Virus record (IMG/VR): IMGVR_UViG_3300025446_000004 | Location: 25,757 to 89,756 of that record | Reading direction: 5' to 3' (one strand) | DNA length: 64,000 bases | DNA from: a virus | In this document: one piece after another, positions 1 through 64,000 of the stretch | How the letters are laid out: each line of letters begins with the position of its first letter | How positions within the stretch are numbered: position 1 is the first letter of the stretch | The notes under the pieces: generated by a model | The model's database searches: none | Told to the model about the DNA's origin: nothing | What the model saw: the letters and a program-made list of their open reading frames with translations, nothing else | Position numbers and translations under genes: made by a program

Positions 1-31
1 ACTGTATTTCCTGCTTCCATTGTCTCCTCCA

Positions 32-403
32 CTACAAACCGCTAACCACCTGAATTTGATGGTCACCAGAATTCCAAATCAACTCACGAAGCACGCGCGC
101 CAACACAATACATCCCTCACTGGCTGTACCCGGCTCCTTAATCGAGTCCCCATGAATACGAAAATCGCCACGACCAAACATCTCATTCGATGGGTCAGGC
201 ACAAGGTTCATAGTATATGGTCCCGTCTTGGGATTCATATACGGCTCAGTGATCGTATATATTCCTACTGGAAGTGGCCCCTCATTTTTCAACTGTTCGT
301 CAGCCGGATTGTCAACATAACCGGGCGCACCAGAGTAACCACTGCCCGCGCATGCTCCCTGACCATTAAACAACTTACCGTCACACTGTTGAAATTTCCA
401 CAT
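32..403 (-). CDS. Tlde1/DUF2778-family L,D-transpeptidase-like peptidoglycan enzyme
   Basis: GYSG...GPLPxGxY...FRIHGD-x7-SEGCIV; His/Cys motif typical of Tlde1 (YkuD-like fold). Confidence 0.8.
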   Translation of the reverse strand: MWKFQQCDGKLFNGQGACAGSGYSGAPGYVDNPADEQLKNEGPLPVGIYTITEPYMNPKTGPYTMNLVPDPSNEMFGRGDFRIHGDSIKEPGTASEGCIVLARVLRELIWNSGDHQIQVVSGL

Positions 404-713
404 TTATTTCTCCCCACAAAAACACAGCCCCCGCCGGGCCAGCAGTTCCACGGCGGGGGACATTAAAAACAGGAGGGGTCGGTAGTACCAAAACCATTTC
501 TGGCTCAAAGCACTAGGAGGAGGCCGACACCCTCCAATAGCAATACCGGTTTAGAGAAAAAAAGAATATATAAGAAAGGCTCTGAAACCGCTCCTCAATC
601 TTTTTTTTCCTACTCACATAACGTTACACACGTGTCAAGTGAATAAATTTCAACATAAAACCAATAAAATGAGACACATACACCAAAAATAACCATTTTT
701 CATGTAATAAAAT

Positions 714-1286
714 TTATTTTTTATAGTAACATTTATCACGAAGGCACCGAGTCATTTCATACCACTCATCATAAGTGAATCTATCCCCCTTACCACAATT
801 ACACCGGGCACAACACGCCACACAATTTTCTTTAGAATATCCCTTGGTATTATCCTTTCGATCCAAATTGTACGCCACAGTTCCAGAAATATGCTTATAC
901 CACACCAACTCCATTCCACAATAATGACAAAACTTCTCATTAACAAATAATAAAAACTCTTCATATGTTAAATCAACGGGGTATCTCAATTTGTTTCTAT
1001 CTTTTAATACCCGATAAACTGCCTCATATGGCCGCAATCTGGCACTCTTTCCCCATACTTCACGAATCAAACAACCACAAGACTCTCTTCCTGCTATAAG
1101 GCCGCATCTCTTCACTTTACATAACCCACCACAATCACACTTACAAGACCACACACTGCCGCCGCGCCTAACAGGAAAAACTCTACCTAACACAACTAAT
1201 TTCCCAAACCTCATTCCTGTCAAATCCTTTGGCAATCTTCTTGGTTTTTCACTACCGTACACCGGCAACCTTGGGTTTCCCATCAT
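714..1286 (-). CDS. HNH-like homing endonuclease with N-terminal DLTGxRFGKL/CxCDCG DNA-binding module
   Basis: DLTGMRFGKL, WSCKCDCG, SCGC, CHYCG, LDRKDNTKGYSKENCVACCARCN. Confidence 0.8.
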   Translation of the reverse strand: MMGNPRLPVYGSEKPRRLPKDLTGMRFGKLVVLGRVFPVRRGGSVWSCKCDCGGLCKVKRCGLIAGRESCGCLIREVWGKSARLRPYEAVYRVLKDRNKLRYPVDLTYEEFLLFVNEKFCHYCGMELVWYKHISGTVAYNLDRKDNTKGYSKENCVACCARCNCGKGDRFTYDEWYEMTRCLRDKCYYKK

Positions 1287-1802
1287 ACCTCCATAAACTT
1301 TATACTAAAACACCCGTTAAATTATTACACTTCTAGCATTCCCTCTCGTCATATCTTTATACCACACAGGCACTTATGACCCGTATAGCTACACCAGTAT
1401 ATAGGATATTACTGGCATATATACAACCTTTTTATTATGTGCAACATACACACAACTTGTTGATTGTAAAAGATTTACACGGTTGCCTATCGGCGTGCGA
1501 AAAGCAGGGATTCCCCCTCTGCGACCAATCATTTTCAATTGGTCAATATAATAATCCCCCGTTGTATGGCTGTTTTTGTTCATATGACTTTGTTCGACCG
1601 GGACGTATGCTTTTTCGGCGCATCAACTAGCGCCCCGTTGCCCGGAAAACCGCCCTTGCGTGGCGGAACAGACCTTACGTTGCTCCTCACTAACTGCTGT
1701 GTTATCAGGTTTCCTCAGTATGATATAAGGTTGACTAGAACAAATACACTGAAACTACTACGAACTGGTACATGACACACCAATACGCAAGTTTCAGTTC
1801 TT

Positions 1803-1831
1803 ACTGTATCACAGTTTGTGTTATTTGTCAA
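1803..1831 (-). promoter_or_regulatory. sigma70-type promoter, leftward
   Basis: Minus strand TTGACA-17nt-TACAGT with TG extended -10. Confidence 0.7.
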
Positions 1832-1847
1832 GTGGTGCCGATTGGAC

Positions 1848-1876
1848 TTGACAAATAAAGAGAGTTGTGCTACTGT
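1848..1876 (+). promoter_or_regulatory. sigma70-type promoter, rightward
   Basis: TTGACA-17nt-TACTGT with TG extended -10, upstream of the DNA polymerase operon. Confidence 0.7.
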
Positions 1877-1903
1877 AAAAGAAACAGTTGAAAAGGCGCG
1901 AGT

Positions 1904-2116
1904 ATGTCTGATACAGTTCATGGGCCATTCACAACCGTCCGCGAAGCTTTAGCGAAGATTGATGAGCTAACCAGCGCTAAAAAGAAGGCATTTCTCAGCA
2001 GTAGGATGGTAAAAGGCACAGATAAGTATCACAAACGGCTTGGGTTTCTTAAATCAGGAACGTTCGAGTGGTTTGTAAAAGAAGGGAAGAAATCAAATGC
2101 GTCAGATAACACGTAA
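1904..2116 (+). CDS. hypothetical protein
   Basis: First ORF after promoter; basic 70 aa. Confidence 0.55.
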   Translation: MSDTVHGPFTTVREALAKIDELTSAKKKAFLSSRMVKGTDKYHKRLGFLKSGTFEWFVKEGKKSNASDNT

Positions 2117-2402
2117 AGCAATCGAGAAAACGTTAGCACAGTATGAGATTAAGCCGGGCGGCAAGGAATTCATGGCTGGTGCTATATTGTTAGCAGGACT
2201 GAATGTTGGCCCCAATGTCAAGCGTGTGGCAAAGGTTCTCAAAGTCTCCCGCAAAGAAGTACAACCCTATGCACAACGTTTGCGCCAGAGTAAGATATGG
2301 AGTGGTGGTAAGATTAACTGTGGATGGTTTGAAAAAGAAACAAGCGGTATTTCATTCTTGCTTGACCTGTCTGTAGCCATGGGATTTCTACAACGCGCAT
2401 AG
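2097..2402 (+). CDS. hypothetical protein, possible winged-helix
   Basis: Overlaps upstream ORF; RBS-like GAAGGGAAG; HTH-like segment VKRVAKVLKVSRKEVQPY. Confidence 0.6.
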   Translation: MRQITRKAIEKTLAQYEIKPGGKEFMAGAILLAGLNVGPNVKRVAKVLKVSRKEVQPYAQRLRQSKIWSGGKINCGWFEKETSGISFLLDLSVAMGFLQRA

Positions 2403-2416
2403 CCGAGGGATACCAC

Positions 2417-5098
2417 TTGGAAATCAAGCTTCTTAAAGCGGATGATGTAAAACCGCCAATGAATATTACCACAATCACAGATATTAAACAGCTTCCGCTT
2501 CTTGTGGATTTTTTCAATAACTCTGGTGGTGTGTTTGGGTGGGACATTGAGACAACTCCACTTAAAGATTTCTTCTATCGTCGCACTCGAACCGTTCAGT
2601 TTGGAAATCGAGAAAAACAATTTGTTGTCGATCTTCTGGCACTATGCGACGGTGATCCTGATTTGCTCTTTGAGGCTCAAGGGAATTATGGCGCGAATCT
2701 CTACAAAGCGCCAAAACTCAAACTCTTTATGGACACCATTGCTCCGGTGCTTTGCGCTGCTGACTGTACAAAGGTTGGTGTGATGCTGAGTTTTGAGTAC
2801 GAAAATTTTTACTGGCAATTCGGCCTTCGTACATGTGGATTCTTTGATTGCTCACTTGTAGAGAAAGTAATTTACGCCGGACTGCACTCATTGAAGCACT
2901 ATGAGTTTTATTCCATGGAGGCCATGACTCAACGCTATTTCGCATTCCAGATTGACAAGGGTTTGCAAACATCATTCAACCTGTCCGACCCACTCAGTGA
3001 AGACCAAATCAAATATGCAGCCCTTGATAGCCGCTTGCCGCTGGCCCTTCGTGATGCACAAATGCTTGTTCTTAAGGGCCGTACAGTAAAAGACTTGCTC
3101 GTGAAAGGAAACCCATCGGCTGCGATTCTTGCTAGATTAAACCCCCTTGTGCTTGGTGATAACCTCGTGGAGATTGCACAAATTGAAAATGATGCCATTG
3201 GCGCATTTCAAGACATGCACATTCACGGGGAGCGCATCAACTGTGAGAAGTGGCTTGCTCGATGCACCAAGCTTGAGGAAGAATTCAATAATCTGATTTT
3301 CAACGTGCTTGATCCTATATTTATACCAATTGTCGGGAACAAGAACGATCTCATAACCGATGAATCCATTGAAACAGCAACACAGGAATGGAAGGCCCTT
3401 AACATAGTAACCGATGAGGAATTAATTCTAAAAAAGGATGCAAGGGGAGCGCGAAAACAGGGTCTACATTCTGTGGCAAGAGATTTGGAAATTAAAGCAG
3501 GAGAATTAGAAACCGCACGACGAACAAAAAAAGATGCCCTAAAAGAACAGACCAATGCACTAAAACGTACACGCACGGTACAATATGCTCTCTTGGAAAA
3601 ATGTGAGGGCAATGCGCTCATCAACTATGGTTCAAACAAACAACTGATAGCAGTAGTGCAACAGATACCGGGTCTCAAGAAAGTTAAGGATATGGAAGAT
3701 GAGACCCTTGAAAAGTATTCTGTTTATGCTGTCATGCGTGCAATTAAAGAGTATCATCGAATTTCAAAAGAACTGAGTACTTATGGCAGACCGTGGGCAA
3801 CACAATGGAAAACACATGCGTGCAATGAAGAAGGATGGCTAAATCCCGGCGATGGTCGCTTGCACTCTGTGTTCAATCAACTTGAAGCTGAAACAGGACG
3901 GTCCAGTTCTGAAAAACCAAACGGCCAGAATGTACCACAAGATAAAGAAGTACGCAGTTGTTTTATTGCTGACCCACCAAATGAAAACATCCGGATTAGT
4001 GGCTGCTGTGAGGACGACACAAGCTTTGAACCAGACGCTTTTGGAGCAAATCAGTTTTATTGTTTGAAGTGTGGGCAGCCTTGTGAAACCCACGCCGAAG
4101 AGTATGTAATCATTACTGCCGACATGTCTGGTGCCGAATTGCGCATTATTGCTGAATGCGCCGATGATCCGTTGTGGATCATGGCATTCGCTCGTGGTAA
4201 AGATATTCACTCAGTAGGAACCGAACTTCTGTATGAAGAGAAGTGGCCCGTTCTTGCGCTGCCTGACTGTGACTACTATAAACTTCATACATGTGAATCG
4301 GTGGCGAAGAATCCGCTTTGTCAAGTTGGTGAACCACAATGCAAGAAATGTGAATGCCCTGAACACAAAGAACTTCGTGATGACAACAAGAGTACCAATT
4401 TTTTGTTAGCCTACGGGGGTGGTGCATATACGCTAGCGGCTCGCATCAAGAAGACAGTCCGTGAAGCTAAAATCCTTATGGCCCTTCACGAACAGAAGAA
4501 TCCGCGCATTTGGGAATATTTGAAAAAATCTGGTAAAATGGCCGTAAAGATCAAACGCGCATTCGACATGTTCGGACGCCGTAGATTGTTCCCAGAACCG
4601 ACCATGGAACTCGCTAAGGAACGGTTCATGGAGGATCACGAAGATAAGTTAGAAATTGAGCCGAATGAGGCCGATGAACGGATAGAAGATTTCGTTTCTA
4701 CATATAAGCGAAAACCGACTGCCGAGGAAAAATGGTTCTTGACACATCGGCTGCCAACACAGAACCAAATAAAAAGTTCTTGGAAAGGAATGCACGAGTC
4801 CATCGAACGGCAAGGCAAGAACCACTGCATTCAGGGAACCAACGCGACAATTGCAAAACTGGCTATGGGGTCTGGATGCGATAAAGATGGTAAACCATAC
4901 CTATGGGTGACATTGCCACAATATCGTGCCAAGTTGGTAAAGTTCGTTCACGATGAGTTGGTGATTCAAGCACCAAAGCAATATGCTCAGATTGTGGTAG
5001 AATTGGTGGGAGACGCTTTTAAACGATCGGCGTCCACAAAGATGAAGAAGGTGGTCATGGAGTTTGATGCCCACGTTGCGGAGTATTGGAAGAAATGA
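2417..5098 (+). CDS. polA: DNA polymerase family A with 3'-5' exonuclease
   Basis: Exo I DIET, Exo III YAALD; TGRSSS; motif A ADMSGAELR, motif B RxxxKxxNFxxxYG, motif C FVHDELV; start may instead be ATG 2459. Confidence 0.95.
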   Translation: MEIKLLKADDVKPPMNITTITDIKQLPLLVDFFNNSGGVFGWDIETTPLKDFFYRRTRTVQFGNREKQFVVDLLALCDGDPDLLFEAQGNYGANLYKAPKLKLFMDTIAPVLCAADCTKVGVMLSFEYENFYWQFGLRTCGFFDCSLVEKVIYAGLHSLKHYEFYSMEAMTQRYFAFQIDKGLQTSFNLSDPLSEDQIKYAALDSRLPLALRDAQMLVLKGRTVKDLLVKGNPSAAILARLNPLVLGDNLVEIAQIENDAIGAFQDMHIHGERINCEKWLARCTKLEEEFNNLIFNVLDPIFIPIVGNKNDLITDESIETATQEWKALNIVTDEELILKKDARGARKQGLHSVARDLEIKAGELETARRTKKDALKEQTNALKRTRTVQYALLEKCEGNALINYGSNKQLIAVVQQIPGLKKVKDMEDETLEKYSVYAVMRAIKEYHRISKELSTYGRPWATQWKTHACNEEGWLNPGDGRLHSVFNQLEAETGRSSSEKPNGQNVPQDKEVRSCFIADPPNENIRISGCCEDDTSFEPDAFGANQFYCLKCGQPCETHAEEYVIITADMSGAELRIIAECADDPLWIMAFARGKDIHSVGTELLYEEKWPVLALPDCDYYKLHTCESVAKNPLCQVGEPQCKKCECPEHKELRDDNKSTNFLLAYGGGAYTLAARIKKTVREAKILMALHEQKNPRIWEYLKKSGKMAVKIKRAFDMFGRRRLFPEPTMELAKERFMEDHEDKLEIEPNEADERIEDFVSTYKRKPTAEEKWFLTHRLPTQNQIKSSWKGMHESIERQGKNHCIQGTNATIAKLAMGSGCDKDGKPYLWVTLPQYRAKLVKFVHDELVIQAPKQYAQIVVELVGDAFKRSASTKMKKVVMEFDAHVAEYWKK

Positions 5099-5508
5099 AA
5101 AAACTTATATTGAAACGCCGAACCATTGAAGTAGTTCCATACAACCACGATGTTACCGTAATCTTAACTACTGACATTAAACGTGCAGTATTAAAACTTA
5201 AGGGTGAACTTGGTGACGATATAATAACCCGCATAAAACCCAACATGCACGCCCTGACAGTCTTTTCAGATGGCAACTCTAATATATTTATATTCCTAGA
5301 AATGAAGCCGGATGTTGGCACCCTTGTGCATGAAGTTTATCATGCAGTGGATTTCATTTTACGTGATGCGGGGGTCAAAAATGATCCACACGTCAACGAT
5401 GAAACGTGGGCTTACCATTTGGGCGACTTGACAAGACAAGTGGTAAAGTTTTATCATCACGCTAACAGCAAGGGAAAGTTCAGTACCAACAATCGGGCTA
5501 AGACTTGA
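5095..5508 (+). CDS. HExxH metallopeptidase-like protein
   Basis: LVHEVYHAV plus downstream ExxAY; ATGA overlap with the polymerase stop. Confidence 0.65.
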   Translation: MKKLILKRRTIEVVPYNHDVTVILTTDIKRAVLKLKGELGDDIITRIKPNMHALTVFSDGNSNIFIFLEMKPDVGTLVHEVYHAVDFILRDAGVKNDPHVNDETWAYHLGDLTRQVVKFYHHANSKGKFSTNNRAKT

Positions 5509-5533
5509 CAAACGGAAAAAAGTGTGCTATAGT
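5505..5533 (+). promoter_or_regulatory. strong sigma70-type promoter for the RNA cluster
   Basis: TTGACA-17nt-TATAGT with TGn extension. Confidence 0.8.
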
Positions 5534-5542
5534 CATAAAAGA

Positions 5543-5633
5543 ATGCGGCGAAGGTGAGAAAAGAGCGGGCCGGTGGTCCGGGGAGCTTGGGGAACTGCTT
5601 ACGGCACCGGTCCAAAATCACGGTTCGCCGCAT
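5543..5633 (+). ncRNA. candidate structured RNA (long hairpin with purine-rich internal loop)
   Basis: ATGCGGCGAA/TTCGCCGCAT closing stem; inner GGGCCGGTG/CACCGGTCC stem; starts right after the promoter. Confidence 0.5.
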
Positions 5634-5664
5634 AAGGCGTAGAAAAATTATATGGAGGAATCAA

Positions 5665-5886
5665 ATGACACTGGTATCTGATGTTGAAGCGGTGGCAAAG
5701 AAAATTGAAACAAACGTGATTGCAGACGCGAAGGCAGTTGAAGCCAAGTTGGCTGCTGCTCTTGCAAATGAGGCAACAAAGGCTAAGGCCCTTATCCTTG
5801 TAGAGGTTCAGAAGGCCAGTGTAAGCGCACAGACTTTAGCAGAGACGCTTAAGGCCCTGTTTCTTGCTGAGCTTTCCAAGCTGTAG
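5665..5886 (+). CDS. small Ala/Lys-rich helical protein
   Basis: Strong RBS GGAGG before ATG 5665. Confidence 0.75.
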   Translation: MTLVSDVEAVAKKIETNVIADAKAVEAKLAAALANEATKAKALILVEVQKASVSAQTLAETLKALFLAELSKL

Positions 5887-5898
5887 TAGTTTGGGTGT

Positions 5899-6080
5899 AC
5901 TCGCTGTTTAATAGCGGAGACAAAACAACGTGCCCTGTGCGGGCCAGTGTGGCTGATACCAACGTTGACAAATCGCTATCTCTGTCAGGGGACACCGGTG
6001 TAATTCGAATTCATCGGCGGCGAGTCGCAGCGACCGTGGGATACGTCTAGTCGTTTCGCGTCTAGGCGTGTCTCACGGTC
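5899..6080 (+). ncRNA. candidate multibranch ncRNA plus 19-bp hairpin
   Basis: ACTCGCTG/CGGCGAGT, TAGCGG/TCGCTA, CAACGT/ACGTTG nested stems; 6032-6080 fully paired 19-bp stem with three G-U pairs. Confidence 0.5.
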
Positions 6081-6123
6081 TAGGTTTTAAGGAGAGTTGT
6101 AATATATTTTTATAGAAAATCCG

Positions 6124-6164
6124 CTTTTTCCCTTTATATTACTACGTAATATAAAGGGAAAAAG
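6124..6164. repeat. perfect 19-bp inverted repeat with 3-nt loop
   Basis: CTTTTTCCCTTTATATTAC-tac-GTAATATAAAGGGAAAAAG. Confidence 0.9.
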
Positions 6165-6199
6165 TAAAAAGAAAGCGAAAGTGGGAAGAGGAGGCGAAC

Positions 6200-6391
6200 A
6201 TGGTGAAACTCTACGTGATACAACTTAAGAAATGGAAACGATGGAACAAAACCATCTGGACCCACGGCAGACATGAATATGGTGGACCGGTTTCTTTACG
6301 GTCCGCCATGAAAGCCTTGACGAAAGCACAAAAAGCATTTCCAAAAAGTGAATATCGAATTGCTGTGTATCGTCCAAGGAAAAAGAAGTGA
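6200..6391 (+). CDS. small basic hypothetical protein
   Basis: RBS GGAGG before ATG. Confidence 0.65.
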   Translation: MVKLYVIQLKKWKRWNKTIWTHGRHEYGGPVSLRSAMKALTKAQKAFPKSEYRIAVYRPRKKK

Positions 6392-6399
6392 AAGCGGGC

Positions 6400-6555
6400 T
6401 TTTCCACCGCAACCGGGAGAACCTAGCGGGGCTTAATGGTCCGGTCATGCAAAGGATGCACCGTTACCTGACCACGTGGAGTAACGGGATAGGGTACGCA
6501 CAGTGTTGCACTGTGCGTGACCCGCATAGGCGGTAAAAATCCGCCCGATGGAAAA
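6400..6555 (+). ncRNA. candidate multibranch ncRNA
   Basis: TTTTCCA/TGGAAAA closing stem enclosing CCGTTAC/GTAACGG, ACGCACAGTG/CACTGTGCGT, GGCGG/CCGCC and smaller hairpins. Confidence 0.55.
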
Positions 6556-6663
6556 CCAAGAGGGTGTAGCTCAGATGGTGAGAGCACCCGACATGTTTCA
6601 GCCTTAAGGTAGACCAAAGGCACGTGCCGGGAGGCCGCAGGTTCGATTCCTGTCACCCCTTGG
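6556..6663 (+). ncRNA. tRNA-like RNA with 45-nt extended anticodon arm (possible intron-containing or pseudo-tRNA)
   Basis: TAGCTCAGATGGTGAGAGC D-arm, GCAGG-TTCGATT-CCTGT T-arm, GGGTG/CACCC acceptor; no 7-nt anticodon loop; no CCA. Confidence 0.7.
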
Positions 6664-6786
6664 ATTTTGATGCCGAGAGACACTTAGTGTAGCGGCATCG
6701 GGAAACGTCTCTTGTTTGACTAGGGGAGACCATGGGCGACGTTTTGGAGAGAGTATCTTGGGTTTTGGCCGTCCACCAAAAGTTTT

Positions 6787-6861
6787 CGCGGGGTAGCTCA
6801 GTCCGGTAAGAGCGAAAGATTCATAATCTTTAGGCCACAGGTTCAAATCCTGTCCCCGCAA
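6787..6861 (+). tRNA. tRNA with CAU anticodon (Met/fMet-like)
   Basis: CGCGGGG...AAAGA-TTCATAA-TCTTT...ACAGG-TTCAAAT-CCTGT-CCCCGCA-A; C1xA72 mismatch; CCA not encoded. Confidence 0.9.
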
Positions 6862-6872
6862 CATTGGTTGCT

Positions 6873-7274
6873 ATGAACGAAAAACGTAGAGAGTATATGA
6901 AAATATATCACCACGAGTGGTATATTAATACCATGGTGAAACGAAGAGAACAGTGGTTTGTAGAAAATGGCCCATGTGTGGATTGTGGTAGAAATATAAA
7001 TCTTGAAGTTGATCATATAGACCCATCCACCAAAATAAGTCACTGTGTTTGGAGTTGGTCAGAAAAGCGACGCAAAGAAGAATTAGAAAAATGTGTTGTA
7101 CGCTGTAACGAATGTCATAAAATAAAAACAGCATCGGAGATTAGGGCAAAACTTTCTCGTCCCCCTGTACACGGAACAAGTTCAGGGTATATACACCACA
7201 AGTGTCGTTGTCATTTATGCAAGGATTTCCATAAAAATTATAGACATTCCTACTATTTACAAAGTGGTAAATAG
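6873..7274 (+). CDS. HNH endonuclease
   Basis: CVDCG...LEVDHIDP...CVVRCNECH; C-terminal HGTxSGY-x4-CRCxxC; directly after the tRNA. Confidence 0.85.
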   Translation: MNEKRREYMKIYHHEWYINTMVKRREQWFVENGPCVDCGRNINLEVDHIDPSTKISHCVWSWSEKRRKEELEKCVVRCNECHKIKTASEIRAKLSRPPVHGTSSGYIHHKCRCHLCKDFHKNYRHSYYLQSGK

Positions 7275-7279
7275 TTTTT

Positions 7280-7846
7280 ATGAATCAAACTCATTTCACG
7301 GCTGATGAGCATATCGGTCACAAAAATATAATTATTTACTGCAACCGCCCCTTTGCGGACATTCGTGAGATGCGCGATGAGATGATCCGTCGCCATAACG
7401 AAGTTGTCTCGGATGGTGATATAGTATATCATATCGGTGATATGTTTTGGCGTTTCAACAAGACAAAGGAAGTTTTAGACTACCTCTATTCACTCAACGG
7501 CACTCACCGATATGTTCTCGGGAACCATGAGGAAGCCATTCGAGACCTTTTCAATAAATATCCAGACTGTGAATTCTTTGGTCCCCTATTTGAGCGCGTG
7601 TACTTAAATGGGGTGTCTACGGGAACGCCGGGCGGCATTGTGCTTGACCACTATGCCGGACGCGTGTGGCAGAACAGCAGTCACGGCTCGTGGCAATTAT
7701 TTGGGCATAGTCACGCTGCACTACCTGACATTGGACTTTTACAAATGGATGTAGGAGTTGACGCCCACAACTTCTATCCTGTATCATTGGATCAAGTAAA
7801 AGCGATCATGGCAAAGAAAATGGAGAGCCAGAGTGAGCGACCCTGA
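7280..7846 (+). CDS. calcineurin-like metallophosphoesterase
   Basis: DxH, GD, GNHE, GHSH motifs. Confidence 0.9.
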   Translation: MNQTHFTADEHIGHKNIIIYCNRPFADIREMRDEMIRRHNEVVSDGDIVYHIGDMFWRFNKTKEVLDYLYSLNGTHRYVLGNHEEAIRDLFNKYPDCEFFGPLFERVYLNGVSTGTPGGIVLDHYAGRVWQNSSHGSWQLFGHSHAALPDIGLLQMDVGVDAHNFYPVSLDQVKAIMAKKMESQSERP

Positions 7847-8621
7847 TAAAAATATATCCCACGTCTATGAAAAAGACGAGTCTCCTTGTGAGCACAAATG
7901 GTCGCTCTATCGCCCTAGAAACAGTGGTATTGTAAAACGCTGCCTAAAATGTGGCTACATTCTTATTGAAAAAACCCCATGTCAACATCCCAATGCTTAT
8001 TATATTGGCATCGATCCAGAGGCGCAGGGGCCAACATCTGTTTACCGGTGTGAATCATGTAGAGAAGATTTTAAAAAAGAAGGCTGTTGGCACTTACACC
8101 GCGCAATAGCACGGCGAGAGCTTGAAACCAACGCAGCAGGAGAACAACTATATTTATATTACGAAACATGTTTGGACTGTGGTGAGCGGCTTGTCAAAGC
8201 TCCGGAGCCGTATCAAGATAGTAACTGCACCAGTTGTCACCGCAGGGGCACAGTTCTATTCCATAGATTACCTAGTGGAAAAAACATTGCTCTATGTACG
8301 ATGTGCGGTAAATACACCGACTTGTCAGTAAACTCCCCGGCAGCTACCATTACCACAGCAGCCCAACAATTAAACGAACAAATGACCCGCAATCGGGCAG
8401 CTAGGGATTTACTCAGAGCCAGTTTGCCCACAGATACTTTACAAGAACAAAGAATAATGCAAGGAATTGTAAATACGCAATTAGAAGCTTTAGCTAGAAA
8501 TATGACCCCCGCATTTGCACGTAGCCAACCAAAAACCACGGCTATAGTTGTAAAAAGGGAAACCACAACTCTTGTTGTGTCTACCGACCAAAGACCGCGT
8601 AAGTTCATTTGGGACGCATAG
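7833..8621 (+). CDS. multi-zinc-ribbon hypothetical protein
   Basis: Three CxH...CxxC units plus a CxxC...CxxC unit, helical C-terminus. Confidence 0.65.
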   Translation: MSDPDKNISHVYEKDESPCEHKWSLYRPRNSGIVKRCLKCGYILIEKTPCQHPNAYYIGIDPEAQGPTSVYRCESCREDFKKEGCWHLHRAIARRELETNAAGEQLYLYYETCLDCGERLVKAPEPYQDSNCTSCHRRGTVLFHRLPSGKNIALCTMCGKYTDLSVNSPAATITTAAQQLNEQMTRNRAARDLLRASLPTDTLQEQRIMQGIVNTQLEALARNMTPAFARSQPKTTAIVVKRETTTLVVSTDQRPRKFIWDA

Positions 8622-8629
8622 GGGGAACA

Positions 8630-8897
8630 ATGGAGTATACTCAAAAACTTGATGTACTTTGTACCGAAGTACGAAATGAAGTCACACGTGCTGTATCTCT
8701 TCATGGCGGTATGAAAAGTCAGCACGAGGCTTATGCTGTAATCCTTGAAGAACTTGATGAGTTTTGGGATTTGGTGAAAATCAACCCAAAAAAAACTTCC
8801 ACCCGAGGAACAAGATAAACGGTTGGACGACATGCACGTTGAACTCATCCAAATCGCAGCTATGGCAATCCGAACGATCTATGATCTAGCATTATAG
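8630..8897 (+). pseudogene. MazG-like (NTP pyrophosphohydrolase fold) protein split by a frameshift at an A8 run
   Basis: HEAYAVILEELDEFW in one frame continues as ...MHVELIQIAAMAIR in the +1 frame; removing one A at 8788-8795 restores it. Confidence 0.7.
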
Positions 8898-8905
8898 GAG
8901 GAAGC

Positions 8906-9367
8906 ATGAAATCACAAACCCTGCTGCAATCATTCGTTACATACTGCCAAGACCATCCAGAGGAACGCTTCTGGCAAGCCTTGCGAAACTGGTCAAAGTG
9001 GAGTTTTATTGGTGTATCAAATGACTTGGTGAGTTGGCGAGATACAATGTTTTGGGAGGGCCGATCAAGCTTTATTGAGGGGATCGGACCGGACCAGAAA
9101 ATTAAAAGCCATAGGATTGACGTTCGACACGTCTGCGCTATCTGTGATAAGGTGTATGGAGAACATGAGGCATATAGCAACCGATGCACATATGGCCCAA
9201 AAAGTGCCGTGCTGAATGGAGTGAAATTTCTGGACACTGTGTTTGCTCCCAAGAAGGGGTGGGAACCACCGGCGGATGACTCTAATAAAATGTTAGTACA
9301 AGACAGGCTCCAAAGCAGACGTTATCAGGGTGACGAGCAAGAAAGTTCCGCAGAGAGGTTGAGCTAA
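8906..9367 (+). CDS. hypothetical protein
   Basis: RBS GGAGG; contiguous operon. Confidence 0.65.
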   Translation: MKSQTLLQSFVTYCQDHPEERFWQALRNWSKWSFIGVSNDLVSWRDTMFWEGRSSFIEGIGPDQKIKSHRIDVRHVCAICDKVYGEHEAYSNRCTYGPKSAVLNGVKFLDTVFAPKKGWEPPADDSNKMLVQDRLQSRRYQGDEQESSAERLS

Positions 9368-9597
9368 TGTATATATCTTGTTACCGAATTTACAAACTCC
9401 GTCCTGACATGAAACCTGTTTGCTGTGAATCGTGTCATACGGATGATGAAGAATTTGGTTATGATTTATGTGCAGTTGACGGTCCAGATGGATCAATTGG
9501 TGAACATACTGGTGGAGTTTGTTGTAGAATGTCGATGCAACTTGACGATAAACCCTTAACTGTTGAAGAATGGGAAAAACTGAAAACGGAGGAGTAA
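9367..9597 (+). CDS. small Cys-rich protein
   Basis: TAATG coupling; CCESCH and VCC motifs. Confidence 0.6.
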   Translation: MYISCYRIYKLRPDMKPVCCESCHTDDEEFGYDLCAVDGPDGSIGEHTGGVCCRMSMQLDDKPLTVEEWEKLKTEE

Positions 9598-10073
9598 TGG
9601 CTAAAAAGAAATCATCCAAGCGTCCTATGAAGCCATACTGGACATTCGTGAACGACATTACATACTATCTAAAAGACCACTTCTACCTGCACTCGTGGAC
9701 TCTTCATGTTCTGCAAGTAAAGAACGACAAGACTAGCCAGAACGATACAAATGCCGAAGTGATTGCTAGCATGGGTAGTGATGATACCTATATGGACGCG
9801 ACTCTTAGTTTGTATCCTCTAGCAAAAAGAATGTGGAAAGAAAGGCGATGCAATTCCCTTGGACGTGCCATTGTACATGAATTCTGTCACGTCATAACCG
9901 ATCCTCTGTACAAGATTGCTTGTAACGGGATATGTCGCCGCGAAGGTCCGGGGCTGGAACATACGCGAGAGAATACGACACAACACATATGCAACATTGT
10001 CATGCCCGGCATCGACAAAAAAATCTTCTCTCCATATAAAAATATCAGGAGTAAACGACAATGCATACATTGA
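9597..10073 (+). CDS. HExxH motif protein
   Basis: IVHEFCHV; GGAG RBS; TAATG coupling. Confidence 0.65.
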   Translation: MAKKKSSKRPMKPYWTFVNDITYYLKDHFYLHSWTLHVLQVKNDKTSQNDTNAEVIASMGSDDTYMDATLSLYPLAKRMWKERRCNSLGRAIVHEFCHVITDPLYKIACNGICRREGPGLEHTRENTTQHICNIVMPGIDKKIFSPYKNIRSKRQCIH

Positions 10074-10324
10074 CAACGGACCAGAAAATGACAATTCGTA
10101 GAAATGCACAGCGAGCCATTGACGAATGCGACTATCGGGCATTCAGAAACAGTCTGTTATCCCCAGAGCAGATTGTCGCCCTGCTGGATGAAACAGAGGC
10201 CATAAGGAATCGTCTCTCGACCATCTACCGGGAAGATTCCTATGAAGTCAGGCGACAAGCCAATCCACCTATAATGATCTCAGCCGTATCTGCTAGACGT
10301 AAGGCGATGCAATACCCATTGTAA
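10061..10324 (+). CDS. hypothetical protein
   Basis: AGGAG RBS. Confidence 0.55.
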   Translation: MHTLTTDQKMTIRRNAQRAIDECDYRAFRNSLLSPEQIVALLDETEAIRNRLSTIYREDSYEVRRQANPPIMISAVSARRKAMQYPL

Positions 10325-10370
10325 TAAAAGATAAAAATATATTGGAACTAAAGGACAAGGAGGAACCACA

Positions 10371-10574
10371 ATGGTAAAGTATTCATTCAGACATACACAT
10401 GGTTGGATCGTAAAAGTATTGTGGGAAGAAATCATCCAATCAAGTAACGATATATTGTTATTGAAACAAATGGCAATCGATGGCAACGACAAATTGCAAG
10501 TAGTCATCATCAACATGCAGGACCGCCGGGAGAGGATGCTAAATCTCTACGACTTCTTTACACCAAAGGATTAG
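10371..10574 (+). CDS. hypothetical protein
   Basis: AGGAGG RBS; last gene before the terminator. Confidence 0.55.
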   Translation: MVKYSFRHTHGWIVKVLWEEIIQSSNDILLLKQMAIDGNDKLQVVIINMQDRRERMLNLYDFFTPKD

Positions 10575-10600
10575 TTCAAGAAGTGCCATTTGAAATAACT

Positions 10601-10639
10601 CCTGCACAATAACTCGCCCAAAGTTATCGTGCAGGTTTT
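10601..10639 (+). terminator. intrinsic terminator
   Basis: CCTGCACAATAACT/AGTTATCGTGCAGG stem followed by TTTT. Confidence 0.65.
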
Positions 10640-10808
10640 GTGTATTCACAAAATTTATATTAGAACACTTCTAATAACATTATATTGAAGTGACCCCCTT
10701 TTCCGCATATCTCCAACCGGCCCCCTGACACCCTTCCAGCCTTGACACAAGCCCTTTATATCCCCATAGGCTTGACACTACCCCGTTAAGACCCCCTTCC
10801 TATACCAA

Positions 10809-10824
10809 TGTTCCACGTGGAACA
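10809..10824. promoter_or_regulatory. parS-type centromere site
   Basis: Perfect palindrome TGTTCCACGTGGAACA resembling the bacterial parS consensus TGTTNCACGTGAAACA; extra half-site GTGAAACA at 10829-10836. Confidence 0.8.
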
Positions 10825-11338
10825 CAGTGTGAAACATTTGATTCCATTGGGAGCGTCTGTGTTTCATGCTGCCATGCCGGGATAGCTGCGCACGCTGTTA
10901 ATTATTACAACGCGCTGGATTAGTGGGGTATCCGATTTTGGCCACACCAGCAAAAGCTGACGAACGCATACCCCTGTGGGGTCTGGCGGCACGGTCGGCC
11001 CGGTACTTCTTAACCACCCTATAACCCCTGTAAAATCTTATACATGCGCCATGTAAACGGTTACAATGTTTCTGGGTTGCAACCTTTTACCGTTGGAATT
11101 CTGCGGCATCCGGTTTGTAACTCGTTTGGTTTTAATGGGATGGTCGCAATGTAAACAAAATCACATAATGTTGACAAATGGTCACAGGTTATCAACTAAT
11201 AAATTAGTTGATGGTTTGGAAACAAGATTGTGTGACGTGGCGCATAGTAAACGACAGGATACGGCCCATTTAATCTTTACATCCGTTCCCCTATTGAACT
11301 CGGTCCGTTCCGGGGTTCGCATCCGGCCCGGTTCTATT

Positions 11339-12621
11339 GCGGCCCGTTGCCGGTGTTCCTATAGTTGCTTGTGTCGATGTTCCCCGGCCCGTTTGGAGTC
11401 AACATCTGGCGGCCCGGTCGCCGGTGTTCTCGGTTGTCATGCTGCTACGTTGACCGGTTTGATTAGTTTGACCAGCGTCCCATTGCCGGGGTTATATGGT
11501 CTCAAGGTTCTATGGGGGGGTCACTGTCAATTGCCCGGCTTGGACCATTGCCGATAAAAATATAGTGGAACTCGCACAGGGCGATTTAAGCGGTTCGGAT
11601 CATTGCCGGGGTAATTCCCCATACCTGTGGTTAATACGGGCGCAGAGTGGCCCGGTTCTATTGCGGCCCGGTCGCCGGTTGCATGGCGGCCCGGTTGCTA
11701 TGCTGGCATTGACCGGCAGCCCCTTGGTTCGGGGTTACTAGGGTTCTATGGTTAAGGTATAAGGTCGAAGTCAATTGCTCGGCTCGGCCCGATCCGTTGC
11801 CGATAAAAATATATTGAAACTAACGCAACGTGATTTTACCGGCGGCCCGGTTCCACGGTTGACCAATTGACCGATTGACCGGCGGCCCATATCAGGCGGC
11901 CCGGTTGCCGGATCATTGCCGGATTACTGCGGCCCGTTACGCTCGCGGTTGTCGGTTTAATCTGGCGGCCCATTGCCGGGGTTGTTAGGTATAAGGGAAC
12001 GTGAGCTAAACGGGCCGGGCCGGATCATTCCCGATAACTTTATATCGTAACTCACTGCAAGGCGATTTAAACGACCTGTACCGTTGCCGGGGATCATTCC
12101 ATACTGGCGGCCCATTGAACGCATGGCGGCCCGGTTCTGATCACTGGCGGCCCGTTGTAATTGGCGGCCCGGTTCCTGGGTTGCGTTATCGGTTGCTGAT
12201 CATTTGGAGCAACCGGCGGCCCGTGGTTCTAATATTTTTTTCGTGGAATTCAACCGCTAGCACGTACAATGCCAAACGGCCCAATGTACTGTGAAAATTC
12301 CGAACGAAAGTAATACCGCTAAAATATGGCTCGGCGGCCCGGTTCGCATTGTAATGTTATAAATAAATCGCTTTACTTGCGGTTTTGTAAACGATTACAT
12401 TTCAGCCAATTAGTAAAGCGATTTACTAGCGGCTCTGTATGTCCTTGATTCTATTAACTAAATCGCTTTACAATCGCTTGCAAGCTAAATCAATTTACCT
12501 TGCCCGGTGTTGATCCGATTTTGAAAAATGAGGTGACCGGTCAACTCACGGCCCGGCGGCCCGTCTAGCGCGAAATACAGTTTCCCATATCAGGCGAATA
12601 TTAAGAGAATATTTGCGGCCC
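11339..12621 (+). repeat. non-coding region with same-strand GGCGGCCC octamers and degenerate ~240-bp units
   Basis: 13 GGCGGCCC plus 4 TGCGGCCC counted by eye; CCGATAA...AACT...GATTT block at 11551, 11800, 12031. Confidence 0.85.
12363..12498. promoter_or_regulatory. cluster of LacI/GalR-family-like operators
   Basis: ATAAATCGCTTTAC, TGTAAACGATTACA, TAGTAAAGCGATTTACTA, CTAAATCGCTTTAC, CTAAATCAATTTAC. Confidence 0.6.
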
Positions 12622-12731
12622 ACAGTTGGCCTGCGACTCGTATTTTGCTATTACTTTAGTTTTCTTCAATTCTTTTATTGTGTTGTAATTTTGTTCGAGC
12701 TAGCCGCATAATCAAGGGGAAAGGGGAAAAA

Positions 12732-12929
12732 ATGGAAACATACTTCATTGTCATGGCCCTGTTAGCAACCGTGGTTCTAATGTTGGCCGGTCTTGTATGG
12801 CTCAATCATTGTCACCATAAAGCAACCATGATCTGTTTACTCATGCTCGTGTGTTGCTTTTTTCCGCCATTCCTTATCGTGGCTATTTTGATCGTGATGT
12901 GCGGTCAAGGAAAGGGGGAACCCCAATGA
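12732..12929 (+). CDS. small two-TM membrane protein
   Basis: Two hydrophobic stretches; AAGGGG RBS. Confidence 0.65.
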   Translation: METYFIVMALLATVVLMLAGLVWLNHCHHKATMICLLMLVCCFFPPFLIVAILIVMCGQGKGEPQ

Positions 12930-13216
12930 TGTACAAAGTGAACCTCAAGGGTTACAACGGCAACCGCAATAAATCAGTTCTGGTGTTAGCTCCCGATAAA
13001 AATGCAGCGATTAGCATCGCCTTACACGAGTCTGGTTTTTTCAGTGTCGAATCCGTTCAACCGGAACCGGTCGAATTTGGTTTTGACTATAAGCATCAAG
13101 CTTGGGTCCGAAACAACCGATACGTTGGATGCGGCCACACGAACCGGCCCACGTGCGGTTGCTTTGGCTCACTTCATGCCGGGGAACCGGTTCGGGCCGA
13201 TGCGGAGTTTAAGTAA
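12926..13216 (+). CDS. hypothetical protein with C-terminal CGH..CGC motif
   Basis: ATGA overlap; GGGGG RBS. Confidence 0.6.
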   Translation: MMYKVNLKGYNGNRNKSVLVLAPDKNAAISIALHESGFFSVESVQPEPVEFGFDYKHQAWVRNNRYVGCGHTNRPTCGCFGSLHAGEPVRADAEFK

Positions 13217-13398
13217 AAATATATGGAAACTGCATTGCACCTTGACAGAATACCGGCAAACGTTTGGCGCGAGTACGTGCAAGCGATACAGCGCACCGGG
13301 TTAACTCATCCGCTCAATGTCGCACTTGACCGGTTGCAGTTTTTATTTTCACTTTCCCCGGTTGACGTGGAAAAATATTTTCAAGAGAGGAGGAGCGC

Positions 13399-13497
13399 AT
13401 GATCCAAATGGTAGAAAGCTTTTTCCTGCTTTACACCGCGGCAGTGAGCGTGGTGTTGATCCTTGGCGCAATAGCTGTCAAGAACTCGGACCGATAA
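13399..13497 (+). CDS. 32-aa single-TM peptide (not in ORF track)
   Basis: GGAGGAG RBS; MIQMVESFFLLYTAAVSVVLILGAIAVKNSDR. Confidence 0.55.
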   Translation: MIQMVESFFLLYTAAVSVVLILGAIAVKNSDR

Positions 13498-13527
13498 CGC
13501 AACACTAACCAGAAAGGAAAAACTCGA

Positions 13528-13773
13528 ATGTTTAATCTTTACAAATTCGTGTTTGTTTCAAAATCGCATGACGGAAAAAGGGCCGAAATACGGCGAGTAA
13601 ACAAGTACACCGGCGCAACGAAAACTTTCCACGGTGTGAAATGCGGAGACGGGTTCCAAATCATTACCGGTTCGCGTGGTTTTTTTGACAACGGAAAAAC
13701 GGTAACACTTCCGGTTTACACCTTGCTTAAGGCGAGCGAAATTGAATCGTCCCCGGCAACCGAAACGTTGTAA
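13528..13773 (+). CDS. hypothetical protein
   Basis: AAAGGA RBS in a shared leader motif. Confidence 0.65.
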   Translation: MFNLYKFVFVSKSHDGKRAEIRRVNKYTGATKTFHGVKCGDGFQIITGSRGFFDNGKTVTLPVYTLLKASEIESSPATETL

Positions 13774-13968
13774 TAACATTTTCAAGAAAGTGTATCAAAG
13801 CAATGCAAAGTTTAGTTATTGGACGTGCCAGCGATTGTGACTGTAACTTGTGCCGTGGGTATGGCTGGCACATTTTCGCACCTTGGACAGTCCGAATGTG
13901 GCATAAGGTTTCCCGATTTTTCATTGAGAGTTATCAACAACATTTCAACCAGAAACGAGGATGAAAAA

Positions 13969-14184
13969 ATGATTGTCACGGAAACAATATCCTATAGGGT
14001 CTCAGGTATAGGGAAAACGTGGGAGGGGTTTAACATCACTTTTTCTCGTGAGTTTGACTATTTTCCGAGTTTGGATAATGTTCTCAAAACAACCGGAGAC
14101 TTTGAGACAATTGATCATATTAAGGTGCATTGCGTGCACACTGTAACGTGTGAAGAAACCACTAAGTGTGCATTGGCTTTGTAA
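13969..14184 (+). CDS. hypothetical protein
   Basis: GAGGA RBS before ATG 13969. Confidence 0.6.
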   Translation: MIVTETISYRVSGIGKTWEGFNITFSREFDYFPSLDNVLKTTGDFETIDHIKVHCVHTVTCEETTKCALAL

Positions 14185-14221
14185 ATATTATGAATTCAAC
14201 CCGAAACGAGGATTTTGACCT

Positions 14222-15772
14222 ATGGATTTTGTAACGCAATACCGGGCGGCCCGGCGAGTATCAACACCGCTGCTAGTCGTCCGCACATTTGACAGTAATT
14301 CAACCATCCGAACGATACGCGCAACTATCGGGGAAAAAATTGAGGATGTTGCGCTTATTCGTTGGGATATTTGCCACGGTTGCGAACCATTAACCAAACG
14401 GGCCGGGATCGAATTAAACGAAATGCTAGCGGGGGAAGAACCCGATATTACCCTGTCACTAGAAAACACTTTGAGGCTAGCAGAAAAACAGGCACACTCT
14501 GACCAGTCAACCATGGTCACATTGTTTATTTGTAACGCTCATTTGTTCTGGCGTGATAATCCGCAAGTGATTCAAGGAATTTGGAATTTGCGCGATCTTT
14601 ACAAGTCAAACGCTAACATGCTGGTGTTACTTACTTCCCCCGGTCAAACGGTACCGGCAGAATTGTCGAACGATGTTCTTGTGTTAGATGAACCGCTCCC
14701 CACACGTTCCGAACTCGGAAAAATCATTACTGATACTTTCCACTTTGCAAAATGGACTGCCCCAACTGGTGACCCACTAGAGCGGGCAGTTGATGCATTA
14801 GTGGGAGTGCCGGCTTTCGCAGCAGAGCAAAGTACCGCGATGAGTCTTGAAAGCAAAACTCAAGATTTAAATCTAAGCTCACTGTGGCAACACAAGCGAA
14901 CTATTATTGCTCAGACTCCGGGGTTATCGTTATTTGACGGCGACGATACGCTTGACAACATCGGAGGATTGGACAGTATCAAGTCATTCATTAGTTGTTT
15001 AATGAATGGGAAGCTTCCCCCGGCAGTGATCCTGTTTTCAGATGAAATTGAAAAAGGGTATGCCGGTACCGGAACCGATTTGAGCGGCACTAAAACGGAA
15101 TTGACCGGCGGCACACTCACATGGACTGAGGAAAAAGGAATTGACGGTATCCTATTACTTGGAGTACCCGGTGTGGGAAAATCGGCAATTATTAAGGCCA
15201 TGGGTGGAACGTACAATCGGCCCGTTATCGGGTTCGATGTTGGAGCAATGCAGGGTTCGCTCGTGGGTCAATCAGGCGCAAACTTCCGCACTGCTACAAA
15301 AACGGTTGACGCAATTTCGGACGGAAAAATCCTGTGGGTCGCAACATGTAACAGTGTTAATGCACTGCCTCCGGAGTTACGCTCACGATTCAAATTAGGC
15401 ACTTTCTTTTTTGATGTTCCAACTGAAACGGAACGGGCCGCGATTTGGAACATATACCGGGCAAAGTATGAAATACCGACGAATGATCCTACTCCGGATT
15501 GTACGGGGTGGACAGGCCGCGAAATTCGAGAGTGTGCATATAAGGCATACAGGTTTGGTATCACACTCAAGGAGGCGGCCCGGTACGTTGTTCCGGTAAC
15601 CATTTCGAGTAAAGAACAAATTCAAGGCTTGAGGCTAGCAAGCTCTGGGAAGTATCTTTCGGCTAGTTACCCCGGTCTGTTCAATTGCCGGGGAGAGTTA
15701 CCAGCAGCGAACATTGCAACCGTACCGGTTCTCCGTGCGGCCCGGTCACTCCAATTTGATGAGGAAAGGTAA
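14222..15772 (+). CDS. Ycf46-like AAA+ ATPase with rearranged motif order
   Basis: IGGLDSIK, VILFSDEIEK (Walker B) before GVPGVGKS (Walker A), GSLVGQS, ATCN..ALPPELRSRF, GWTGREI. Confidence 0.9.
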   Translation: MDFVTQYRAARRVSTPLLVVRTFDSNSTIRTIRATIGEKIEDVALIRWDICHGCEPLTKRAGIELNEMLAGEEPDITLSLENTLRLAEKQAHSDQSTMVTLFICNAHLFWRDNPQVIQGIWNLRDLYKSNANMLVLLTSPGQTVPAELSNDVLVLDEPLPTRSELGKIITDTFHFAKWTAPTGDPLERAVDALVGVPAFAAEQSTAMSLESKTQDLNLSSLWQHKRTIIAQTPGLSLFDGDDTLDNIGGLDSIKSFISCLMNGKLPPAVILFSDEIEKGYAGTGTDLSGTKTELTGGTLTWTEEKGIDGILLLGVPGVGKSAIIKAMGGTYNRPVIGFDVGAMQGSLVGQSGANFRTATKTVDAISDGKILWVATCNSVNALPPELRSRFKLGTFFFDVPTETERAAIWNIYRAKYEIPTNDPTPDCTGWTGREIRECAYKAYRFGITLKEAARYVVPVTISSKEQIQGLRLASSGKYLSASYPGLFNCRGELPAANIATVPVLRAARSLQFDEER

Positions 15773-15776
15773 ACCG

Positions 15777-16160
15777 ATGAGTGCATATTCTGAATTCCCA
15801 ATGTCCGAGTTTAAAGACTGTAACCTCTTGATCGAGGCAATGGAAAAAATGGGATACAGTCAAATCAGCCTCGACAAAACGAACTATGAATTGAGGCCAA
15901 TGCAACCCGATTTAGTGTTTCGTAAAAATGGCGCATACGCTAGCACGTGGAACGATGTAGGCTTCAAGCGTACCCCGAACGGCACTTATAGTGCTATGTT
16001 CTCGGATTACGCAACCGGCAATACTCAAACATGGGTGCAAAAACTCAAAGGCGAGTACATCGAATGCGGTGTGATTCTCCAAGCCAAGAAAATGGGATTG
16101 CGGCCTGTGGGTCGCACTGAGAAAAATGGTAAGGTAACGCTCGTTTATCAGCGTGCATAA
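15777..16160 (+). CDS. DUF1257 (Ycf35-like) protein
   Basis: MSxYS...L.EA.EKMGY...NDVGFKRxxNGTY...DY; follows the Ycf46-like ATPase. Confidence 0.75.
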   Translation: MSAYSEFPMSEFKDCNLLIEAMEKMGYSQISLDKTNYELRPMQPDLVFRKNGAYASTWNDVGFKRTPNGTYSAMFSDYATGNTQTWVQKLKGEYIECGVILQAKKMGLRPVGRTEKNGKVTLVYQRA

Positions 16161-16195
16161 CGCAAGCGCAACCGAAAGGAAAAGGTAAAAATATC

Positions 16196-16393
16196 ATGGC
16201 GAAAACGAAACTTGTAACCATTACGATTGACAAAGAAGCCGGCGGAGGATTCACATGCGATACAACCGGTTTCGAGGGCAAAGGGTGTGCCGATATTCAC
16301 AGGATGTTTGAGTCTATTGGCGGCCCCGGCAAAACGGATCATAAGCCAGAGTGGAACCAAATACAACGGTTGAACGTTACGGCGGGGAGGTAA
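16196..16393 (+). CDS. DUF2997-family small protein
   Basis: VTITID...GFEGKGC...KPEW; typical context after DUF1257. Confidence 0.75.
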   Translation: MAKTKLVTITIDKEAGGGFTCDTTGFEGKGCADIHRMFESIGGPGKTDHKPEWNQIQRLNVTAGR

Positions 16394-16396
16394 TCT

Positions 16397-17035
16397 ATGT
16401 TAGTTCATGCACGTATCGATAGCTCACAAGTCAATGGGCCGGGGAACCGGGCAGTGCTATGGTTTCAAGGTTGTTCCCTTAACTGCCTCGGATGTTGGAA
16501 TGAGGGCACTCACCCATTTGATTTTGCTTATCACGTAGAATGGGGAACCATTCAAACATGGTTGATGAATTTACCGGCAGATGTAACAGGGTTGACCCTA
16601 TCAGGGGGAGAGCCATTGCAGCACTCGTTTGACGTGCTAGCAATAGCCGATTTTTTGAGCCTAGTACGGCCCGGTTTTTCCATTGGCTTATTCACGGGGT
16701 ACACTCTGCCAGAGTTACGGGCCGGTCGATTCCAAACTATCGACCAAACCGGAACCCGTTTGATACTCGGGGAACCGGAATTATGGGCCGCGATTGAAAA
16801 CAGAATCGATTTTGCAGTAATGGGCCGGTTTAATCCGGGATTAGTAACCATTAAAAAACCGTTATGCGGTTCCGATAACCAAAGGGTTGTTCTATTCTCG
16901 AACCGCCATAAGCTTGCGGATTTTGACGGGCAAGCTTGCGAGATTACAATTGGGGAACATGAGGGCCAGATGTGCGCAACTATGACGGGGTTCCCCGGTT
17001 CTGAATTCATTACCAGCATCAAAACTGCCCTATAA
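16397..17035 (+). CDS. NrdG-like radical SAM / 4Fe-4S activating protein
   Basis: VNGPGxRAVLWFQGCxxxCxxCxN, GLTLSGGEP, FTGY, GSDNQ. Confidence 0.9.
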   Translation: MLVHARIDSSQVNGPGNRAVLWFQGCSLNCLGCWNEGTHPFDFAYHVEWGTIQTWLMNLPADVTGLTLSGGEPLQHSFDVLAIADFLSLVRPGFSIGLFTGYTLPELRAGRFQTIDQTGTRLILGEPELWAAIENRIDFAVMGRFNPGLVTIKKPLCGSDNQRVVLFSNRHKLADFDGQACEITIGEHEGQMCATMTGFPGSEFITSIKTAL

Positions 17036-17062
17036 CGGGGTAACGAAAAGGAAGGTTAGAAC

Positions 17063-17992
17063 ATGGCTGAAAGCAACATTCAGACAATAACATTCAACGA
17101 TGTAAGCGGGTTATCATCTCAAGTGATGTTTTTACAATTGCGGGCCGGTTTACTCGGGAACTCTCGAAAAATGGGAGGCGATATTTTCAACACTCCGGGA
17201 ACCGATGTTGCATGGTTATCCGCAAACAAAAAACTCCTTGAGTCACCGCAATTGGACGCGATACGCAAAGCAGACATGCGCATACGTCAGTGGTTATATA
17301 ACTCAAAGGGACCAGCGTTACCTTGCAGCTTTGATGCGTTTACAATTCCTAATGGTTCCGTTGTTTCAGTACGGAACAAGCTTGAGGAATTTAAAACGGA
17401 ACGGGCCGGGTTGGTTGATGAATTCATGGCGGTGTACGTGGAACAATCAAGGGAAGCAAGGGAAAAACTCGGCCCGCAATGGAATCCACACGAGTACTTG
17501 ACCCCCGAACGTGTTCGAGCGAAATTTTACTTTGAGTATTCCTTTTATGGTTTCGGAGTCTCCGAAACACTTAAAGAAATTTCGCAAGAACTCTACGATG
17601 AACAAAAAAACAAAATCGAATCGGATTTTCGCAATGCAGCGGACGAGATCACCGCAGTGATGCGGGAAACTGCTTTCGGGTTACTGCAAAACTTGCAAGA
17701 ACAATTGACCCCGGACGATACCACGGGCAAAGCTAAAAAACTTCATCCGGCGGCCCTTGCGAACGTTAAAAACTTTCTTGAAAGTTTCAGCATCAAGAAT
17801 GTTACAAATGACAATGAACTCTCAAACATTCTCGCGCAAGTGAAAACACTGGTGACCGGGGTCGATACAAAAACCATTAAGGCCAGCGAGTCATTTAAAA
17901 CAAACATGCGCGATAAACTCGCAGAGATTACCGGGAAACTTTCGACCATGGTCGAGGAAAAATCGGGCCGCAAGTTTCTATTCGATGAGTGA
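17063..17992 (+). CDS. DUF3150-like helical protein
   Basis: Overall pattern (KKLL...ALP...F...Y...Y.TPERVRAKF.F) and neighbourhood. Confidence 0.55.
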   Translation: MAESNIQTITFNDVSGLSSQVMFLQLRAGLLGNSRKMGGDIFNTPGTDVAWLSANKKLLESPQLDAIRKADMRIRQWLYNSKGPALPCSFDAFTIPNGSVVSVRNKLEEFKTERAGLVDEFMAVYVEQSREAREKLGPQWNPHEYLTPERVRAKFYFEYSFYGFGVSETLKEISQELYDEQKNKIESDFRNAADEITAVMRETAFGLLQNLQEQLTPDDTTGKAKKLHPAALANVKNFLESFSIKNVTNDNELSNILAQVKTLVTGVDTKTIKASESFKTNMRDKLAEITGKLSTMVEEKSGRKFLFDE

Positions 17993-18058
17993 CAGAACCG
18001 GGCCGGGCAACCGGCCCACGGTTCCTTAACACGTTTTTTCAAGAAAGGAAAAAACCAA

Positions 18059-18724
18059 ATGATTGGAATTACGAAAACTGAACTACAAACCCTGTTTGAT
18101 GCGATCAAAATTCAAGACAAATTTGACCGCAAAGAGTTTGTGCATCTTCTTGTATTGTGCCGTTTGGCGATGCGAACCGGAACAGAAAAGCAATTGTTCG
18201 CAGCAGTCGAAGACGTAAACTGGGAACTCGGAATCGAGCAATCGGAACCGGCGCCCCCGGAACATGATCCACTCGAAAACATGATCGGGAATACGTTACG
18301 TGACTATCGGGCCGCCGGTTTACCTAATCCGGTTGAGCCAAGAATCCACGAGGTAACCCCGGCAGTACCGGACCCAGCTCCGGAACCTGTGCCAGCTTCG
18401 GAACCCGATCTCAATCCCGCAATCACGGAAGCTTTGAACAGTATGCGGGGAGAGTCGATCACCCTAGCAGATGGTATCGCCGTTTCGTTTCTTGGAACCG
18501 GCCCGATTCCTCTTGGGGTTGCATTGGACGTGGAACCGCGCATTGAACAATCGGCAAACTATCCTCGCATTATGCGCCGTTTACAAATCGCGCAAGAATT
18601 ACTCTCAGGTTACTGTCACCAGTACCGCGAAACCGGAACTTTTACTCCGGAATATGTCGGGCAAACGTTCCGGGAAAAATGTATTGCAATTCTGCGTTAT
18701 GTAGTCAACTTGCTAAAAAACTAG
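18059..18724 (+). CDS. hypothetical protein with Pro/Glu-rich linker
   Basis: AAAGGA RBS; last gene of the block. Confidence 0.65.
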   Translation: MIGITKTELQTLFDAIKIQDKFDRKEFVHLLVLCRLAMRTGTEKQLFAAVEDVNWELGIEQSEPAPPEHDPLENMIGNTLRDYRAAGLPNPVEPRIHEVTPAVPDPAPEPVPASEPDLNPAITEALNSMRGESITLADGIAVSFLGTGPIPLGVALDVEPRIEQSANYPRIMRRLQIAQELLSGYCHQYRETGTFTPEYVGQTFREKCIAILRYVVNLLKN

Positions 18725-18819
18725 CCTCGCATTTGACCTATAACGGGCCGATGTGAATACTCCGGGCCAGTACCATGGCAGAAATGCCGGATACTGGCCC
18801 GGTTCTTTTTTGACGGCTC

Positions 18820-19413
18820 CGGCCCGGCCCGGCGGCCCGTTCCCATATAAAAATATATTGAACTTCGACGGCCCGGTAAACGGATCATATGGTCCGGAAC
18901 CATAGAACCGGCCCTGTAAACTACGGCCCGGCGGCCCACGGTTGACTTGTATGGCTCATATACAGTTTTCGTGACCCTATACCCTCAAAAAAATATTTAT
19001 AAGGTAAACCGATTTACTTTCAAGTTTGAAAAACATTTTACCACGGTCAAAGTAAATCGCTTTACCTATAATTTTATATAAGGGTACGGTACCATCCCCC
19101 GGCGGCCCGGCGGCCCATGGGGGAACACTGGCGGCCCATGGCGGCCCGATCTCGTGAGTGACCGGCAACCCCGGCGGCCCGGTACCGGCGGCCCACGTGG
19201 CAACCGGCGGCCCGGCGGCCCGGTTCTACAGGCGGCCCCGGTACCCTGGTTCTAATATATCTATTGAAATAGTAACATTTTGGTTACACGTTACTAGAGT
19301 AATACACCCTACCAATTACATATTACTAAAGTAACTGTATACAATTGGCAACAGTAACGTTACCTTAGTCATCATAGTAACGTTACCAAAGTAACAACCG
19401 CTCCGGGCGGCCC
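18820..19413 (+). repeat. second GGCGGCCC cluster with LacI-like operators and AGTAAC repeats
   Basis: 12 GGCGGCCC; GTAAACCGATTTAC (19004) and GTAAATCGCTTTAC (19052); AGTAACGTTACC at 19353 and 19376. Confidence 0.85.
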
Positions 19414-19566
19414 TTTGGTGGGGTTCGATCTCTTCTAGCAGGAAAAATCCGAGCAAAATCACTTAGGTACTTGATGATTCCGGTCGTCTCTTCTAGTAAT
19501 AAAACTTTCGCGGAATTCTCTTAGGTACTTAGGTAATTTGATTTTACAAGGTGTTGCTTTTTTAGC

Positions 19567-19595
19567 TTGACGTGTTTTTAGGGGCATGATACTTT
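19567..19595 (+). promoter_or_regulatory. sigma70-type promoter
   Basis: TTGACG-17nt-TACTTT with TG. Confidence 0.55.
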
Positions 19596-19651
19596 AGGCT
19601 TGACCCGCAGAGTGGAAACATGAAACGGGATTATTAAATGGGATGGTCACC

Positions 19652-19852
19652 ATGCCAGAACCAATCAAAAATGAACTCTCGCAAGTCATGGCCGCTATGC
19701 GGGCGCGGATTGATTCAACTGACAAGATAGCGCGTGTTACCCGGCGACCAAAGCCAAGATGCAAGCATCCTCATATAAATTTAGCGCATCGTTACCGCAC
19801 AGCAGCACAACTGGCGCGTAAGGCAACGAAACCCAACGGGGCGCCAGTATGA
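19652..19852 (+). CDS. small basic hypothetical protein
   Basis: First ORF after promoter; ATGA overlap with the next gene. Confidence 0.5.
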   Translation: MPEPIKNELSQVMAAMRARIDSTDKIARVTRRPKPRCKHPHINLAHRYRTAAQLARKATKPNGAPV

Positions 19853-20067
19853 CACAAGAGGAATACGAACGTAAGCGGTACTTTGTCCGCCTTGTTTTTC
19901 CAGTATTCAAAATGGAATTCCGATTCAAAGGATGCACTCATTGGTGGACAGAGTATTTTGATTCTAGCCAATATTGCAATAAATCGGGAAGCTTCAGGGC
20001 AGCATTATCACCGTTTTGTGAAATGAGGGAGTTGCAGCCCATACTTGAGGAAGGCGGCCAGAAATGA
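19849..20067 (+). CDS. hypothetical protein
   Basis: ATGA coupling. Confidence 0.55.
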   Translation: MTQEEYERKRYFVRLVFPVFKMEFRFKGCTHWWTEYFDSSQYCNKSGSFRAALSPFCEMRELQPILEEGGQK

Positions 20068-20159
20068 CACGCTGGAATTGTTATATATTTTTACTGAATG
20101 TGTGGTCGTTCATCATAAACTACGCGGCCTACATTCCGCTATTTTTTTAAGGAGACAAC

Positions 20160-20618
20160 ATGGCCTACAGTCCGTGTCCGAAGTGCCAAACGAAAGAAGA
20201 GTTTGATAACTTTTTTGCCACAATGCCCGAGGCGGAAGCAATCGAGTCCGCTGGATTCGCAGTCATGGAACCGGGATTCCGGTTGAAATGCAATCGAAAT
20301 CCTGACCATCATTGGGAAACCTCAGAGGGCCTACACAGAGACCTTGCAGCAGCCGGGCATACAGGCCGCCGGGCGTTGAACGTTATGGAACTACCGGGGA
20401 CAGCACCCAAGCGTAAACCAGTGCGCTATGAGCGAGGGCCGATTGGACTCTTGTTCGATATATTGTTTCCAGAATCCGAGGGCTTTCGGTGTAAACTTTT
20501 ACCGGAAGCCAAGCACTGCCTCCATCGGGCGATGTGCCACTTGCGCGGTGATTTAAAAAATACATATCCGTCTACCAAGGATGGTGTTCCGGTACCCGGA
20601 GTCGTTTGGAACGATTAG
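20160..20618 (+). CDS. hypothetical protein with N-terminal CPKC
   Basis: AAGGAG RBS. Confidence 0.65.
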   Translation: MAYSPCPKCQTKEEFDNFFATMPEAEAIESAGFAVMEPGFRLKCNRNPDHHWETSEGLHRDLAAAGHTGRRALNVMELPGTAPKRKPVRYERGPIGLLFDILFPESEGFRCKLLPEAKHCLHRAMCHLRGDLKNTYPSTKDGVPVPGVVWND

Positions 20619-20651
20619 TTACTTTGGTGACGAGACGTTTTGTTTTGGTAC

Positions 20652-20679
20652 TTGACAGGTTTAGGTGCAGTGTTACACT
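20652..20679 (+). promoter_or_regulatory. sigma70-type promoter
   Basis: TTGACA-16nt-TACACT with TG. Confidence 0.55.
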
Positions 20680-20688
20680 AAGGGTGCA

Positions 20689-21144
20689 ATGAAAAATACA
20701 ACACAAACCGAGTCTTTGGCGTTTCCAAGTGAGCATTGGGCGGTGTTTAATCTCCATGTTAACAATGCCGGGAAGCGTGCGATTCGAGTGACCGAACGGG
20801 AATTTGGAGCAACGAACAAAAAATATATAAAGCTCAAGAACTTGTTTGAGTTGCACGAAATCATGGCGATCTTTGGGGAGAAGCCCAACCGAGTGACCAA
20901 GTTTTTCGCCCATATGGTATATATATTTGCCAATGGGTTTGATGTGGCTCCGCGCAACACCACCGGACCAACCGACGATGGTATCGTCTATGCGGAAGGC
21001 AAGCTCCCAGACAATCGTTTGGTAACATTTTTTTTAAACCGCGACACTGGACTTGTAACGGTGGAACTTACAACCAACAAGGGCAATGGCGTGACAACTT
21101 TATTGAAAAAGCAGGTTTACAATGGCCGCCAAAAAGCAAGTTGA
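20689..21144 (+). CDS. hypothetical protein (C-terminal domain paralogous to the next gene)
   Basis: YAEGKLPDNRLVTFFLNRDTGLV. Confidence 0.65.
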   Translation: MKNTTQTESLAFPSEHWAVFNLHVNNAGKRAIRVTEREFGATNKKYIKLKNLFELHEIMAIFGEKPNRVTKFFAHMVYIFANGFDVAPRNTTGPTDDGIVYAEGKLPDNRLVTFFLNRDTGLVTVELTTNKGNGVTTLLKKQVYNGRQKAS

Positions 21145-21412
21145 GCCGACCCATCTTGGGCCAATAGTCCAATCAGTGACCACTAAGGGCGGTTCAGTAA
21201 TGTTCAACGAGGCTCACGGCGTGTGGGCATCCTACGCAGTAGCCGGATGTGGCGATGAGGAACCCCGATTGGAACTGTTCTATGCTGGTATAAAGTTACC
21301 AGATGGGCGCAATGTTTTACTGTTTGTCAATCGGGAGAATGGTCTTGTAGTTGTCGATGTAGTAAATAAAGATCAGCACGGCGGAATCGAAATTTTCCGA
21401 AAGAAGGTGTAA
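21122..21412 (+). CDS. hypothetical protein
   Basis: YAGIKLPDGRNVLLFVNRENGLV. Confidence 0.65.
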   Translation: MAAKKQVEPTHLGPIVQSVTTKGGSVMFNEAHGVWASYAVAGCGDEEPRLELFYAGIKLPDGRNVLLFVNRENGLVVVDVVNKDQHGGIEIFRKKV

Positions 21413-21544
21413 TGTGAAATCAGTCACGACAGGCGGCAAGTCGCTCAAACGCAACGTGAAGAATCCAAAGGCACACGAAGTGTGGATACAGCGCAAGCGC
21501 GAACGCAACGCGCAGAAGGTGAATCCACAGAAGAAGGGGTAACC

Positions 21545-21988
21545 ATGACACCGGTTAATTCAAAGCGATGTAAGATCAAGCGCATGGTTCATAATACCGT
21601 GCCTTTAATCAATCACCCGATACGTGAGGGATTTTGTGTGGTTGATGGGAAAAAAATATATCCGAACATCAAGGCCGGATGGAGCGCAATAAACTATATC
21701 AGGGCGAACGGCAATGATACGCGGCCCCGTAATGATATGCGTCCATACCTCAGTGAATCGTGCGGACATATTCACATCGGGCACTACAAGTCTCAGCAGC
21801 AAGAGGTAACACCGAGCACCGGGGTTGAGCACGGTGCTCCGAGCACGGTGCTCAGTGGACCGAACTACACCGAGCACGGGCCGAGCACCAAGGCACCGGT
21901 TAATGCGCGGGGGTTCCAGCATCGGGGGCGCACGATCCGACGCAAGACGGAACCACCCGCGCACGTGAGTCAAGAAAGGATAAACTAA
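21545..21988 (+). CDS. hypothetical protein with Zn-binding-like PYxxxxCGHIHIGH motif
   Basis: C..DGK..Y...A...RPY...CGHIHIGH pattern; the 3' part overlaps GAGCAC repeats. Confidence 0.55.
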   Translation: MTPVNSKRCKIKRMVHNTVPLINHPIREGFCVVDGKKIYPNIKAGWSAINYIRANGNDTRPRNDMRPYLSESCGHIHIGHYKSQQQEVTPSTGVEHGAPSTVLSGPNYTEHGPSTKAPVNARGFQHRGRTIRRKTEPPAHVSQERIN

Positions 21989-22144
21989 TATATGGCCGTT
22001 TGCACTATAAAGTTATCCGGGCGGCGATGTCCAAGACCACAGTAGGGTAACATAATAGGAGGCCATTGCTTATAAAGGGGCGTGCCGGGCCAAAACAAGT
22101 TGGTACTCTATATCTTTTTATCAAACTTGAAAGGAGAAAAGAAC

Positions 22145-22333
22145 GTGGGCAAAGCAAACGTGATCCTAGTGAAAGAGTTTTTGAATCTCAACACAAACTG
22201 ACCAGTACCACTCACCGAAATGAACGAGTTCTGGAAATCATGTTCCATGGAGGAACGCGAACAGTACGCGGCGGAGGTTCGCAAACTGGTTCCGGAACTT
22301 GACGGCGCAACGACTGCGGCTGTACCGGCATAA
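22145..22333 (+). pseudogene. small phage protein interrupted by an in-frame TGA
   Basis: AAGGAG RBS, GTG start: MGKANVILVKEFLNLNTN*PVPLTEMNEFWKSCSMEEREQYAAEVRKL... Confidence 0.5.
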
Positions 22334-22411
22334 CTCCGTTGTCACACTGCGCTATTAAATATGCAGTGTGACTCCGGTTTGTTGTAAATTCAACACTGAA
22401 AGGAGCATGAA

Positions 22412-23152
22412 ATGTGCAATTTCGCATCATCCGTTATCACCGCTGACAGAGAATTTTTTCTGCCTACTGAGGATTCTCACAGTACTATTATTCGCCATTT
22501 CGGCCTACACGAATGGGGAACTCATGACCCAAACATCGTGAAGGTTGAAATTACTCCCAATAAAAATATGACCGTGTTCCCAAGTTTGGACACATGGACA
22601 TATCGTGTGGATCAGGATAAGTTTCCTGAATGGCATACTGCCAATCCAGCGGACACTGAGAGACGCGCAAGAGCGGCACTTAAGCTGCGTGCCAAACGTG
22701 GATTCAAGGTTGTCGAGTTGAATGGAACTGACAAACTTGTATCGCTTACTCTTCCAAAAAGAATCGCACGGTTAAACGTTAACGGGGCGCGGCTCCTCAA
22801 GAGTGTTGTAGCTCCGGGTGCCAAACAGGTGTCCCTCTACGGCGTGCCGAATCTGGAAAAACTTACCGTACCAAATGCCACAAAGTATGTGAGTATCGTA
22901 AGTTCGAAAAAGTTAACCAAACTGGCACTCCCTAAAGCCGATACTGTCGAAGCCAGAGGTAACCCTAACCTACAGTATTTGTCTGCTGCGGTTGCCAACT
23001 GTGTTGATGCCCGAAACAATAAAAATCTCGCCAAAATCTATGCGCCAAAGGCAACGCGAGTGTATGTGACTGGTTGCCTGAAGAACGTCAAGATCAAGGC
23101 GAAAAAGGGCGCGTCCATTTATCGTGGGACTGGCACCGCATATGCCAAGTAA
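22412..23152 (+). CDS. LRR-like repeat protein (paralog A)
   Basis: MCNFAS...HS.II...LHEWGTH.PNIVKVEITP N-domain plus ~19-20-aa LRR-like repeats. Confidence 0.75.
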   Translation: MCNFASSVITADREFFLPTEDSHSTIIRHFGLHEWGTHDPNIVKVEITPNKNMTVFPSLDTWTYRVDQDKFPEWHTANPADTERRARAALKLRAKRGFKVVELNGTDKLVSLTLPKRIARLNVNGARLLKSVVAPGAKQVSLYGVPNLEKLTVPNATKYVSIVSSKKLTKLALPKADTVEARGNPNLQYLSAAVANCVDARNNKNLAKIYAPKATRVYVTGCLKNVKIKAKKGASIYRGTGTAYAK

Positions 23153-23210
23153 CCCCAACCCGTATATTTATATACGGAACTCCCGAGAGGGAGATTTTGG
23201 AGAAAAATAC

Positions 23211-23519
23211 ATGGAAAGCAATGACGTAAACACACTCGCAGGAGCAATAACCGGAATGGACCTAACAGGCAAGGTTGTAGTCATTAAGGCTAGCGAATTG
23301 ATATACCCATGGAACATTGGTGACCGGCGAGTTCTTATTCAAGGTGGGTTTGGTTGCAACCCACTTTTCTCGGGGTCCACAGTGTTAGGTATATTTTTTG
23401 CCGATGGTAACTCTAGTCGATTCCAGAGAGACAACATTGCGGGATTGGCCGCCAATACTGAATTGACCCCGGCAGCACAGGAAACATTGGATAAAGAAAA
23501 GGCTAAATTTGGCAAGTAA
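23211..23519 (+). CDS. hypothetical protein
   Basis: GGAG RBS; DLTGKVVVIK...GGFGC. Confidence 0.65.
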   Translation: MESNDVNTLAGAITGMDLTGKVVVIKASELIYPWNIGDRRVLIQGGFGCNPLFSGSTVLGIFFADGNSSRFQRDNIAGLAANTELTPAAQETLDKEKAKFGK

Positions 23520-23566
23520 CTTTAGTAATCTTGACGAATTTTGAAAATCGTGATAAGGTCAACATC

Positions 23567-23785
23567 ATGGTAAAATCAAGCAAACCCGAAAAGAAACTTA
23601 GGCGTACTGGCCCAAGATTCTTTTTTGTATTTGATTTTAATTTACAATGGTTAGCCCCTAAGTTTTCATATGGACAGAAACTTGGATATATTCATATGGG
23701 GTGGTTATCGTTGATGTTTGGATTCGGCATAGCACGGGATACTTTTTTTGATACACTCGATAAAGGGCTCTGGGGCGCATTGTGA
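23567..23785 (+). CDS. hypothetical protein
   Basis: Follows promoter TTGACG-17-TAAGGT (23531-23559). Confidence 0.5.
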   Translation: MVKSSKPEKKLRRTGPRFFFVFDFNLQWLAPKFSYGQKLGYIHMGWLSLMFGFGIARDTFFDTLDKGLWGAL

Positions 23786-24423
23786 ATAGAGCGAAATCAA
23801 ACCGAGTGGTAAGGCTCATGAACAAGTGGTGGGCCGCAACGAAGAAAGCTGACGCTATCAAGCGTCAACTGAATGCCCAAATGATTACACAGCCAAACAT
23901 GGGCAACGGTGTGCCGTGTACCGTCCACTATTCAGCGGGTGATGAAGGGCAGCCATGGGTACACCCGTCATGGGGAAGCCGCCCAGAGCCGCCAGCACCG
24001 GAGAAGTTTGATATAAAGTTTAACGAAGAGACGGCACATCGGGCAAAAATTATCACGGACAACCTGAAATCTTTACAGGCGAAACTCGAAGGGTTGTCCA
24101 ATGGTACTTTACGTCCTAACAAGGGTGTTTTCAAAGACTTAACAAATAGCGTTGAGTCTGCCCGGATGCAAATCGAGAACAACATTCCTTACATCCAACA
24201 GTGCGCTGCTGAGGAACTGGAAAAAAAGGTAGGGGCAGCCGTAATGGAATTTGAGGCGTACATGACTCGAAGCTGTGAAGCTAGAGGGTTAGCAGCGATG
24301 CGCTCCGGGGCACCTGTATTGGCCCTACAAGCGTCTACTGGCCCGGATAGGGTCGATGTACCCCAACTGACAGATGGCGCGTCTGAAGACGAATCTGAGC
24401 CACTAGAAGGGCATGGGGTATAA
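23782..24423 (+). CDS. hypothetical protein with NxGxGVPCT motif and coiled coil
   Basis: GTGA overlap; NMGNGVPCT. Confidence 0.65.
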   Translation: MNRAKSNRVVRLMNKWWAATKKADAIKRQLNAQMITQPNMGNGVPCTVHYSAGDEGQPWVHPSWGSRPEPPAPEKFDIKFNEETAHRAKIITDNLKSLQAKLEGLSNGTLRPNKGVFKDLTNSVESARMQIENNIPYIQQCAAEELEKKVGAAVMEFEAYMTRSCEARGLAAMRSGAPVLALQASTGPDRVDVPQLTDGASEDESEPLEGHGV

Positions 24424-24424
24424 T

Positions 24425-24775
24425 ATGGAAATCACCAAGCTACAAAGTGGATTTGCTCAGCATGTATCTCATATTGAGCGCGATAATGAGATACATGCCC
24501 AATATTATTCAACCATGTTCGAGCAGTTTGTTGATATAAATATATTACATAAACCAGAACGCGATATGGGTACAGCGCAGAAAGCCATAGAAGAATACAA
24601 AAAACAGTATCCATCGCAGATAAGGTTTCGCATTGTTTTGACCGATAAATCCAGTATGGTCATTGATGTAACGTATCCGAAGGAAACAACTGGTACAGTT
24701 TGTCCACATTACCATCGGGACGGTCACGTAGCCGGTTATTGCCCGGCCTTGACAAGAGAAGATCACATAGGATAA
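24425..24775 (+). CDS. hypothetical protein
   Basis: Contiguous operon. Confidence 0.55.
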   Translation: MEITKLQSGFAQHVSHIERDNEIHAQYYSTMFEQFVDINILHKPERDMGTAQKAIEEYKKQYPSQIRFRIVLTDKSSMVIDVTYPKETTGTVCPHYHRDGHVAGYCPALTREDHIG

Positions 24776-24779
24776 AGTA

Positions 24780-25158
24780 GAGTCATGGTCCCGGTACCTG
24801 TATCTACCGGGTGGTGGAGGGCCGTTGGGTGCCCCTCGTAGCAGTCAGTCGTAAGGCTGCTACGTTTTAAGCATGTAGAAAGGTGCGGAATACAATTTCG
24901 GACACGGGTTCGACTCCCGTCGCTTCCACCATAAAAATATATGGGAGCGTCACGGTTTCGACGGAATTGAAACATGCAAGCTAGTTCATGCCGGGATTGG
25001 TGCTCACCGTGACGAGAACTAAACACAAACTGCCACACTGCGTGACGGTTGGAATAGGCTTAAGGCGGCGTTCTTCGGAACGTTTGCGTTTAGTCCTGTT
25101 CTTGCGACTGCTTAACCGTAGTCAAGGGTTTCCCGTGTCCTTAACCAATCACGGGATT
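24780..25158 (+). ncRNA. ssrA: circularly permuted (two-piece) tmRNA
   Basis: 3' module GGACACGGG-TTCGACT-CCCGT-CGCTTCC-ACCA ends 24931; 11-nt spacer; 5' module GGGAGCG-TCACGGTTTCGAC starts 24943; G3-U70 pair; tag ORF 25032-25115 ATLRDGWNRLKAAFFGTFAFSPVLATA*; outer ends approximate. Confidence 0.92.
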
Positions 25159-25184
25159 TGTAATATGTTTTTAGGAGGAATATC

Positions 25185-25661
25185 ATGTGTAAGTTCGCAA
25201 GCTTTGTTCTAACAAAGGATCAAGAGTTTTATGACGAAACTGGAGATTTGCACAGCGAAATTATCTCTCAAAACAATCTTCACGAATGGGGAACTCATGG
25301 CCCAAACATCGTCAAGGTTGAAATCACTCCCGTTGACAAAATCAAAAAATGGCCATCGTTAAAAGCATGGGTATTTAAAATAGATCAAGACATTTTGCCG
25401 AATTGGGCTGACGCCGAAACTTGTGAAAAACGTACACGGGCAGCGTTAGCGAGAAGAAGCAAAAAAGGTTTCAAAACAGTGGACGCAAGGGGTTGCACAG
25501 CTTTGACGGAACTCAAGGCGGGCGCAGCTACGTATGTGGACGCAAGGGGTTGCACAGCTTTGACGGAACTCAAGGCGGACGCAGCTACGTCTGTGGACGC
25601 AAGAGGTTGCAATACAAATCTTAAGATCAAAGCTAAAAAAGGTGCAACAATTTATCGCTAA
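25185..25661 (+). CDS. LRR-like repeat protein (paralog B)
   Basis: Same N-domain as 22412; repeats VDARGCTALTELKAxAAT. Confidence 0.8.
   Translation: MCKFASFVLTKDQEFYDETGDLHSEIISQNNLHEWGTHGPNIVKVEITPVDKIKKWPSLKAWVFKIDQDILPNWADAETCEKRTRAALARRSKKGFKTVDARGCTALTELKAGAATYVDARGCTALTELKADAATSVDARGCNTNLKIKAKKGATIYR
25479..25610 (+). repeat. 57-bp coding tandem repeat (~2.3 copies)
   Basis: GTGGACGCAAG at 25479, 25536, 25593; near-identical units. Confidence 0.9.
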
Positions 25662-25690
25662 TGCTACCTTAATTGAGGATATACTTGATC

Positions 25691-26236
25691 GTGAAATATT
25701 TAACCATTGACGAGCTACAACGACTATTGGCAGCGGTGGATAATCCACGCCATAAGTTGATGCTCAAGGTTGCGTTTCTTCACGGTCTCAGGGTCTCGGA
25801 GTTGATCGGGCTTACCACTAAAAATATACAGGGAGACTATTTGACAGTACAACGACTCAAAGGGTCTCGTAAAACATCGCAACCGCTGGCCGGTGATCCG
25901 GACCAACCGTTATTTAATGAGGTTGTAGAGCTAAATGAGTTGGTACTCAAGCTAAACCCCGGAGATCGGTTGTTTCCCATAACCCGCTTTGGAGTCTATA
26001 ACCTCATTCGCAGAGCCGGAAAGAAAGCCGGGATAAACGAGACGAAATTGTTCCCACACGCGCTTAAGCATTCGATTGCAATGAGTGCGATCAATACGTC
26101 GGGTATTCAATTCGTTAGGCAATGGCTAGGGCACAAGTCAATTGCTAGCACCGGCTACTATTTGGAAGCAACAGATGACGAAGCGGCTAAATCGATTTAT
26201 AGGGCGCTGCATGTAGCCGGGGAGACAAAGCTATGA
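25691..26236 (+). CDS. FimB/FimE-like catalytic-domain-only tyrosine recombinase
   Basis: KYLT, HGLRVSEL, RLKGS, HALKHS, LGH, TxxY. Confidence 0.85.
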   Translation: MKYLTIDELQRLLAAVDNPRHKLMLKVAFLHGLRVSELIGLTTKNIQGDYLTVQRLKGSRKTSQPLAGDPDQPLFNEVVELNELVLKLNPGDRLFPITRFGVYNLIRRAGKKAGINETKLFPHALKHSIAMSAINTSGIQFVRQWLGHKSIASTGYYLEATDDEAAKSIYRALHVAGETKL

Positions 26237-26559
26237 AATACATTGGCAAGATGGACCCCGAATGCATCCCTTTATGTGATGCCATGAATGCTCTGCCCGG
26301 CATCAAGACATTTGAATCGTGTTGCGGACACGGTAAACATGCATTTATTGTGTTTTTTAAAGCACCCTCATTTAACGCCATTAAACCCATCATAGCGGCA
26401 GCGGAGATTTGGTATTGGACAGTTCGAGTAAAGTGTTCCAGTGTTACTGATGAAATGTACTTTATATTAGAATCACCAGAACCAGACAGTAATTGGAAAT
26501 TTGACACCATTCTCAGCACAGTAGAGGATATTACAAAAATTTTGGGAGAAAAAAGATGA
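26233..26559 (+). CDS. conserved phage protein (TxxSCCGH motif)
   Basis: MDPECIPLCDAMNALPGIKTFESCCGHG. Confidence 0.7.
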   Translation: MKYIGKMDPECIPLCDAMNALPGIKTFESCCGHGKHAFIVFFKAPSFNAIKPIIAAAEIWYWTVRVKCSSVTDEMYFILESPEPDSNWKFDTILSTVEDITKILGEKR

Positions 26560-26909
26560 AACTTCGTGTGTGGTGGATTCCTCAAGTCCCCGGTAAGCGG
26601 TTTTTTGTTCCAGTAGAAGGGTTCGTACAGGCTAAACTTATATTAAAAGTCTTAGCCGAGTATGACTTGTTCCAACTGGCGAACAATATCAAAATCAAAC
26701 CAGACTACTACAACATTGGTGGTCTTGAGGTTTATAATGAATGCGCGGAAGATGGTGAAGTTATCGGATGGGAGGCTTGGAACGATTATGACCAAGAGGA
26801 TTCATGCTGCACCTATGGTACTATTGACGATGTAGACTTTGAGCGGGCAGTGGAACTAGACCGGCGCAGTGGCATCATCAATCATATAATCGAAGGAGAT
26901 GAGGTTTGA
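26556..26909 (+). CDS. P22 gp17-like (superinfection-exclusion related) protein
   Basis: LRVWWIPQVP...LAEYDLFQ...IKPDY.N.GGLE...W..W. Confidence 0.75.
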   Translation: MKLRVWWIPQVPGKRFFVPVEGFVQAKLILKVLAEYDLFQLANNIKIKPDYYNIGGLEVYNECAEDGEVIGWEAWNDYDQEDSCCTYGTIDDVDFERAVELDRRSGIINHIIEGDEV

Positions 26910-27153
26910 GATGGAGCAGCGGGAATCAGGGCTTAACATTACGATGAAATTGGCGCATAGTCGGTTGAACAATTGGGAAGGAAAAAAGTTGCGCCCGTTG
27001 TGTTTGAACTGTGGTGAGAAGGCGACCAATGAGTTGCCGTCTTGCAGTAACCCGAAATGCATTCGGATTGTGCGACCAATCTATCGATGGGCTGTCCGTG
27101 TTGCGAAGTGGGCGACAACCAAAGCCGTTAAACCAGCAAAGGCAACACTATGA
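26899..27153 (+). CDS. zinc-finger hypothetical protein
   Basis: CLNCG...CSNPKC. Confidence 0.5.
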   Translation: MRFEMEQRESGLNITMKLAHSRLNNWEGKKLRPLCLNCGEKATNELPSCSNPKCIRIVRPIYRWAVRVAKWATTKAVKPAKATL

Positions 27154-27707
27154 TCGACACCATATGTGCTCTCGTGGATTGGAAATGTAATCTCAAGTGT
27201 AGCTATTGCTGCAATGAGATTCCACGGTTCCGCAATCAGATTAAACCGATTGCCTTTGCCGATATTGATTGGAAGAAGTATCCCAACGTGTGCATCAGCG
27301 GCGGGGAGCCTTTGCTTTTTCCTGAGCGAGTCAAGCGCATCTGTGTGGCAGCACTGGATGCTTATAAAATTTTATATACTAACGGAGTTTTTCTGACCGA
27401 GGGTATGGCTGACGATCTTAGCAGATGGGGCATCGCGGCTGTAAATGTTGGCCTACACGTAGAAAAAAGTTTCGATGTGTTGATAAAGCGTATTTGCTAT
27501 AATGTTCGTTACCAAAATTTCAACACCCGATTCCATGTACGGAACATTTATAGACCGTTGGTTTATAAGTGGGAGGCCCAAGGGATTAACTTTAGGTACT
27601 GGAAGATGGGTGACTGTGACCGACCGAACGAAGATCGAGTCATTATTACAGACCGGAACAAATTGGAGGGAACCGAATGTCCGTTACCGTTATTGACACA
27701 GGTGTAA
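27150..27707 (+). CDS. radical SAM protein
   Basis: CNLKCSYC, ISGGEPLL, YTNG. Confidence 0.9.
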   Translation: MIDTICALVDWKCNLKCSYCCNEIPRFRNQIKPIAFADIDWKKYPNVCISGGEPLLFPERVKRICVAALDAYKILYTNGVFLTEGMADDLSRWGIAAVNVGLHVEKSFDVLIKRICYNVRYQNFNTRFHVRNIYRPLVYKWEAQGINFRYWKMGDCDRPNEDRVIITDRNKLEGTECPLPLLTQV

Positions 27708-27925
27708 ACACACCAAAGAAGCGGCGTCACAGAATACGTGTCCGCAATCATGTGATCCAGAATATTCTTGGTTCACTCTTTGGGGCGTCGGCTATTGCCG
27801 CGATTAGCACATTTTCACCGTTCGCTGCTATCATTGCCGTAGGGTCACTTATTGGCATGATTATGGCCGACCGTGTGGATATTGAAGAGGAAGAGGAACT
27901 GTCTGATGAAGCCAAGTCTAGCTAA
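27677..27925 (+). CDS. membrane protein
   Basis: Hydrophobic hairpin; GGAGG RBS. Confidence 0.6.
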   Translation: MSVTVIDTGVNTPKKRRHRIRVRNHVIQNILGSLFGASAIAAISTFSPFAAIIAVGSLIGMIMADRVDIEEEEELSDEAKSS

Positions 27926-28112
27926 AATTATATTAGCTTCGTGCTTCCTTCTGGCGGCTTGCGGGCACCAACCAGCACGGGTTGTGTTCCTTGACAATCA
28001 AGGTGCGCCCGTGCTTATATGTAAGTATGATGCGGCAACTGATTTGGTACTTAGTTGTCATTTGAAAGGCCGCAAGGCGCTGGATAGATTCGCCAATCGG
28101 CACATGAGGTAG
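27906..28112 (+). CDS. putative lipoprotein
   Basis: Signal peptide with LAAC lipobox. Confidence 0.6.
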   Translation: MKPSLAKIILASCFLLAACGHQPARVVFLDNQGAPVLICKYDAATDLVLSCHLKGRKALDRFANRHMR

Positions 28113-28116
28113 ACAA

Positions 28117-28482
28117 ATGCTCAACACGACGCTTGCATCAATCGCAGAAATGAGTGAACAAGAGTTGACTGAAATGCTCGAAGGTCTAGTCGAAAAAATT
28201 GGACTTGAGATAAACCAGCCAATGCATCAAATATTTGTGTCATTTCACCGTGATGCCAACAAGAGTAGTAATTTTGATATAGGCAAAGAAGGTTGGCCTG
28301 GAGGCGTTGTGGTTATTGCCCGTGGGCCGATAGATGCGGCCTTACAGTTATTTGACCGGAATCTTTATCCCGGCGGTACTGCTGCGTTCTATGATGTTCC
28401 TGTGTATGCGGAGGTTGATGAGTCTGATAGATATAGGGCGCTGAACAAAAATGATCTCATACGCTTTGCAGCAGAGGTATAA
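28117..28482 (+). CDS. hypothetical protein
   Basis: GAGG RBS. Confidence 0.6.
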   Translation: MLNTTLASIAEMSEQELTEMLEGLVEKIGLEINQPMHQIFVSFHRDANKSSNFDIGKEGWPGGVVVIARGPIDAALQLFDRNLYPGGTAAFYDVPVYAEVDESDRYRALNKNDLIRFAAEV

Positions 28483-28483
28483 T

Positions 28484-28732
28484 ATGTTTTTATGGGTGTT
28501 GTTGTGGTTGCTGGTTTGTTCTCCGATTGGTCTATTGCTGGCCGGGTTTTTATATGGCCCGTACTATTATCACCCGGCGATTGGAACACACGGTAACATG
28601 CTGAAAGTCATCCGCTGGAACTGTATCGCAATGGGCATTGTATTAGGTTTGCTGATCGTAGTTCCCGTGCTATTTTTTTATACAGACAATGCCGACACGG
28701 TGAAAAAAGCCCGTTGGAAGTCCGTATTTTGA
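28484..28732 (+). CDS. two-TM membrane protein
   Basis: GAGGT RBS; two hydrophobic segments. Confidence 0.6.
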   Translation: MFLWVLLWLLVCSPIGLLLAGFLYGPYYYHPAIGTHGNMLKVIRWNCIAMGIVLGLLIVVPVLFFYTDNADTVKKARWKSVF

Positions 28733-28746
28733 CAGGAGGATTAACA

Positions 28747-28956
28747 ATGAAGAGTGTAGTCATGGATCAATGGTACTCAATTGAGCATCAATTTAGAGGA
28801 AAAGGGGCATGGTCTCCAAGTGTACTCCAAGCGGACAAATACATTACCCGAAAAGAAGGGCGCAAGGCGCTCAAAGAAGCCAAGAAAACCAATCCAGCAG
28901 GGAAATATCGCCTTGTGAAAACAACCGTGCTGACGCGAACCAAGGTAGTTCGGTAG
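28747..28956 (+). CDS. small basic protein
   Basis: AGGAGG RBS. Confidence 0.65.
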   Translation: MKSVVMDQWYSIEHQFRGKGAWSPSVLQADKYITRKEGRKALKEAKKTNPAGKYRLVKTTVLTRTKVVR

Positions 28957-28960
28957 CAAT

Positions 28961-28989
28961 TTGACAAATGAACGAAAATGTGCTATGTT
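28961..28989 (+). promoter_or_regulatory. sigma70-type promoter
   Basis: TTGACA-17nt-TATGTT with TG. Confidence 0.65.
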
Positions 28990-29014
28990 ATAATTAGCAC
29001 AGTGGAAACATGTC

Positions 29015-29701
29015 ATGCCAGAAAATATCGCAGTGCCGACACTCGGCCATGATTATTCGTTGATAGCTAATGCGGAATCACCGTTTGGTTTTATACCATT
29101 TATGTCACCTACCCCGACACCGGACAGCACTGTGCGTGTACGCTATTGGGAAATGCCCCCAGAGATGAAACCGGTGCAAACAGAGTTTGAGTTTCCTCCT
29201 ATAATTATGGACAAATGGAAAGACCTGAACACAAGCAGTCATATGCGCCCATATTTGACTGCTGAAAGTTTACAGCAAAGGTTGGATTTAGCCGAACGGG
29301 CATTACGGATGTGTCTCCATAAGTTCGACGCCATTGCGTTCCAAGGCATGTCAGGGGCTTTTCTTGGGCCGCCGCTGGCCATGCGACTGCACAAAGATAT
29401 GATTCTTGTCCGCAAGGATTGTGACGATTCTCATTCGGGACTGTCCTTTGAAGGTGTAAAATCATGCAGTCAATATGTAATTGTAGATGATTTTGCAAGT
29501 ACAAAGAATACGATTCGACACATTGTAACAACTATATATAAACATATGGGACCAGAGGTTAACTGTGCCGGTTTAATTCAAGTTGAGTACCTAAACGAAA
29601 ATATTCTAAGGGACATTGCAATTGGGATATGCGATCCTTTTGAGTACACTAAAGATGTGAATGAAATTCTCGCTAACCTGAAATGCGGCATTGAGCCATG
29701 A
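29015..29701 (+). CDS. type I phosphoribosyltransferase-fold protein
   Basis: FDAIAFQGMSG...LVRK...YVIVDDFAST (PRPP-binding motif). Confidence 0.75.
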   Translation: MPENIAVPTLGHDYSLIANAESPFGFIPFMSPTPTPDSTVRVRYWEMPPEMKPVQTEFEFPPIIMDKWKDLNTSSHMRPYLTAESLQQRLDLAERALRMCLHKFDAIAFQGMSGAFLGPPLAMRLHKDMILVRKDCDDSHSGLSFEGVKSCSQYVIVDDFASTKNTIRHIVTTIYKHMGPEVNCAGLIQVEYLNENILRDIAIGICDPFEYTKDVNEILANLKCGIEP

Positions 29702-29946
29702 AAAAGAAAAAAGTTGTTGAAATTCCGCCTGAAATTCCGCAAGTGGGAGAGCTAGTTCGGTATTTTACCGAACAGGGTTGGCATATAGGAACGCTAGTTA
29801 AAAAGGTTGGCAAACGGTTTGTGATCAGTCCTGTTGCGGCGTATCATAAAGTCAAAGGCAAGCGTTGGAATGTGTGGGTGCCATTGACAGATGTACAAAA
29901 ATTACCGCCTCGTATGGCAAACTACAATACACCCGTGGAGTTGTAA
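29698..29946 (+). CDS. small SH3-like protein
   Basis: VGELVRY...GWHIGTL. Confidence 0.55.
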   Translation: MKKKKVVEIPPEIPQVGELVRYFTEQGWHIGTLVKKVGKRFVISPVAAYHKVKGKRWNVWVPLTDVQKLPPRMANYNTPVEL

Positions 29947-31230
29947 ATGAACGACCTTGACCAATTTGTTGACCGATTCTCTGGACTCTCAGAGGAATAT
30001 AAGTTTTATGGCGGTACTGTCACGCTCCAATATGAGCCGAAGAGTCACACCTATTTTCTTGTGCGCCCGAATGGTGAGCTTGAGCCACAACAGGGTGTAA
30101 CGTCTGTCTGCCATATTATCGACAAGAGTAAGCAGCTAATCCCGTGGGGCTGCAAGATGATGGCTGCTAAATTGTTAGCCAATATCCCAACCCAAGCTGT
30201 AACGGTTGGCTTGGGGAAAGAATTAGTCGATGGTGGTATAATTGTTCCTTCTATAGATTTTGCCGACTTTGAGCATTTGGTACTCGATGCTAAGACGGCC
30301 CATAAAGAAAAGTTGGAAGAGGCCGCTGAGCTTGGAAGCTTTGCTCATTCATGGGTAGAACGGTACATCAAATCTATCCTTGCAAACGGCCCGGACTCTG
30401 AAATCACACAAGAAATTCTTTCAAATTTCCCATTTGATGACCGAGTTAAGAATTGCTGCTATGCCGCGTTAGACTGGATGCGGAAACACAATGTCCGTTG
30501 GCTCAGTGCCGAACGGAAGATTTATAGCCGCAAGCATAAGTATGCTGGAACGGCTGACGGCTTTGCACTGGTTGATTCGTGCGATGATCCTGCGTGTTGC
30601 CCGGTAAAGTTCAAAGATCGATTCTCGAATGTCGATTGGAAATCATCAAACTATCTTTATATTGAGTACATCCTCCAAGGGGCGGCGTATACAGCGGCCT
30701 ATAACGAAGAATCATTATCTGATTACCTTGCGGCTGTAAACGGATCACCAATCAATAGTTATATCGAGACACCATCGATGATTACAGATCGATGGGTAAT
30801 CCGTCTTGGCAAAGAGGATGCCGAATTTGACCCGTGGCACTGTGAAGAGGGGACGTTTAAGGCCGACCTTAACGCCTTCCTAGAGGCGCTGGCTCTTAAG
30901 AATAGTGTGGAAGCCATTGAGAAACGCATGGACGCCTATACGACCCTGCGGCGTGAGGCCAAGAAGCAAGCTAAGAAGGCCGCTACAGCAGCCGATAAGC
31001 AAAAAGCTAAAGAAGAAAAGGCTGCCAAGAAAACAGAAGCCAAGGCAAAGGCCAAAGAGGATTTAAAGATCAAATGCAAAGGTGCTGACCGGTATCGGGG
31101 CGTCAGGCGACCAACCTGTAATGACGGCAAAGGTTGTCAAACTTGTATAACAATATATCAGAATGCTCAGGCGGCTAAAAAAGTATCACAACATGCTGCT
31201 GCATCCAGTCTGTTGAGCCTATTGAAATGA
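29947..31230 (+). CDS. PD-(D/E)XK nuclease
   Basis: GVT, AAELGSxAH, ExKIYS, YAGTAD, DWKSS, QxAAY. Confidence 0.85.
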   Translation: MNDLDQFVDRFSGLSEEYKFYGGTVTLQYEPKSHTYFLVRPNGELEPQQGVTSVCHIIDKSKQLIPWGCKMMAAKLLANIPTQAVTVGLGKELVDGGIIVPSIDFADFEHLVLDAKTAHKEKLEEAAELGSFAHSWVERYIKSILANGPDSEITQEILSNFPFDDRVKNCCYAALDWMRKHNVRWLSAERKIYSRKHKYAGTADGFALVDSCDDPACCPVKFKDRFSNVDWKSSNYLYIEYILQGAAYTAAYNEESLSDYLAAVNGSPINSYIETPSMITDRWVIRLGKEDAEFDPWHCEEGTFKADLNAFLEALALKNSVEAIEKRMDAYTTLRREAKKQAKKAATAADKQKAKEEKAAKKTEAKAKAKEDLKIKCKGADRYRGVRRPTCNDGKGCQTCITIYQNAQAAKKVSQHAAASSLLSLLK

Positions 31231-31517
31231 GTTACATGCACGAGCAAGTTGGGCGATGTGATCCGGGTCGCTTGGCTCGATGGGCCAAAAAGCGTCGTGT
31301 CACTAGGTGCCTTTTTAATTTCTTTTTTGGAATTGAATCAGAAATACCGTTGTGTTGTGTCATTGAGTATACTATACGAAATGCTGGGCATCCAATTAAA
31401 AGTTTTTGTGTAGGAAATAACGCATGTCATGCAAATTTTGCACACTGTTGGTTCCACAGAAGATATGAGCATTTTCACGTGGTCCCGCGAGATTATGTAA
31501 CTTCTTCTATGCTTTAA
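31227..31517 (+). CDS. hypothetical protein
   Basis: ATGA overlap; IPxCC motif. Confidence 0.5.
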   Translation: MSYMHEQVGRCDPGRLARWAKKRRVTRCLFNFFFGIESEIPLCCVIEYTIRNAGHPIKSFCVGNNACHANFAHCWFHRRYEHFHVVPRDYVTSSML

Positions 31518-31538
31518 CCATAACAAATGGAGGAACAA

Positions 31539-31697
31539 ATGTTCATGCTCTGGAACTTCTTAGGTAATCTGGCTGCACAGGTATTATATGTGGTCCTGTT
31601 AATCATTGCGTCCCTAGTCGGGATTGCCATCTGCATTGCGTTTCCGTTCCTTATTATGGTAATTCTATTGGTTTTATTCGTGTTCCATAGGGAGTAG
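31539..31697 (+). CDS. 52-aa membrane protein (not in ORF track)
   Basis: GGAGG RBS; almost entirely hydrophobic. Confidence 0.6.
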   Translation: MFMLWNFLGNLAAQVLYVVLLIIASLVGIAICIAFPFLIMVILLVLFVFHRE

Positions 31698-31866
31698 AAA
31701 AAATGCAGGAACGATGGGTACGCACAGAGGATTTAAGAATCGTGGCTAGAAAGCGTAAATGGGTACCTGCATGGTTGTGGATAAACATTATAGCTTTCTA
31801 CAAGTTGTATGAAATATGGCCGCTTGGTTGGATGTGCTGCTGCATCCGAAATTGGTAATTCTTAAC

Positions 31867-31895
31867 TTGACAACCGACCTGAAATGTGTTATAGT
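31867..31895 (+). promoter_or_regulatory. sigma70-type promoter
   Basis: TTGACA-17nt-TATAGT with TG. Confidence 0.75.
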
Positions 31896-31956
31896 AATGC
31901 TGTATAGTGGAAAAAGGCAGGTACTCAGTGCCTAGCCTGTGGAAGCAAGGAGAAAC

Positions 31957-32814
31957 ATGAGCACTGCTCTTACAATCCCGAGTGGGGATACCGCGCTGGC
32001 TACCGTTCAAGAAGGGGGCCGTGGTATTGACTTCGGCGCGAGGATTTTCAAACTTCGGCCATCAACATTAACAATTGTTCAACCAAACAGTCAAGCCGAA
32101 GGTGCAATCAAGGGCAAGCTTCGTATCTCTCAGACCGGTGACCAGTACGATGAATTGGAAATGGTTCTTCTGAGTATGCCTGTTGAGCGTCGAGCCTACT
32201 ACTTCGGCAAGCCGGGAGAGCTAAACCGGACTCCTGAGAACCTTATGTGCGCTTGTTCCTTGGTGATCCGTGATCGGAATGGTAAGGAACTGAGCGGCCC
32301 GGATGAGGGCGTTCGTGTTCCGGGGGCACTGAAATGCGCTAGTTGCCCCAAGGGTGACTGGTCCAAGTACCGGCAGACACATGAGCGCGAGGATATTCCA
32401 CCTTGTGACCTGTTCTATCGTGGACTCTTCCTTGATACACAGTACCAACTACCGCTGCAATGGTATCTCCGCAGTACGGCTAAGACAGCGTTCGAGGGAG
32501 GCATGGCTAACCTATCACGCAAGTTTGTCATGATGAAGGCTAAGGGTCTGAACCCAAACATCTACGATGTGAGCTTCAAGGTCACAACGAAGAAACAGCA
32601 AAAAGGCAATCTGCTTACCTATGTGCCGGTATTCAGTGACTTCACCCTGTTGTCACCAGAATCAATCGAAAAGTTCGGTGAAGTCTATCAGCAATTTGTT
32701 GGTTTCGCTGAGAGCGCGGACGATGGTGATGTAGTGGACCCGGTAGCACAAACTGAAACGGCTATAAACGATCAAGTGGGTGGGGAAGATTCAAGCGCAC
32801 CCATTGAAATCTAA
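31957..32814 (+). CDS. putative ssDNA-binding protein (Zn-containing, acidic tail)
   Basis: C...CASCP...PPC motif, acidic C-terminus, replication context. Confidence 0.55.
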   Translation: MSTALTIPSGDTALATVQEGGRGIDFGARIFKLRPSTLTIVQPNSQAEGAIKGKLRISQTGDQYDELEMVLLSMPVERRAYYFGKPGELNRTPENLMCACSLVIRDRNGKELSGPDEGVRVPGALKCASCPKGDWSKYRQTHEREDIPPCDLFYRGLFLDTQYQLPLQWYLRSTAKTAFEGGMANLSRKFVMMKAKGLNPNIYDVSFKVTTKKQQKGNLLTYVPVFSDFTLLSPESIEKFGEVYQQFVGFAESADDGDVVDPVAQTETAINDQVGGEDSSAPIEI

Positions 32815-33078
32815 CGGAAGTGATGGGTTGCGTTGGCGCATCCCTTAACGGCTGACCTAATACTTAGGGAACTCATGGCACCAAAAACCTGTAGTGGAAT
32901 CGCCATTGTAGAAATGCCGGTGTAACAGTTGGGCCAATGACTGCCGGGAAAGACCGGCGCTTTTTCCCATGTGTAGCGGCTGTGGTAAGCATGGGTTTAT
33001 GGCGCAGCCTCCGGGATCGTAGGAACCGTAGCGATCAGGACATACCCACGGTTCCTTTTTGTTAGACTAGGGGGAGCT

Positions 33079-34260
33079 TTGCACCTATATTCTTATCTGG
33101 ATATTGCCAAACTGGAACGGCACATTAAAGACGGCCTGGTGACAGTGAATCACCACAAGACACTACCTCTCCGTCAATTCACATACACCCGTGCAACAAT
33201 TTTAGAAAACAAGTGGGACGATGTGACCACTAAGTGCCGTGGTCTGATTGTTGGGCCGAATCAAAAAATCATTGCACGTCCATTTGAGAAGTTTTTCAAT
33301 TTCCAGACAAGTTATCGACCTGAGACGCATCTTGCCAATATGCCAAAAACACTACCCATTGTTACAGAAAAAATCGATGGTAGTCTTGGCATATTATATC
33401 ATTTTCCAGAGACATTTTATTGGAAGATAGAGAATGGAAAAGAGCCAACAAAAATTGGCGATAATTATACAGGCATTGCTACCAAAGGATCATTTCATTC
33501 TGACCATGCGGTATGGGCAACTCTTCATTACTTGAGCCAATATAAATATGCAAAATGGCCCGTAGGATACACACCACTTTTTGAGATTATCAACGAACAG
33601 ATACAGCACCACATTATCCACTATGGTTGTCCCGGTAAGCTCGTGTTGATTGGATTGGTTAACAACGAAACCGGGGAAGAGGCTGACTACAACACGTGCT
33701 ATTTTTGGGCCAAGCGCAACGGCATGGAGCTTGTAGATATTTATGGAAAAACTGTGGAAGAGGTTTGTACAGAAGATCGAATCAACCATGAAGGCTATGT
33801 TTTGACATGGACGAGAACCGGCGAGTCACCACTTAAACTCAAGGTCAAGCATGAGAATTTTTTAGCTATGCAAGCAATCGTTCACAATGCTACTCCCAAG
33901 GCTATTCTAGCGGCCCTTGAGGATGAGAGATACGAACAGATCAAAGAGTGGACCACAACAGTAACGGGACCAGTGACGAATTGGATTCAAGGTTGGGTAA
34001 CCCGGCTGACAGAAGCATTCAATACAACTTACGCCAAAGCGTATCATCTGTATTTAGACACAGGGTACGTAGCACGAATTCGTAAAGAGTTTGCTGAAAT
34101 CGTGATCGGAAAAGCGCCAGAATTGGCAAACATTTGTTTTGCCCTTCTTGACCGAAAAAAGTATAAAACAGCAGTCTGGAAAGTTGTCAAAGAACAGTTT
34201 AAAAACCAACTGGCGCAGCCATTCACCACGAGTACAGAAGTAGACGAGGAGTTGGAATAG
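33079..34260 (+). CDS. T4 Rnl1 (RnlA)-family RNA ligase
   Basis: CRGL, RPFEKFFN, EKIDGS, FEII, EGYV, KVK. Confidence 0.92.
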   Translation: MHLYSYLDIAKLERHIKDGLVTVNHHKTLPLRQFTYTRATILENKWDDVTTKCRGLIVGPNQKIIARPFEKFFNFQTSYRPETHLANMPKTLPIVTEKIDGSLGILYHFPETFYWKIENGKEPTKIGDNYTGIATKGSFHSDHAVWATLHYLSQYKYAKWPVGYTPLFEIINEQIQHHIIHYGCPGKLVLIGLVNNETGEEADYNTCYFWAKRNGMELVDIYGKTVEEVCTEDRINHEGYVLTWTRTGESPLKLKVKHENFLAMQAIVHNATPKAILAALEDERYEQIKEWTTTVTGPVTNWIQGWVTRLTEAFNTTYAKAYHLYLDTGYVARIRKEFAEIVIGKAPELANICFALLDRKKYKTAVWKVVKEQFKNQLAQPFTTSTEVDEELE

Positions 34261-34668
34261 ATGCTAAAAGTTTATTTGGCAGCGCGGTATGACCGTAAAG
34301 AGGAAATGAAGGCTTATCGTGAGATTTTACAACGTGACCACAATGTAAAGGTTACCTCAAACTGGCTCGATGAGCCAACTAGTCCAAGCAGCAACATGGG
34401 AGAAGAGACAGATATATTCTATACTATGACAGCCTGTAAAGACCTTATGGACGTTGATGCTGCTCATGTGGTGATCTTCTTTAGTGAAAACCCATTGCAA
34501 AGATGGAAGCGCGGTGGGCGACACGTTGAGTTTGGTTATGCACTGCGGGCTGACAAAACTATTTGGGTAGTAGGTCCAAAGGAAAATGTTTTCCACTATC
34601 GACCACGAGTGCATCATTTTGAAACTTTTGAAGAATTAGTAGAAAAAAAGTTATCGAGGAAGAAATAA
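34261..34668 (+). CDS. nucleoside 2-deoxyribosyltransferase-like protein
   Basis: KVYLAA...DLMDV...GRHVEFGYA. Confidence 0.8.
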   Translation: MLKVYLAARYDRKEEMKAYREILQRDHNVKVTSNWLDEPTSPSSNMGEETDIFYTMTACKDLMDVDAAHVVIFFSENPLQRWKRGGRHVEFGYALRADKTIWVVGPKENVFHYRPRVHHFETFEELVEKKLSRKK

Positions 34669-35375
34669 TGGACGAAATTGTTTTGGTAGGCGAGGCTGTA
34701 GCCGGTGAGTCAGCAGCGGCCCGAAAGAAACTTGAATCCCTGATTAACGCTGCAACTCAAAATCTGTTCGATATTGGCGAACAATTTTTTAAAGTAAAAG
34801 ACGGCAAGCTGTACCAGCCTGAGTTCAATACCTTTAGAGATTATATTCGCAGTTTGAAATTCAAGGAGAGCCGGGCACGGTATCTTGTGCGCATCTTTGA
34901 AGTTACCAAAGAACTTAAGATACCGAAATGCAAGTATGAACCCTTGGGTACTACGCGCATGAGGGAGATCACATCGCTGGACCCCAAGGGCGAATGGATC
35001 AATCCGGAGAACGGTGACAAGTACGCCATCAAGGACTTCATCTTGAAGTTTATTCAGGCCGGTGAAACCATTTCAATAGACGACTTGCGCCGTCACGTCC
35101 GAACACTTAAAGGTTTGATTGGCGAGAACGATTTGATGCATATAACGTTCACACTTAAGCGCATTGGGTATGAAAATAATCTTCGCCCGGCGCTTGAAAA
35201 AGTGAAGCTACTCATGGGCACGAAGCCCAAAGACGAAGAGGGCAATGCAGAGCTACCGAGTGATGGGGCTGCTCTTGAAATCATGGCAATTATCATCAAC
35301 GCTGACGAAACACTGACACTTGAAAAGTTTGAAACGTTACCGGACCCGGAGGAGAAAAATGAAGCGACTGTTTAA
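34668..35375 (+). CDS. hypothetical protein
   Basis: TAATG coupling; IG..F..VKDGKLY...FxTFxDY pattern. Confidence 0.7.
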   Translation: MDEIVLVGEAVAGESAAARKKLESLINAATQNLFDIGEQFFKVKDGKLYQPEFNTFRDYIRSLKFKESRARYLVRIFEVTKELKIPKCKYEPLGTTRMREITSLDPKGEWINPENGDKYAIKDFILKFIQAGETISIDDLRRHVRTLKGLIGENDLMHITFTLKRIGYENNLRPALEKVKLLMGTKPKDEEGNAELPSDGAALEIMAIIINADETLTLEKFETLPDPEEKNEATV

Positions 35376-35568
35376 AAATTTCATCAAAACCTTTATTGCC
35401 AAACATACCGGGTTCATTTATAATGGACCCGATGTTCACAACAACAAAGGGGGCTTTGGCTTTTTGTTCTATTCGGTTGATAGCCCATCGGTCTATGATC
35501 CTGCCCGTATAGCTAAAACGCTGGCATGGATTATTGTCGGGAGTCACGTCTACAAGTTTAGCAAGTAG
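35359..35568 (+). CDS. hypothetical protein
   Basis: GGAGGAG RBS. Confidence 0.5.
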   Translation: MKRLFKNFIKTFIAKHTGFIYNGPDVHNNKGGFGFLFYSVDSPSVYDPARIAKTLAWIIVGSHVYKFSK

Positions 35569-35574
35569 GGACAA

Positions 35575-35757
35575 ATGAGACACCAGCTTAATATATTGTT
35601 ATGGAAACTAGGCGGTGCGTTTGTTCCCTTCATGGCGTTGTTGGTGGTGCCTGTCTATGGAAGCATGATCCTGAATATAGGATTGATTGCTTCGGTAATC
35701 ATTTGGGCCAATACTGCCGGATATTTGGAGGGCAGAAATGCCGAAAAGAAAAATTGA
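35575..35757 (+). CDS. two-TM membrane protein
   Basis: Hydrophobic. Confidence 0.55.
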   Translation: MRHQLNILLWKLGGAFVPFMALLVVPVYGSMILNIGLIASVIIWANTAGYLEGRNAEKKN

Positions 35758-36025
35758 ACCATTGGGTTATCATCTTCTTGGAAACCTAGTCGATGCAAAT
35801 AATATCCGTATGGCTGTCCTTGAAGTTGAACCAGATTTGACCGATGTAATTCCACGTGTACCTGCAGCTGTACGCGATGATTTTGGCCGTGTAGGGGTTT
35901 TAATGAGCACTGCTCCAATTACTTATCGATGGGTTGGAAAAGTGACAAAAGCAAAAGCAATTGAGTGTTTTGCACCAAAGGGAAAAAAAGTTTCCGCTGC
36001 TGTTGCGAAAAAGAAAATGGCATAG
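35738..36025 (+). CDS. hypothetical protein
   Basis: GGAGG RBS. Confidence 0.55.
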   Translation: MPKRKIEPLGYHLLGNLVDANNIRMAVLEVEPDLTDVIPRVPAAVRDDFGRVGVLMSTAPITYRWVGKVTKAKAIECFAPKGKKVSAAVAKKKMA

Positions 36026-36041
36026 TGGACAGGAGGAACAA

Positions 36042-36188
36042 ATGCCGTTACTTAAAGGTAAGTCGCGTGGCGTAATGAGCCACAACTACAAGGTCGAGCG
36101 GGCCGCTGGCAAGCCAAAAAGGCAAGCCATTGCGATCATGCTTAACAAAGCTGGCGTCAAAAAGGCAAAGAAAAAGAAGAGGCGCTAA
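36042..36188 (+). CDS. small basic phage protein (MPLxKGKS...QAIAI type)
   Basis: AGGAGG RBS; MPLLKGKS...GKPKRQAIAI. Confidence 0.7.
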   Translation: MPLLKGKSRGVMSHNYKVERAAGKPKRQAIAIMLNKAGVKKAKKKKRR

Positions 36189-36652
36189 TGAATCCATGGT
36201 ACGGATTTGACCTAGATGGAACCCTTGCAACCTATGATGGATGGAAGGGTCCGCATCATATTGGAGAACCAATTCCGACTACAATTGCCCGACTTAAGGA
36301 ACGTCTTAGGTTAGGTCAGGAAGTCCGTATTTTTACGGCTCGCGTAGCACCGCCTGATCCAATACTATCTTCGGAACAGTTCGCTCGTCGTTCGGAAGAG
36401 GTAAAAATAGCGTACTATGAAATTAAAAAGTGGTGCCTCAAGTACATTGGAAAGGTGCTGCCAATTACTTACCAAAAGGACTTTGGCATGGTGAACCTTG
36501 AAGATGATCGCTGCACCCAACTTGAACCCAATACTGGCCGTTTAGCTACAGAGGTTTCCTATCTCAAGGGCTTCGGTGATGGTATGTTAGCAGCACAAAA
36601 TACGGAACAATTACACCATGACTTTGAAGAGGCAGTTAGGATTGCCGACTGA
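36188..36652 (+). CDS. HAD-family phosphatase (Pnkp 3'-phosphatase-like)
   Basis: FDLDGTL, FTAR, K...DD. Confidence 0.85.
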   Translation: MNPWYGFDLDGTLATYDGWKGPHHIGEPIPTTIARLKERLRLGQEVRIFTARVAPPDPILSSEQFARRSEEVKIAYYEIKKWCLKYIGKVLPITYQKDFGMVNLEDDRCTQLEPNTGRLATEVSYLKGFGDGMLAAQNTEQLHHDFEEAVRIAD

Positions 36653-36902
36653 GCTATCTACAGCATGTTTTAAACGGGATGGGTATCGTTGCCGACACTG
36701 TGGGGATTCAAATGGGCTGCATCCGCACCATGTGATCTATAGAAGTCATGGCGGTGCAGATGAACTAAACAACTTACTCACACTCTGTTGGAGTTGCCAC
36801 AGAGGTACTCACGATGGGAGCCTGAAAATTGAAGTTTTGTCTTTACTGGAAACTAATTTGGTAGTAAAATTCACACGGATTGGAAAATGGATACCAAAAT
36901 AA
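36618..36902 (+). CDS. HNH endonuclease
   Basis: RDGYRCRHCG...HHVIYRSHGG...NLLTLCWSCH. Confidence 0.9.
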   Translation: MTLKRQLGLPTELSTACFKRDGYRCRHCGDSNGLHPHHVIYRSHGGADELNNLLTLCWSCHRGTHDGSLKIEVLSLLETNLVVKFTRIGKWIPK

Positions 36903-37417
36903 AAACATGCACTAGGTGCAAAAATCTAAGAAATTTTCACAATTTTACAAGTATACCGGGAGCACTGCGAGGCGCTCAATTTGCAAGAACTGTTACAAAA
37001 AACTCAATAAATTGTGGAGAAAAAAGAATCGAAAACAAAGATTGCTGTATGACAGGCAATACAGACGAGCACACAGCAACCGGATAAATGAAACACGTCG
37101 TATACGAGATGCCAACAATCCAGCACAAAAAATGCTTATATGGGCTAAACGTAGGGCAAAAAAAAATTGGCGTTTCATTTTCTCTAACGAGTGGTGATAT
37201 TTTTATACCAAAAGTTTGCCCGGTCCTTGGTATACCTTTATTTGTTGGAAAAGGAAAGCAAGGTCCAAATTCTCCTAGTCTTGACCGTATTGATTCAAAA
37301 TTAGGATACATGTCGGATAACGTTATGGTAATATCGTATAAAGCAAACGCGATGAAGCAAAACGCTAGTAAAGAAGAGTTGCTTTTATTTGCTGATTGGG
37401 TATACCAGAATGTTTGA
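36887..37417 (+). pseudogene. HNH-like homing endonuclease with two homopolymer frameshifts
   Basis: KTCTRC | KKFSQFY..CKNC..AKRRAK | CPVLG..SPSLDRID..GY..DNVxVIS; shifts at A5 (36920) and A9 (37158). Confidence 0.75.
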
Positions 37418-39122
37418 GGATCGTCCATATCAAACAGAGGCAAAAGATGCCGTATACTCCGGTGTCAAGGCTGGTGTGTTTAAACAACTTGTCGAAATGG
37501 CTACCGGTACTGGCAAAACTATTGTATTTGCAAAGCTTTATGAACATTTAAAGCCGTTGCTTCCCGGTAAAATGTTGGTGTTGGCCCACCGAGAAGAGTT
37601 GATCGACCAGAACATTGAGAAACTAAGGCTAACCAACCCATCCCTCCGAGTAGACAAAGAGAAAGCAGAGCATCACGCAGACCCGGCCAACGCTGACATT
37701 GTAGTGGCTTCTGTGGCGACGTTAGGGCGTAAGGGTACCAAGAGGCTGGAATCCTACGACTGGTCGCAATTTGACAAGATTGTGGTCGATGAGGCTCATC
37801 ATTCTACAGCCCCTAGCTATACAAATATCCTTGAGGCGATTGGAGTCTTAGCGGACGACAATAAACGACTGCTTTTAGGGGTCACGGCAACTGGTCGAAG
37901 GGGCGACGGGCAACCTTTAGCGAAGGTTTACAAGAAGATAACCTATCACTATCCGCTACGGAAAGCCATTGAAGATGGTTGGCTAGTTGAACTTCGTGGA
38001 TATAAAGTTAGTACAACTGCTTCCTTAGATGGTATTAAGATTGTAGCCGGTGATTATGACCAAAGAGAACTGGCAAACACTGTTGACACCCCCGAACGCA
38101 ACCAGACAGTTTTAGATGCATGGCTTAAATATGGGGAAAATCGGCAGACCATAGGGTTTACGGTGAGTATAGAACATGCCAAGAATCTTGCGGCCATGTT
38201 CCAGCAACACAGCGTAAAAGCCGAGGCTATTTGGGGTGATGATCCTGACCGAGCTAAAAAATTAGAGCGCCATAAACGGGGCGACATTACCGTACTGTTC
38301 AATTGTGGTGTGCTGATCGAGGGCTATGATGACTGGCGGGTGTCCTGCATCGTTCTTGCGTGCCCAACTAAGTCCCCGGTGAAATTTATTCAGACCATAG
38401 GACGCGGCACACGACTAGAAGATGGTTGTGGCAATCTCAATAACATTATAGAGGAACCAGAGCATCCGTACAAGCGAGATTGTCTTGTTCTTGACGTTGT
38501 AGATAATGCCAAGCGTAATACACTGGTGACGCTCCCAACGTTGATGGGCATGAGCGCGGTGTTGGACCTTCACGGCAACGGGATTGTAGAATCAATTAAG
38601 AAGCTGGAAGAGGCACAAAAAGAACATCCCAACATCGATTTTAGTACGCTTGCGGATATTACCGAGCTACAAACACACATCAAAGCAATCAACTTGTTCG
38701 AGTACCACTTTGCTCCCGATGTGGAACAGAACAGTGAGCTTAGCTGGTTTGTATCGCCCACGGGTTCTTACGTTCTCCTGTTACCTAACAAAGATTATTT
38801 GGAGATTGAACAGAATCTACTTGACAAATGGGAACTTCATGGTACAATAAAAGGTAAAGTATATCACGGAGAACGGGACACCATCGAGGCAATGTTTATG
38901 GCCGCCGATGATTTGATCTTCAAGGCAATACCAGAAGTGTTAAAGATCATTCGCCGCAAAGAAAAATGGCATGATGATCCAGCAACCGATGAACAAATGG
39001 AACTTTTGAGAAAATTTTATAAGAAAGGCATCAAAGCCGGAACTGTAGTCATTCCGCCGAACTTGACAAAAGGCCAAGCAAGTAGGAAGATTACAGAGGC
39101 GATAGCATCCAAGAGAAAATAG
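37410..39122 (+). CDS. SF2 DExH helicase (Irc3/Res-subunit-like)
   Basis: RPYQ, ATGTGKT, DEAHH, TAT, EGYD, QxIGRGTR. Confidence 0.92.
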   Translation: MFEDRPYQTEAKDAVYSGVKAGVFKQLVEMATGTGKTIVFAKLYEHLKPLLPGKMLVLAHREELIDQNIEKLRLTNPSLRVDKEKAEHHADPANADIVVASVATLGRKGTKRLESYDWSQFDKIVVDEAHHSTAPSYTNILEAIGVLADDNKRLLLGVTATGRRGDGQPLAKVYKKITYHYPLRKAIEDGWLVELRGYKVSTTASLDGIKIVAGDYDQRELANTVDTPERNQTVLDAWLKYGENRQTIGFTVSIEHAKNLAAMFQQHSVKAEAIWGDDPDRAKKLERHKRGDITVLFNCGVLIEGYDDWRVSCIVLACPTKSPVKFIQTIGRGTRLEDGCGNLNNIIEEPEHPYKRDCLVLDVVDNAKRNTLVTLPTLMGMSAVLDLHGNGIVESIKKLEEAQKEHPNIDFSTLADITELQTHIKAINLFEYHFAPDVEQNSELSWFVSPTGSYVLLLPNKDYLEIEQNLLDKWELHGTIKGKVYHGERDTIEAMFMAADDLIFKAIPEVLKIIRRKEKWHDDPATDEQMELLRKFYKKGIKAGTVVIPPNLTKGQASRKITEAIASKRK

Positions 39123-39130
39123 GAGGAACA

Positions 39131-39409
39131 ATGGAAATCACCCTTGAAATACCAATCACACTGGAAAATGCAGCGCCATACAGTTTGAATGTAGGTGAGG
39201 GAATGCGCGTACCATTGAATGAAGAAAAAACAGATTTTGAGACGATTATTAGATTACATGAAGATGCGTTTCTAGTTATTAACACACTACTTAATACAAC
39301 ATTTATCCATTCCTGTGGTAGTAAAGCTCAATTTGTATATGACACAGATTTTGCCATGAAAACTGGTGAGAAACTTCCACCGGGAACCATCATTAAGTTT
39401 ACGCTATAG
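39131..39409 (+). CDS. hypothetical protein
   Basis: AGGAGG RBS. Confidence 0.6.
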   Translation: MEITLEIPITLENAAPYSLNVGEGMRVPLNEEKTDFETIIRLHEDAFLVINTLLNTTFIHSCGSKAQFVYDTDFAMKTGEKLPPGTIIKFTL

Positions 39410-39417
39410 GGGGAACT

Positions 39418-40650
39418 ATGGAGCCGAATAAAGCCAACCATCAAGCTAACATTGTGAAGATTGAAACGATTCTGCCGCACCCTGACCCTGAGACGGTCAA
39501 TCTGGAAATTATTCCAATAGGGGAATATCAGGTTGTAGTGCGTAAGGGCGAGTTCAAGGTTGGCGATTTAAGCGTTTACATCCAACCCGATAGTGTGGTT
39601 CCACAAACTGAGCCATTTCGCTTCATTTGGCAACCATATTTAGATTCCCTTGGCGCTGATCCTATGCCGAGTGATCCTAACATTATATGGAAAGATTTGG
39701 GTCCGGTACCCGTTCCAATAAAGAAACGCCGTATCACCGTCCGAAGATTCCGCAAAGAGTGGTCCGAAGGTCTACTTATGCCCCTTGCCGATGTAGTTTC
39801 CTTTCCGGTATACAATGGAGACGGAATTGGAATTAACGACCATATATATAAAGTAGGTGACGATGTATCAGACCTGTTAGGCATCACGCACTATGTCCCG
39901 GAAAGCGATGGAGAAGAAACCAAAGCCGACTGTGGGGCCGCACCAAAGCGCAAAATTCGTTATCCAAGGACTCTCAAGGGTTGGTTCAGGTTCATTTGGA
40001 GCCACATCACCTTCAACAAGCGTGGTTGTGAGCAAGCTATCATAGTAAACTTCACAATTCCGACCTACGATGTAGAGTCGCTAAAAAATTATCCACATGC
40101 TTTCACGGAGTATGAGCCAGTCTTTGTGACGGAAAAGATTCATGGAAGCAATAGCCGATTCGTCGCCATTGATGAAAAACTATATATTGGTTCACACTAT
40201 CAATGGAAACGTGCTGGTGGTTCCGATGTATGGAATAAAGTCATAAGACAGCACGAATGGATTAGTAAGTGGTGTTTCGCACACCCCGGTATGGCACTCT
40301 ATGGCGAGTCTGTTCCGACACAAGGAAAGTTCAATTACGGCTGCAAAAAAGACGAAACAAAGTTCTTCGTATTCGATGTGTGGGACTCTAACAAAAACGA
40401 ATGGGTTCACCATCTTGATTGGAACGGCATTAGGATTCCACAAGATTACATTGTTCCTGTTCTCTATGTTGGACCCTACGACCGGGAAACAATACAAAAG
40501 ATGGTAGACGGTCAATCAAGTGTGGTGGGGGCTAACCATTTACGCGAGGGTGTAGTTATCAAGACACATTCCCCGTATCGCCATATGCGCGGCATCGGGC
40601 GTCTACAACTCAAAGTGGTCTCCAATGCCTTCTTGAAAGCAGACAGCTAA
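39418..40650 (+). CDS. DRB0094-family (Rnl5-type) RNA ligase
   Basis: N-terminal OB domain (HP...VVxKGEFKVGD...YIQPDS, SEGL), TEKIHGSN, YGE, REGVV, LKxVS. Confidence 0.9.
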   Translation: MEPNKANHQANIVKIETILPHPDPETVNLEIIPIGEYQVVVRKGEFKVGDLSVYIQPDSVVPQTEPFRFIWQPYLDSLGADPMPSDPNIIWKDLGPVPVPIKKRRITVRRFRKEWSEGLLMPLADVVSFPVYNGDGIGINDHIYKVGDDVSDLLGITHYVPESDGEETKADCGAAPKRKIRYPRTLKGWFRFIWSHITFNKRGCEQAIIVNFTIPTYDVESLKNYPHAFTEYEPVFVTEKIHGSNSRFVAIDEKLYIGSHYQWKRAGGSDVWNKVIRQHEWISKWCFAHPGMALYGESVPTQGKFNYGCKKDETKFFVFDVWDSNKNEWVHHLDWNGIRIPQDYIVPVLYVGPYDRETIQKMVDGQSSVVGANHLREGVVIKTHSPYRHMRGIGRLQLKVVSNAFLKADS

Positions 40651-40651
40651 A

Positions 40652-40891
40652 ATGAGACAGTATAAAGTTTGTGTTGGCCTTCGTACCTTGTGGTTGTCCT
40701 ATGCGGCTACAAAGGGAATCCTAGAGGGATGGTTTAAGCAATTGGGCTGCATACATTACTGCAATCAAATATCTGATCCCAACGCATGTTGTCCCACCGC
40801 TCACGGTGCGTCGGAATCTGATTGTACCTGTACTTCACCAGATAAGTATTTTGTGAGCCGAGAGGTTGAAGATGGAAAAATTTCCGTATGA
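40652..40891 (+). CDS. small Cys-rich protein
   Basis: Contiguous; seven Cys. Confidence 0.45.
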   Translation: MRQYKVCVGLRTLWLSYAATKGILEGWFKQLGCIHYCNQISDPNACCPTAHGASESDCTCTSPDKYFVSREVEDGKISV

Positions 40892-40969
40892 AACATGCGC
40901 CCTCATCACTGTCATTATCTTCTTGTTTCTGTTCGTAATATATTTATCTTTTGGACTGCCGGTGCCGGG

Positions 40970-41584
40970 ATGAGAGAGTCAACCATTCCAAATGTCGAGT
41001 GCGAAGTTATAAAGGGACGCGCCAACAAAGAGCGTTGGGTACTCTTTGGAATCTGTGTCGCCAACAAACCGGCTAATAAAACTGCCGAAAAACTTGATGG
41101 TTTTTTAGATTGGTATCGATTTTCCAACGAGACACCTTTTCAAATCGTTGCACACAATATTGATTGTTCAGGATTCATGGCTACATTGCGATTGTTTAAG
41201 TTTGGTCAATATACGCGCATCGAGCGTGCATTCCGCGAGGTTACCAAACTCGATGTGGAAAAAGACCTTTCTGTGGAGAGACTAGAAAGCATACCCGGCA
41301 TCGGTCCCAAGACTGCTCGAATGCTTATGCTCTACATAGACCCTGATCTTAAAGTAGTTCCGCTTGACACTCACGTTCTTAAGTACCTGCGCTTAATGAA
41401 TGTGTCGGGCGTCCCAAAATCTACCCCACCGAAGGGCAAGACCTATAAACGACTAGAAGATATATTTATAGCAGAAGCCGTTGCTCAAGGTAAGTCGGTA
41501 CGCCAGTTGGACACCGAAGTGTGGCAAGCATACTCATCGGGCGATTTATCTAAACTGCCACAACCAATGAGGTTAATTAATTAA
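40970..41584 (+). CDS. HhH-GPD DNA glycosylase (OGG/EndoIII-like)
   Basis: LESIPGIGPKTA, LDTH, Y.RLE, LD.EVW. Confidence 0.85.
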   Translation: MRESTIPNVECEVIKGRANKERWVLFGICVANKPANKTAEKLDGFLDWYRFSNETPFQIVAHNIDCSGFMATLRLFKFGQYTRIERAFREVTKLDVEKDLSVERLESIPGIGPKTARMLMLYIDPDLKVVPLDTHVLKYLRLMNVSGVPKSTPPKGKTYKRLEDIFIAEAVAQGKSVRQLDTEVWQAYSSGDLSKLPQPMRLIN

Positions 41585-41587
41585 TTA

Positions 41588-41821
41588 ATGGATAACAATG
41601 GGTGGATTAATGTAAAAGACCGTCTACCGGAAATGAGCGGTTTTCAGGACGGCGGTACAGATAGGGTTCTAGTATATTTGAAACGAAACTATTCCCCTCG
41701 TCAAGCTGTTGCCTTTGGTGATTGGTCTGAAAATGGATTTACATGGTATTTCGACTATTCGCATATGCTTAAAGACTCTGAGGTAACACATTGGCAACCA
41801 TTACCTACCCCACCAAATTAA
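41588..41821 (+). CDS. DUF551 protein
   Basis: WINVKDRLPE...VTHWQPLP. Confidence 0.9.
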   Translation: MDNNGWINVKDRLPEMSGFQDGGTDRVLVYLKRNYSPRQAVAFGDWSENGFTWYFDYSHMLKDSEVTHWQPLPTPPN

Positions 41822-41834
41822 ATCGATTTACAAC

Positions 41835-41864
41835 TTGACAAAATAACCCATTCTGTGTTATAGT
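41835..41864 (+). promoter_or_regulatory. sigma70-type promoter
   Basis: TTGACA-18nt-TATAGT with TG. Confidence 0.7.
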
Positions 41865-41874
41865 AGGTATATAA

Positions 41875-43914
41875 ATGAATATCCCGGAAGGTTTTGAAGG
41901 AAGTCCTTCCTTCCAGTTCATCCAGTCTCGTGGTTGGAACTGGAAGGAAGGAACAGCGCCAAACATCGAGCTTGAGGAATGCCCATACTGCGGTAAAGGC
42001 GGCTATGGGCACTTCTACATTGAGATTCACGGCAATGATAGCGAACGCCGGAACCGCGATGGCCTACATATCTGCCAAAAATGTGGAAAGTCAGGTCGTC
42101 TTGTAAACATTAAGGAGTTTTTAGGAATAAATATACCCGGCATAGAATCTAGGCGCGATTGGGCAGGAGACACAATAAAACGAGAATCATTGCCAGATAT
42201 TGAAGAAGCACATCAGTTGCTTCTTAGTGACACAAAAGCAATGGATTATCTTGTTAATAATCGTGGTTTTTCAGTAAATATCATTAAAGAACGCAAGTTG
42301 GGCCTTATACCGCAACGATATTTCAAAGAAGCAGGAAATGTTCGGGCGCTAGTATATCCGTATCTTGTTAATGGCTCTTGTGTTTTTGTGCATTATCGCA
42401 CGCTGCCTGATACTACTCGTCCGGGTGCTGTGCCAAAAGGCTTCTCTAGCCCAACTGGATGGGATGCTCCGCTTTATAATGGAGAGATTTTGAAAGAGGG
42501 GCTACAGAGTGTCGTATTTGTTGAAGGCGAGGCGAACACGATTGCCGCGCTGGATAAAGGTGTTACAAACATCTGCGGTGTCCCCGGTGCCAATTTCAAA
42601 AAGGCCGACTGGATCACCCAACTAGATGAGCTTGGTCTTGAAAAAATTTATATCTGCTACGACAAAGACAAGGCCGGGCAGAATGCCGCCCAAGAAATCG
42701 CCAAGCGTATCGGCATTGATAAGTGTTGGAAAATCGATTTACCTGACTTCGAGGTAACCACAGAGTTTGGCGAGACTCGTAGGGGCAAAGATTTGAACGA
42801 ATGGTTCACAGTCGGCGGTGGAACGGCTGAGGAGTTCGAGAGACTGAAACAAAACGCCCTACAATTCGACGTAGAGGGCGTAAGTAGCGCCAGAAATGCT
42901 CTACAAGCTCTGCTTGATGAGTTCAACGGGAATCATAGCGTAGAGGGCAAGTACAAATCCCAATTCTGTGACCTGAACAAACTGGTAACGTTCGACTCAG
43001 GCGACGTGATCGACATTATCGCTGAGGAAAAGATGGGCAAAACAACGCTCGCCTTGAATCTTCTTGACCACATGGTGACTACCTACGGGGAAGATGGTAT
43101 ATTTATATGTGGTGAAATGACACGCCTCAAGCTGGCCCGTAAGTGGATTTGCTACAGAGGCCAAATTGCAGACAATATACCTAAGAACCCGGAGGAAGCA
43201 CAAGCCTTATTAGACGAATTTCTCACTAAGATTCCACAGGTACAGCAGATGGCGGCTGAATCGCCCGGCGAACTATACTTTTGTTCACCACGTTACAAGA
43301 CGGAGCAAGACATATACCAACTTATCCGAGACGTGATTCGACGCTACGGCGTCAAGTGGATCGTCATTGACAACCTACAACTCTTTATTGACACTATCAC
43401 ATCTAACGGAAAACAAAACAGGACTGAACGCATATCGTCATTCAGTAAGGTGCTTGCTCAGTTCGCCAAGGATTACGGTGTACAAATCATTCGCATCCTG
43501 CAACCGCACCGCGTGTTAACAGGCAATATTGCGACCAGCAGCAACAATGATGGGTCGTCACAAGTAGCCAAAGACTGCGACTGCAACATTGCCCTTCACC
43601 GCGACCGCATAGGCAGCAACAAAATTGACGAGGTAGCCAAGGCTGAGGGCACAACAATTTCAGAATCATTCTCTGACAAAGCACTTATCTCTGTCGGATT
43701 ATCGAGGTATTCCAGTGGCGGCAGGATGTGGCTCATTGTTGATGGGGCACGTAGCACGTTCCGAACCTATAACGTTGAAAACGTCATGGCATCAGAAGCA
43801 TCGCGGTCTGAGGTAACTAGAGATACATTCGCCCAACAAGTCCAAGAACGGACGGCTAATGGTACCGGGGCTGCAATAAGTACGGATGGAGACGCAGGAG
43901 CAATAGAAATATAA
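41875..43914 (+). CDS. primase-helicase (T7 gp4/Twinkle-like)
   Basis: Zn finger CPYC...CQKC; TOPRIM VEGE and DxDxAG; SF4 helicase AxxxMGKT, IDNL. Confidence 0.9.
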   Translation: MNIPEGFEGSPSFQFIQSRGWNWKEGTAPNIELEECPYCGKGGYGHFYIEIHGNDSERRNRDGLHICQKCGKSGRLVNIKEFLGINIPGIESRRDWAGDTIKRESLPDIEEAHQLLLSDTKAMDYLVNNRGFSVNIIKERKLGLIPQRYFKEAGNVRALVYPYLVNGSCVFVHYRTLPDTTRPGAVPKGFSSPTGWDAPLYNGEILKEGLQSVVFVEGEANTIAALDKGVTNICGVPGANFKKADWITQLDELGLEKIYICYDKDKAGQNAAQEIAKRIGIDKCWKIDLPDFEVTTEFGETRRGKDLNEWFTVGGGTAEEFERLKQNALQFDVEGVSSARNALQALLDEFNGNHSVEGKYKSQFCDLNKLVTFDSGDVIDIIAEEKMGKTTLALNLLDHMVTTYGEDGIFICGEMTRLKLARKWICYRGQIADNIPKNPEEAQALLDEFLTKIPQVQQMAAESPGELYFCSPRYKTEQDIYQLIRDVIRRYGVKWIVIDNLQLFIDTITSNGKQNRTERISSFSKVLAQFAKDYGVQIIRILQPHRVLTGNIATSSNNDGSSQVAKDCDCNIALHRDRIGSNKIDEVAKAEGTTISESFSDKALISVGLSRYSSGGRMWLIVDGARSTFRTYNVENVMASEASRSEVTRDTFAQQVQERTANGTGAAISTDGDAGAIEI

Positions 43915-44435
43915 TGGGACAGCGGTTGAGTTTTTCCCGCATTTTGAAGATTATTAAAAAAGAAGATGCAGAGACAATAACTGATCTTCTGGTGAAATGC
44001 GGCTTTACTTTGAAACGCCTTGATGATGGCGTATTTCGGGAAGTATTTGAGATCGTGGGAAGCGATGTAGTGGTCAAAGTTCCCAAGGATGGCGATGGGC
44101 TGTGTCATGCAAGCGATGAGGCAAAGGGATGGAAGATAGTTCACACATCAAAGCATCCGGCAGCGGTAGAAGCTAGACGACATATACCGAGTAGGTTTGC
44201 GTATGACGAACCATCGGGCTTTATCTTCATGCCAAAGTACCAAGTGAGTAAAGCTCACAAGTATGATAATGAAATGAACCGATTGAACAAATTGTTCCGG
44301 CAGGTTATTTGCAACGGTAAGAAAGCCGACATTGATCTAGGGGCCAGTAAATACGACAACTATGGTCTTGACAAGCACGGGAAATTAGTCATATTGGATA
44401 TGGGATGCTTTACTGAAGATTGGTGGAAAAGCTAG
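43914..44435 (+). CDS. small protein-kinase-like fold protein
   Basis: GVFREVF...VVKVP, E helix, DL...N.G, VILDMG. Confidence 0.6.
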   Translation: MGQRLSFSRILKIIKKEDAETITDLLVKCGFTLKRLDDGVFREVFEIVGSDVVVKVPKDGDGLCHASDEAKGWKIVHTSKHPAAVEARRHIPSRFAYDEPSGFIFMPKYQVSKAHKYDNEMNRLNKLFRQVICNGKKADIDLGASKYDNYGLDKHGKLVILDMGCFTEDWWKS

Positions 44436-44443
44436 GAGGAGTA

Positions 44444-44701
44444 ATGGCAGAAATTACAGAAACAGTTTGTGATGTAGTAGAATGCAATCTACGTGACACA
44501 CGTCAATTTTCATTGTTTAGTCACACCAGATTCAACGGCACTAACATAGATACATGGGATTATGTATTTGATCTTTGTCCAACCCATGTGGCAACGTTAT
44601 TACAAGTATTACTTACTAACTTTTCACGACTTGATATTATAACCCGAGTACAGGTAAAAGATATACTTGCTCACATGAATATTCGCACAAGGCTTCGCTA
44701 A
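44444..44701 (+). CDS. hypothetical protein (CD..C / DLC..H)
   Basis: AGGAGG RBS. Confidence 0.6.
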   Translation: MAEITETVCDVVECNLRDTRQFSLFSHTRFNGTNIDTWDYVFDLCPTHVATLLQVLLTNFSRLDIITRVQVKDILAHMNIRTRLR

Positions 44702-45168
44702 TGAACCTGACCGAAGGATTGAAAAAAGCGCACGAAATTGATGTACGGATGCGGCGGAACTTCACTGGTTTTACTTTTGAAATGTTCAATTTCGTGCTTC
44801 AATTCCAACATAGCGTGTGTGCTATTTGCGGGCGCAAAGGCCATTATTTACGCCTTTCTCTCGATCACGACCACAAATCTGGAAAAATTCGAGGAGTGCT
44901 TTGCTGGCGATGTAACCGAGCACTAACAGCATTTGACGATGATCCAATACGATTCGGCAATGCTGCACGCTATTTAACAACTCCACCGGTAACGGGGGCT
45001 TTTGGAAAGGAACTTTATACACTGCCGGGCCGAGTGGATACAAAGAAGCGACGGAAGATGGTAGAAGCCTTCCGTCAGGGTAAAATAACGATAGAGGGCT
45101 ATCATGGGGAAATATCGCCCGCGCCCGCGCAAGCGGACGAACAGCAGCCGATTCGCAGAGAACCGTAG
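44701..45168 (+). CDS. recombination endonuclease VII
   Basis: CAICG...LSLDHDHxSGxIRGVLCxxCN. Confidence 0.9.
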   Translation: MNLTEGLKKAHEIDVRMRRNFTGFTFEMFNFVLQFQHSVCAICGRKGHYLRLSLDHDHKSGKIRGVLCWRCNRALTAFDDDPIRFGNAARYLTTPPVTGAFGKELYTLPGRVDTKKRRKMVEAFRQGKITIEGYHGEISPAPAQADEQQPIRREP

Positions 45169-45589
45169 AGCTTTTGTAGATATATTTGGTGATCCATTTG
45201 CATTACCGGAGTCGATTGAAGGCCAGTACCAGCGATTGAAATCACGTGGGCTGAGGGATTCTCTCGGTCATCTTGGTAAAAGTAAGACCACAAAGAATCT
45301 TGCCAGTCCAAGTCCGGTGGACTTCTTCTGTGACGTGGATAAAATCGTGAAAGGGGAACTGAGTGACGATGAGTATAGACGCTTTGTTGATACTTACCTC
45401 TTGGAAAATGAGCCGCCAAGTCTCAACCAGAACGAACGCAATTACATTGAACAGCGCCTTGGCAAGATGTTTTTGAAACGTGGTGTCAGTCCGGTGATTC
45501 GGTATTTTATGACTTTCAGAAAAAAATATATCAAAGAGAGGCGATATGTTCGTAAAGCGGGTGATAAGAGTCAGTCTGGAAGAGATTGA
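45104..45589 (+). CDS. hypothetical protein
   Basis: GAGG RBS; contiguous. Confidence 0.6.
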   Translation: MGKYRPRPRKRTNSSRFAENRRAFVDIFGDPFALPESIEGQYQRLKSRGLRDSLGHLGKSKTTKNLASPSPVDFFCDVDKIVKGELSDDEYRRFVDTYLLENEPPSLNQNERNYIEQRLGKMFLKRGVSPVIRYFMTFRKKYIKERRYVRKAGDKSQSGRD

Positions 45590-45884
45590 TCCAAACGGAA
45601 TCTTTCAGAACGTATTCCGGCAATACTTGGATGAAGTAGACGGCAGGGAACTATTTCCTGCAACATTAGGCGCGTTACGACAAAAGTATGGACTGAATTT
45701 TCCTCAGTTCAAAGCTCAAGAGGCTAGGCATCTGGAAGAACAATCTAAGAAAAGGGAGAAGGAACGTGAGCGACGTAGAAACAATTACACTCATACCGGC
45801 GGAGATCAAAACGGAGACGGGAGCGGAGGCAATCGCGGCAAACGGGTATACTCTGATAGAGGAAAAGACCGGGGAGATTATTAA
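45546..45884 (+). CDS. hypothetical protein
   Basis: GAGG RBS; overlaps the next ORF. Confidence 0.5.
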   Translation: MFVKRVIRVSLEEIDPNGIFQNVFRQYLDEVDGRELFPATLGALRQKYGLNFPQFKAQEARHLEEQSKKREKERERRRNNYTHTGGDQNGDGSGGNRGKRVYSDRGKDRGDY

Positions 45885-46302
45885 GAAACATCCCGAGGGT
45901 AAACCTGACCGGTACGGCTTGCGCTACTTCAAACAAATCAAGAACGAAAAAGGCGAAGATGAAGAAGTCGAAATCACCCGTGGTGAGTTCAAAAAGGATC
46001 GCAAGTTGCACGTCACGCTTCAATTTAACCGCATTCCGCGCTGTCAGCACAAGTTTGTCCCCGGTGCGGAACCGCGTCACCGCAACTGTGAAATGTGCTG
46101 GTTCACGTTCTTTCGGGCACACGGTGAGCTGACACAATCCTTGGATGAACTGTTCGCAAAGCACGGTAAGGCCGGGCTGCTACAAGTTCGTGGTACGAAG
46201 TTCGTAAAGAACTTCCTTAAATTCATGGCAACCCTTGCGGAGTGGAAGAAGCAAGTTGAAGCGGCAAAGGGTACAGGAGTGACAAATGGCAATGAAATAT
46301 GA
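45766..46302 (+). CDS. hypothetical protein (CxH...CxxC)
   Basis: AAGGA RBS, GTG start. Confidence 0.6.
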   Translation: MSDVETITLIPAEIKTETGAEAIAANGYTLIEEKTGEIIKKHPEGKPDRYGLRYFKQIKNEKGEDEEVEITRGEFKKDRKLHVTLQFNRIPRCQHKFVPGAEPRHRNCEMCWFTFFRAHGELTQSLDELFAKHGKAGLLQVRGTKFVKNFLKFMATLAEWKKQVEAAKGTGVTNGNEI

Positions 46303-46501
46303 AGCAAAGAAAACGTGGCACGTAGTGGAATGTGGAGAACATTCTAATGACCTACGAGCCGCATTACAGGGCATTGAAAATCAAGGGGGAGAAGTTTTTG
46401 CTGTTCACCAAAGTAGCATTCTCGCTTATGGCGCATTTGGGTATAAGATTATATACTATACGACTGTCGAACAAAGTGTTATCAAAGGGTTTGAGGTTTA
46501 A
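46286..46501 (+). CDS. hypothetical protein
   Basis: AGGAG RBS. Confidence 0.55.
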   Translation: MAMKYEAKKTWHVVECGEHSNDLRAALQGIENQGGEVFAVHQSSILAYGAFGYKIIYYTTVEQSVIKGFEV

Positions 46502-46504
46502 CAC

Positions 46505-46726
46505 ATGTTAAGTTTTCGCAATGTAGCAACATCACCGTCCAGAAAAACAAAAATTTGGTCAGTATATTGTGCAAATTTATATCTTGGGGAAATCAAATGG
46601 TATGCCCCATGGAGACAATATTGTTTTGCTCCAATTCCCTATTCATTATTCGACCATTCATGTCTAATGGAACTTGCTGAGTTTTGTAACGACAACACAA
46701 AAAATCACAGGAAACAAAATGGCTAA
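46505..46726 (+). CDS. conserved small phage protein
   Basis: KTKIW...[16 protein letters not shown]...F...CL. Confidence 0.7.
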
Positions 46727-47822
46727 AACATCGCTACAAGATTTAACTGAAATAGTTGGACGGGTGCAAGCTGCCCAAACTGCCGTCAATGAAGTTGTCG
46801 CTAAAGTTTCCTCTGTCCCAAAGGATAAGGTCGCTGCGCTTAAGGCAGTCGAATTGGCATTGGACAAGCAGTTCAATACGACTCACTCTCTTATTCGCCT
46901 TGGCAGCCGTGTGGGTGTCAAAATGCCCCACATTGCCACGGGTATTATTTCGTTAGACAATGAGGTATTTGGTATAGGTGGTGTGCCGCGAGGCCGTGTA
47001 ATCGAAGTCTATGGCCCTGAATCCGCCGGTAAAACGACCGTGACATTAGAAATCATCGGGGCGGAACAAAAGAATGGCGGCCTGTGCGCTTTTGTAGACG
47101 CTGAGCACGCTCTCGATCCGAATTACGCGCACCAGCTTGGGGTAGACGTTGACAATCTATGGGTCTCACAACCGGACAACGGTGAGCAAGCCTTGGAGAC
47201 TGTAGCCGCTCTTATCGAGTCTCGGGCTGTAACCTTAATTGTTGTGGACTCTGTAGCTGCTCTTGTACCACAGGCTGAGCTTGACGGGGAAATGGGTGAT
47301 AGCCACATGGGATTGCAAGCCCGGCTAATGTCCCAAGCAATGCGTAAGCTTGTGGGTATTGCCGCTGTAAACGGGGTGACGGTAATCTTTATCAACCAAC
47401 TTCGTGAGAAGATCGGTGTTATGTTCGGCAATCCTGAGACAACTACCGGAGGCCGGGCGCTCAAATTCTATTCAAGTGTGAGGCTCGATGTGCGCCGGGC
47501 ACCGGAGGGAACCATCAAGGTTGGAGATAAAATTATAGGACACAAACTCAGAATTAAGGCTGCCAAGAACAAAGTAGCCACTCCATTCCGTGAAACCATC
47601 GTGAACTTGATCTATGGAGTCGGCATTGACCGCATAGCTGATCTTGTCAATGTCGGAGTAGACCTTGGTGTAATCGAAAAGAGCGGTTCGTGGTACAGCT
47701 ACAAAGGGGAGAGATTGGGTCAGGGTATTGAGAAGATCAAGGATAACCTAAACCCTGAATGGGAAGCCAAACTTAGAACAGACGTACAGGCGGCCATTGA
47801 GGCCAAAGCGGAGAAAAACTAA
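46719..47822 (+). CDS. recA: RecA recombinase
   Basis: [54 protein letters not shown]. Confidence 0.97.
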
Positions 47823-48130
47823 TGTACTATCTTCTATATCGATCATTGATGAAACTGTTGCACAAATTTCATCTACATTACGCCCCACCGGTTTATCCAA
47901 TGGGAGATACTATGTTGTGGTGCAAATGGTGTGGTCTACGATACCAAGTTCCTTCTGGTAAAAATATACTAGAATGGAAATCAACACCAAAGGCTGCCCA
48001 ATGCGCGTTTACGGATTATCCTGCTGTACGGTGCAAAAGAACTACGCTCAATGAGGGCGACTATTGCCCTGAACATACAAAACTTGTATATGCATGGAGG
48101 CGTAAAAATGAGCGACCAAGCGGAACATGA
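47822..48130 (+). CDS. Zn-binding hypothetical protein
   Basis: TAATG coupling; Cys/His clusters. Confidence 0.55.
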   Translation: MYYLLYRSLMKLLHKFHLHYAPPVYPMGDTMLWCKWCGLRYQVPSGKNILEWKSTPKAAQCAFTDYPAVRCKRTTLNEGDYCPEHTKLVYAWRRKNERPSGT

Positions 48131-48467
48131 GACACTAGGAAACAAACCAAGGCCAAATCGCGGACAACAGGCACGCAACCGGCAGAAGCAAACGAGAAAG
48201 GCAAAGACGCATAAAGCTAAATTTATAGCGAAACGCGCTGCGCCGAAGTTTCTCTATCTATGCAAATGCCACGGTCAACGGGCAACCAAGCCGCCATGTG
48301 AACGTGCCAATGACGACATTAGGGAAAACAAGTTCAGCGAATCGCCACTCGGAACATGGAATTGCTCTGTGACACATCAGAAATGCAAAGTAGACCGGTG
48401 TATGCCGGAAAAGCCTAAAGAGGAGTCAAATGAAACTCTTAAAAATGAAAAATCTAACACTGTATAG
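48108..48467 (+). CDS. hypothetical protein
   Basis: GGAGG RBS. Confidence 0.55.
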   Translation: MSDQAEHETLGNKPRPNRGQQARNRQKQTRKAKTHKAKFIAKRAAPKFLYLCKCHGQRATKPPCERANDDIRENKFSESPLGTWNCSVTHQKCKVDRCMPEKPKEESNETLKNEKSNTV

Positions 48468-48631
48468 CCATATAGGGCCAACATGGAATTACGCATTAGG
48501 CTTAGGAATAACTGTGAAATGGGAAAATGTAAAGTATCCCTACTATCCAAATGGATGGATAATATTGAAGTTTGGTTTCAAATCAGTAATGTTTAGTTGG
48601 ATTTTAGAAACGCACCCAAAAGAGGATAAAA

Positions 48632-48898
48632 ATGCAAACAGCGCAAGTTGATGTATTGCTACCAATGAATGTAAACGTTTCCATTGATGATAATGGGACG
48701 GCTATCTATTACAAAGATGGTAACTTAGTGGTTATTGGGGTCGGTCAAGACGTTTGGGATGCCTTGAATGACTTTCGCATTGAATTCGCCGCCAAGGTCC
48801 ATGCACTCGCTAATCCGGTGACGGTCTGTACCACAAGTACCAACACCGGGCTTCCAGTGTGGCCGTGTTCGCCTTACTGCCGCATTCATATGGTGTAA
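48632..48898 (+). CDS. hypothetical protein
   Basis: GAGG RBS; last + strand gene. Confidence 0.55.
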   Translation: MQTAQVDVLLPMNVNVSIDDNGTAIYYKDGNLVVIGVGQDVWDALNDFRIEFAAKVHALANPVTVCTTSTNTGLPVWPCSPYCRIHMV

Positions 48899-48955
48899 CC
48901 TACCCAAAACCTTCTCCAACGCCTTAAATCGCCTCCTAGAGCCTTCTGTAGACAC

Positions 48956-48992
48956 AAAAAGAGACCCGGCTTGCGCCGGGCCTTCTTGTTTT
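48956..48992. terminator. bidirectional terminator between convergent units
   Basis: AAAAA-GAGACCCGGC-ttgc-GCCGGGCCTTC-TTGTTTT. Confidence 0.65.
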
Positions 48993-49249
48993 CGAGTTTG
49001 GTCGGTCTTGCGGGTCTCCCTTGTGACCAGCACCGCACCCACATTAACAGCCGCATGGCCGCCGTCCTTTGGGCGTTTAGACGATCAACCGATAATCTAT
49101 CTTACCTTAAGATATATTTTTATCAAAAGTACCAAAGCAGCGCACACCAAGAGCAGCATCAGCGCGTGGTACTGCGGAGCCATCAAAACCCAGAATTACC
49201 AACTATTAGGAGCAAAGAAAAGTCTGAAAAGGCTCTGCACAAGGCCCCC

Positions 49250-49714
49250 CTAATTATGTATTCCCATAGCAGAAATTTGGATCGTATTTCCTATAAGGTC
49301 CGAACAACTAGGATTAATATATATCCCGCCAACAAACCCATCAAGCGTAATCGAACTAAGGCTTATATCAGCAGCGGCCACATCGAATACCGAGTTATCA
49401 TTATCGTGTATACATGAGAATATAACGGCATAGTTCAAGTCTGAAAATGGATGGGGCCAAGTCACCGGAATAAGTGCAAAATCAGCCGAAACATCATCGT
49501 CTGTAATTGTATACGGCCCTGTACGAACAACTTCAACTTGCCTAAGAGGCAATGTTGTAGTGTATGCCGAAATGTTTCCAAACTCATCAACTTGCCACGA
49601 AATATTCACACACCCGCTAGGTGCGATTGGTGTATCAGGATTTAGAGTAACTTTTGAGTTACTGCGTAAAATCTCATTAAGATCGAAAGGCAACGGAACA
49701 TTAAAATTTGCCAT
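49250..49714 (-). CDS. putative virion/tail-associated beta-rich protein
   Basis: GGAG RBS; H-type-lectin-like VTWPHPFSDLNYAV segment. Confidence 0.6.
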   Translation of the reverse strand: MANFNVPLPFDLNEILRSNSKVTLNPDTPIAPSGCVNISWQVDEFGNISAYTTTLPLRQVEVVRTGPYTITDDDVSADFALIPVTWPHPFSDLNYAVIFSCIHDNDNSVFDVAAADISLSSITLDGFVGGIYINPSCSDLIGNTIQISAMGIHN

Positions 49715-49782
49715 GTTTCATTTCTCCAAGATACAACGCGCTCTCTGCCACTTTCCCTCTGCACACCATATCTACGTCTTTA

Positions 49783-50009
49783 TTAGCCTACTAACCAATT
49801 TGTTCCATCTGAATAAACTGGAACCTTACCAGAATAACCACCCACATACGCAGCCCCAAATATCGTTGTCTGTGCGTCACTAACGAAAGCCCTAGCACCC
49901 ATACCGGCTGTAACAGCACTAGGAAGCGCAGTACCCGCTACACTGTAAACAACCTGTGCCTGAGTATAGAATTTAACTCAGGAGGCAAAGAAACATTATA
50001 GTGAGCCAT
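49783..50009 (-). pseudogene. small tail-fibre-tip-like protein with a frameshift
   Basis: MAHYNVSLPPELNSILR (paralogous to the 49714 N-terminus) joins AQVVYSVAGTALPSA...GARAFVSDA...VPVYSDGTNWLVG if one G is added near 49959. Confidence 0.65.
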
Positions 50010-50028
50010 CTTGTTACCTACTTGCAAA

Positions 50029-50784
50029 TCAAAACTTCACATGATCCAAGGTCCACACGGTTGCAGCGCCAAGCGCAAATCCTATCTTAAACCACTTTGA
50101 TTTTGATTTAGTTGCACCTGCTTTAGCCGATGCTACCTCTGCCTTGCACGCCACATCGTCGGCGGCAACAGTGGACTTTAGCCCGGTAACTTGGTCGGTC
50201 AAAGACTTATTAAGCACGTTTGCTGAATCCACTTCCTGCTGCTTGGAATCAACCATTGTAATCTCGTTCTTCAAATCCATTTGAAGAGTTGGGACTAACT
50301 CTAACTGTTCTACCGTATCCAAAGCAACCGTGTTGGTTACCTCAATACCGCTAGCAGTTGCGGTAATGTCAGTCGGTTGAGCAGTCACCAATGTGGCCCA
50401 TCGAGTTGCCAGTTGCGGGGGCGTCATATGCTGATCCGTAACTTGCTGTTGTTGTGTTGCTGTGTCCCTTTGTTTAATGAGTGCCGTTAAAGCTGCGTTC
50501 TCCTGCGACACTGTAATTACTAACTGCTGATACTGAGCCGTCAGAGCCGTAACTTGAGCAGCAGCTTGTGTATCTTTGGCTTTCTGCTCGTCCAATTGCT
50601 GCAAAGCAATCTTTGCCTGTACATCATCATTGGCAGCACGGGCGTTAATCCACTTACCCCCAATCCATGCACCAAACAAAAGCACAAGCGCCGTTAGTAC
50701 GATGCGCTCATGTTGCTTAAGCCAACTCACGGCAACTTTGGCATCTTTTTCAATTTCACTTGGCGTTATCACAGGGACAGTCAT
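50029..50784 (-). CDS. membrane-anchored coiled-coil protein, spanin-like
   Basis: N-terminal TM, long coiled coil, C-terminal hydrophobic helix; GGAGG RBS. Confidence 0.55.
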   Translation of the reverse strand: MTVPVITPSEIEKDAKVAVSWLKQHERIVLTALVLLFGAWIGGKWINARAANDDVQAKIALQQLDEQKAKDTQAAAQVTALTAQYQQLVITVSQENAALTALIKQRDTATQQQQVTDQHMTPPQLATRWATLVTAQPTDITATASGIEVTNTVALDTVEQLELVPTLQMDLKNEITMVDSKQQEVDSANVLNKSLTDQVTGLKSTVAADDVACKAEVASAKAGATKSKSKWFKIGFALGAATVWTLDHVKF

Positions 50785-50998
50785 TTTCCTCCTCCTTCTT
50801 AGGGAAAACACTTGGGATAACTTTTTTTGAAAACAGACTTGTAAGAACACTTTTGGGGAACACACTTGGAATTACCTCTGGCGTAAAGTGAGTAAAAACA
50901 CCTTTAGCGCCTGTGCTCTCCTTGGGAGGACCATAAATAAGCTCCCACAGAATGTTCTTTACCGTGTCTTTTCGGAATTTTGGAATCACTACTGACAT
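50756..50998 (-). CDS. hypothetical protein
   Basis: TAATG coupling; VIPSVFPK repeated. Confidence 0.5.
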   Translation of the reverse strand: MSVVIPKFRKDTVKNILWELIYGPPKESTGAKGVFTHFTPEVIPSVFPKSVLTSLFSKKVIPSVFPKKEEENDCPCDNAK

Positions 50999-51177
50999 TA
51001 CTTGCCTCGTTCAACTGAGACGTATACAACCGCGTCTGGTCCCTCATCTGGAAAAAGGCATGGTTGCCAATGGGCTTCCGCGCTCATAGTAGCCGATCCT
51101 TCACGACATACTTTCTTCACTGCCTCATCCACCGCATCATCCAGAGACTTTGGATTGCGAATTATCTTTACCTTCAT
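50998..51177 (-). CDS. hypothetical protein
   Basis: ATG 51177 with RBS. Confidence 0.5.
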   Translation of the reverse strand: MKVKIIRNPKSLDDAVDEAVKKVCREGSATMSAEAHWQPCLFPDEGPDAVVYVSVERGK

Positions 51178-51481
51178 TAGCCCTATCTCTTTCCACCAAC
51201 TTTTGAAGATAGGCCAGAGCACGCCATGCCAACTTTGCTGCATGGTATGTTCCATCACTATCTTTTTTGTCCCGTTCCAGAAAATGACGAACCATTGCGT
51301 CCGATTCGTCGGTAGATTTAGACCTGTCCCAATGTAATGGCTCTCCGGGGTTGTGCTGGTCATTGCCGACCTTACTTACCCGTGCTACCTCAGCCAGTGC
51401 CAGTGGGAAATAGTCAAGAACACCTGTACCAATTGGAAGCTCTTTACGAGCCTTCGCATCGGTAGGTAGACTCAGTACCAT
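51137..51481 (-). CDS. dATP/dGTP diphosphohydrolase (DUF5664)
   Basis: RKxxPxxTGVLDYFPxALxEVAxVSxxGNxQHNPGEPLHW...RH. Confidence 0.85.
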   Translation of the reverse strand: MVLSLPTDAKARKELPIGTGVLDYFPLALAEVARVSKVGNDQHNPGEPLHWDRSKSTDESDAMVRHFLERDKKDSDGTYHAAKLAWRALAYLQKLVERDRANEGKDNSQSKVSG

Positions 51482-51573
51482 ACGCCATCCCCCGTATTTC
51501 GTAGACAGTTTTGATAAATTTTTATTGAACAAATACCATCGCTCAGTGCTAAAAGGAACCTACCATATGGCAG

Positions 51574-52773
51574 TTATACAAACCTTTTTTCATAATACCC
51601 ACGGTCAAAGAACGGATGCCACTCAACTTGGAACCCGCATACGGACCCAACAGTGTCTTGTTTTATTCTAACAATAGAGTAGCCGACATGGGCCTGTAGA
51701 CGCCTCTTACGCATGAACAGACTTTGGTCGGTAGTACAACCACCCTGTAAAGTATGAACCTCACGCGGGTAACCATAGTTGAACTTATGATAGTGACCCA
51801 CTAGCTCAATTTGCGGCTTTTCTCCGCCCTGATACGATTCGACGCGCTTCTGATCGGTATACGAAACAGCGTATGCTGATCCGCCTCCCGGATGGACAAG
51901 GCGCATAACAGACGAGCCGCTACCAAAGGATAGACAAATATCTGCCTCACCGTAACCAAGATATTTTAAATCAGTGCGACCCGCACTTTCCGCTCTCATT
52001 TGAAGGTAACGCCCGACTTCCACGCCCTCTCTCTGCTGGTACCAACCCTCGTGGTCATCCCCGGCAATATAATGTGTAGCGATTCCAGCACGAACCGGCC
52101 AGTTATCGATTACGTAATCAACTTGGTGGTCCATTCCCGGAGCGGTCAATAGCTCTGTTTTGTTAAACCTAGCCTCTCCATCAATCCAATTTCCAGCATT
52201 ATAAACAATGGAAATTCCTTGGCGATCAAAGTCATCATAGGCCGCGTTCAATACATCAAGACGAGAGTGTCGATTACACAAGTGGTTATCGGTTGTAAAA
52301 CCAAACGTGTGAGTCCAATAACCCGTCGTGTCTCCCTTAACTTCCCCTTTTCCGGGTTCCAAAAGAACCCCGTCGCCTAAGTCATGCAAACCATTGACGG
52401 TTTTCAACAGCAATGACCCACGATCCCTCATATCGGAAATAACGGTTTCTATATGTTCCGAAGAGGCTCCTAGAGTCTCGGCTAAATCTTTTGTGGAAAT
52501 CGGGCCTCTTTTGAGCACCCTGCGAACATCCTCAAAGGTAACGTGAGGGACATTATTTGTTGAAGTTTCCCCCAACGACTTCGCACTGTGTAGACCTGCC
52601 GCCCCTAAGAATGCCTTAAAGGTGGGAAAATATCTCTGCCATTCCCCCTCAGTATACGCCCCGTTAGCCCTATAAAAATTTCTTGTAATCGTGGTGTCGT
52701 TTGGTGTAATAGTTATAAGACCTTTCAAATCTTCAATCAACGATTCTTTGGTTGGCTGTAAAGCCTTCCTCAT
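51574..52773 (-). CDS. metallophosphoesterase with N-terminal HTH
   Basis: DNH, GN, GDDHE, HP, GHYH; wHTH-like segment. Confidence 0.8.
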   Translation of the reverse strand: MRKALQPTKESLIEDLKGLITITPNDTTITRNFYRANGAYTEGEWQRYFPTFKAFLGAAGLHSAKSLGETSTNNVPHVTFEDVRRVLKRGPISTKDLAETLGASSEHIETVISDMRDRGSLLLKTVNGLHDLGDGVLLEPGKGEVKGDTTGYWTHTFGFTTDNHLCNRHSRLDVLNAAYDDFDRQGISIVYNAGNWIDGEARFNKTELLTAPGMDHQVDYVIDNWPVRAGIATHYIAGDDHEGWYQQREGVEVGRYLQMRAESAGRTDLKYLGYGEADICLSFGSGSSVMRLVHPGGGSAYAVSYTDQKRVESYQGGEKPQIELVGHYHKFNYGYPREVHTLQGGCTTDQSLFMRKRRLQAHVGYSIVRIKQDTVGSVCGFQVEWHPFFDRGYYEKRFV

Positions 52774-53295
52774 TTTTCCGGTATGCATACTCCTCCGTCT
52801 TTGTGTGGACAAATGCCATGATTTTTGGCACGACCACAATTACAATTATAACAAAGAATCTGAAATCCCGCTGGAAACCCGTTGTTTTTCAACCAACAAT
52901 AGAAAACAACTCCAGATTTCACGGTCTTTCGATGAACCGCCCCATCATTGTTAACATGGTCGATAGTTAAAAAACCAAGCATTTTTTCACCACAACAAGA
53001 ACACTGAATTACATTATTTATAGCATAGTGCTGAAATACTACTTGTTTTAATTTGGCGTACCTCTTACGCCCACTATCCGAACGACTTGCTAAGGCTAAA
53101 GCAGTATGATTATATTCGAACTGCTTTTTCTTATTTTCAGGATCAAGTCTCCAAGCAACAGCGTACTTATTTGTGCATCTTTTACACCAACTCTGCCGTA
53201 TATCACGGTTCTTGGCGCGAACGTAAAAATCATCCAACAGCTTTGGAATCTTACACTTAGTACAAACTTTTGTTATGAATTCTATTTTTCACCAT
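52770..53295 (-). pseudogene. HNH-like endonuclease, 5' end frameshifted at an A5 run
   Basis: MVK|IEFITKVCTKCK...CSCCGE...LTIDH...LCYNCN; extra A at 53285-53289; a shorter product could still be made. Confidence 0.65.
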
Positions 53296-53304
53296 CCTTT
53301 TTAT

Positions 53305-53333
53305 ACAGTAACACAAAATCCTTTAATTGTCAA
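53305..53333 (-). promoter_or_regulatory. sigma70-type promoter
   Basis: Minus strand TTGACA-17nt-TACTGT with TG. Confidence 0.7.
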
Positions 53334-53338
53334 GCTGG

Positions 53339-53740
53339 TTAGCGCCTTTTGATATTTTTACCACGCGCCTTGGTTCCCTTTTTAATCGGTCGGCTGGATT
53401 TGGCCGCCTTACGACCCTTTGCCCCGGAACGTACTGGAATCATGGCAGCCTGATATGGATTGAAAAATGCCCGAAAATCAGAGCGAAGCTCTTGAATATC
53501 CCGGCTGTGCGACGAGCACATGTTTTCAAAACCTTTTTGCAATACATCCGTTTGTTTTACAAGCTCAACCTGTGTAGTAGCAACACCCTCGTGAATCTCC
53601 TTCAAATCCTTTGATCGAATGTCCTTGAACCAATTTATAATTCTACTACCAAAAGCCAAAACTCCAAAAATGGCTACCCAAAATTTTGCAGCATCGAGAT
53701 ACGCCATTACCGTAGCCGCAGTTGGTCCTAATACAATCAT
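53339..53740 (-). CDS. single-TM protein, holin/antiholin candidate
   Basis: N-terminal TM, coiled coil, basic tail; lysis context. Confidence 0.55.
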   Translation of the reverse strand: MIVLGPTAATVMAYLDAAKFWVAIFGVLAFGSRIINWFKDIRSKDLKEIHEGVATTQVELVKQTDVLQKGFENMCSSHSRDIQELRSDFRAFFNPYQAAMIPVRSGAKGRKAAKSSRPIKKGTKARGKNIKRR

Positions 53741-54012
53741 TATTTATCTCCTTGACTATCGCCGGGAGGTTTGCCAATATTACTAAGCTTATTGGATACA
53801 TACGAAGAACTCGCCGCACCAAGAAGGGCAGTCATTCCGTAGAATTGCTCCGGAGATGGTAAACCATGCGTAAAACAAAAAAAGGCAATCATCAAACCAA
53901 TAAGAGTAAACGTCATAGAAATACCAATGATCCTACTTGCGCTTCCGTTACCATCTGGTTCAGATGACACGCTCTTGAGCCAATTTAATGCCTTGGGTAC
54001 AATTGTAAGCAT
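53740..54012 (-). CDS. two-TM holin candidate
   Basis: SE..G..SxSR followed by two TM helices. Confidence 0.6.
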   Translation of the reverse strand: MLTIVPKALNWLKSVSSEPDGNGSASRIIGISMTFTLIGLMIAFFCFTHGLPSPEQFYGMTALLGAASSSYVSNKLSNIGKPPGDSQGDK

Positions 54013-54021
54013 AACTCCCCC

Positions 54022-54426
54022 TTACAGGAAAAAACAAAGACTATTCATATTAGCTACGAGTGGATGCGCGTCGTGGTCTCCAAGAATCTTTTCTTTGAAG
54101 AAAGTAGTATCAACATTTCGAGTATCGCACCAATAAAGAGCGCCCTTGGAATAGTCTTGAGTACCTTCATAGATGCCCTCTACTTCGTGCAACAATTTAA
54201 CAAAGTCCGGTTCCCAAATAGATGGTGTTCCAGTCGGAACTTCCATTGTAGCTGCATAATTAGGAAGCCTGTCCAATACTTCGAGCAATGTTCCCCAACC
54301 AAGCCTAACACGGTTCATAATGCACGACATTATCATTGCCGCCGCACGCCAACCACCATAAGGCTTGCCTAATTTCCATCCAATCTCTACAAGTTGGCTT
54401 TTCAGGTAATCATCTTGTCTAAGTAT
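54022..54426 (-). CDS. SleB-like cell wall hydrolase-fold protein
   Basis: IMNRV..GW...D.SKGALY; frame stays open 30 codons upstream of ATG 54336 to an ATA at 54426. Confidence 0.6.
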   Translation of the reverse strand: MLRQDDYLKSQLVEIGWKLGKPYGGWRAAAMIMSCIMNRVRLGWGTLLEVLDRLPNYAATMEVPTGTPSIWEPDFVKLLHEVEGIYEGTQDYSKGALYWCDTRNVDTTFFKEKILGDHDAHPLVANMNSLCFFL

Positions 54427-54991
54427 TTGATTCCACGGTATTTATACCGCGCCTCCTGTCCCACGCCCTTTGGATTCCCGCTATACGTTTAGCTTTATTT
54501 TCTGGTGTTTCATTTTTAATAGCTAATCTAGCAGATTCCGAAGTAAACTTCGTCCCAAGTCTATTACCCATCATTCTATCACGAAGTTGTTGACGATGTA
54601 ATTCAGTTCGTATATATCCCATAGGCTTGCGGCCTTTATTAGCCGCTCCAATTTTCTTTTTAGCTTCCTCTGAACATGGTATACCAAGTCGTCCAATGTC
54701 ACCGCCGGGCCATACATTATAACCTAATTTTGGATTCCTACTATCTAGCAATAGAATCCAAATACGTTCAAGATTGCCAAGTTCTTCTCGACCATTAGGT
54801 ACCGCAAGAATGTCCACTGAAAAGTTATCTATACCATATTTCGCCATAGCGCGAACAATGGGCATAGGATAGTTCTTTCTATGACGTGCCGCCCAACGTT
54901 TAACACTCAAATAACGATTCAAGTTTATGCTTACCGTCTTGCCAACATAATACTTACCGTTGATCTTATTGTACAGTAGGTAAACAAACAT
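54419..54991 (-). CDS. GIY-YIG homing endonuclease with NUMOD3
   Basis: FVY...NGKYYVGKT...R...E...GYN; SEEAKKKI. Confidence 0.9.
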   Translation of the reverse strand: MFVYLLYNKINGKYYVGKTVSINLNRYLSVKRWAARHRKNYPMPIVRAMAKYGIDNFSVDILAVPNGREELGNLERIWILLLDSRNPKLGYNVWPGGDIGRLGIPCSEEAKKKIGAANKGRKPMGYIRTELHRQQLRDRMMGNRLGTKFTSESARLAIKNETPENKAKRIAGIQRAWDRRRGINTVESNT

Positions 54992-54993
54992 TA

Positions 54994-57243
54994 TTACTTA
55001 CCACCCAATGTCGATCCCAAACCGCCATAAACTTTTTGTTCGGCTGCTTTCTTTTCAGGGGAAGGCTGAGCTTCCAATTGATTTTGTTCGCCGGGCATTG
55101 GTTCACCCTGCACAGCTTCAACAACTTTACCGGCACCATATCTCATGGCACCAGCCACTACTTTTCCAGTAGGACTTGTAGCCGCACGACCAAAACGTTC
55201 CCACATAGCCCATGTCTTAGGATGCAAAGCAATCCAGTCTAACAATACGCGGCCTTTAGCAATGCCGCCCATACCGCCGCCTTCACCAGCAACCATGCCC
55301 ACCAATGTACCAAGACCAACGTGCGGGAAAGCACCACCAAGAGCGCCAACACCGCTCAAAACACCGGCACGGGTAAATTTCTGCAAAATCGCAGTGGATT
55401 GGGCATCGTTCTTCAATGCCTCTAATCCATTCCTTGCGTCGGCCCAATCAAACAATTGATCCGCTGTCTGTGAATCAAATCTTTGCAGCGTATTGAAAAA
55501 TCTATCAGGATTGATTGCACCGTTTGGTTCTGTGCTGTCACGTAAAACTGTTCCGAACACTTGCCTACCAAATGCATGAACACCATCATCCCCTATGATT
55601 GTTCGCAAGTCACGAATGTTCTTCATGGCCCGGCCTGTAGTTGGCGAAGCTACGCCCTCACGGGTAAGTGTGAGAAATCCCTTCGCAGCATCATCGACCT
55701 TACCGGCCATCAAATCATCAATAACCTTATTATTCTCGAATACATCGTGCTTAGCCATGTAGGTTTGTCGCATCTGTCTGTAATCATTAACAAGTTGGTT
55801 ATCACCAAACTGTCCGGCAAGTTGGCCTAATGTCTCGTCCATCGGAGATACTCTATCTCCAAAGCTACTAATCAATCCACGAAGGGTACGAGAATTAATG
55901 TTTCCGTAATCAAATTCTTCTGATAACTTACGAATCTTCTGACGAAACCGTACAAGCTCTTGACCAGTAAATTCATGCGGAACAGGTGTAGTCGGCTGCT
56001 CTGGCATGTGTGTTACAGGGCGGCCTTGAGCATCGGTCAATGGTTGTCCATTAACACCAAGTGTAGGTTCCGGGTGTCTCGCCGCTCTCAATGCCGTTTC
56101 ATAGGCTTTCTGATCATCTGCACTTACACCAGTAGAAAGCTCAGTAAGCAATTCCCTAGTCCTTGGATCGAGACCTTCGCCTATCTTTTTATCTAAAGAC
56201 GCCTCAAGAGAGCTAACACCGGGACCGGGAACATGCAAAGCTTCTGCGGCTGCCTCGGCAAGTGGTGTATGCGTGCTAAGAATTGTATGGCCTTGTGTAC
56301 GGTCGGCAATATTTTGAAATCCTGCTTCGTACTCATCGTGCATTTGCTGCTCAGCACTTTTGAGAGTACCCTGAATACCAGTAGCAACCTGTTCTTTTGT
56401 TGCCGCATTACCTGCTGCTTGTTTGAGTCTGCCATATCTCGTGGCAGTCCCGCCCATGTTCTCCCCAACCTCACTGGCAGCCTCAGTTGCCGTAGAAAGA
56501 GGGAGAGCAACCGCCCCGGTTTTCCATGCATCATTCCATGCTTGCTTGAAATCCCCGCCGCTCTTTAGAAATGTCTGTAAACCGGCCACTGTACCGGCTT
56601 GCACTGAACTTACACCGGCACGCTCAAGAACTTTTGAAACAGCGGCCCCAATACGTGCAATGTTCATAGTACGAGGAGATTCTTGAAGAATCTTTGTAAT
56701 CTTAGATACAGCCGACAATCTTTCGGCAAGGCCAAGCTTGGCAAATGCAGGTTCGGCGGCAAGGAATTCCATAAGGCTTTCCCCACCGTAACCAAAAACC
56801 TTAGCCATTGGTCCGCCCATTGGCTCTGTTTCGCGCTGCGTTCCAGACTCAATGGCGTTGGCTATGTTCTCTCTAGTACCTTGTGGTATGGCTTCCGCTA
56901 GCGGCTGACCATAAACAGCGGGGTGCTTAAGCATACCCTCAGCAGTGCCAGTAACAGTTCTCATAGCAGAGGCACCAAAATTAGATAGTGCATTAGGAAT
57001 AAAGTTTACGGCCTCTTTAGCCATACCACCTACTCCTAACAACCCATTCTTTTCTTCCGTTGTCTCGGGTATAATGTCGGCATTATGGGTAGTATCTTCC
57101 TCACCGCCGTCAACACCAGCACCCCCACCAAAAGCAACCGTTGGCGTAGCTATCACGCCTTGATTCGGTGCCATCGCCTGTGAAGGCATACTACCAAATC
57201 GTGCCGTTGGTGTCGCACTTATGTTATTTTGACCATCAGCCAT
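54994..57243 (-). CDS. large internal virion/ejection protein
   Basis: 749 aa, Ala/Gly-rich helical with hydrophobic C-terminal segments; follows the SLT protein. Confidence 0.65.
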   Translation of the reverse strand: MADGQNNISATPTARFGSMPSQAMAPNQGVIATPTVAFGGGAGVDGGEEDTTHNADIIPETTEEKNGLLGVGGMAKEAVNFIPNALSNFGASAMRTVTGTAEGMLKHPAVYGQPLAEAIPQGTRENIANAIESGTQRETEPMGGPMAKVFGYGGESLMEFLAAEPAFAKLGLAERLSAVSKITKILQESPRTMNIARIGAAVSKVLERAGVSSVQAGTVAGLQTFLKSGGDFKQAWNDAWKTGAVALPLSTATEAASEVGENMGGTATRYGRLKQAAGNAATKEQVATGIQGTLKSAEQQMHDEYEAGFQNIADRTQGHTILSTHTPLAEAAAEALHVPGPGVSSLEASLDKKIGEGLDPRTRELLTELSTGVSADDQKAYETALRAARHPEPTLGVNGQPLTDAQGRPVTHMPEQPTTPVPHEFTGQELVRFRQKIRKLSEEFDYGNINSRTLRGLISSFGDRVSPMDETLGQLAGQFGDNQLVNDYRQMRQTYMAKHDVFENNKVIDDLMAGKVDDAAKGFLTLTREGVASPTTGRAMKNIRDLRTIIGDDGVHAFGRQVFGTVLRDSTEPNGAINPDRFFNTLQRFDSQTADQLFDWADARNGLEALKNDAQSTAILQKFTRAGVLSGVGALGGAFPHVGLGTLVGMVAGEGGGMGGIAKGRVLLDWIALHPKTWAMWERFGRAATSPTGKVVAGAMRYGAGKVVEAVQGEPMPGEQNQLEAQPSPEKKAAEQKVYGGLGSTLGGK

Positions 57244-57246
57244 TAT

Positions 57247-60174
57247 TTACCTACTAATAGGGGTATAAGTTCCATTTTGCAACGTTCCGGTAAATTTAGC
57301 AACTGGCTTGCGAGAAATTTCATCGTACACCGTACCATCCGGCGCAAGCCACCCACTAGCCCCATTACTGAAATTCATGTGAACCGCATTTGGAGCCGGA
57401 GGTTGAGTAAACTGCGAAACTGTTATTCCCGGATTTCCTTTATACGTTGAAGCGCCGACGAACGACCCACCAACATCCATGTCTGCGAGTTTACCGGCAA
57501 CTTCTGGGAATACCAACAAAGTCCGTGCCGCTCTTTGGCTAATCAGACCGGGTATATTACTACCGGTCAACCTTCTCCATCCCTCATTAACCTCACCCAT
57601 TCTATCAGCAGCCGTCAGAGCAAATCGCTTCAGATTCTCTTGAAGCTGAGACAAAGAGAAGTGCATATCCATTAAATCATCACCGGATTTTCTATCCTGA
57701 TCCGTAAGGGCATGACTGTTAATCAAGAAGGTCATAAACTCTTTCTTAACCGGCTCTATAGCTGCCATAGTTTCGGTTACAGCAGGGTTGCCTACCTCTT
57801 CTTTCATCTTGTTCAATGGTTTATTGATGAATTGAAGATTAGTATTTCTAAGCGCGTTAACCTGAGTGAACGCATCGCCAATGTGATCCAACAAGGTATT
57901 AAACGAACGAATCTGTTGATAATCAGGACTGTTCGCACTAACAAGGTCTTTCCTTTTCGTCACGATATTGTTGAAATCAAGCTCACTAAAATTCGGGTTG
58001 ATGTATCTTGTTCCGTATTGAATAGCTTCATCACGACGCATCGCATTAGGATCGCCCTTTGCCCACTTCCTATTGGCAAAGTCCGCATCCCCTACTTGAT
58101 AATTCGTAACTTTATATAAAGCATCAAAGTTCTCAGGTACGGTTACCCCCATTGACTGCAACTTTGCCGCAAGTTGGTCAGGAGGAAGATTAGCCATGTC
58201 AGGAGTAAACTTGAAGTCAGCCGGGCCACGAAGCATGGTTTCCATGTTTTCAGAAGATTGCTCGTCACTGATTTGCTTGTTCTCACCTTTTTCTTGAGCA
58301 GCCGCAATTTCTACATCTGCCTTACGGCGAGCCTCGTTCTGAGCCTCAGCCTCATCGGCACTTTGCAAAGCATCGCTACCCCCTAACAATTTTAGGATTC
58401 TTTGAGCAGCAGCAGGATTCTTTGCCGCTAACTCTCCATAGGCTCGTTGATAACTCACAACACCATTGTTTGCATTGGCAGTAGCATTGAGTAGATTTGT
58501 GAGCTTCTGCCAAGCATCTGCCATCATTGGGTCTGTCTTAATTGCATCCAACAACTTAGGAACTGGGTATTGTTCTGCGTTTGCAGGAGCATTGAGATCA
58601 ACACCAATCATATTAGCATATTCTTTAACCGCACCACGTCCCTTGGGTCCAAGATGCTTCAAAATATCTTGAATGCTGGCATTTGGATCAACCTTGTTCT
58701 CACCGGACTGATACGCAGCATAAGCCTTTATAGGGTCACCATCATATCTATCTAGTAACTCTCTAAACTTCTGCATCGTAGCGCCCAAATTTTGATCTAC
58801 ATTAAATGGGTCAGTTATATGATACTTGGCTATAGTAGCGGGCATAAGCTGTCCTAATCCTAACGCTTGCCCACTAGGAGTGTTTTCTCCTTGTGCTCGT
58901 GGATTGCCATTTGACTCTTTCATAATCAAACCACGAGCAACAGCATTGGGTACACCATATTGCTTGGCATACTTATCAACTTTGTCCTGAATACCCAAAC
59001 TAACACCAGCATTGGGAATAGTTGGGGTCGCAGTTGGAGCCTTTGCCCCACCACCACCACCACCACCACCACTGTTAACCAAATCGTAATAATGGTTTAC
59101 ATCATTTTGACCAAGATCGATAGCCGCGAGTTGCGCCTTACAATTGAGATAGAAACTAATCGTTGTGGCAACATCCTCTGGCGGTTGACCATTTTTTCCG
59201 GCTGCCATAAGAGCTTTTGCCCACGGTAAACCATAATCACTAGCCTTCTTAATTTCATCGGGTGTGAATAAAGTAGACTTATAGTTTGGATCAACCACAA
59301 GATACTCCATCTGTGAAATTTTCACACCATTGCGCTCAACTTGTTTGCCGGTAGTCGGATCAATAAGAGGAACCACTTTATATGGAATAGCTGTATCCTT
59401 AGTCACGTGATATTTTGCCATATCCTGCTCAGTGACCACTCCCTTGACAATCTGCGGAGCGTTATCCTGTATATTTTTAATAGCATCGGTAAACTGCCCA
59501 ACATAGGTTTCGTTCTGCTCTACACCCATTCTTCCGGCTTGTAAAGCATTGTTATACAATCTCAAGTTGGTTTCGAGTACTTGATAGTGACGCGCATAAT
59601 TGGCCTCACCCTCAGCCTTGGCAGTTTTATCCTTCTCTGCAACTTGTTGCTCCCCTTGCTGGAAAGCCTTCTCACCGCCCACAAATGCCGATCCGGGGCC
59701 ACGCTGAGCCATGCCTGTAAGAGAACCACTCACCGCCTCAAGAGCGATAGCAAGGGCAATATCACCCCGTTTCATAGGAACTGGCTCTTTAGTCATATCG
59801 CCTGTGTTGGGGTCTATGGTATAATTATATCGGGGACCACCAGCAAGCGTCTCGGCTATCGAGCGAAGAACACCGGCCCTTTGAATAGAAGGATGCTGTG
59901 TCGCCGCGCCCTGTAGGGCCGGTGGCACGCCCGTGGGTGCTGTACCGGGCTGTTTAGCCGTACTTGTAGCACCAGCGCCCTGTGGAGCAACTGGGGTGGC
60001 AACGTTGGCCGGTCCCTGCACCGAAGACTGGGCAGATAGCGGTTGCTGTGGAGAAACAACCGTAGCCTGATTGGGTTGCTGTACAGAAGAGGTTGTGTTG
60101 TCCACCGGAGGATTCTGTTGCTGAACATCTTGCGAGTTGCTTGCGTCAGCACTATTTGGAATCATGTTTGACAT
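57247..60174 (-). CDS. internal virion protein with lytic transglycosylase (SLT) domain
   Basis: AKQYGVP...KESNGNP...GLGQLMPAT...AYQSG. Confidence 0.85.
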   Translation of the reverse strand: MSNMIPNSADASNSQDVQQQNPPVDNTTSSVQQPNQATVVSPQQPLSAQSSVQGPANVATPVAPQGAGATSTAKQPGTAPTGVPPALQGAATQHPSIQRAGVLRSIAETLAGGPRYNYTIDPNTGDMTKEPVPMKRGDIALAIALEAVSGSLTGMAQRGPGSAFVGGEKAFQQGEQQVAEKDKTAKAEGEANYARHYQVLETNLRLYNNALQAGRMGVEQNETYVGQFTDAIKNIQDNAPQIVKGVVTEQDMAKYHVTKDTAIPYKVVPLIDPTTGKQVERNGVKISQMEYLVVDPNYKSTLFTPDEIKKASDYGLPWAKALMAAGKNGQPPEDVATTISFYLNCKAQLAAIDLGQNDVNHYYDLVNSGGGGGGGGAKAPTATPTIPNAGVSLGIQDKVDKYAKQYGVPNAVARGLIMKESNGNPRAQGENTPSGQALGLGQLMPATIAKYHITDPFNVDQNLGATMQKFRELLDRYDGDPIKAYAAYQSGENKVDPNASIQDILKHLGPKGRGAVKEYANMIGVDLNAPANAEQYPVPKLLDAIKTDPMMADAWQKLTNLLNATANANNGVVSYQRAYGELAAKNPAAAQRILKLLGGSDALQSADEAEAQNEARRKADVEIAAAQEKGENKQISDEQSSENMETMLRGPADFKFTPDMANLPPDQLAAKLQSMGVTVPENFDALYKVTNYQVGDADFANRKWAKGDPNAMRRDEAIQYGTRYINPNFSELDFNNIVTKRKDLVSANSPDYQQIRSFNTLLDHIGDAFTQVNALRNTNLQFINKPLNKMKEEVGNPAVTETMAAIEPVKKEFMTFLINSHALTDQDRKSGDDLMDMHFSLSQLQENLKRFALTAADRMGEVNEGWRRLTGSNIPGLISQRAARTLLVFPEVAGKLADMDVGGSFVGASTYKGNPGITVSQFTQPPAPNAVHMNFSNGASGWLAPDGTVYDEISRKPVAKFTGTLQNGTYTPISR

Positions 60175-60192
60175 TTTTATCCTTGATTACCG

Positions 60193-61008
60193 TTATTCTG
60201 AGTCAGAAGTATCATCGGGGCTGTAGTTTCCAGAGCCAATTGGGGTTATATCACCACCACTGGGAGAACTAGCACCGCCCCCCGTTCTTCCGGGCATCTT
60301 AAGCATCCCACCCGTAGCCGCACCAGCAACACTACCAAGTGCCCCAATCGCAGCGTTAACCCAAGAATTCTGATTTTGTGCTACTTCATTGGCCGTCTTG
60401 GCAGCCTCACCAAACGCACTTGTTCCTGCATTTGCCGCACTAGTGGCGGGGTTAAAGACTTCGGTGGAACCTTCTTCCCCTTTAATAGCCTCGTTATACT
60501 CCTGCCGACCAACATCATATCCCTGTGCCTGAACCTTGTTCAACTCTGCTGCTGTGTTCTGCGCTATATCGGCAGCAGCGTTAGCCCCCTCAACCGTAGT
60601 TGCGCCAGCCGTCAAACCGGTGTTTCCACCACCCTGCGCCGCATTGGCGTTTCCAATCGCAGACTTAGCGTTAGCAGCCGCTTGAGCGCCTGTCGTAATA
60701 ACTCCGGCCTGACGGGCGGCCAACTCGCCAGCAGAGTACCCCATTTGGTTTGGACCCTTAGAAATCGTTGGCAAAAACGTGGACTGCAATGCGCTGAACA
60801 CACCAGAAGCCTTACCAAAAATACTTCCAGCTTGGGCGGCAACCTGCGTAGCGAATCCGGTCTGTTGGCCAAGAATTTGATTTTGAGCAGCAGTAGCCCC
60901 GCAAACGTGATCGATTGGTCCATTATAAATATACGAATCTTCATATACTTTAATGTATTGTCCAAGTTCTTCGGACCATTGCAACACCAATTTTCTGTAT
61001 ATCTTCAT
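60193..61008 (-). CDS. Ala/Gly/Gln-rich ejection (pilot-like) protein
   Basis: Composition and position before larger ejection proteins. Confidence 0.6.
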   Translation of the reverse strand: MKIYRKLVLQWSEELGQYIKVYEDSYIYNGPIDHVCGATAAQNQILGQQTGFATQVAAQAGSIFGKASGVFSALQSTFLPTISKGPNQMGYSAGELAARQAGVITTGAQAAANAKSAIGNANAAQGGGNTGLTAGATTVEGANAAADIAQNTAAELNKVQAQGYDVGRQEYNEAIKGEEGSTEVFNPATSAANAGTSAFGEAAKTANEVAQNQNSWVNAAIGALGSVAGAATGGMLKMPGRTGGGASSPSGGDITPIGSGNYSPDDTSDSE

Positions 61009-61009
61009 A

Positions 61010-61393
61010 TTAAATCAGCTTCCTTAGCTCGTTTCCACTTTCCACAAAACCAAACGTTTTAACGCAAAAATTCTTAAGGGATTCGTTTTTAGTGTTGAAA
61101 ATGATTTCCGTAAATCCACTCTCCTTGGCTTTGTTGACTAGCCCCGAAAAACCACCAAGCATTGCATGAAAGTTTCGCCGCCGATCACCATTATCAACAA
61201 ACTGAATGTCGATTCTGAGTGCCTTGGAAACTCTAGCGAAAAGAATAGGACCGGCCTCATCGCTATACACGGTACACTGTGTTTCCGGTGCCACAAAGAA
61301 TTCAGGGCCGGTTTCTTTGTGGTACGCATCTCTTGCAAGACTGATAGTAAGAAGTGCCTCATCCCCGGCCTCAATTGTTCGTTCAGTAATCAT
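61010..61393 (-). CDS. GNAT-fold-like virion assembly protein
   Basis: AKESGFTEIIF...FC.KTFGF; typical position before podoviral ejection genes. Confidence 0.55.
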   Translation of the reverse strand: MITERTIEAGDEALLTISLARDAYHKETGPEFFVAPETQCTVYSDEAGPILFARVSKALRIDIQFVDNGDRRRNFHAMLGGFSGLVNKAKESGFTEIIFNTKNESLKNFCVKTFGFVESGNELRKLI

Positions 61394-61484
61394 TAGCTGG
61401 CCTCATTATGTTTATGATATACCATATAACGCGGCAGTGGTACCAATTGTAAAGTTACCACCGCTGTTTAGGAACAACTTAAAA

Positions 61485-63989
61485 CTATCTACCAAAAACT
61501 GTAACACTTGTTCCTATAGCAAAGTTATTTGACGCACTATTAGAAAATGTTATAGAATTTATCGCTGCCGTAGAATTCCAATATCCACTCATATCAGATG
61601 CCATAAACGAATTAGCATTACTTTGGCTACCAAAACCAAGAGATGTAACTCCTTTTGGAAGTGTTGTTCCAGCATAATTTGGAACGGTAACAGTAGCTAC
61701 ATCTATAGGCACTGGTCCTCCTACGGAACCTAAATTATCTATAACTGAAAGACCAGTTTGACCAGATGAGTTTAGGTTAAAAGAGGAACCCACCAATGCC
61801 TTAGTTCCTTGAAACCCATAATTTGACCCTGTGTCTCCATTAAATTGCAGTTTTAAATTAGACAGCGATGCACCGCTTACCATAAGACCACTAAATTGTA
61901 TTTCAATAATATGAGCAGTATTTGGTATCGATGAAATTGTTATTGTAGATGCTGGCGAAGACAATGTAGACGACAATACAAATCCACCACCACCACCACT
62001 AACTGCGCTGATAACACCAGCAGAAATGGTAATACTAGTATTATCCGGTTTAACCGATCCGAAACCACTAGAAGTAGCCACAGGAAGGTCAGCCGCAACA
62101 AGCGCACGAAACGTAGGAACTGCCGCAGAACCAGAGGCCGGACCAGCAAGCACTGTGTTTGCGGTTTTTGCCGGAAACACAGGAACGGGAGTTTGGTAAG
62201 ATGGCATAGCAAGTGGACCGTTGGATGTTAAAACATAACCATTAGTTCCAGCCGCTAATCCTTCTAGTTGTCCAGCAGAACCAACTGCTATCACACTTCC
62301 TTCTGACAATCCAGAGGCCGCTGCCGCTTTTAGACACACAATGCTAGCATAGACAGCATTAGTAGTTGTAGTAGACACATAAGTTATTGTGTCAGATATA
62401 CTACCTATGGACACTTTGGTTCCATACCAACTTGCATATGCTAAAACTGGTGCTCCGGCAATAGAATTGTTGGTAACAATGTTAGTATAACCATTGGTCT
62501 CTGAAAAAGTAGCACTACCTGAACCAACCTCCGCAAACCTAGTGGCAGCACTAACATGCACCAAATCGTTTACTGCCGTTGTAGTAACAGCACCGGTAGA
62601 TAACGACACTGTTCCACCGCCACTTGCATTCTGTGCGGAACTGGAAACATCTACTGAACCAACACCTGAATACTCGTATACAGTTACCGCACTAAAAAGA
62701 GTACCAGCCGCAACCGTTAACGGCCCCCCAACTACGTTAACCGCTACATATACTGAATAATCATAATACTCTCCAGAAATAAGTTGAGACGTTACAAGTG
62801 TCCAAACATTACCCTGATTATCAGATGGAGACGGTGAACCTGAGTCATGGTGAAAAAGTTCAAGAATTAGTGTACTTCCGGGAGACACATCATTAGTGGT
62901 GGATACTCCTGTTGCGTTTGCCGTAGCGTATTGCACGAAAACAGGAGATGAAACCGAAGATGTAGCTACTGCCCCCCTAGACGTAAAATAATTGCTATTA
63001 TCAGTACTGATATACACACCCATGCCGGTTGTTATCGTCAGATTGTCAATCAAACCGTCAATAGCAAGTCCATTAGGTATAATAGTAAGAGTACCCGGAC
63101 CTATGTTCTGAACACGAATGTTCCAAGTAGCGGCGGGTGGAGTAGCCGGTAGAGTAAGAGAGACGTTGGAAACACTCTCGAATACAATGTTTTTTCCACT
63201 ATCCCCAGTTACTGCCGTATAGCTTACAATTTTAACCGCAGTTCCCCCTACACCGGAACTTCCCACGGCAGAAATTACACCACCGCCGGTAATAGCAATG
63301 GTAGTTCCATCGGCCTCTACCGCCCCTAAAGTACTCGTAGTTGCTATTGGCAATCTTGCAGCATCAACTGTTCCCGAACTCAAGTTGCTAGCATCAGCAG
63401 CAAATGTTTCTGCATTAGACTGAGCAGTTGCAGCCGCACCAGAAACATCATAGACTCCAGAACCAATTACAGATTGTACATCTGAAGAACTAGCACTTAC
63501 AACTTGTTTACTGGCATTAGTACCGGCTACTTTCGCGCTTACTGGAACTGCTGCCCCATTGATTTGAGCTACAGTAGGATTAGGGTAACTTCCGCTAAGG
63601 TCACCACCAGCAGAACCAGAAGGAGCAGCAGCTACAGCCGATATTACTCCAGCCGTTTCTGTAATAGTAGTATTATCTACCTCTACCACTCCAAAAGCCG
63701 ATGCAGTTGCTTTTGCTACAGTAATTGCACCAGAAGAAACAGTTATAATAGTGCCATCTGGTTTTACTGCACCAAGCACAGAGTCAGTAGCAACAGGAAG
63801 GTCAGATGAGTCGATTGCACGGAATGTTGGCACTGCATCAACGCCAGATACAGGACCGGCGTAAACAGTGTTCTTAGTCTCAGTTGCCTTAGTAACGGTA
63901 AAAGTTCCGCTTCCTGTGATTGGAGAGCCGCCTACTGAAAACTCTCCCGGCATTGACAAAGCCGCGCTTGTTACTCCACTACCAGACAA
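61485..63989 (-). CDS. tail fibre/adhesin (5' end probably outside window)
   Basis: Ser/Thr/Gly/Ala-rich; repeated ATxSxxGxVxxDxTxITxxxGVISA and PTFRAL modules; AGGDLSGSYPNPTV. Confidence 0.8.
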   Translation of the reverse strand: MSGSGVTSAALSMPGEFSVGGSPITGSGTFTVTKATETKNTVYAGPVSGVDAVPTFRAIDSSDLPVATDSVLGAVKPDGTIITVSSGAITVAKATASAFGVVEVDNTTITETAGVISAVAAAPSGSAGGDLSGSYPNPTVAQINGAAVPVSAKVAGTNASKQVVSASSSDVQSVIGSGVYDVSGAAATAQSNAETFAADASNLSSGTVDAARLPIATTSTLGAVEADGTTIAITGGGVISAVGSSGVGGTAVKIVSYTAVTGDSGKNIVFESVSNVSLTLPATPPAATWNIRVQNIGPGTLTIIPNGLAIDGLIDNLTITTGMGVYISTDNSNYFTSRGAVATSSVSSPVFVQYATANATGVSTTNDVSPGSTLILELFHHDSGSPSPSDNQGNVWTLVTSQLISGEYYDYSVYVAVNVVGGPLTVAAGTLFSAVTVYEYSGVGSVDVSSSAQNASGGGTVSLSTGAVTTTAVNDLVHVSAATRFAEVGSGSATFSETNGYTNIVTNNSIAGAPVLAYASWYGTKVSIGSISDTITYVSTTTTNAVYASIVCLKAAAASGLSEGSVIAVGSAGQLEGLAAGTNGYVLTSNGPLAMPSYQTPVPVFPAKTANTVLAGPASGSAAVPTFRALVAADLPVATSSGFGSVKPDNTSITISAGVISAVSGGGGGFVLSSTLSSPASTITISSIPNTAHIIEIQFSGLMVSGASLSNLKLQFNGDTGSNYGFQGTKALVGSSFNLNSSGQTGLSVIDNLGSVGGPVPIDVATVTVPNYAGTTLPKGVTSLGFGSQSNANSFMASDMSGYWNSTAAINSITFSNSASNNFAIGTSVTVFGR

Positions 63990-64000
63990 AATCTGGTACT

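Follow-up and report, generated by a model that had tools for sequence, protein, structure and literature searches.

The 11-mer TAAAAATATAT, repeated in the genome of a Tunturi-3-like podovirus from soil, is the core of an asymmetric motif of about 20 nt fitting the consensus gATAA-www-TATAT-tGrAAC. The location and direction of the sites, the terminators next to them and their distribution, complementary to that of the canonical promoters of the phage, all favour an element linked to transcription, most likely a promoter. About even chances are given to the more specific reading that the motif represents a phage-specific promoter class devoid of a -35 element, which would also mark the junctions between genome modules.

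Abundance of the repeat

Nine exact copies of TAAAAATATAT are found in the window, which is the whole 64,000-nucleotide stretch of DNA analysed. Six are on the + strand (7847, 10332, 11804, 13214, 18848, 24932), three on the - strand (6102, 20083, 49112). The original prediction had listed the same nine copies, found by eye, correctly to the nucleotide, and the total stays at nine in the whole 89,756-bp contig. K-mer enrichment against a Markov background, then proposed as a check, is evident over the full contig: models of order 0-5 predict 0.10-0.25 copies versus the 9 observed, in keeping with the early estimate of less than one copy per window by chance. Dinucleotide shuffles give an expectation of 0.03, and nine copies were reached in none of 100 shuffles; chains simulated at order 3 and order 5 contain 2 copies at most. 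Models of order 6-8 yield higher expectations (1.0-8.0), which are circular because these models are trained on sub-words of TAAAAATATAT itself. When the background is restricted to the strictest non-coding 5,594 nt, 4 copies are observed versus 0.01-0.04 expected. The enrichment supports the view, already put forward, of a selected, sequence-specific signal rather than a chance occurrence.

The four additional copies of the 10-base core formerly reported are also real. The one at 11555 (+) ends in ...TATAG, those at 25819 (+), 47959 (+) and 59469/59470 (-) in ...TATAC. All three ...TATAC copies lie within coding sequence, and two of them, together with 7847, read K-N-I in the same frame. The generalised pattern A[TC]AA-N3-4-TATA[TGC]-N3-AA[CT] has 10 matches in this genome versus 0.4 expected, 1 versus 0.0 in the relative contig L034, and 2 versus 0.03 in the relative contig L037. 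A set of 14 sites, selected by us, includes the nine exact copies plus sites 1293, 10648, 11555, 12035 and 51514; the pattern matches at 31147, 38440 and 46435 (-) were left out, being judged probably coding or fortuitous.

Distribution and orientation

Exact copies are confined to the + strand early/replication arm or to its far boundary, and the remaining ~41 kb host none. The repeat had been regarded as a genome-wide signal, a description that misfits such confinement to a single transcription arm and its end. Nor is the orientation of the copies independent of transcription, as had been supposed: six of the nine match the direction of the + arm, and 49112(-) that of the neighbouring - arm. 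The local direction of transcription is matched by 12 of the 14 selected sites, ORF contexts deriving from our own, rough gene calls. Sites 6102 and 20083, which look conserved, are directed against genes. A ribosome-binding site and a start codon are found immediately downstream at just 2-3 of the 14 sites, and most of them precede non-coding DNA; only 10332, 51514 and 1293 are located 28-65 nt ahead of an ORF start.

The contexts of single sites vary. The variant ATAAACTTTATACTAAAAC (1293..1311, +) is 65 nt ahead of ORF 1376-1630. The exact copy at 6102..6112 (-), followed by a tacAAC block, lies on its own strand 12 nt past a perfect 19-bp hairpin (6124..6164, -23.5 kcal/mol), which lies between a T run and an A run and is terminator-like on the - strand. 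The copy at 7847..7857 (+) lacks the AAC block and directly follows the TGA of ORF 7280-7846. It also falls in codons 5-8 of ORF 7833-8621, and this position near the beginning of a reading frame was counted against the promoter reading. The exact copy gaTAAAAATATATtgGAACt (10332..10342, +) is found 28 nt before ATG 10371, and opens a cassette in which the motif and the 28-nt interval are followed by an AAGGAGG ribosome-binding site with the ATG, a 67-aa ORF, and the hairpin 10601-10635 plus TTTTGTGT. Immediately 3' of this terminator hairpin lies the variant ACAAAATTTATATTAGAAC (10648..10666, +), and a second variant is found at 10675, the ortholog of which is L037 7630.

Three ~240-nt tandem units in a non-coding block host one family member each: unit 1 the one-mismatch copy ATAAAAATATAGTGGAAC (11554..11571, +), unit 2 the exact copy gaTAAAAATATATtgAAACt (11804..11814, +), unit 3 the variant ATAACTTTATATCGTAAC (12034..12051, +), corresponding to cccGATAAATTTATATTGAAAT in L037. 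In the exact copy at 13214..13224 (+), TAA is the stop of ORF 12926-13216, and the last AT, joined to a G, makes the start codon (ATG 13223) of a 59-aa ORF. The exact copy at 18848..18858 (+) is located in a second repeat-rich non-coding block, ~45 nt past the terminator-like hairpin 18786-18803. Palindromic GTAAATCGMTTTAC repeats share these regulatory non-coding blocks with motif sites. The exact copy at 20083..20093 (-), with a downstream aacAAT block, occupies a 92-nt gap between the + strand ORFs 19849-20067 and 20160-20618. The exact copy at 49112..49122 (-) falls in the zone of convergence of the two arms; past it, the - strand has a ~125-nt stretch of structured RNA (z = -3.5) that ends in the bidirectional terminator 48961-48990. 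The one-mismatch copy TAAAAATTTATcaaAACT (51514..51524, -) is also hosted in a 92-nt gap, 33 nt ahead of the ATG of the - strand gene 51137-51481. Stop codons adjoin three + strand copies, at 0 nt (7847), with overlap (13214) and at 8 nt (10332).

Conservation and synteny in relatives

Related phages turned out to be informative, as anticipated by the original prediction. The ortholog of the 6102(-) site is kept as TAAAATTATATtagAACT in L034, L037 and L044, with identical orientation and adjoining hairpin. In the three contigs 19 of 22 motif positions are retained within diverged flanks, and for the hairpin 6124..6164 conservation in L034 and L037 amounts to 97%. The ortholog of the 1293 site in L034 is ACAAACTTTATATCAAAAC, and L037 retains just TATATGGAAAC at the 13214 position. 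The part of the motif recurring in the closest metagenomic relatives is TATAT..AAC; TAAAAATA is not conserved there. The motif is absent in the more distant relatives G001, Tunturi_3 and Tunturi_4.

Comparison with one close relative, L037, revealed two loci at which inserted or replaced segments are delimited by copies of the motif. Copy 7847 sits at a synteny break, since L037 homology stops ~20 nt upstream, and forms the left-hand border of a segment that has been replaced. A cassette with no counterpart in the syntenic L037 is enclosed between sites 10332 and 10648/10675. The notion that the motif serves as a passive recombination junction between modules is thus supported at two sites. 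The flanks of dispersed TAAAAATATAT copies are mutually unrelated, and these copies are therefore not recent duplications.

The split tmRNA

The exact copy at 24932..24942 (+) is the entire spacer between the acceptor piece (…CCA) and the coding piece (GGGAGCG…) of a permuted two-piece tmRNA gene, the Rfam-model part of which spans 24871..25063 (+; RF04321, 79.2 bits). That the 11-mer is the exact intervening spacer had been claimed beforehand, and is borne out: TAAAAATATAT precisely fills the gap from the CCA ending at 24931 to G24943. A canonical promoter, TTGACA-18-TAAAGT, is found upstream of the gene at 24749-24778. A short tyrosine-recombinase-like ORF (181 aa; 25691..26236, +; phrog_216, phrog_1; PF00589, 5.8e-23) is located 749 nt 3' of this motif copy.

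Permuted tmRNAs are also present in three other phage lineages; their spacers, 25 nt long in Tunturi_3, 32 nt in L038 and ~155 nt in Tunturi_4, are unrelated to the 11-mer, and contain no motif repeated in those genomes. A promoter in the spacer would hence be no general feature, and tmRNA processing can do without a sequence of this kind. Rfam's consensus spacer for permuted tmRNA is also A/U-rich, which makes the match less surprising; in a spacer made of A and U only, the odds of an exact 11-mer match are ~1 in 2,000, not 1 in 4 million.

A proposed second promoter class

The canonical promoters of the phage, with TTGACA and an extended -10 (TTGACA / TGTGnTAnnnT; TTGACAA-N-TGTGnTAnnnT), number ~11, and are separate from motif sites. 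No strong canonical promoter was found in the ~15-kb stretch from 5505 to 19567/20652, which holds 9 of the 14 motif sites. Two hexamers of the motif, AAAAAT (motif positions 2-7) and TATATt (7-12), are -10-like, each having A as its second and T as its sixth base. The aligned 40 nt upstream of the sites share no hexamer, and no conserved -35 element stands out. Some sites follow hairpins, as 6102 (19-bp stem), 10648 (15-bp stem and T run) and 18848; overall, an adjacent hairpin is found at just 3-4 of 14 sites. The 60 nt upstream of the sites fold at a mean of -15.2 kcal/mol versus -10.7 kcal/mol for random 60-mers (Mann-Whitney p = 0.002), a signal coming partly from the GC-rich repeats of non-coding blocks. 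The downstream regions show no such excess of folding (p = 0.08).

The gATAA-www-TATAT-tGrAAC sequence, of ~20 bp, would plausibly define a second class of promoters, independent of a -35 element, with the TTGACA / TGTGnTAnnnT promoters serving the genome elsewhere. The role of -10 element would fall to the A/T-rich core (AAAAAT or TATATt), and transcription would start ~1-9 nt beyond the 11-mer, near the conserved rAAC. We infer that the motif would be used by the host RNA polymerase, probably redirected by a putative phage factor. Against this reading, neither Pfam among 79 + arm ORFs nor PHROGs revealed a sigma factor, an RNA polymerase or an HTH regulator. Genome searches gave no match to PF04542, nor to PF00940, for which the control was uninformative, being silent in every control genome; a DxDGD-type motif was not found either. 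The copy in the tmRNA spacer may be an internal promoter directed at the coding piece. With sigma-70-like geometry the start would fall 1-7 nt inside the coding piece, and the acceptor stem would therefore be truncated, which counts against this function. Being ~20 bp long and repeated at many gene boundaries, the motif may in addition provide microhomology for module exchange, like the PeSL cassettes of T4-like phages.

Alternative explanations

The motif might be an operator or roadblock for a putative phage DNA-binding protein, which would repress or time expression between 6 and 25 kb, the tmRNA coding piece included. The recognition sequence is suitably long (~20 bp), specific and asymmetric; sites are oriented with transcription in 12 of 14 cases, occur at the borders of genes as well as within a non-coding RNA gene, and cluster in the blocks hosting GTAAATCGMTTTAC palindromes. 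The hypothesis is nevertheless unlikely. The 79 + arm ORFs include no HTH or repressor family, and three sites lie just past terminator-like hairpins, where a roadblock would meet little transcription. Moreover, a TATA-like, A/T-rich core is typical of a melting element more than of an operator, and the nearby palindromes are better operator candidates.

Improbable is also a signal acting at the RNA level, in which UAAAAAUAUAU would be a site of transcript cleavage or stability, with removal of the tmRNA spacer due to the same nuclease. The 11-mer is indeed the exact piece to be removed from the pre-tmRNA, three + strand copies are adjoined by stop codons, and orientation mostly follows transcription. 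The spacers of the permuted tmRNAs of Tunturi_3, L038 and Tunturi_4 are, however, unrelated, and the A/U-richness of the consensus spacer lowers the surprise of the match. In addition, 6102(-) and 20083(-) are on the non-transcribed strand of the + arm, with no - strand promoter known upstream, and no candidate nuclease of such specificity was found.

A similarly low probability is assigned to a site of DNA transactions, be it a core site of the 25691 recombinase, a strand-specific nick site, or an element for origin unwinding or priming. A tyrosine-recombinase-like ORF is located 749 nt from the tmRNA copy, 6102-/7847+ and 18848+/20083- make inverted pairs, some copies reside in iteron-rich, origin-like non-coding blocks, and two sites are at indel junctions. 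The pseudo-palindromic arms originally noticed at several copies are complementary in full (5/5) at the tmRNA junction 24932, where they are supplied by the CCA and GG of the tmRNA itself; in the other eight copies complementarity drops to 2-4/5, and is mostly intrinsic to the word. A core site for a dimeric protein or a tyrosine recombinase, as had been suggested, is not supported, the extended motif being asymmetric and directional and the inverted arms not being shared by all copies. No inversion is seen at the 6102(-) ortholog, which has the same orientation in L034, L037 and L044, and a homologue of the recombinase is encoded also by Tunturi_3, a genome lacking the motif.

Least probable of all is that the motif is a short, functionless A/T-rich junction sequence that illegitimate recombination and duplication have spread, and the tmRNA spacer match fortuitous; this would agree with the three family members found within one tandem duplication, the A/U-rich spacers of permuted tmRNAs and the odds given above, and the lack of the motif in G001, Tunturi_3 and Tunturi_4, but not with the unrelated flanks of dispersed copies, the preservation of the 6102 ortholog amid diverging flanks, or the strand bias, arm restriction and conserved downstream AAC block, which argue for selection.

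Similarity to known systems

The likeness to the core sites of FimB/FimE, Xer and integrases is given by a short recombinase gene nearby and, at the tmRNA junction, by a single perfect 5-6-5 pseudo-palindrome. The palindrome is not common to the other copies, the motif is directional, and no inversion was seen at the 6102(-) ortholog in the relatives. Strand-specific nick sites are known in T5 or LUZ24-type phages. Mycobacteriophage L5 stoperators are asymmetric sites repeated genome-wide, located in short intergenic gaps and oriented with transcription. The motif shares asymmetry, repetition, location in short intergenic gaps and orientation with transcription. It differs in being A/T-rich and TATA-like and in following terminators at three sites; no repressor was found in this phage, which looks lytic.

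Promoters of single-subunit phage RNA polymerases (T7, SP6 type) are ~20 bp long, asymmetric and highly conserved, and have a TATA stretch beside the start. The motif resembles them in all of length, asymmetry, conservation and TATA stretch, and a start right after TATAT would make the tmRNA coding piece begin at the mature G. In contrast, no T7-like polymerase was detected by Pfam in the 79 ORFs or by PHROG scans. Phage middle/late promoters can be -35-independent, as are the T4 late promoter, TATAAATA, and the extended -10 promoters of Thermus phage P23-45. As in these phages, an A/T-rich, -10-like core without -35 coexists here with canonical early promoters, and TAAAAATA is one base off the T4 late box. 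Yet relatives conserve TATAT..AAC and not TAAAAATA, the structural (late) arm is almost devoid of the motif, and no gp55-like, AsiA-like or gp39-like factor was found.

PeSLs (promoter-early stem-loops) are cassettes of T4-like phages (PMC2839356, PMC4122927). As far as these accounts describe them, PeSL promoters are strong and sigma-70-like, whereas the motif lacks a -35 and is unlike the canonical class of its own phage; here, a hairpin adjoins 3-4 of 14 sites only. With PeSLs the motif shares the organization, deduced here from sequence, as a short, repeated, putatively regulatory element at gene boundaries, which at some sites lies beside a stem-loop terminator. As in the PeSL cassettes outlined in the same reports, the flanked genes of one phage can be missing from a close relative, as seen at 10332/10648, which enclose the 67-aa ORF, and at the synteny break of 7847.

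The 11-mer and its extended motif

The 11-mer TAAAAATATAT is found nine times in the window, at 7847, 10332, 11804, 13214, 18848 and 24932 on the + strand and at 6102, 20083 and 49112 on the - strand. All nine positions agree with the original prediction, whose four ten-base copies were likewise confirmed, and the whole contig hosts no further exact copy. Dinucleotide shuffles predict 0.03 copies and Markov models of order 0-5 predict 0.10-0.25, so that the enrichment over a Markov background proposed as a check holds through order 5; simulations of order 3 and order 5 never gave more than 2 copies. With a background of non-coding DNA only (strictest 5.6 kb), 0.01-0.04 copies are expected vs 4 seen. 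TAAAAATATAT ranks second by frequency among the 11-mers of the genome. Chance and base composition are ruled out by the shuffles, the Markov models up to order 5 and the non-coding background. We conclude that the signal is genuine, under strong selection and directional.

Aligned copies are conserved also outside the 11 bases, usually with gA before and t-G-r-A-A-C-t after. Two minus-strand copies share these flanks, 6102 and, to a lesser degree, 20083. The family also takes in 11555, which has one mismatch, and the 12035 variant GATAACTTTATATCGTAAC; 11555, 11804 and 12035 head three homologous tandem units of ~240 nt, located in a 2.1-kb non-coding block.

Genome setting and conservation in relatives

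The source viral contig, of which the window covers bases 25757-89756, is linear, 89,756 bp long and rated 95% complete. The DNA polymerase it encodes shares 51% identity with the one of Tunturiibacter phage Tunturi_3, described as a 97.6-kb podovirus of Acidobacteriota in the Tunturi paper (PMC11924767), and 40% with the one of Tunturi_4. The phage belongs to a barely studied group of soil podoviruses, which are related to Tunturi_3 and probably hosted by Acidobacteriota. As outlined by a rough gene caller and family scans, a + strand arm, spanning ~1,900 to ~48,900, carries the polymerase, tRNAs, many small ORFs, an AAA-ATPase/radical-SAM island, a tmRNA, RecA, RNA ligases, a helicase and a primase-helicase. 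The structural arm, on the - strand, covers 49,250-64,000 together with the initial 26 kb of the contig. In the latter the terminase large subunit is encoded by a 986-aa ORF (contig 19475-22438, - strand; L046 2475-5435). The terminase match is restricted to residues 579-921, and residues 247-371 weakly match an anaerobic ribonucleotide-reductase PHROG; judging from these matches, the extra part could be an insertion or an intein.

A scan of metagenomes with the polymerase retrieved four close relatives (L033, L034, L037 and L044) at 70-74% protein identity, L037 being syntenic with window 3,602-15,600. No match was obtained scanning genome contigs with the DNA polymerase, nor, for closer relatives at the tmRNA locus, scanning viral contigs with the 516-aa ATPase or the recombinase-like ORF. 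A tRNA-like gene of ~101 nt with a ~30-nt insert in the anticodon region (6560-6661; Rfam tRNA, 44-48 bits) is kept in close relatives (L034 11417-11517, L037 3531-3631). Next to it, the interval 6670-7294, which includes a tRNA-Met (6787-6862) and an HNH endonuclease ORF (6864-7274), is missing from L037; the arrangement suggests the insertion of a tRNA together with a putative homing endonuclease.

The close relatives lack the exact 11-mer but retain the architecture of the motif around another middle: cccATAAACTTTATATTGAAAC, cccGATAAATTTATATTGAAAT (a tandem duplicate), TAAAATTATATTAGAAC and TATATGGAAAC. The generalised pattern A[TC]AA-N3-4-TATA[TGC]-N3-AA[CT] has 10 matches vs 0.4 expected in this genome, 1 vs 0.0 in L034 and 2 vs 0.03 in L037. 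The 11-mer is accordingly the form taken in this genome by the A/T-rich core of a ~20-bp asymmetric signal. The ortholog of the 6102(-) site in L034, L037 and L044 keeps 19/22 motif positions, the strand and the neighbouring hairpin, in sequences largely diverged on both sides. Conservation in the close relatives is thus seen for the extended motif and the 6102(-) site, and not for the 11-mer itself.

Farther away, the exact 11-mer has no copy in Tunturi_3 or Tunturi_4, and the 44-kb fragment G001 has none even allowing one mismatch. Tunturi_3 and Tunturi_4 have repeated words of their own, a 13-nt tandem iteron in the former and nine copies of the canonical promoter AACATCTTGACAC-N-TAnnnT in the latter. 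Tunturi_4 (L012) also hosts, inside 5 kb, four Twister-P5 ribozyme matches (8349-8409, 9934-9991, 12165-12226 and 13092-13149, all on the - strand) scoring 48-62 bits vs a gathering score of 37.6. Searching IMG/VR with the pattern ATAAAAATATATKGRAACT retrieved 19 contigs with one match apiece, which were taken for chance hits; the 20-mer at the tmRNA junction gave 0 hits in IMG/VR. Nothing related was found among the literature matches listed for the motif strings.

Orientation and context of the sites

A set of 14 sites, of our own choice, includes the nine exact copies plus 1293, 10648, 11555, 12035 and 51514; the pattern hits 31147, 38440 and 46435(-) were left out as probably coding or fortuitous. 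In this chosen set 12/14 sites are oriented as the local transcription, at variance with the earlier impression that orientation does not follow it. The exceptions, 6102(-) and 20083(-), are antisense to the + arm.

The textbook arrangement is found at 10332: 28 nt past the motif come AAGGAGG and the ATG of a 67-aa ORF, then a 15-bp hairpin and TTTTGTGT. An ATG is located 33 nt downstream from 51514(-), in a 92-nt gap of the structural arm, and ORF 1376 begins 65 nt downstream from 1293, a site kept in L034. The ~125 nt after 49112(-) are structured RNA (z = -3.5) ending in the bidirectional inter-arm terminator, a layout resembling that of a small-RNA gene. The 6102(-) site is followed by ~200 nt of non-coding sequence (z = -2.2). 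Hairpins just precede 6102(-), 10648 and 18848. The 60 nt upstream from the sites fold better than random 60-mers (-15.2 vs -10.7 kcal/mol, p = 0.002), a signal partly due to GC-rich repeats of the non-coding blocks; the 60 nt downstream do not (p = 0.08).

Some copies overlap coding sequences. The 7847 copy falls inside the first codons of an ORF, and copies ending in ...TATAC are coding; 25819, 59469 and 7847 each read K-N-I. The 5100 site aaaaaacttatattgaaac was discarded, as it corresponds to the coding start MKKLILKR of ORF 5095, and its presence in relatives probably reflects coding conservation. The one-mismatch copy TAAAAACATAT at 25163-25173 (-), directly after the tmRNA terminator hairpin (25133-25156), is on the + strand the T-rich tail of that terminator, and probably lies outside the motif family.

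Two repeat-rich non-coding blocks (10580-12700 and 18725-19640; L037 7700-9300) flank the AAA-ATPase/radical-SAM island. They host strand-polar GGCGGCCCGGTT direct repeats, near-palindromic GTAAATCGMTTTAC repeats and, at 10809, a parS-like TGTTCCACGTGGAACA; palindromes and parS-like site are found also in L037. The blocks might serve as origin, as partition site or as regulatory hub.

A possible promoter class

The genome features a clear canonical promoter class, cTTGACAA-N13-TGTGnTAnnnT, with a -35 and an extended -10. Strong members are found at 1848, 5428, 5505, 20652, 24749 (before the tmRNA), 28961, 31867, 38821 and 41835 on the + strand, and at 1831 and 53333 on the - strand; 1831(-) and 1848(+) form a divergent overlapping pair between the arms. 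This class, along with the nine similar promoters of Tunturi_4, implies that the hosts read ordinary -35/-10 promoters. No conserved -35 is found upstream of the TAAAAATATAT family in the aligned sites. No strong canonical promoter is present between 5,505 and 20,652, an interval hosting 9/14 family members and only weaker TTGACG/TTGACT sequences at 7758, 14054, 16923 and 19567. A strong terminator at 10601-10635 would require re-initiation downstream, if the island genes are expressed. It is mainly for this complementarity with the canonical promoters that we take the motif for a promoter class of its own and not for a generic binding site. The most probable view, at about even odds, is that it is a promoter class lacking a -35 and doubling as a recombination junction.

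Non-coding DNA, and not a gene, follows most sites; two sites are antisense, 7847 lies in early codons and the ...TATAC copies are coding. Because these features count against a promoter, an operator or roadblock, an RNA-processing signal and a DNA-transaction site are all retained as alternatives. No phage RNA polymerase or sigma factor was found by Pfam on 79 + arm ORFs, PHROGs, PF00940, PF04542 and a DxDGD-type motif, the PF00940 search being uninformative, as its control matched in no control genome. The words 'promoter', 'tmRNA' and 'RNA polymerase' have 0 occurrences in the available part of the main text of PMC11924767.

Specific candidates were rejected. The sigma-28-like GCCGATAA at two tandem units was taken for a coincidence, as it lacks a TAAA -35 and is absent at other sites. 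ParB was considered because the tGGAAC/tGAAAC block is similar to a half-site of the 10809 parS-like palindrome, but no ParB_N domain is encoded in the genome. ATTGAAAC, seen in some copies, recalls a CRISPR-repeat tail, but Rfam gave no CRISPR family above threshold and the 20-30 nt upstream are unconserved. The least supported candidate is the tyrosine-recombinase core site of the original prediction: only the tmRNA junction has complete 5-bp arms, owed to its CCA and GG, and the arms reach 2-4/5 elsewhere; moreover the motif has a direction, the relatives show no inversion, and Tunturi_3 carries the recombinase homologue but lacks the motif.

If the motif is a promoter, it would represent a second transcription class in these phages, the 6-25 kb region, with the island and the repeat-rich blocks, would be a separately timed module, and an unrecognised phage factor redirecting the host RNA polymerase would be expected.

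The tmRNA spacer copy

A permuted tmRNA is encoded at 24871-25063 (Rfam, 79.2 bits). As originally noticed, the 11-mer is exactly the spacer between the CCA of the acceptor piece and the GGGAGCG of the coding piece. This exact fill of the permutation spacer is the sole unusual feature. Since the Rfam consensus spacer is A/U-rich, the odds of a coincidence are ~1 in 2,000 and not 1 in millions, which is still small. The acceptor stem fixes the flanks of this copy, and therefore only 11 free bases could take the motif; 11/11 do.

Permuted tmRNAs are encoded also by Tunturi_3, Tunturi_4 and the L038/L039 lineage (63-86 bits; L010 38172-38396(-), L011 43532-43941(-), L038 14647-14857, L039 6834-7044). 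The two-piece form is thus found in 4/4 phage lineages examined, among them a podovirus (Tunturi_3) and a siphovirus (Tunturi_4); 'unknown' tRNAs are reported in PMC11924767. The spacers, 25 nt in Tunturi_3, about 155 in Tunturi_4 and 32 in L038/L039, are all unrelated to the 11-mer, and none includes a word repeated in its own genome, the promoter word of Tunturi_4 included. It follows that tmRNA maturation needs no such spacer, and that only this genome, or it and its close kin, would have the motif there. That the tmRNAs of these phages generally have a spacer promoter is ruled out by the Tunturi_3, L038 and Tunturi_4 spacers. The tmRNA of Tunturi_3 and L038 is found beside tRNAs, 1.2-2 kb downstream of the DNA polymerase; here it is found (24871) ~20 kb downstream of the polymerase (2417-5098), and the corresponding place (5887-6199) is taken by non-coding DNA with the 6102(-) motif and hairpins.

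With a sigma-70-like geometry, transcription from the spacer would start 1-7 nt within the coding piece; if it began immediately past TATAT, the mature 5' end of that piece would result. The coding piece might then be made independently of the acceptor piece, for example after a transcription switch from the upstream canonical promoter. That the two halves are separate primary transcripts, the spacer being a phage-specific promoter with its start on the mature G of the coding piece or adjacent to it, seems to us rather improbable. Were it so, this two-piece tmRNA would arise by transcription and not by excision. The spacer copy would be a simple example of a regulatory signal sitting precisely where a split RNA gene is permuted.

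Synteny breaks and similarity to PeSL cassettes

The 7847 and 10332 sites have no counterpart in L037. The former is found ~20 nt beyond the end of the homology to L037; the latter and 10648/10675 bracket a cassette missing from L037, 10675 being the true ortholog of the L037 site at 7630. The motif marks spots of gene-cassette swaps among close relatives. The same pattern is described (PMC2839356, PMC4122927) for the promoter-early stem-loop (PeSL) cassettes of T4-like phages, and the PeSL idea would be extended beyond this group. PeSL promoters are, according to the same sources, sigma-70-like, whereas the motif of this phage has no conserved -35.

What the first reader, a model, noticed from the sequence alone, without database searches (positions are those of the whole stretch)
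14222..15772. AAA+ ATPase with Walker B placed before Walker A
In Ycf46-type ATPases the order is GGL..LK, Walker A, GxLVGxS, Walker B (DEIEK..G..SG...LTW.QE), sensor-1 (ATxN..LPPEL). Here the whole Walker B strand-helix unit (VILFSDEIEKGYAG...GGTLTWTEEK, DE at 15041) comes before GILLLGVPGVGKS (15161), and the GSLVGQS helix runs straight into sensor-1 (LWVATCN, ~15341). All catalytic motifs are intact and the frame is open. This is an internal segment swap in the P-loop core that would need rewired strand connectivity.
Basis: partly seen in the sequence, partly recalled or inferred. Interest (0 to 1): 0.75.

Follow-up and report, generated by a model that had tools for sequence, protein, structure and literature searches.

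The report
AAA ATPase with relocated Walker B
A soil phage gene encodes an AAA-type motor ATPase in which the chain segment carrying the catalytic Walker B acids lies before the ATP-binding P-loop segment instead of after it. A large family of phage and prophage proteins shares this rewiring with every catalytic residue kept.

Summary
ORF 14222-15772 (+, 516 aa) lies in an 89.8-kb virus record. It reads: linker helix, Walker B strand-loop-helix unit (residues 266-306, D274/E275), Walker A unit (307-368, K320), then sensor-1 (N377), arginines and lid.

It is not a misassembly. Contigs of other peat runs span the junctions without joints. All 269 relatives, 80 of 80 prokaryote-genome loci and 80 of 80 viral loci have the same order with intact catalytic residues.

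Normal-order relatives exist (Rhizobium phage L338C, Mycobacterium phage Corndog). The family profile hits them in four pieces with the two middle pieces exchanged.

A confident AlphaFold model (pLDDT 89) has five core strands and superposes on p97 D2 (Z 15.9). Coevolution places the moved strand beside sensor-1's strand, as in normal AAA folds.

My reading is an active two-module (pseudo-D1 plus D2) AAA remodelling motor with a non-cyclic internal permutation, in an AAA-DUF1257-DUF2997 gene module. The cellular function is unknown.

Ten literature searches found no description. This scan noted the same rewiring earlier on other DNA. No biochemistry exists, and I could not inspect model coordinates.

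The parts
14222..15772 (+). Whole gene, 516 aa (P0001): two-module AAA protein with a permuted second module. GAGGA lies 9 nt before the ATG.
14222..14917 (+). Module 1 (about residues 1-232): AAA-like alpha/beta module plus lid with no P-loop (pseudo-ATPase D1). It is homologous to the N-terminal module of normal-order phage relatives.
   Evidence: The model aligns over 1-498 to p97 D1-D2, Z 17.7, 408 residues, rmsd 6.7. Profile positions 12-254 hit P0270 28-280, E 7.7e-19. phrog_8638 matches 11-257, E 3.5e-38. No Pfam hit there.
14957..15007 (+). Linker helix before the core (IGGLD motif and helix, residues 246-262). It is the entry to the ATPase core and is unchanged in position.
15017..15139 (+). 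Relocated unit B (residues 266-306): strand beta3 with Walker B (D274 E275 at 15041-15046), the loop equivalent to pore loop 2, and helix alpha3.
   Evidence: Profile positions 263-300 align AFTER the Walker A unit in P0270 (357-394) and P0269 (373-415). D274 is D in 265 and E in 4 of 269; E275 is kept in 269 of 269. Strand 269-273 and helix 290-304 in the model.
15140..15325 (+). Unit A (residues 307-368): strand beta1, P-loop GVPGVGKS (15161-15184, K320), helix alpha1, strand beta2, the LVG loop (pore loop 1 position), helix alpha2.
   Evidence: Pfam AAA profile 1-57 at residues 310-366. K320 is kept in 269 of 269. Model elements E308-314, H320-330, E335-338, H350-366.
15326..15421 (+). Unit C start (residues 369-400): strand beta4 with sensor-1 N377 (15350-15352), LPPELRSRF with R387/R389 (R389 at 15386-15388), strand beta5.
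   Evidence: N377 is kept in 268 of 269 and R389 in 267 of 269. E370-376 and E393-397 in the model.
15422..15691 (+). Helical lid of module 2 (residues 401-490). Residues 492-516 are predicted disordered.
15777..16160 (+). Next gene, DUF1257-like (127 aa from the ATG at 15777; a TTG at 15714 would give 148 aa).
   Evidence: Pfam DUF1257 E 0.0046, below the cut-off. phmmer E 1.2e-9 to Tunturi_3 gp102, which is DUF1257 at E 1.2e-7.
16196..16393 (+). 65-aa gene, DUF2997-like.
   Evidence: No Pfam hit of its own. phmmer E 7.8e-6 to L338C_053 and 5e-5 to Tunturi_3 gp101, both DUF2997 by Pfam.
16397..17035 (+). Radical SAM activase-like gene (212 aa). It often follows the module in relatives.
   Evidence: Pfam Fer4_12 E 1.2e-22; phrog_626; found downstream in 37 of 80 prokaryote-genome loci.
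17063..17992 (+). 309-aa gene of unknown function with a weak DUF3150 resemblance. It is a frequent neighbour.
   Evidence: Pfam DUF3150 E 0.0034, below the cut-off; found downstream in 56 of 80 loci.

Best explanation
This is a genuine, functional AAA ATPase of a roughly 90-kb peat-soil phage with two modules: a degenerate P-loop-less D1 and a catalytic D2. In D2, the roughly 40-residue unit beta3 / Walker B / pore-loop-2 / alpha3 has been transposed in front of the unit beta1 / P-loop / alpha1 / beta2 / pore-loop-1 / alpha2. The N-terminal entry helix and everything from sensor-1 onward stay in place, so this is a non-cyclic (internal) permutation.

The three-dimensional fold and the active site are those of a normal classical AAA domain, and only three loop connections differ: alpha0 to beta3, alpha3 to beta1, and alpha2 to beta4. 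In the standard sheet order 5-1-4-3-2, each new connection skips one or two strands in the same direction as the old one. All crossovers therefore stay right-handed and each helix stays on its face (inference from textbook topology).

The protein most likely works as a ring-forming, ATP-driven protein-remodelling or unfolding motor. It would act together with the DUF1257 and DUF2997 proteins encoded next to it, as its normal-order phage relatives presumably do (inferred; neither substrate nor ring is shown).

The rearrangement most likely arose once, by tandem duplication of the A+B segment followed by loss of the outer copies. It arose in a lineage of phages and prophages, mainly of Acidobacteriota.
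For: Shown directly:
- The order of motifs in the sequence.
- The same order with catalytic residues kept in 269 of 269 relatives: K320 269, E275 269, D274 265 D plus 4 E, N377 268, R389 267.
- The same in 80 of 80 prokaryote-genome loci and in 80 of 80 viral loci, of which the 67 non-redundant sequences keep all these residues.
- Contigs of other runs span the junctions with no joints or indels. The X16 record covers 14263-15602, and 11 of its 12 differences fall on third codon positions.

Homology with exchanged order:
- Profile pieces 12-254, 302-360, 263-300 and 364-434 land on P0270 at 28-280, 297-355, 357-394 and 397-474. P0269 shows the same pattern.
- The same out-of-order pieces appear on the D2 of solved 5vc7.
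- Pfam AAA matches profile 1-57 only here, against 1-129 in P0270.

Fold:
- The AlphaFold2 model has pLDDT 89.1 and pTM 0.75, with strands at 269-273, 308-314, 335-338, 370-376 and 393-397 and helices between them.
- Residues 236-487 superpose on p97 D2 (6g2x) with Z 15.9, rmsd 2.4 A and 197 residues aligned. The whole chain superposes on p97 D1-D2 with Z 17.7.

Coevolution (mean-field DCA, 415 sequences, Meff 243, 14,706 pairs):
- Rank 1 is V269-S366, the start of the moved strand against the end of alpha2. These are sequence neighbours in normal AAA proteins and lie 97 residues apart here.
- Pairs between the moved strand and beta4: L271-W372, S273-W372, I270-L371, F272-T375, D274-T375.
- beta1|beta4: L311-A374. 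beta1|beta5: L312-F397, L311-F396.
- alpha3 with alpha2, alpha4 and beta4; pore-loop regions K291-Q344.

Same gene module behind permuted and normal-order forms: DUF1257 plus DUF2997 follow Tunturi_3 gp103 (permuted) and L338C gp050 (normal). The window's two downstream genes are homologous to them.
Against: - I could not read the model's coordinates. The sheet order and the K320 to D274/E275 geometry are inferred from secondary structure, coevolution and topology rules, and were not measured.
- The structural aligners used are sequential, so they cannot show where the moved unit sits.
- There are no biochemical data, and no RNA run is listed.
- The glycine before the P-loop lysine is replaced in more than half of the permuted family: G 126, A 72, S 63, other 8 of 269, and A 77, C 3 of 80. 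It is G in 119 of 119 normal-order relatives where the motif was found. This could mean weakened or altered nucleotide handling in many members. The window's own protein has G.
- Single origin rests on a tree with only two normal-order groups sampled.
- The unfoldase role and the partnership with the small proteins are inferences from family resemblance and gene order.
Confidence: 0.8

Rival explanations
1. Assembly or annotation artefact: a local misassembly or chimeric contig created the odd order.
For: The window comes from a metagenome-derived virus record.
Against: Contigs of four other runs lie on 13900-16200 with no joints, indels or loose ends, and single records span the junctions: X16 14263-15602, X13 14386-15253 and 15270-15420. 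The same order is found in 269 of 269 relatives from many sources, in 80 of 80 prokaryote-genome loci, in 80 of 80 viral loci, and in the complete genome of the cultured Tunturiibacter phage Tunturi_3.
Confidence: 0.01
2. The upstream DEIEK is not the working Walker B. Either the module is a pseudo-ATPase (nucleotide binder or scaffold), or another acidic residue downstream of Walker A does the catalysis.
For: The P-loop glycine is relaxed to A/S/C in most family members, which is unusual for active P-loop enzymes. No activity data exist.
Against: E275 is invariant (269 of 269) and D274 is D or E in all. K320, N377 and R389 are kept in 267-269 of 269, which is the pattern expected of a hydrolysing site. 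The segment is homologous to the Walker B unit of normal-order relatives. D274 covaries with T375 next to sensor-1. Between Walker A and sensor-1 the only nearly invariant acid is D339 at the end of beta2, and the strand that replaces the Walker B position (ILWVATCN) has no acid. An intein sits in the sensor-1 motif of one member; inteins usually sit in functionally essential sites (recalled).
Confidence: 0.1
3. Three-dimensional domain swap: the moved beta3-alpha3 unit inserts into the sheet of the neighbouring subunit, so that complete active sites exist only in the oligomer.
For: Coevolution cannot tell contacts within a chain from contacts between chains. Permutations sometimes go with swapping (recalled).
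Against: The monomer model is confident through the region, with block pLDDT means of 79-96 over residues 261-400. The new linkers are short, at 4-6 residues. The top covarying pair, V269-S366, fits an intramolecular position beside the chain's own alpha2.
Confidence: 0.05
4. The permutation arose several times independently, or the 'normal' phage forms are secondarily derived from the permuted one.
For: Only two normal-order groups were sampled and the tree is unrooted.
Against: All permuted proteins examined share the same breakpoints and align with one another at 37-72% identity. The normal-order phage proteins are 22-26% identical to P0001. The permuted|normal split has support 1.0. The normal order is that of all other AAA proteins, for example p97 and VAT, so it is ancestral.
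Confidence: 0.05

Closest known systems
Normal-order two-module AAA ATPases of phages: Rhizobium phage vB_RleS_L338C gp050 (AHC30467.1, 'AAA+ family ATPase') and Mycobacterium phage Corndog gp96 (NP_817947.1). Sources label their relatives 'SpoVK/Ycf46/Vps4 family AAA+-type ATPase'.
   Same: The same two-module build. The N-terminal module is homologous (profile 12-254, E 7.7e-19). All motif units are homologous. For L338C, the same DUF1257 + DUF2997 genes lie downstream.
   Different: Their order is Walker A unit, then Walker B unit. Identity to P0001 is only 22-26%. The P-loop glycine is strictly kept, 119 of 119.
Tunturiibacter phage Tunturi_3 gp103 (XOB77284.1, annotated 'ATPase'); cultured podovirus of an acidobacterium, 97,608 bp
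   Same: A member of the same permuted family, 45% identical over 95% of P0001, with the same order and the same DUF1257/DUF2997 neighbours.
   Different: Its P-loop reads GVPGVSKS, with serine in place of the last glycine. The passages I read of the paper describing the phage (PMC11924767) do not mention the ATPase; the words 'ATPase' and 'AAA' occur 0 times in the main text.
Classical AAA clade, type II: p97/VCP, Cdc48, VAT, NVL/Rix7
   Same: Best structural matches. The whole chain aligns to p97 D1-D2 with Z 17.7, and residues 236-487 align to p97 D2 with Z 15.9, rmsd 2.4 A. It shares Walker A, Walker B, sensor-1, the arginine pair and the pore-loop positions.
   Different: Those proteins have the standard chain order and an active or nucleotide-binding D1. 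Here D1 has no P-loop and D2 is permuted. Sequence profiles match them only piecewise and out of order.
Circularly permuted P-loop GTPases (YlqF/RbgA, YjeQ/RsgA, Nug1). Recalled from general knowledge; PMC9196750 calls Nug1 a circularly permuted GTPase (passage).
   Same: Natural P-loop NTPases whose motif order differs from the norm while the fold and catalysis are kept.
   Different: There the whole domain is cyclically permuted, giving new N and C termini. Here the termini of the domain are unchanged and two internal neighbouring units have exchanged places. The superfamily branch also differs (GTPases against the AAA/ASCE branch).

Membership tests
AAA (Pfam PF00004; classical AAA clade) | Pfam AAA model reached above its gathering score | tested here: met
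   35.7 bits against a cut-off of 21.2, but only profile positions 1-57 of 131 are matched, at residues 310-366. The normal-order control P0270 gives 103.4 bits over profile 1-129.
AAA (Pfam PF00004; classical AAA clade) | Walker A GxxxxGK[ST], Walker B hhhhDE, sensor-1 polar residue, arginine finger(s) in the second region of homology | tested here: met
   GVPGVGKS (K320), VILFSDE (D274 E275), ATCN (N377), ELRSRF (R387, R389). These are kept in 267-269 of 269 relatives.
AAA (Pfam PF00004; classical AAA clade) | Chain order beta1-alpha1-beta2-alpha2-beta3-alpha3-beta4 (Walker A before Walker B) | tested here: not met
   Walker B is at 274-275 and Walker A at 314-321. Profile pieces fall out of order on P0269, P0270 and on 5vc7.
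AAA (Pfam PF00004; classical AAA clade) | Three-dimensional fold of the AAA alpha/beta core plus helical lid | tested here: met
   VIA-align gives Z 15.9, rmsd 2.4 A, 197 residues aligned to p97 D2. Foldseek gives probability 1.00 to Cdc48/p97/NVL. The position of the moved unit in the sheet is supported by coevolution only.
AAA (Pfam PF00004; classical AAA clade) | Ring (hexamer) assembly with arginine fingers acting across subunits | not testable with these tools
   No usable result was obtained; this needs size-exclusion chromatography, mass photometry or cryo-EM.
Ycf46-type two-module AAA ATPases (COG label SpoVK/Ycf46/Vps4) | N-terminal non-catalytic module homologous to that of the normal-order phage relatives | tested here: met
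   Profile 12-254 against P0270 28-280, 54.7 bits, E 7.7e-19; against P0269, 26 bits. phrog_8638 E 3.5e-38.
Ycf46-type two-module AAA ATPases (COG label SpoVK/Ycf46/Vps4) | Neighbourhood with DUF1257 (Ycf35) and DUF2997 genes | tested here: met
   The window's two downstream genes are homologous to Pfam-confirmed DUF1257/DUF2997 genes of Tunturi_3 and L338C. The window's own Pfam hit is below the cut-off. A cyanobacterial DUF2997-DUF1257(ycf35) cluster is named in PMC4284462 (passage).
Ycf46-type two-module AAA ATPases (COG label SpoVK/Ycf46/Vps4) | Direct homology to cyanobacterial or plastid Ycf46 itself | not tested
No Ycf46 sequence was fetched.
Circularly permuted P-loop NTPases | Cyclic permutation of the whole domain (new termini) | tested here: not met
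   The entry helix (246-262) and everything from sensor-1 on are collinear with normal-order relatives. Only the two middle units are exchanged.

The most novel reading that the evidence does not exclude
This would be the first natural rewiring of strand order inside the catalytic core of an AAA/ASCE motor, and the rewiring would not be neutral. The chain would pass from the D1-D2 linker straight into the Walker B strand and pore loop 2. That would couple D1 movements directly to hydrolysis and substrate grip. It would also loosen the constraint on the P-loop: the last glycine is free to be A, S or C only in the permuted family. The result would be a motor with a different nucleotide cycle from its normal-order sisters.
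Probability: 0.2. Interest if true: 0.85.

Novelty: new variant of a known kind. Interest (0 to 1): 0.68.

Why it matters
The chain order of the AAA core (Walker A, then Walker B, then sensor-1) is treated as a constant of this very large and well-studied motor superfamily. Profile models such as Pfam AAA assume it. Here a large natural family breaks it while keeping every catalytic residue: at least 269 proteins were checked, 1,125 cluster representatives score E <= 1e-30, and 377 prokaryote-genome loci and 207 viral loci encode a relative.

This offers three things:
- a natural experiment on how far the P-loop sandwich tolerates rewiring, and on folding pathways and the coupling between Walker B, the pore loops and neighbouring domains;
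- a worked case of non-cyclic permutation, presumably through duplication and loss;
- a practical warning that domain annotation reports only half an AAA domain for these proteins.

A cultured phage-host pair (Tunturi_3 on Tunturiibacter psychrotolerans) carries a member, so the question is open to experiment.

Tried and rejected
- Self-assembly: complex prediction was given three copies of residues 232-490 with ATP. The first request did not complete; the repeated request returned 'no answer' (score 0.01, mark 0.42). This gives no verdict and is not used either way.
- RNA evidence: no RNA holder is listed among the 24 runs, so nothing can be said on expression.
- Promoter and terminator scan of 13200-19000: 5 and 7 sites found against 7.7 and 7.6 expected from shuffles. 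The operon limits are therefore not defined.
- NCBIfam: only a sub-threshold partial hit to IteA (24 bits against a cut-off of 510) over the Walker A unit. This is not informative.
- ESM Atlas: the nearest clusters are generic 'AAA family ATPase' clusters of viruses and Acidobacteriota, and there is no structure search because the Atlas holds no model.
- Pfam on the 65-aa neighbour and on ORFs 12851-14184, and PHROGs on the larger ORFs at 9570-10070, 11066-11554, 15714-16157, 17063-17989, 18059-18721 and 20160-20615, gave no hits.
- Regex counting of motif order left 29 of 271 sequences unmatched. It called P0093 and P0094 'normal' because a chance Walker-A-like string lies upstream. The alignment (for P0093) and the profile alignment show that both are permuted.
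- Tree: the permuted|normal split has support 1.0, but only 55 permuted and 31 normal-order sequences from two normal-order groups were used, and the tree is unrooted. It says little beyond 'one clan'. I left out proteins shorter than 440 or longer than 600 aa (permuted) and shorter than 480 or longer than 640 aa (normal), and took every 5th or 4th id.
- Literature: searches found no description of an AAA protein with Walker B before Walker A. The 'permuted' or 'reverse order' passages I read concern methylases (PMC10853773, PMC7824862), a non-ATPase Schlafen core (PMC8789055) and a GTPase (PMC9196750). Only open-access text is searched, and supplements are closed. Table S3 of PMC11924767, which holds the ORF annotations of Tunturi_3, could not be seen.
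- Intermediates with both units duplicated (A-B-A-B) were not found among the 269 proteins. I did not run a dedicated search of longer proteins.
Full report
**1. What is in the sequence**

The ORF 14222..15772 on the + strand is open and encodes 516 residues. A GAGGA lies 9 nt before the ATG. After the IGGLD motif and a helix (residues 246-262), the chain reads as follows:
- VILFSDEIEK, with D274 E275 at 15041-15046.
- A glycine- and serine-rich loop and a helix containing LTW.
- GILLLGVPGVGKS, with the P-loop at 15161-15184 and K320.
- A helix, a short strand and the GSLVGQS helix.
- ILWVATCN (N377 at 15350-15352), LPPELRSRF and FFFDVP.

So the Walker B strand-loop-helix unit precedes Walker A, and the helix that normally leads into Walker B leads into sensor-1. 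The window is part of an 89,756-bp virus record estimated 95% complete, and it holds no second relative of this protein.

**2. Not an artefact**

The gene is held by 24 listed peat and wetland runs from 23 studies. I laid contigs of four of them on 13900-16200 and found no joints, indels or loose ends. Single records span the new junctions:
- X16: 14263-15602.
- X13: 14386-15253 and 15270-15420.
- X2, which may be the source sample: the whole stretch.

The X16 record differs at 12 sites between 14767 and 14821, and 11 of them are third codon positions of this frame, by my arithmetic.

The order is also a family trait.
- A word-indexed search gave 1,313 relatives among 8,000 scored candidates.
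- An exhaustive phmmer search of 1.84 billion cluster representatives gave 5,636 hits at E <= 1e-3 and 1,125 at E <= 1e-30.
- I aligned all 269 sequences in hand to the family profile: the window's protein, the 120 listed, the 147 further ones listed, and Tunturi_3 gp103.
- The Walker B column pair lies before the Walker A lysine in all of them. E275 is kept in 269 of 269; D274 is D in 265 and E in 4; K320 is kept in 269, N377 in 268 and R389 in 267.
- The best 80 of 377 loci in prokaryote genomes, and the best 80 of 207 loci in viral contigs, all hold an intact ORF that matches the profile collinearly.
- The complete genome of the cultured Tunturiibacter phage Tunturi_3 carries one, gp103, annotated only as 'ATPase'.

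**3. Relation to normal-order proteins**

In the phage collection, 43 records match the protein. Only Tunturi_3 covers 80% or more of it. I read two of the other 42: Corndog gp96 and Rhizobium phage L338C gp050. Both have the ordinary order of Walker A, VGxSE helix, Walker B, LTxMQ helix, sensor-1.

A profile of 56 permuted proteins hits each of them in four pieces. For L338C the mapping is:

| Profile positions | L338C gp050 (P0270) residues |
|---|---|
| 12-254 | 28-280 |
| 302-360 | 297-355 |
| 263-300 | 357-394 |
| 364-434 | 397-474 |

The two middle pieces are exchanged, and only 1-3 residues lie between pieces. The same profile hits the D2 of the solved VCP-like ATPase 5vc7 in the same exchanged order. 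Pfam AAA sees only profile positions 1-57 of 131 in the window's protein (35.7 bits). It sees positions 1-129 (103.4 bits) in L338C gp050.

The event is thus a clean exchange of two neighbouring units:
- A: beta1, P-loop, alpha1, beta2, alpha2; residues 307-368.
- B: beta3 with Walker B, loop, alpha3; residues 266-306.

The entry helix and everything from sensor-1 onward are left in place. This is a non-cyclic permutation of the domain, equivalent to a circular permutation of the A+B sub-segment only.

**4. Fold**

AlphaFold2 with a 56-sequence alignment gave a confident model: mean pLDDT 89.1, pTM 0.75. Only the tail 492-516 is below 50.
- In the second module, DSSP finds five strands (269-273, 308-314, 335-338, 370-376, 393-397) separated by helices. 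That is the element count of an AAA core.
- Foldseek and VIA-align put the whole chain on p97/Cdc48/NVL D1-D2: Z 17.7, 408 residues, rmsd 6.7 A.
- Residues 236-487 fall on p97 D2: 6g2x, Z 15.9, rmsd 2.4 A, 197 residues aligned.
- The N-terminal half is therefore a P-loop-less AAA-like module, a pseudo-D1. It is also the part that is homologous to the N-terminal module of the normal-order phage proteins.
- The 197 aligned residues equal the entry helix plus unit A plus unit C and lid (17+62+119, my arithmetic). That is what a sequential aligner would do if it had to skip unit B. This is only consistent with the reading; it is not proof.

Because I could not read coordinates, I tested the position of unit B by coevolution. 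I used mean-field DCA on columns 244-420, first with 269 sequences (Meff 204) and then with 415 non-identical sequences (Meff 243). Of 14,706 pairs at least 6 residues apart:
- The top pair is V269-S366 (z 16.2), the first residue of the moved strand against the last turn of alpha2. These are chain neighbours in ordinary AAA proteins and lie 97 residues apart here.
- The moved strand covaries in register with the sensor-1 strand: I270-L371, L271-W372, S273-W372, F272-T375, D274-T375, I276-A374.
- beta1 covaries with beta4 (L311-A374) and with beta5 (L312-F397, L311-F396).
- alpha3 covaries with alpha2, alpha4 and beta4.
- The two pore-loop regions covary (K291-Q344).
- One weak pair links the moved strand to beta2 (A268-R333, z 3.1).

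This is the neighbour pattern of the standard sheet order beta5-beta1-beta4-beta3-beta2, which I recall from the AAA+ literature. In that sheet, the three new connections run in the same direction as the connections they replace: alpha0 to beta3, alpha3 to beta1 skipping beta4, and alpha2 to beta4 skipping beta3. All crossovers can therefore stay right-handed and each helix can stay on its face. This step is inference.

**5. Catalytic site**

All residues needed for hydrolysis are under strong constraint.

One feature differs from the normal-order relatives. The glycine before the P-loop lysine varies in the permuted family but not in the normal-order one:

| Set | Residue before the P-loop lysine |
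|---|---|
| Permuted proteins (269) | G 126, A 72, S 63, other 8 |
| Prokaryote-genome loci (80) | A 77, C 3 |
| New viral sequences (67) | A 31, G 27, S 9 |
| Normal-order relatives with the motif found (119; 2 of 121 not matched, both carrying intein-type Pfam labels) | G 119 |

The window's own protein has glycine. I cannot say what this relaxation means. It is the main reason to keep a pseudo-enzyme or altered-cycle reading alive for part of the family.

**6. Context and distribution**

The gene sits in the early, DNA-metabolism part of the phage. A family-A-type DNA polymerase lies at 2417-5098 and a phosphoesterase at 7280-7846. It is followed on the same strand by:
- a DUF1257-like gene (15777-16160);
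- a DUF2997-like gene (16196-16393);
- a radical SAM activase-like gene (16397-17035);
- a 309-aa gene.

Pfam-confirmed DUF1257 and DUF2997 genes follow both the permuted Tunturi_3 gp103 and the normal-order L338C gp050. The permuted and normal forms therefore occupy the same module and presumably do the same job.

Of 80 prokaryote-genome loci, 74 have at least 900 nt downstream. Relatives of the four neighbours were found in the following numbers:

| Downstream gene | Loci with a relative (of 80) |
|---|---|
| DUF1257-like | 32 |
| DUF2997-like | 41 |
| Radical SAM | 37 |
| 309-aa gene | 56 |

The 80 loci are nearly all in Acidobacteriota assemblies (Terriglobia, Bryobacterales, Solibacter). 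Several lie on contigs of 1-3.6 Mb, which points to prophages, and some assemblies hold several copies.

**7. How it most likely works**

- Shown: homology to classical AAA proteins, intact motifs, an AAA-like model and a conserved module.
- Inferred: a ring-forming ATP-driven remodelling or unfolding motor. Its LVG loop (pore loop 1 position) and the loop after Walker B (pore loop 2 position) would face a central channel. It would act on, or together with, the DUF1257 and DUF2997 proteins.
- Origin, also inferred: tandem duplication of A+B to A-B-A-B, followed by loss of the first A and the last B. This is the usual route to permutation. The similar glycine-hydrophobic-run-glycine pattern at the start of beta1 and of beta4 (seen, piece 5) may have eased the new junction.
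- The permuted proteins form one clan in a small unrooted tree (support 1.0) and share identical breakpoints, so a single origin is the simplest reading.

**8. Novelty**

The closest known phenomenon is the circularly permuted GTPases, where the whole domain is cyclically permuted. Earlier notes of this scan report the same rewiring on other genomes and reach the same reading. I used them as leads only and tested the claims on this window.

**9. Limits**

- No coordinates could be inspected.
- There is no biochemistry, no expression data and no verdict on self-assembly.
- The tree is thinly sampled on the normal-order side.
- The 'Ycf46' label was not tested against a real Ycf46.

Noticed in passing
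protein P0195 (relative); corresponds to window 15344-15352: An 896-aa member of the permuted family carries an intein-like insert inside the sensor-1 motif: it begins with C, ends in HN, and is followed by C, with homing-endonuclease-sized content. Two normal-order relatives (P0346 at 911 aa, P0355 at 832 aa) carry Hint/intein Pfam labels.
   Followed up: partly
window 15176-15178 (residue 319) and the same column in relatives: The glycine before the P-loop lysine is freely replaced by A, S or C in the permuted family, but is G in 119 of 119 normal-order relatives examined. This is unexplained.
   Followed up: partly
window 15777-17992: A conserved gene string lies behind the ATPase: DUF1257-like, DUF2997-like, radical SAM activase-like (Fer4_12; PHROG 'anaerobic ribonucleotide reductase small subunit') and a 309-aa protein with a weak DUF3150 resemblance. 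It recurs in 29-56 of 80 prokaryote-genome loci, depending on the gene. Its function is unknown.
   Followed up: partly
window 14767-14821: A contig of run X16 differs from the window at 12 sites packed into 55 bases and is otherwise identical over 1,340 bases. Eleven of the 12 are third codon positions. It looks like a small recombination patch from a related strain.
   Followed up: no
loci L006, L009, L012, L027 (one Acidobacteriota assembly, MFD05580.bin.1.127): One metagenome-assembled genome holds at least four copies of the permuted ATPase gene on different contigs, two of them on contigs of 2.1 and 3.65 Mb. This suggests several related prophages in one genome.
   Followed up: no
window 2417-5098: An 893-aa DNA polymerase (phrog_17) matches only part of the profile (positions 656-1206 of 1445) over residues 21-866. 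It may carry inserts.
   Followed up: no
window about 48000: GC skew and gene strand switch sign near 48 kb: + strand genes lie before it and - strand genes after it. This is probably the border between the early/replication and structural gene blocks.
   Followed up: no
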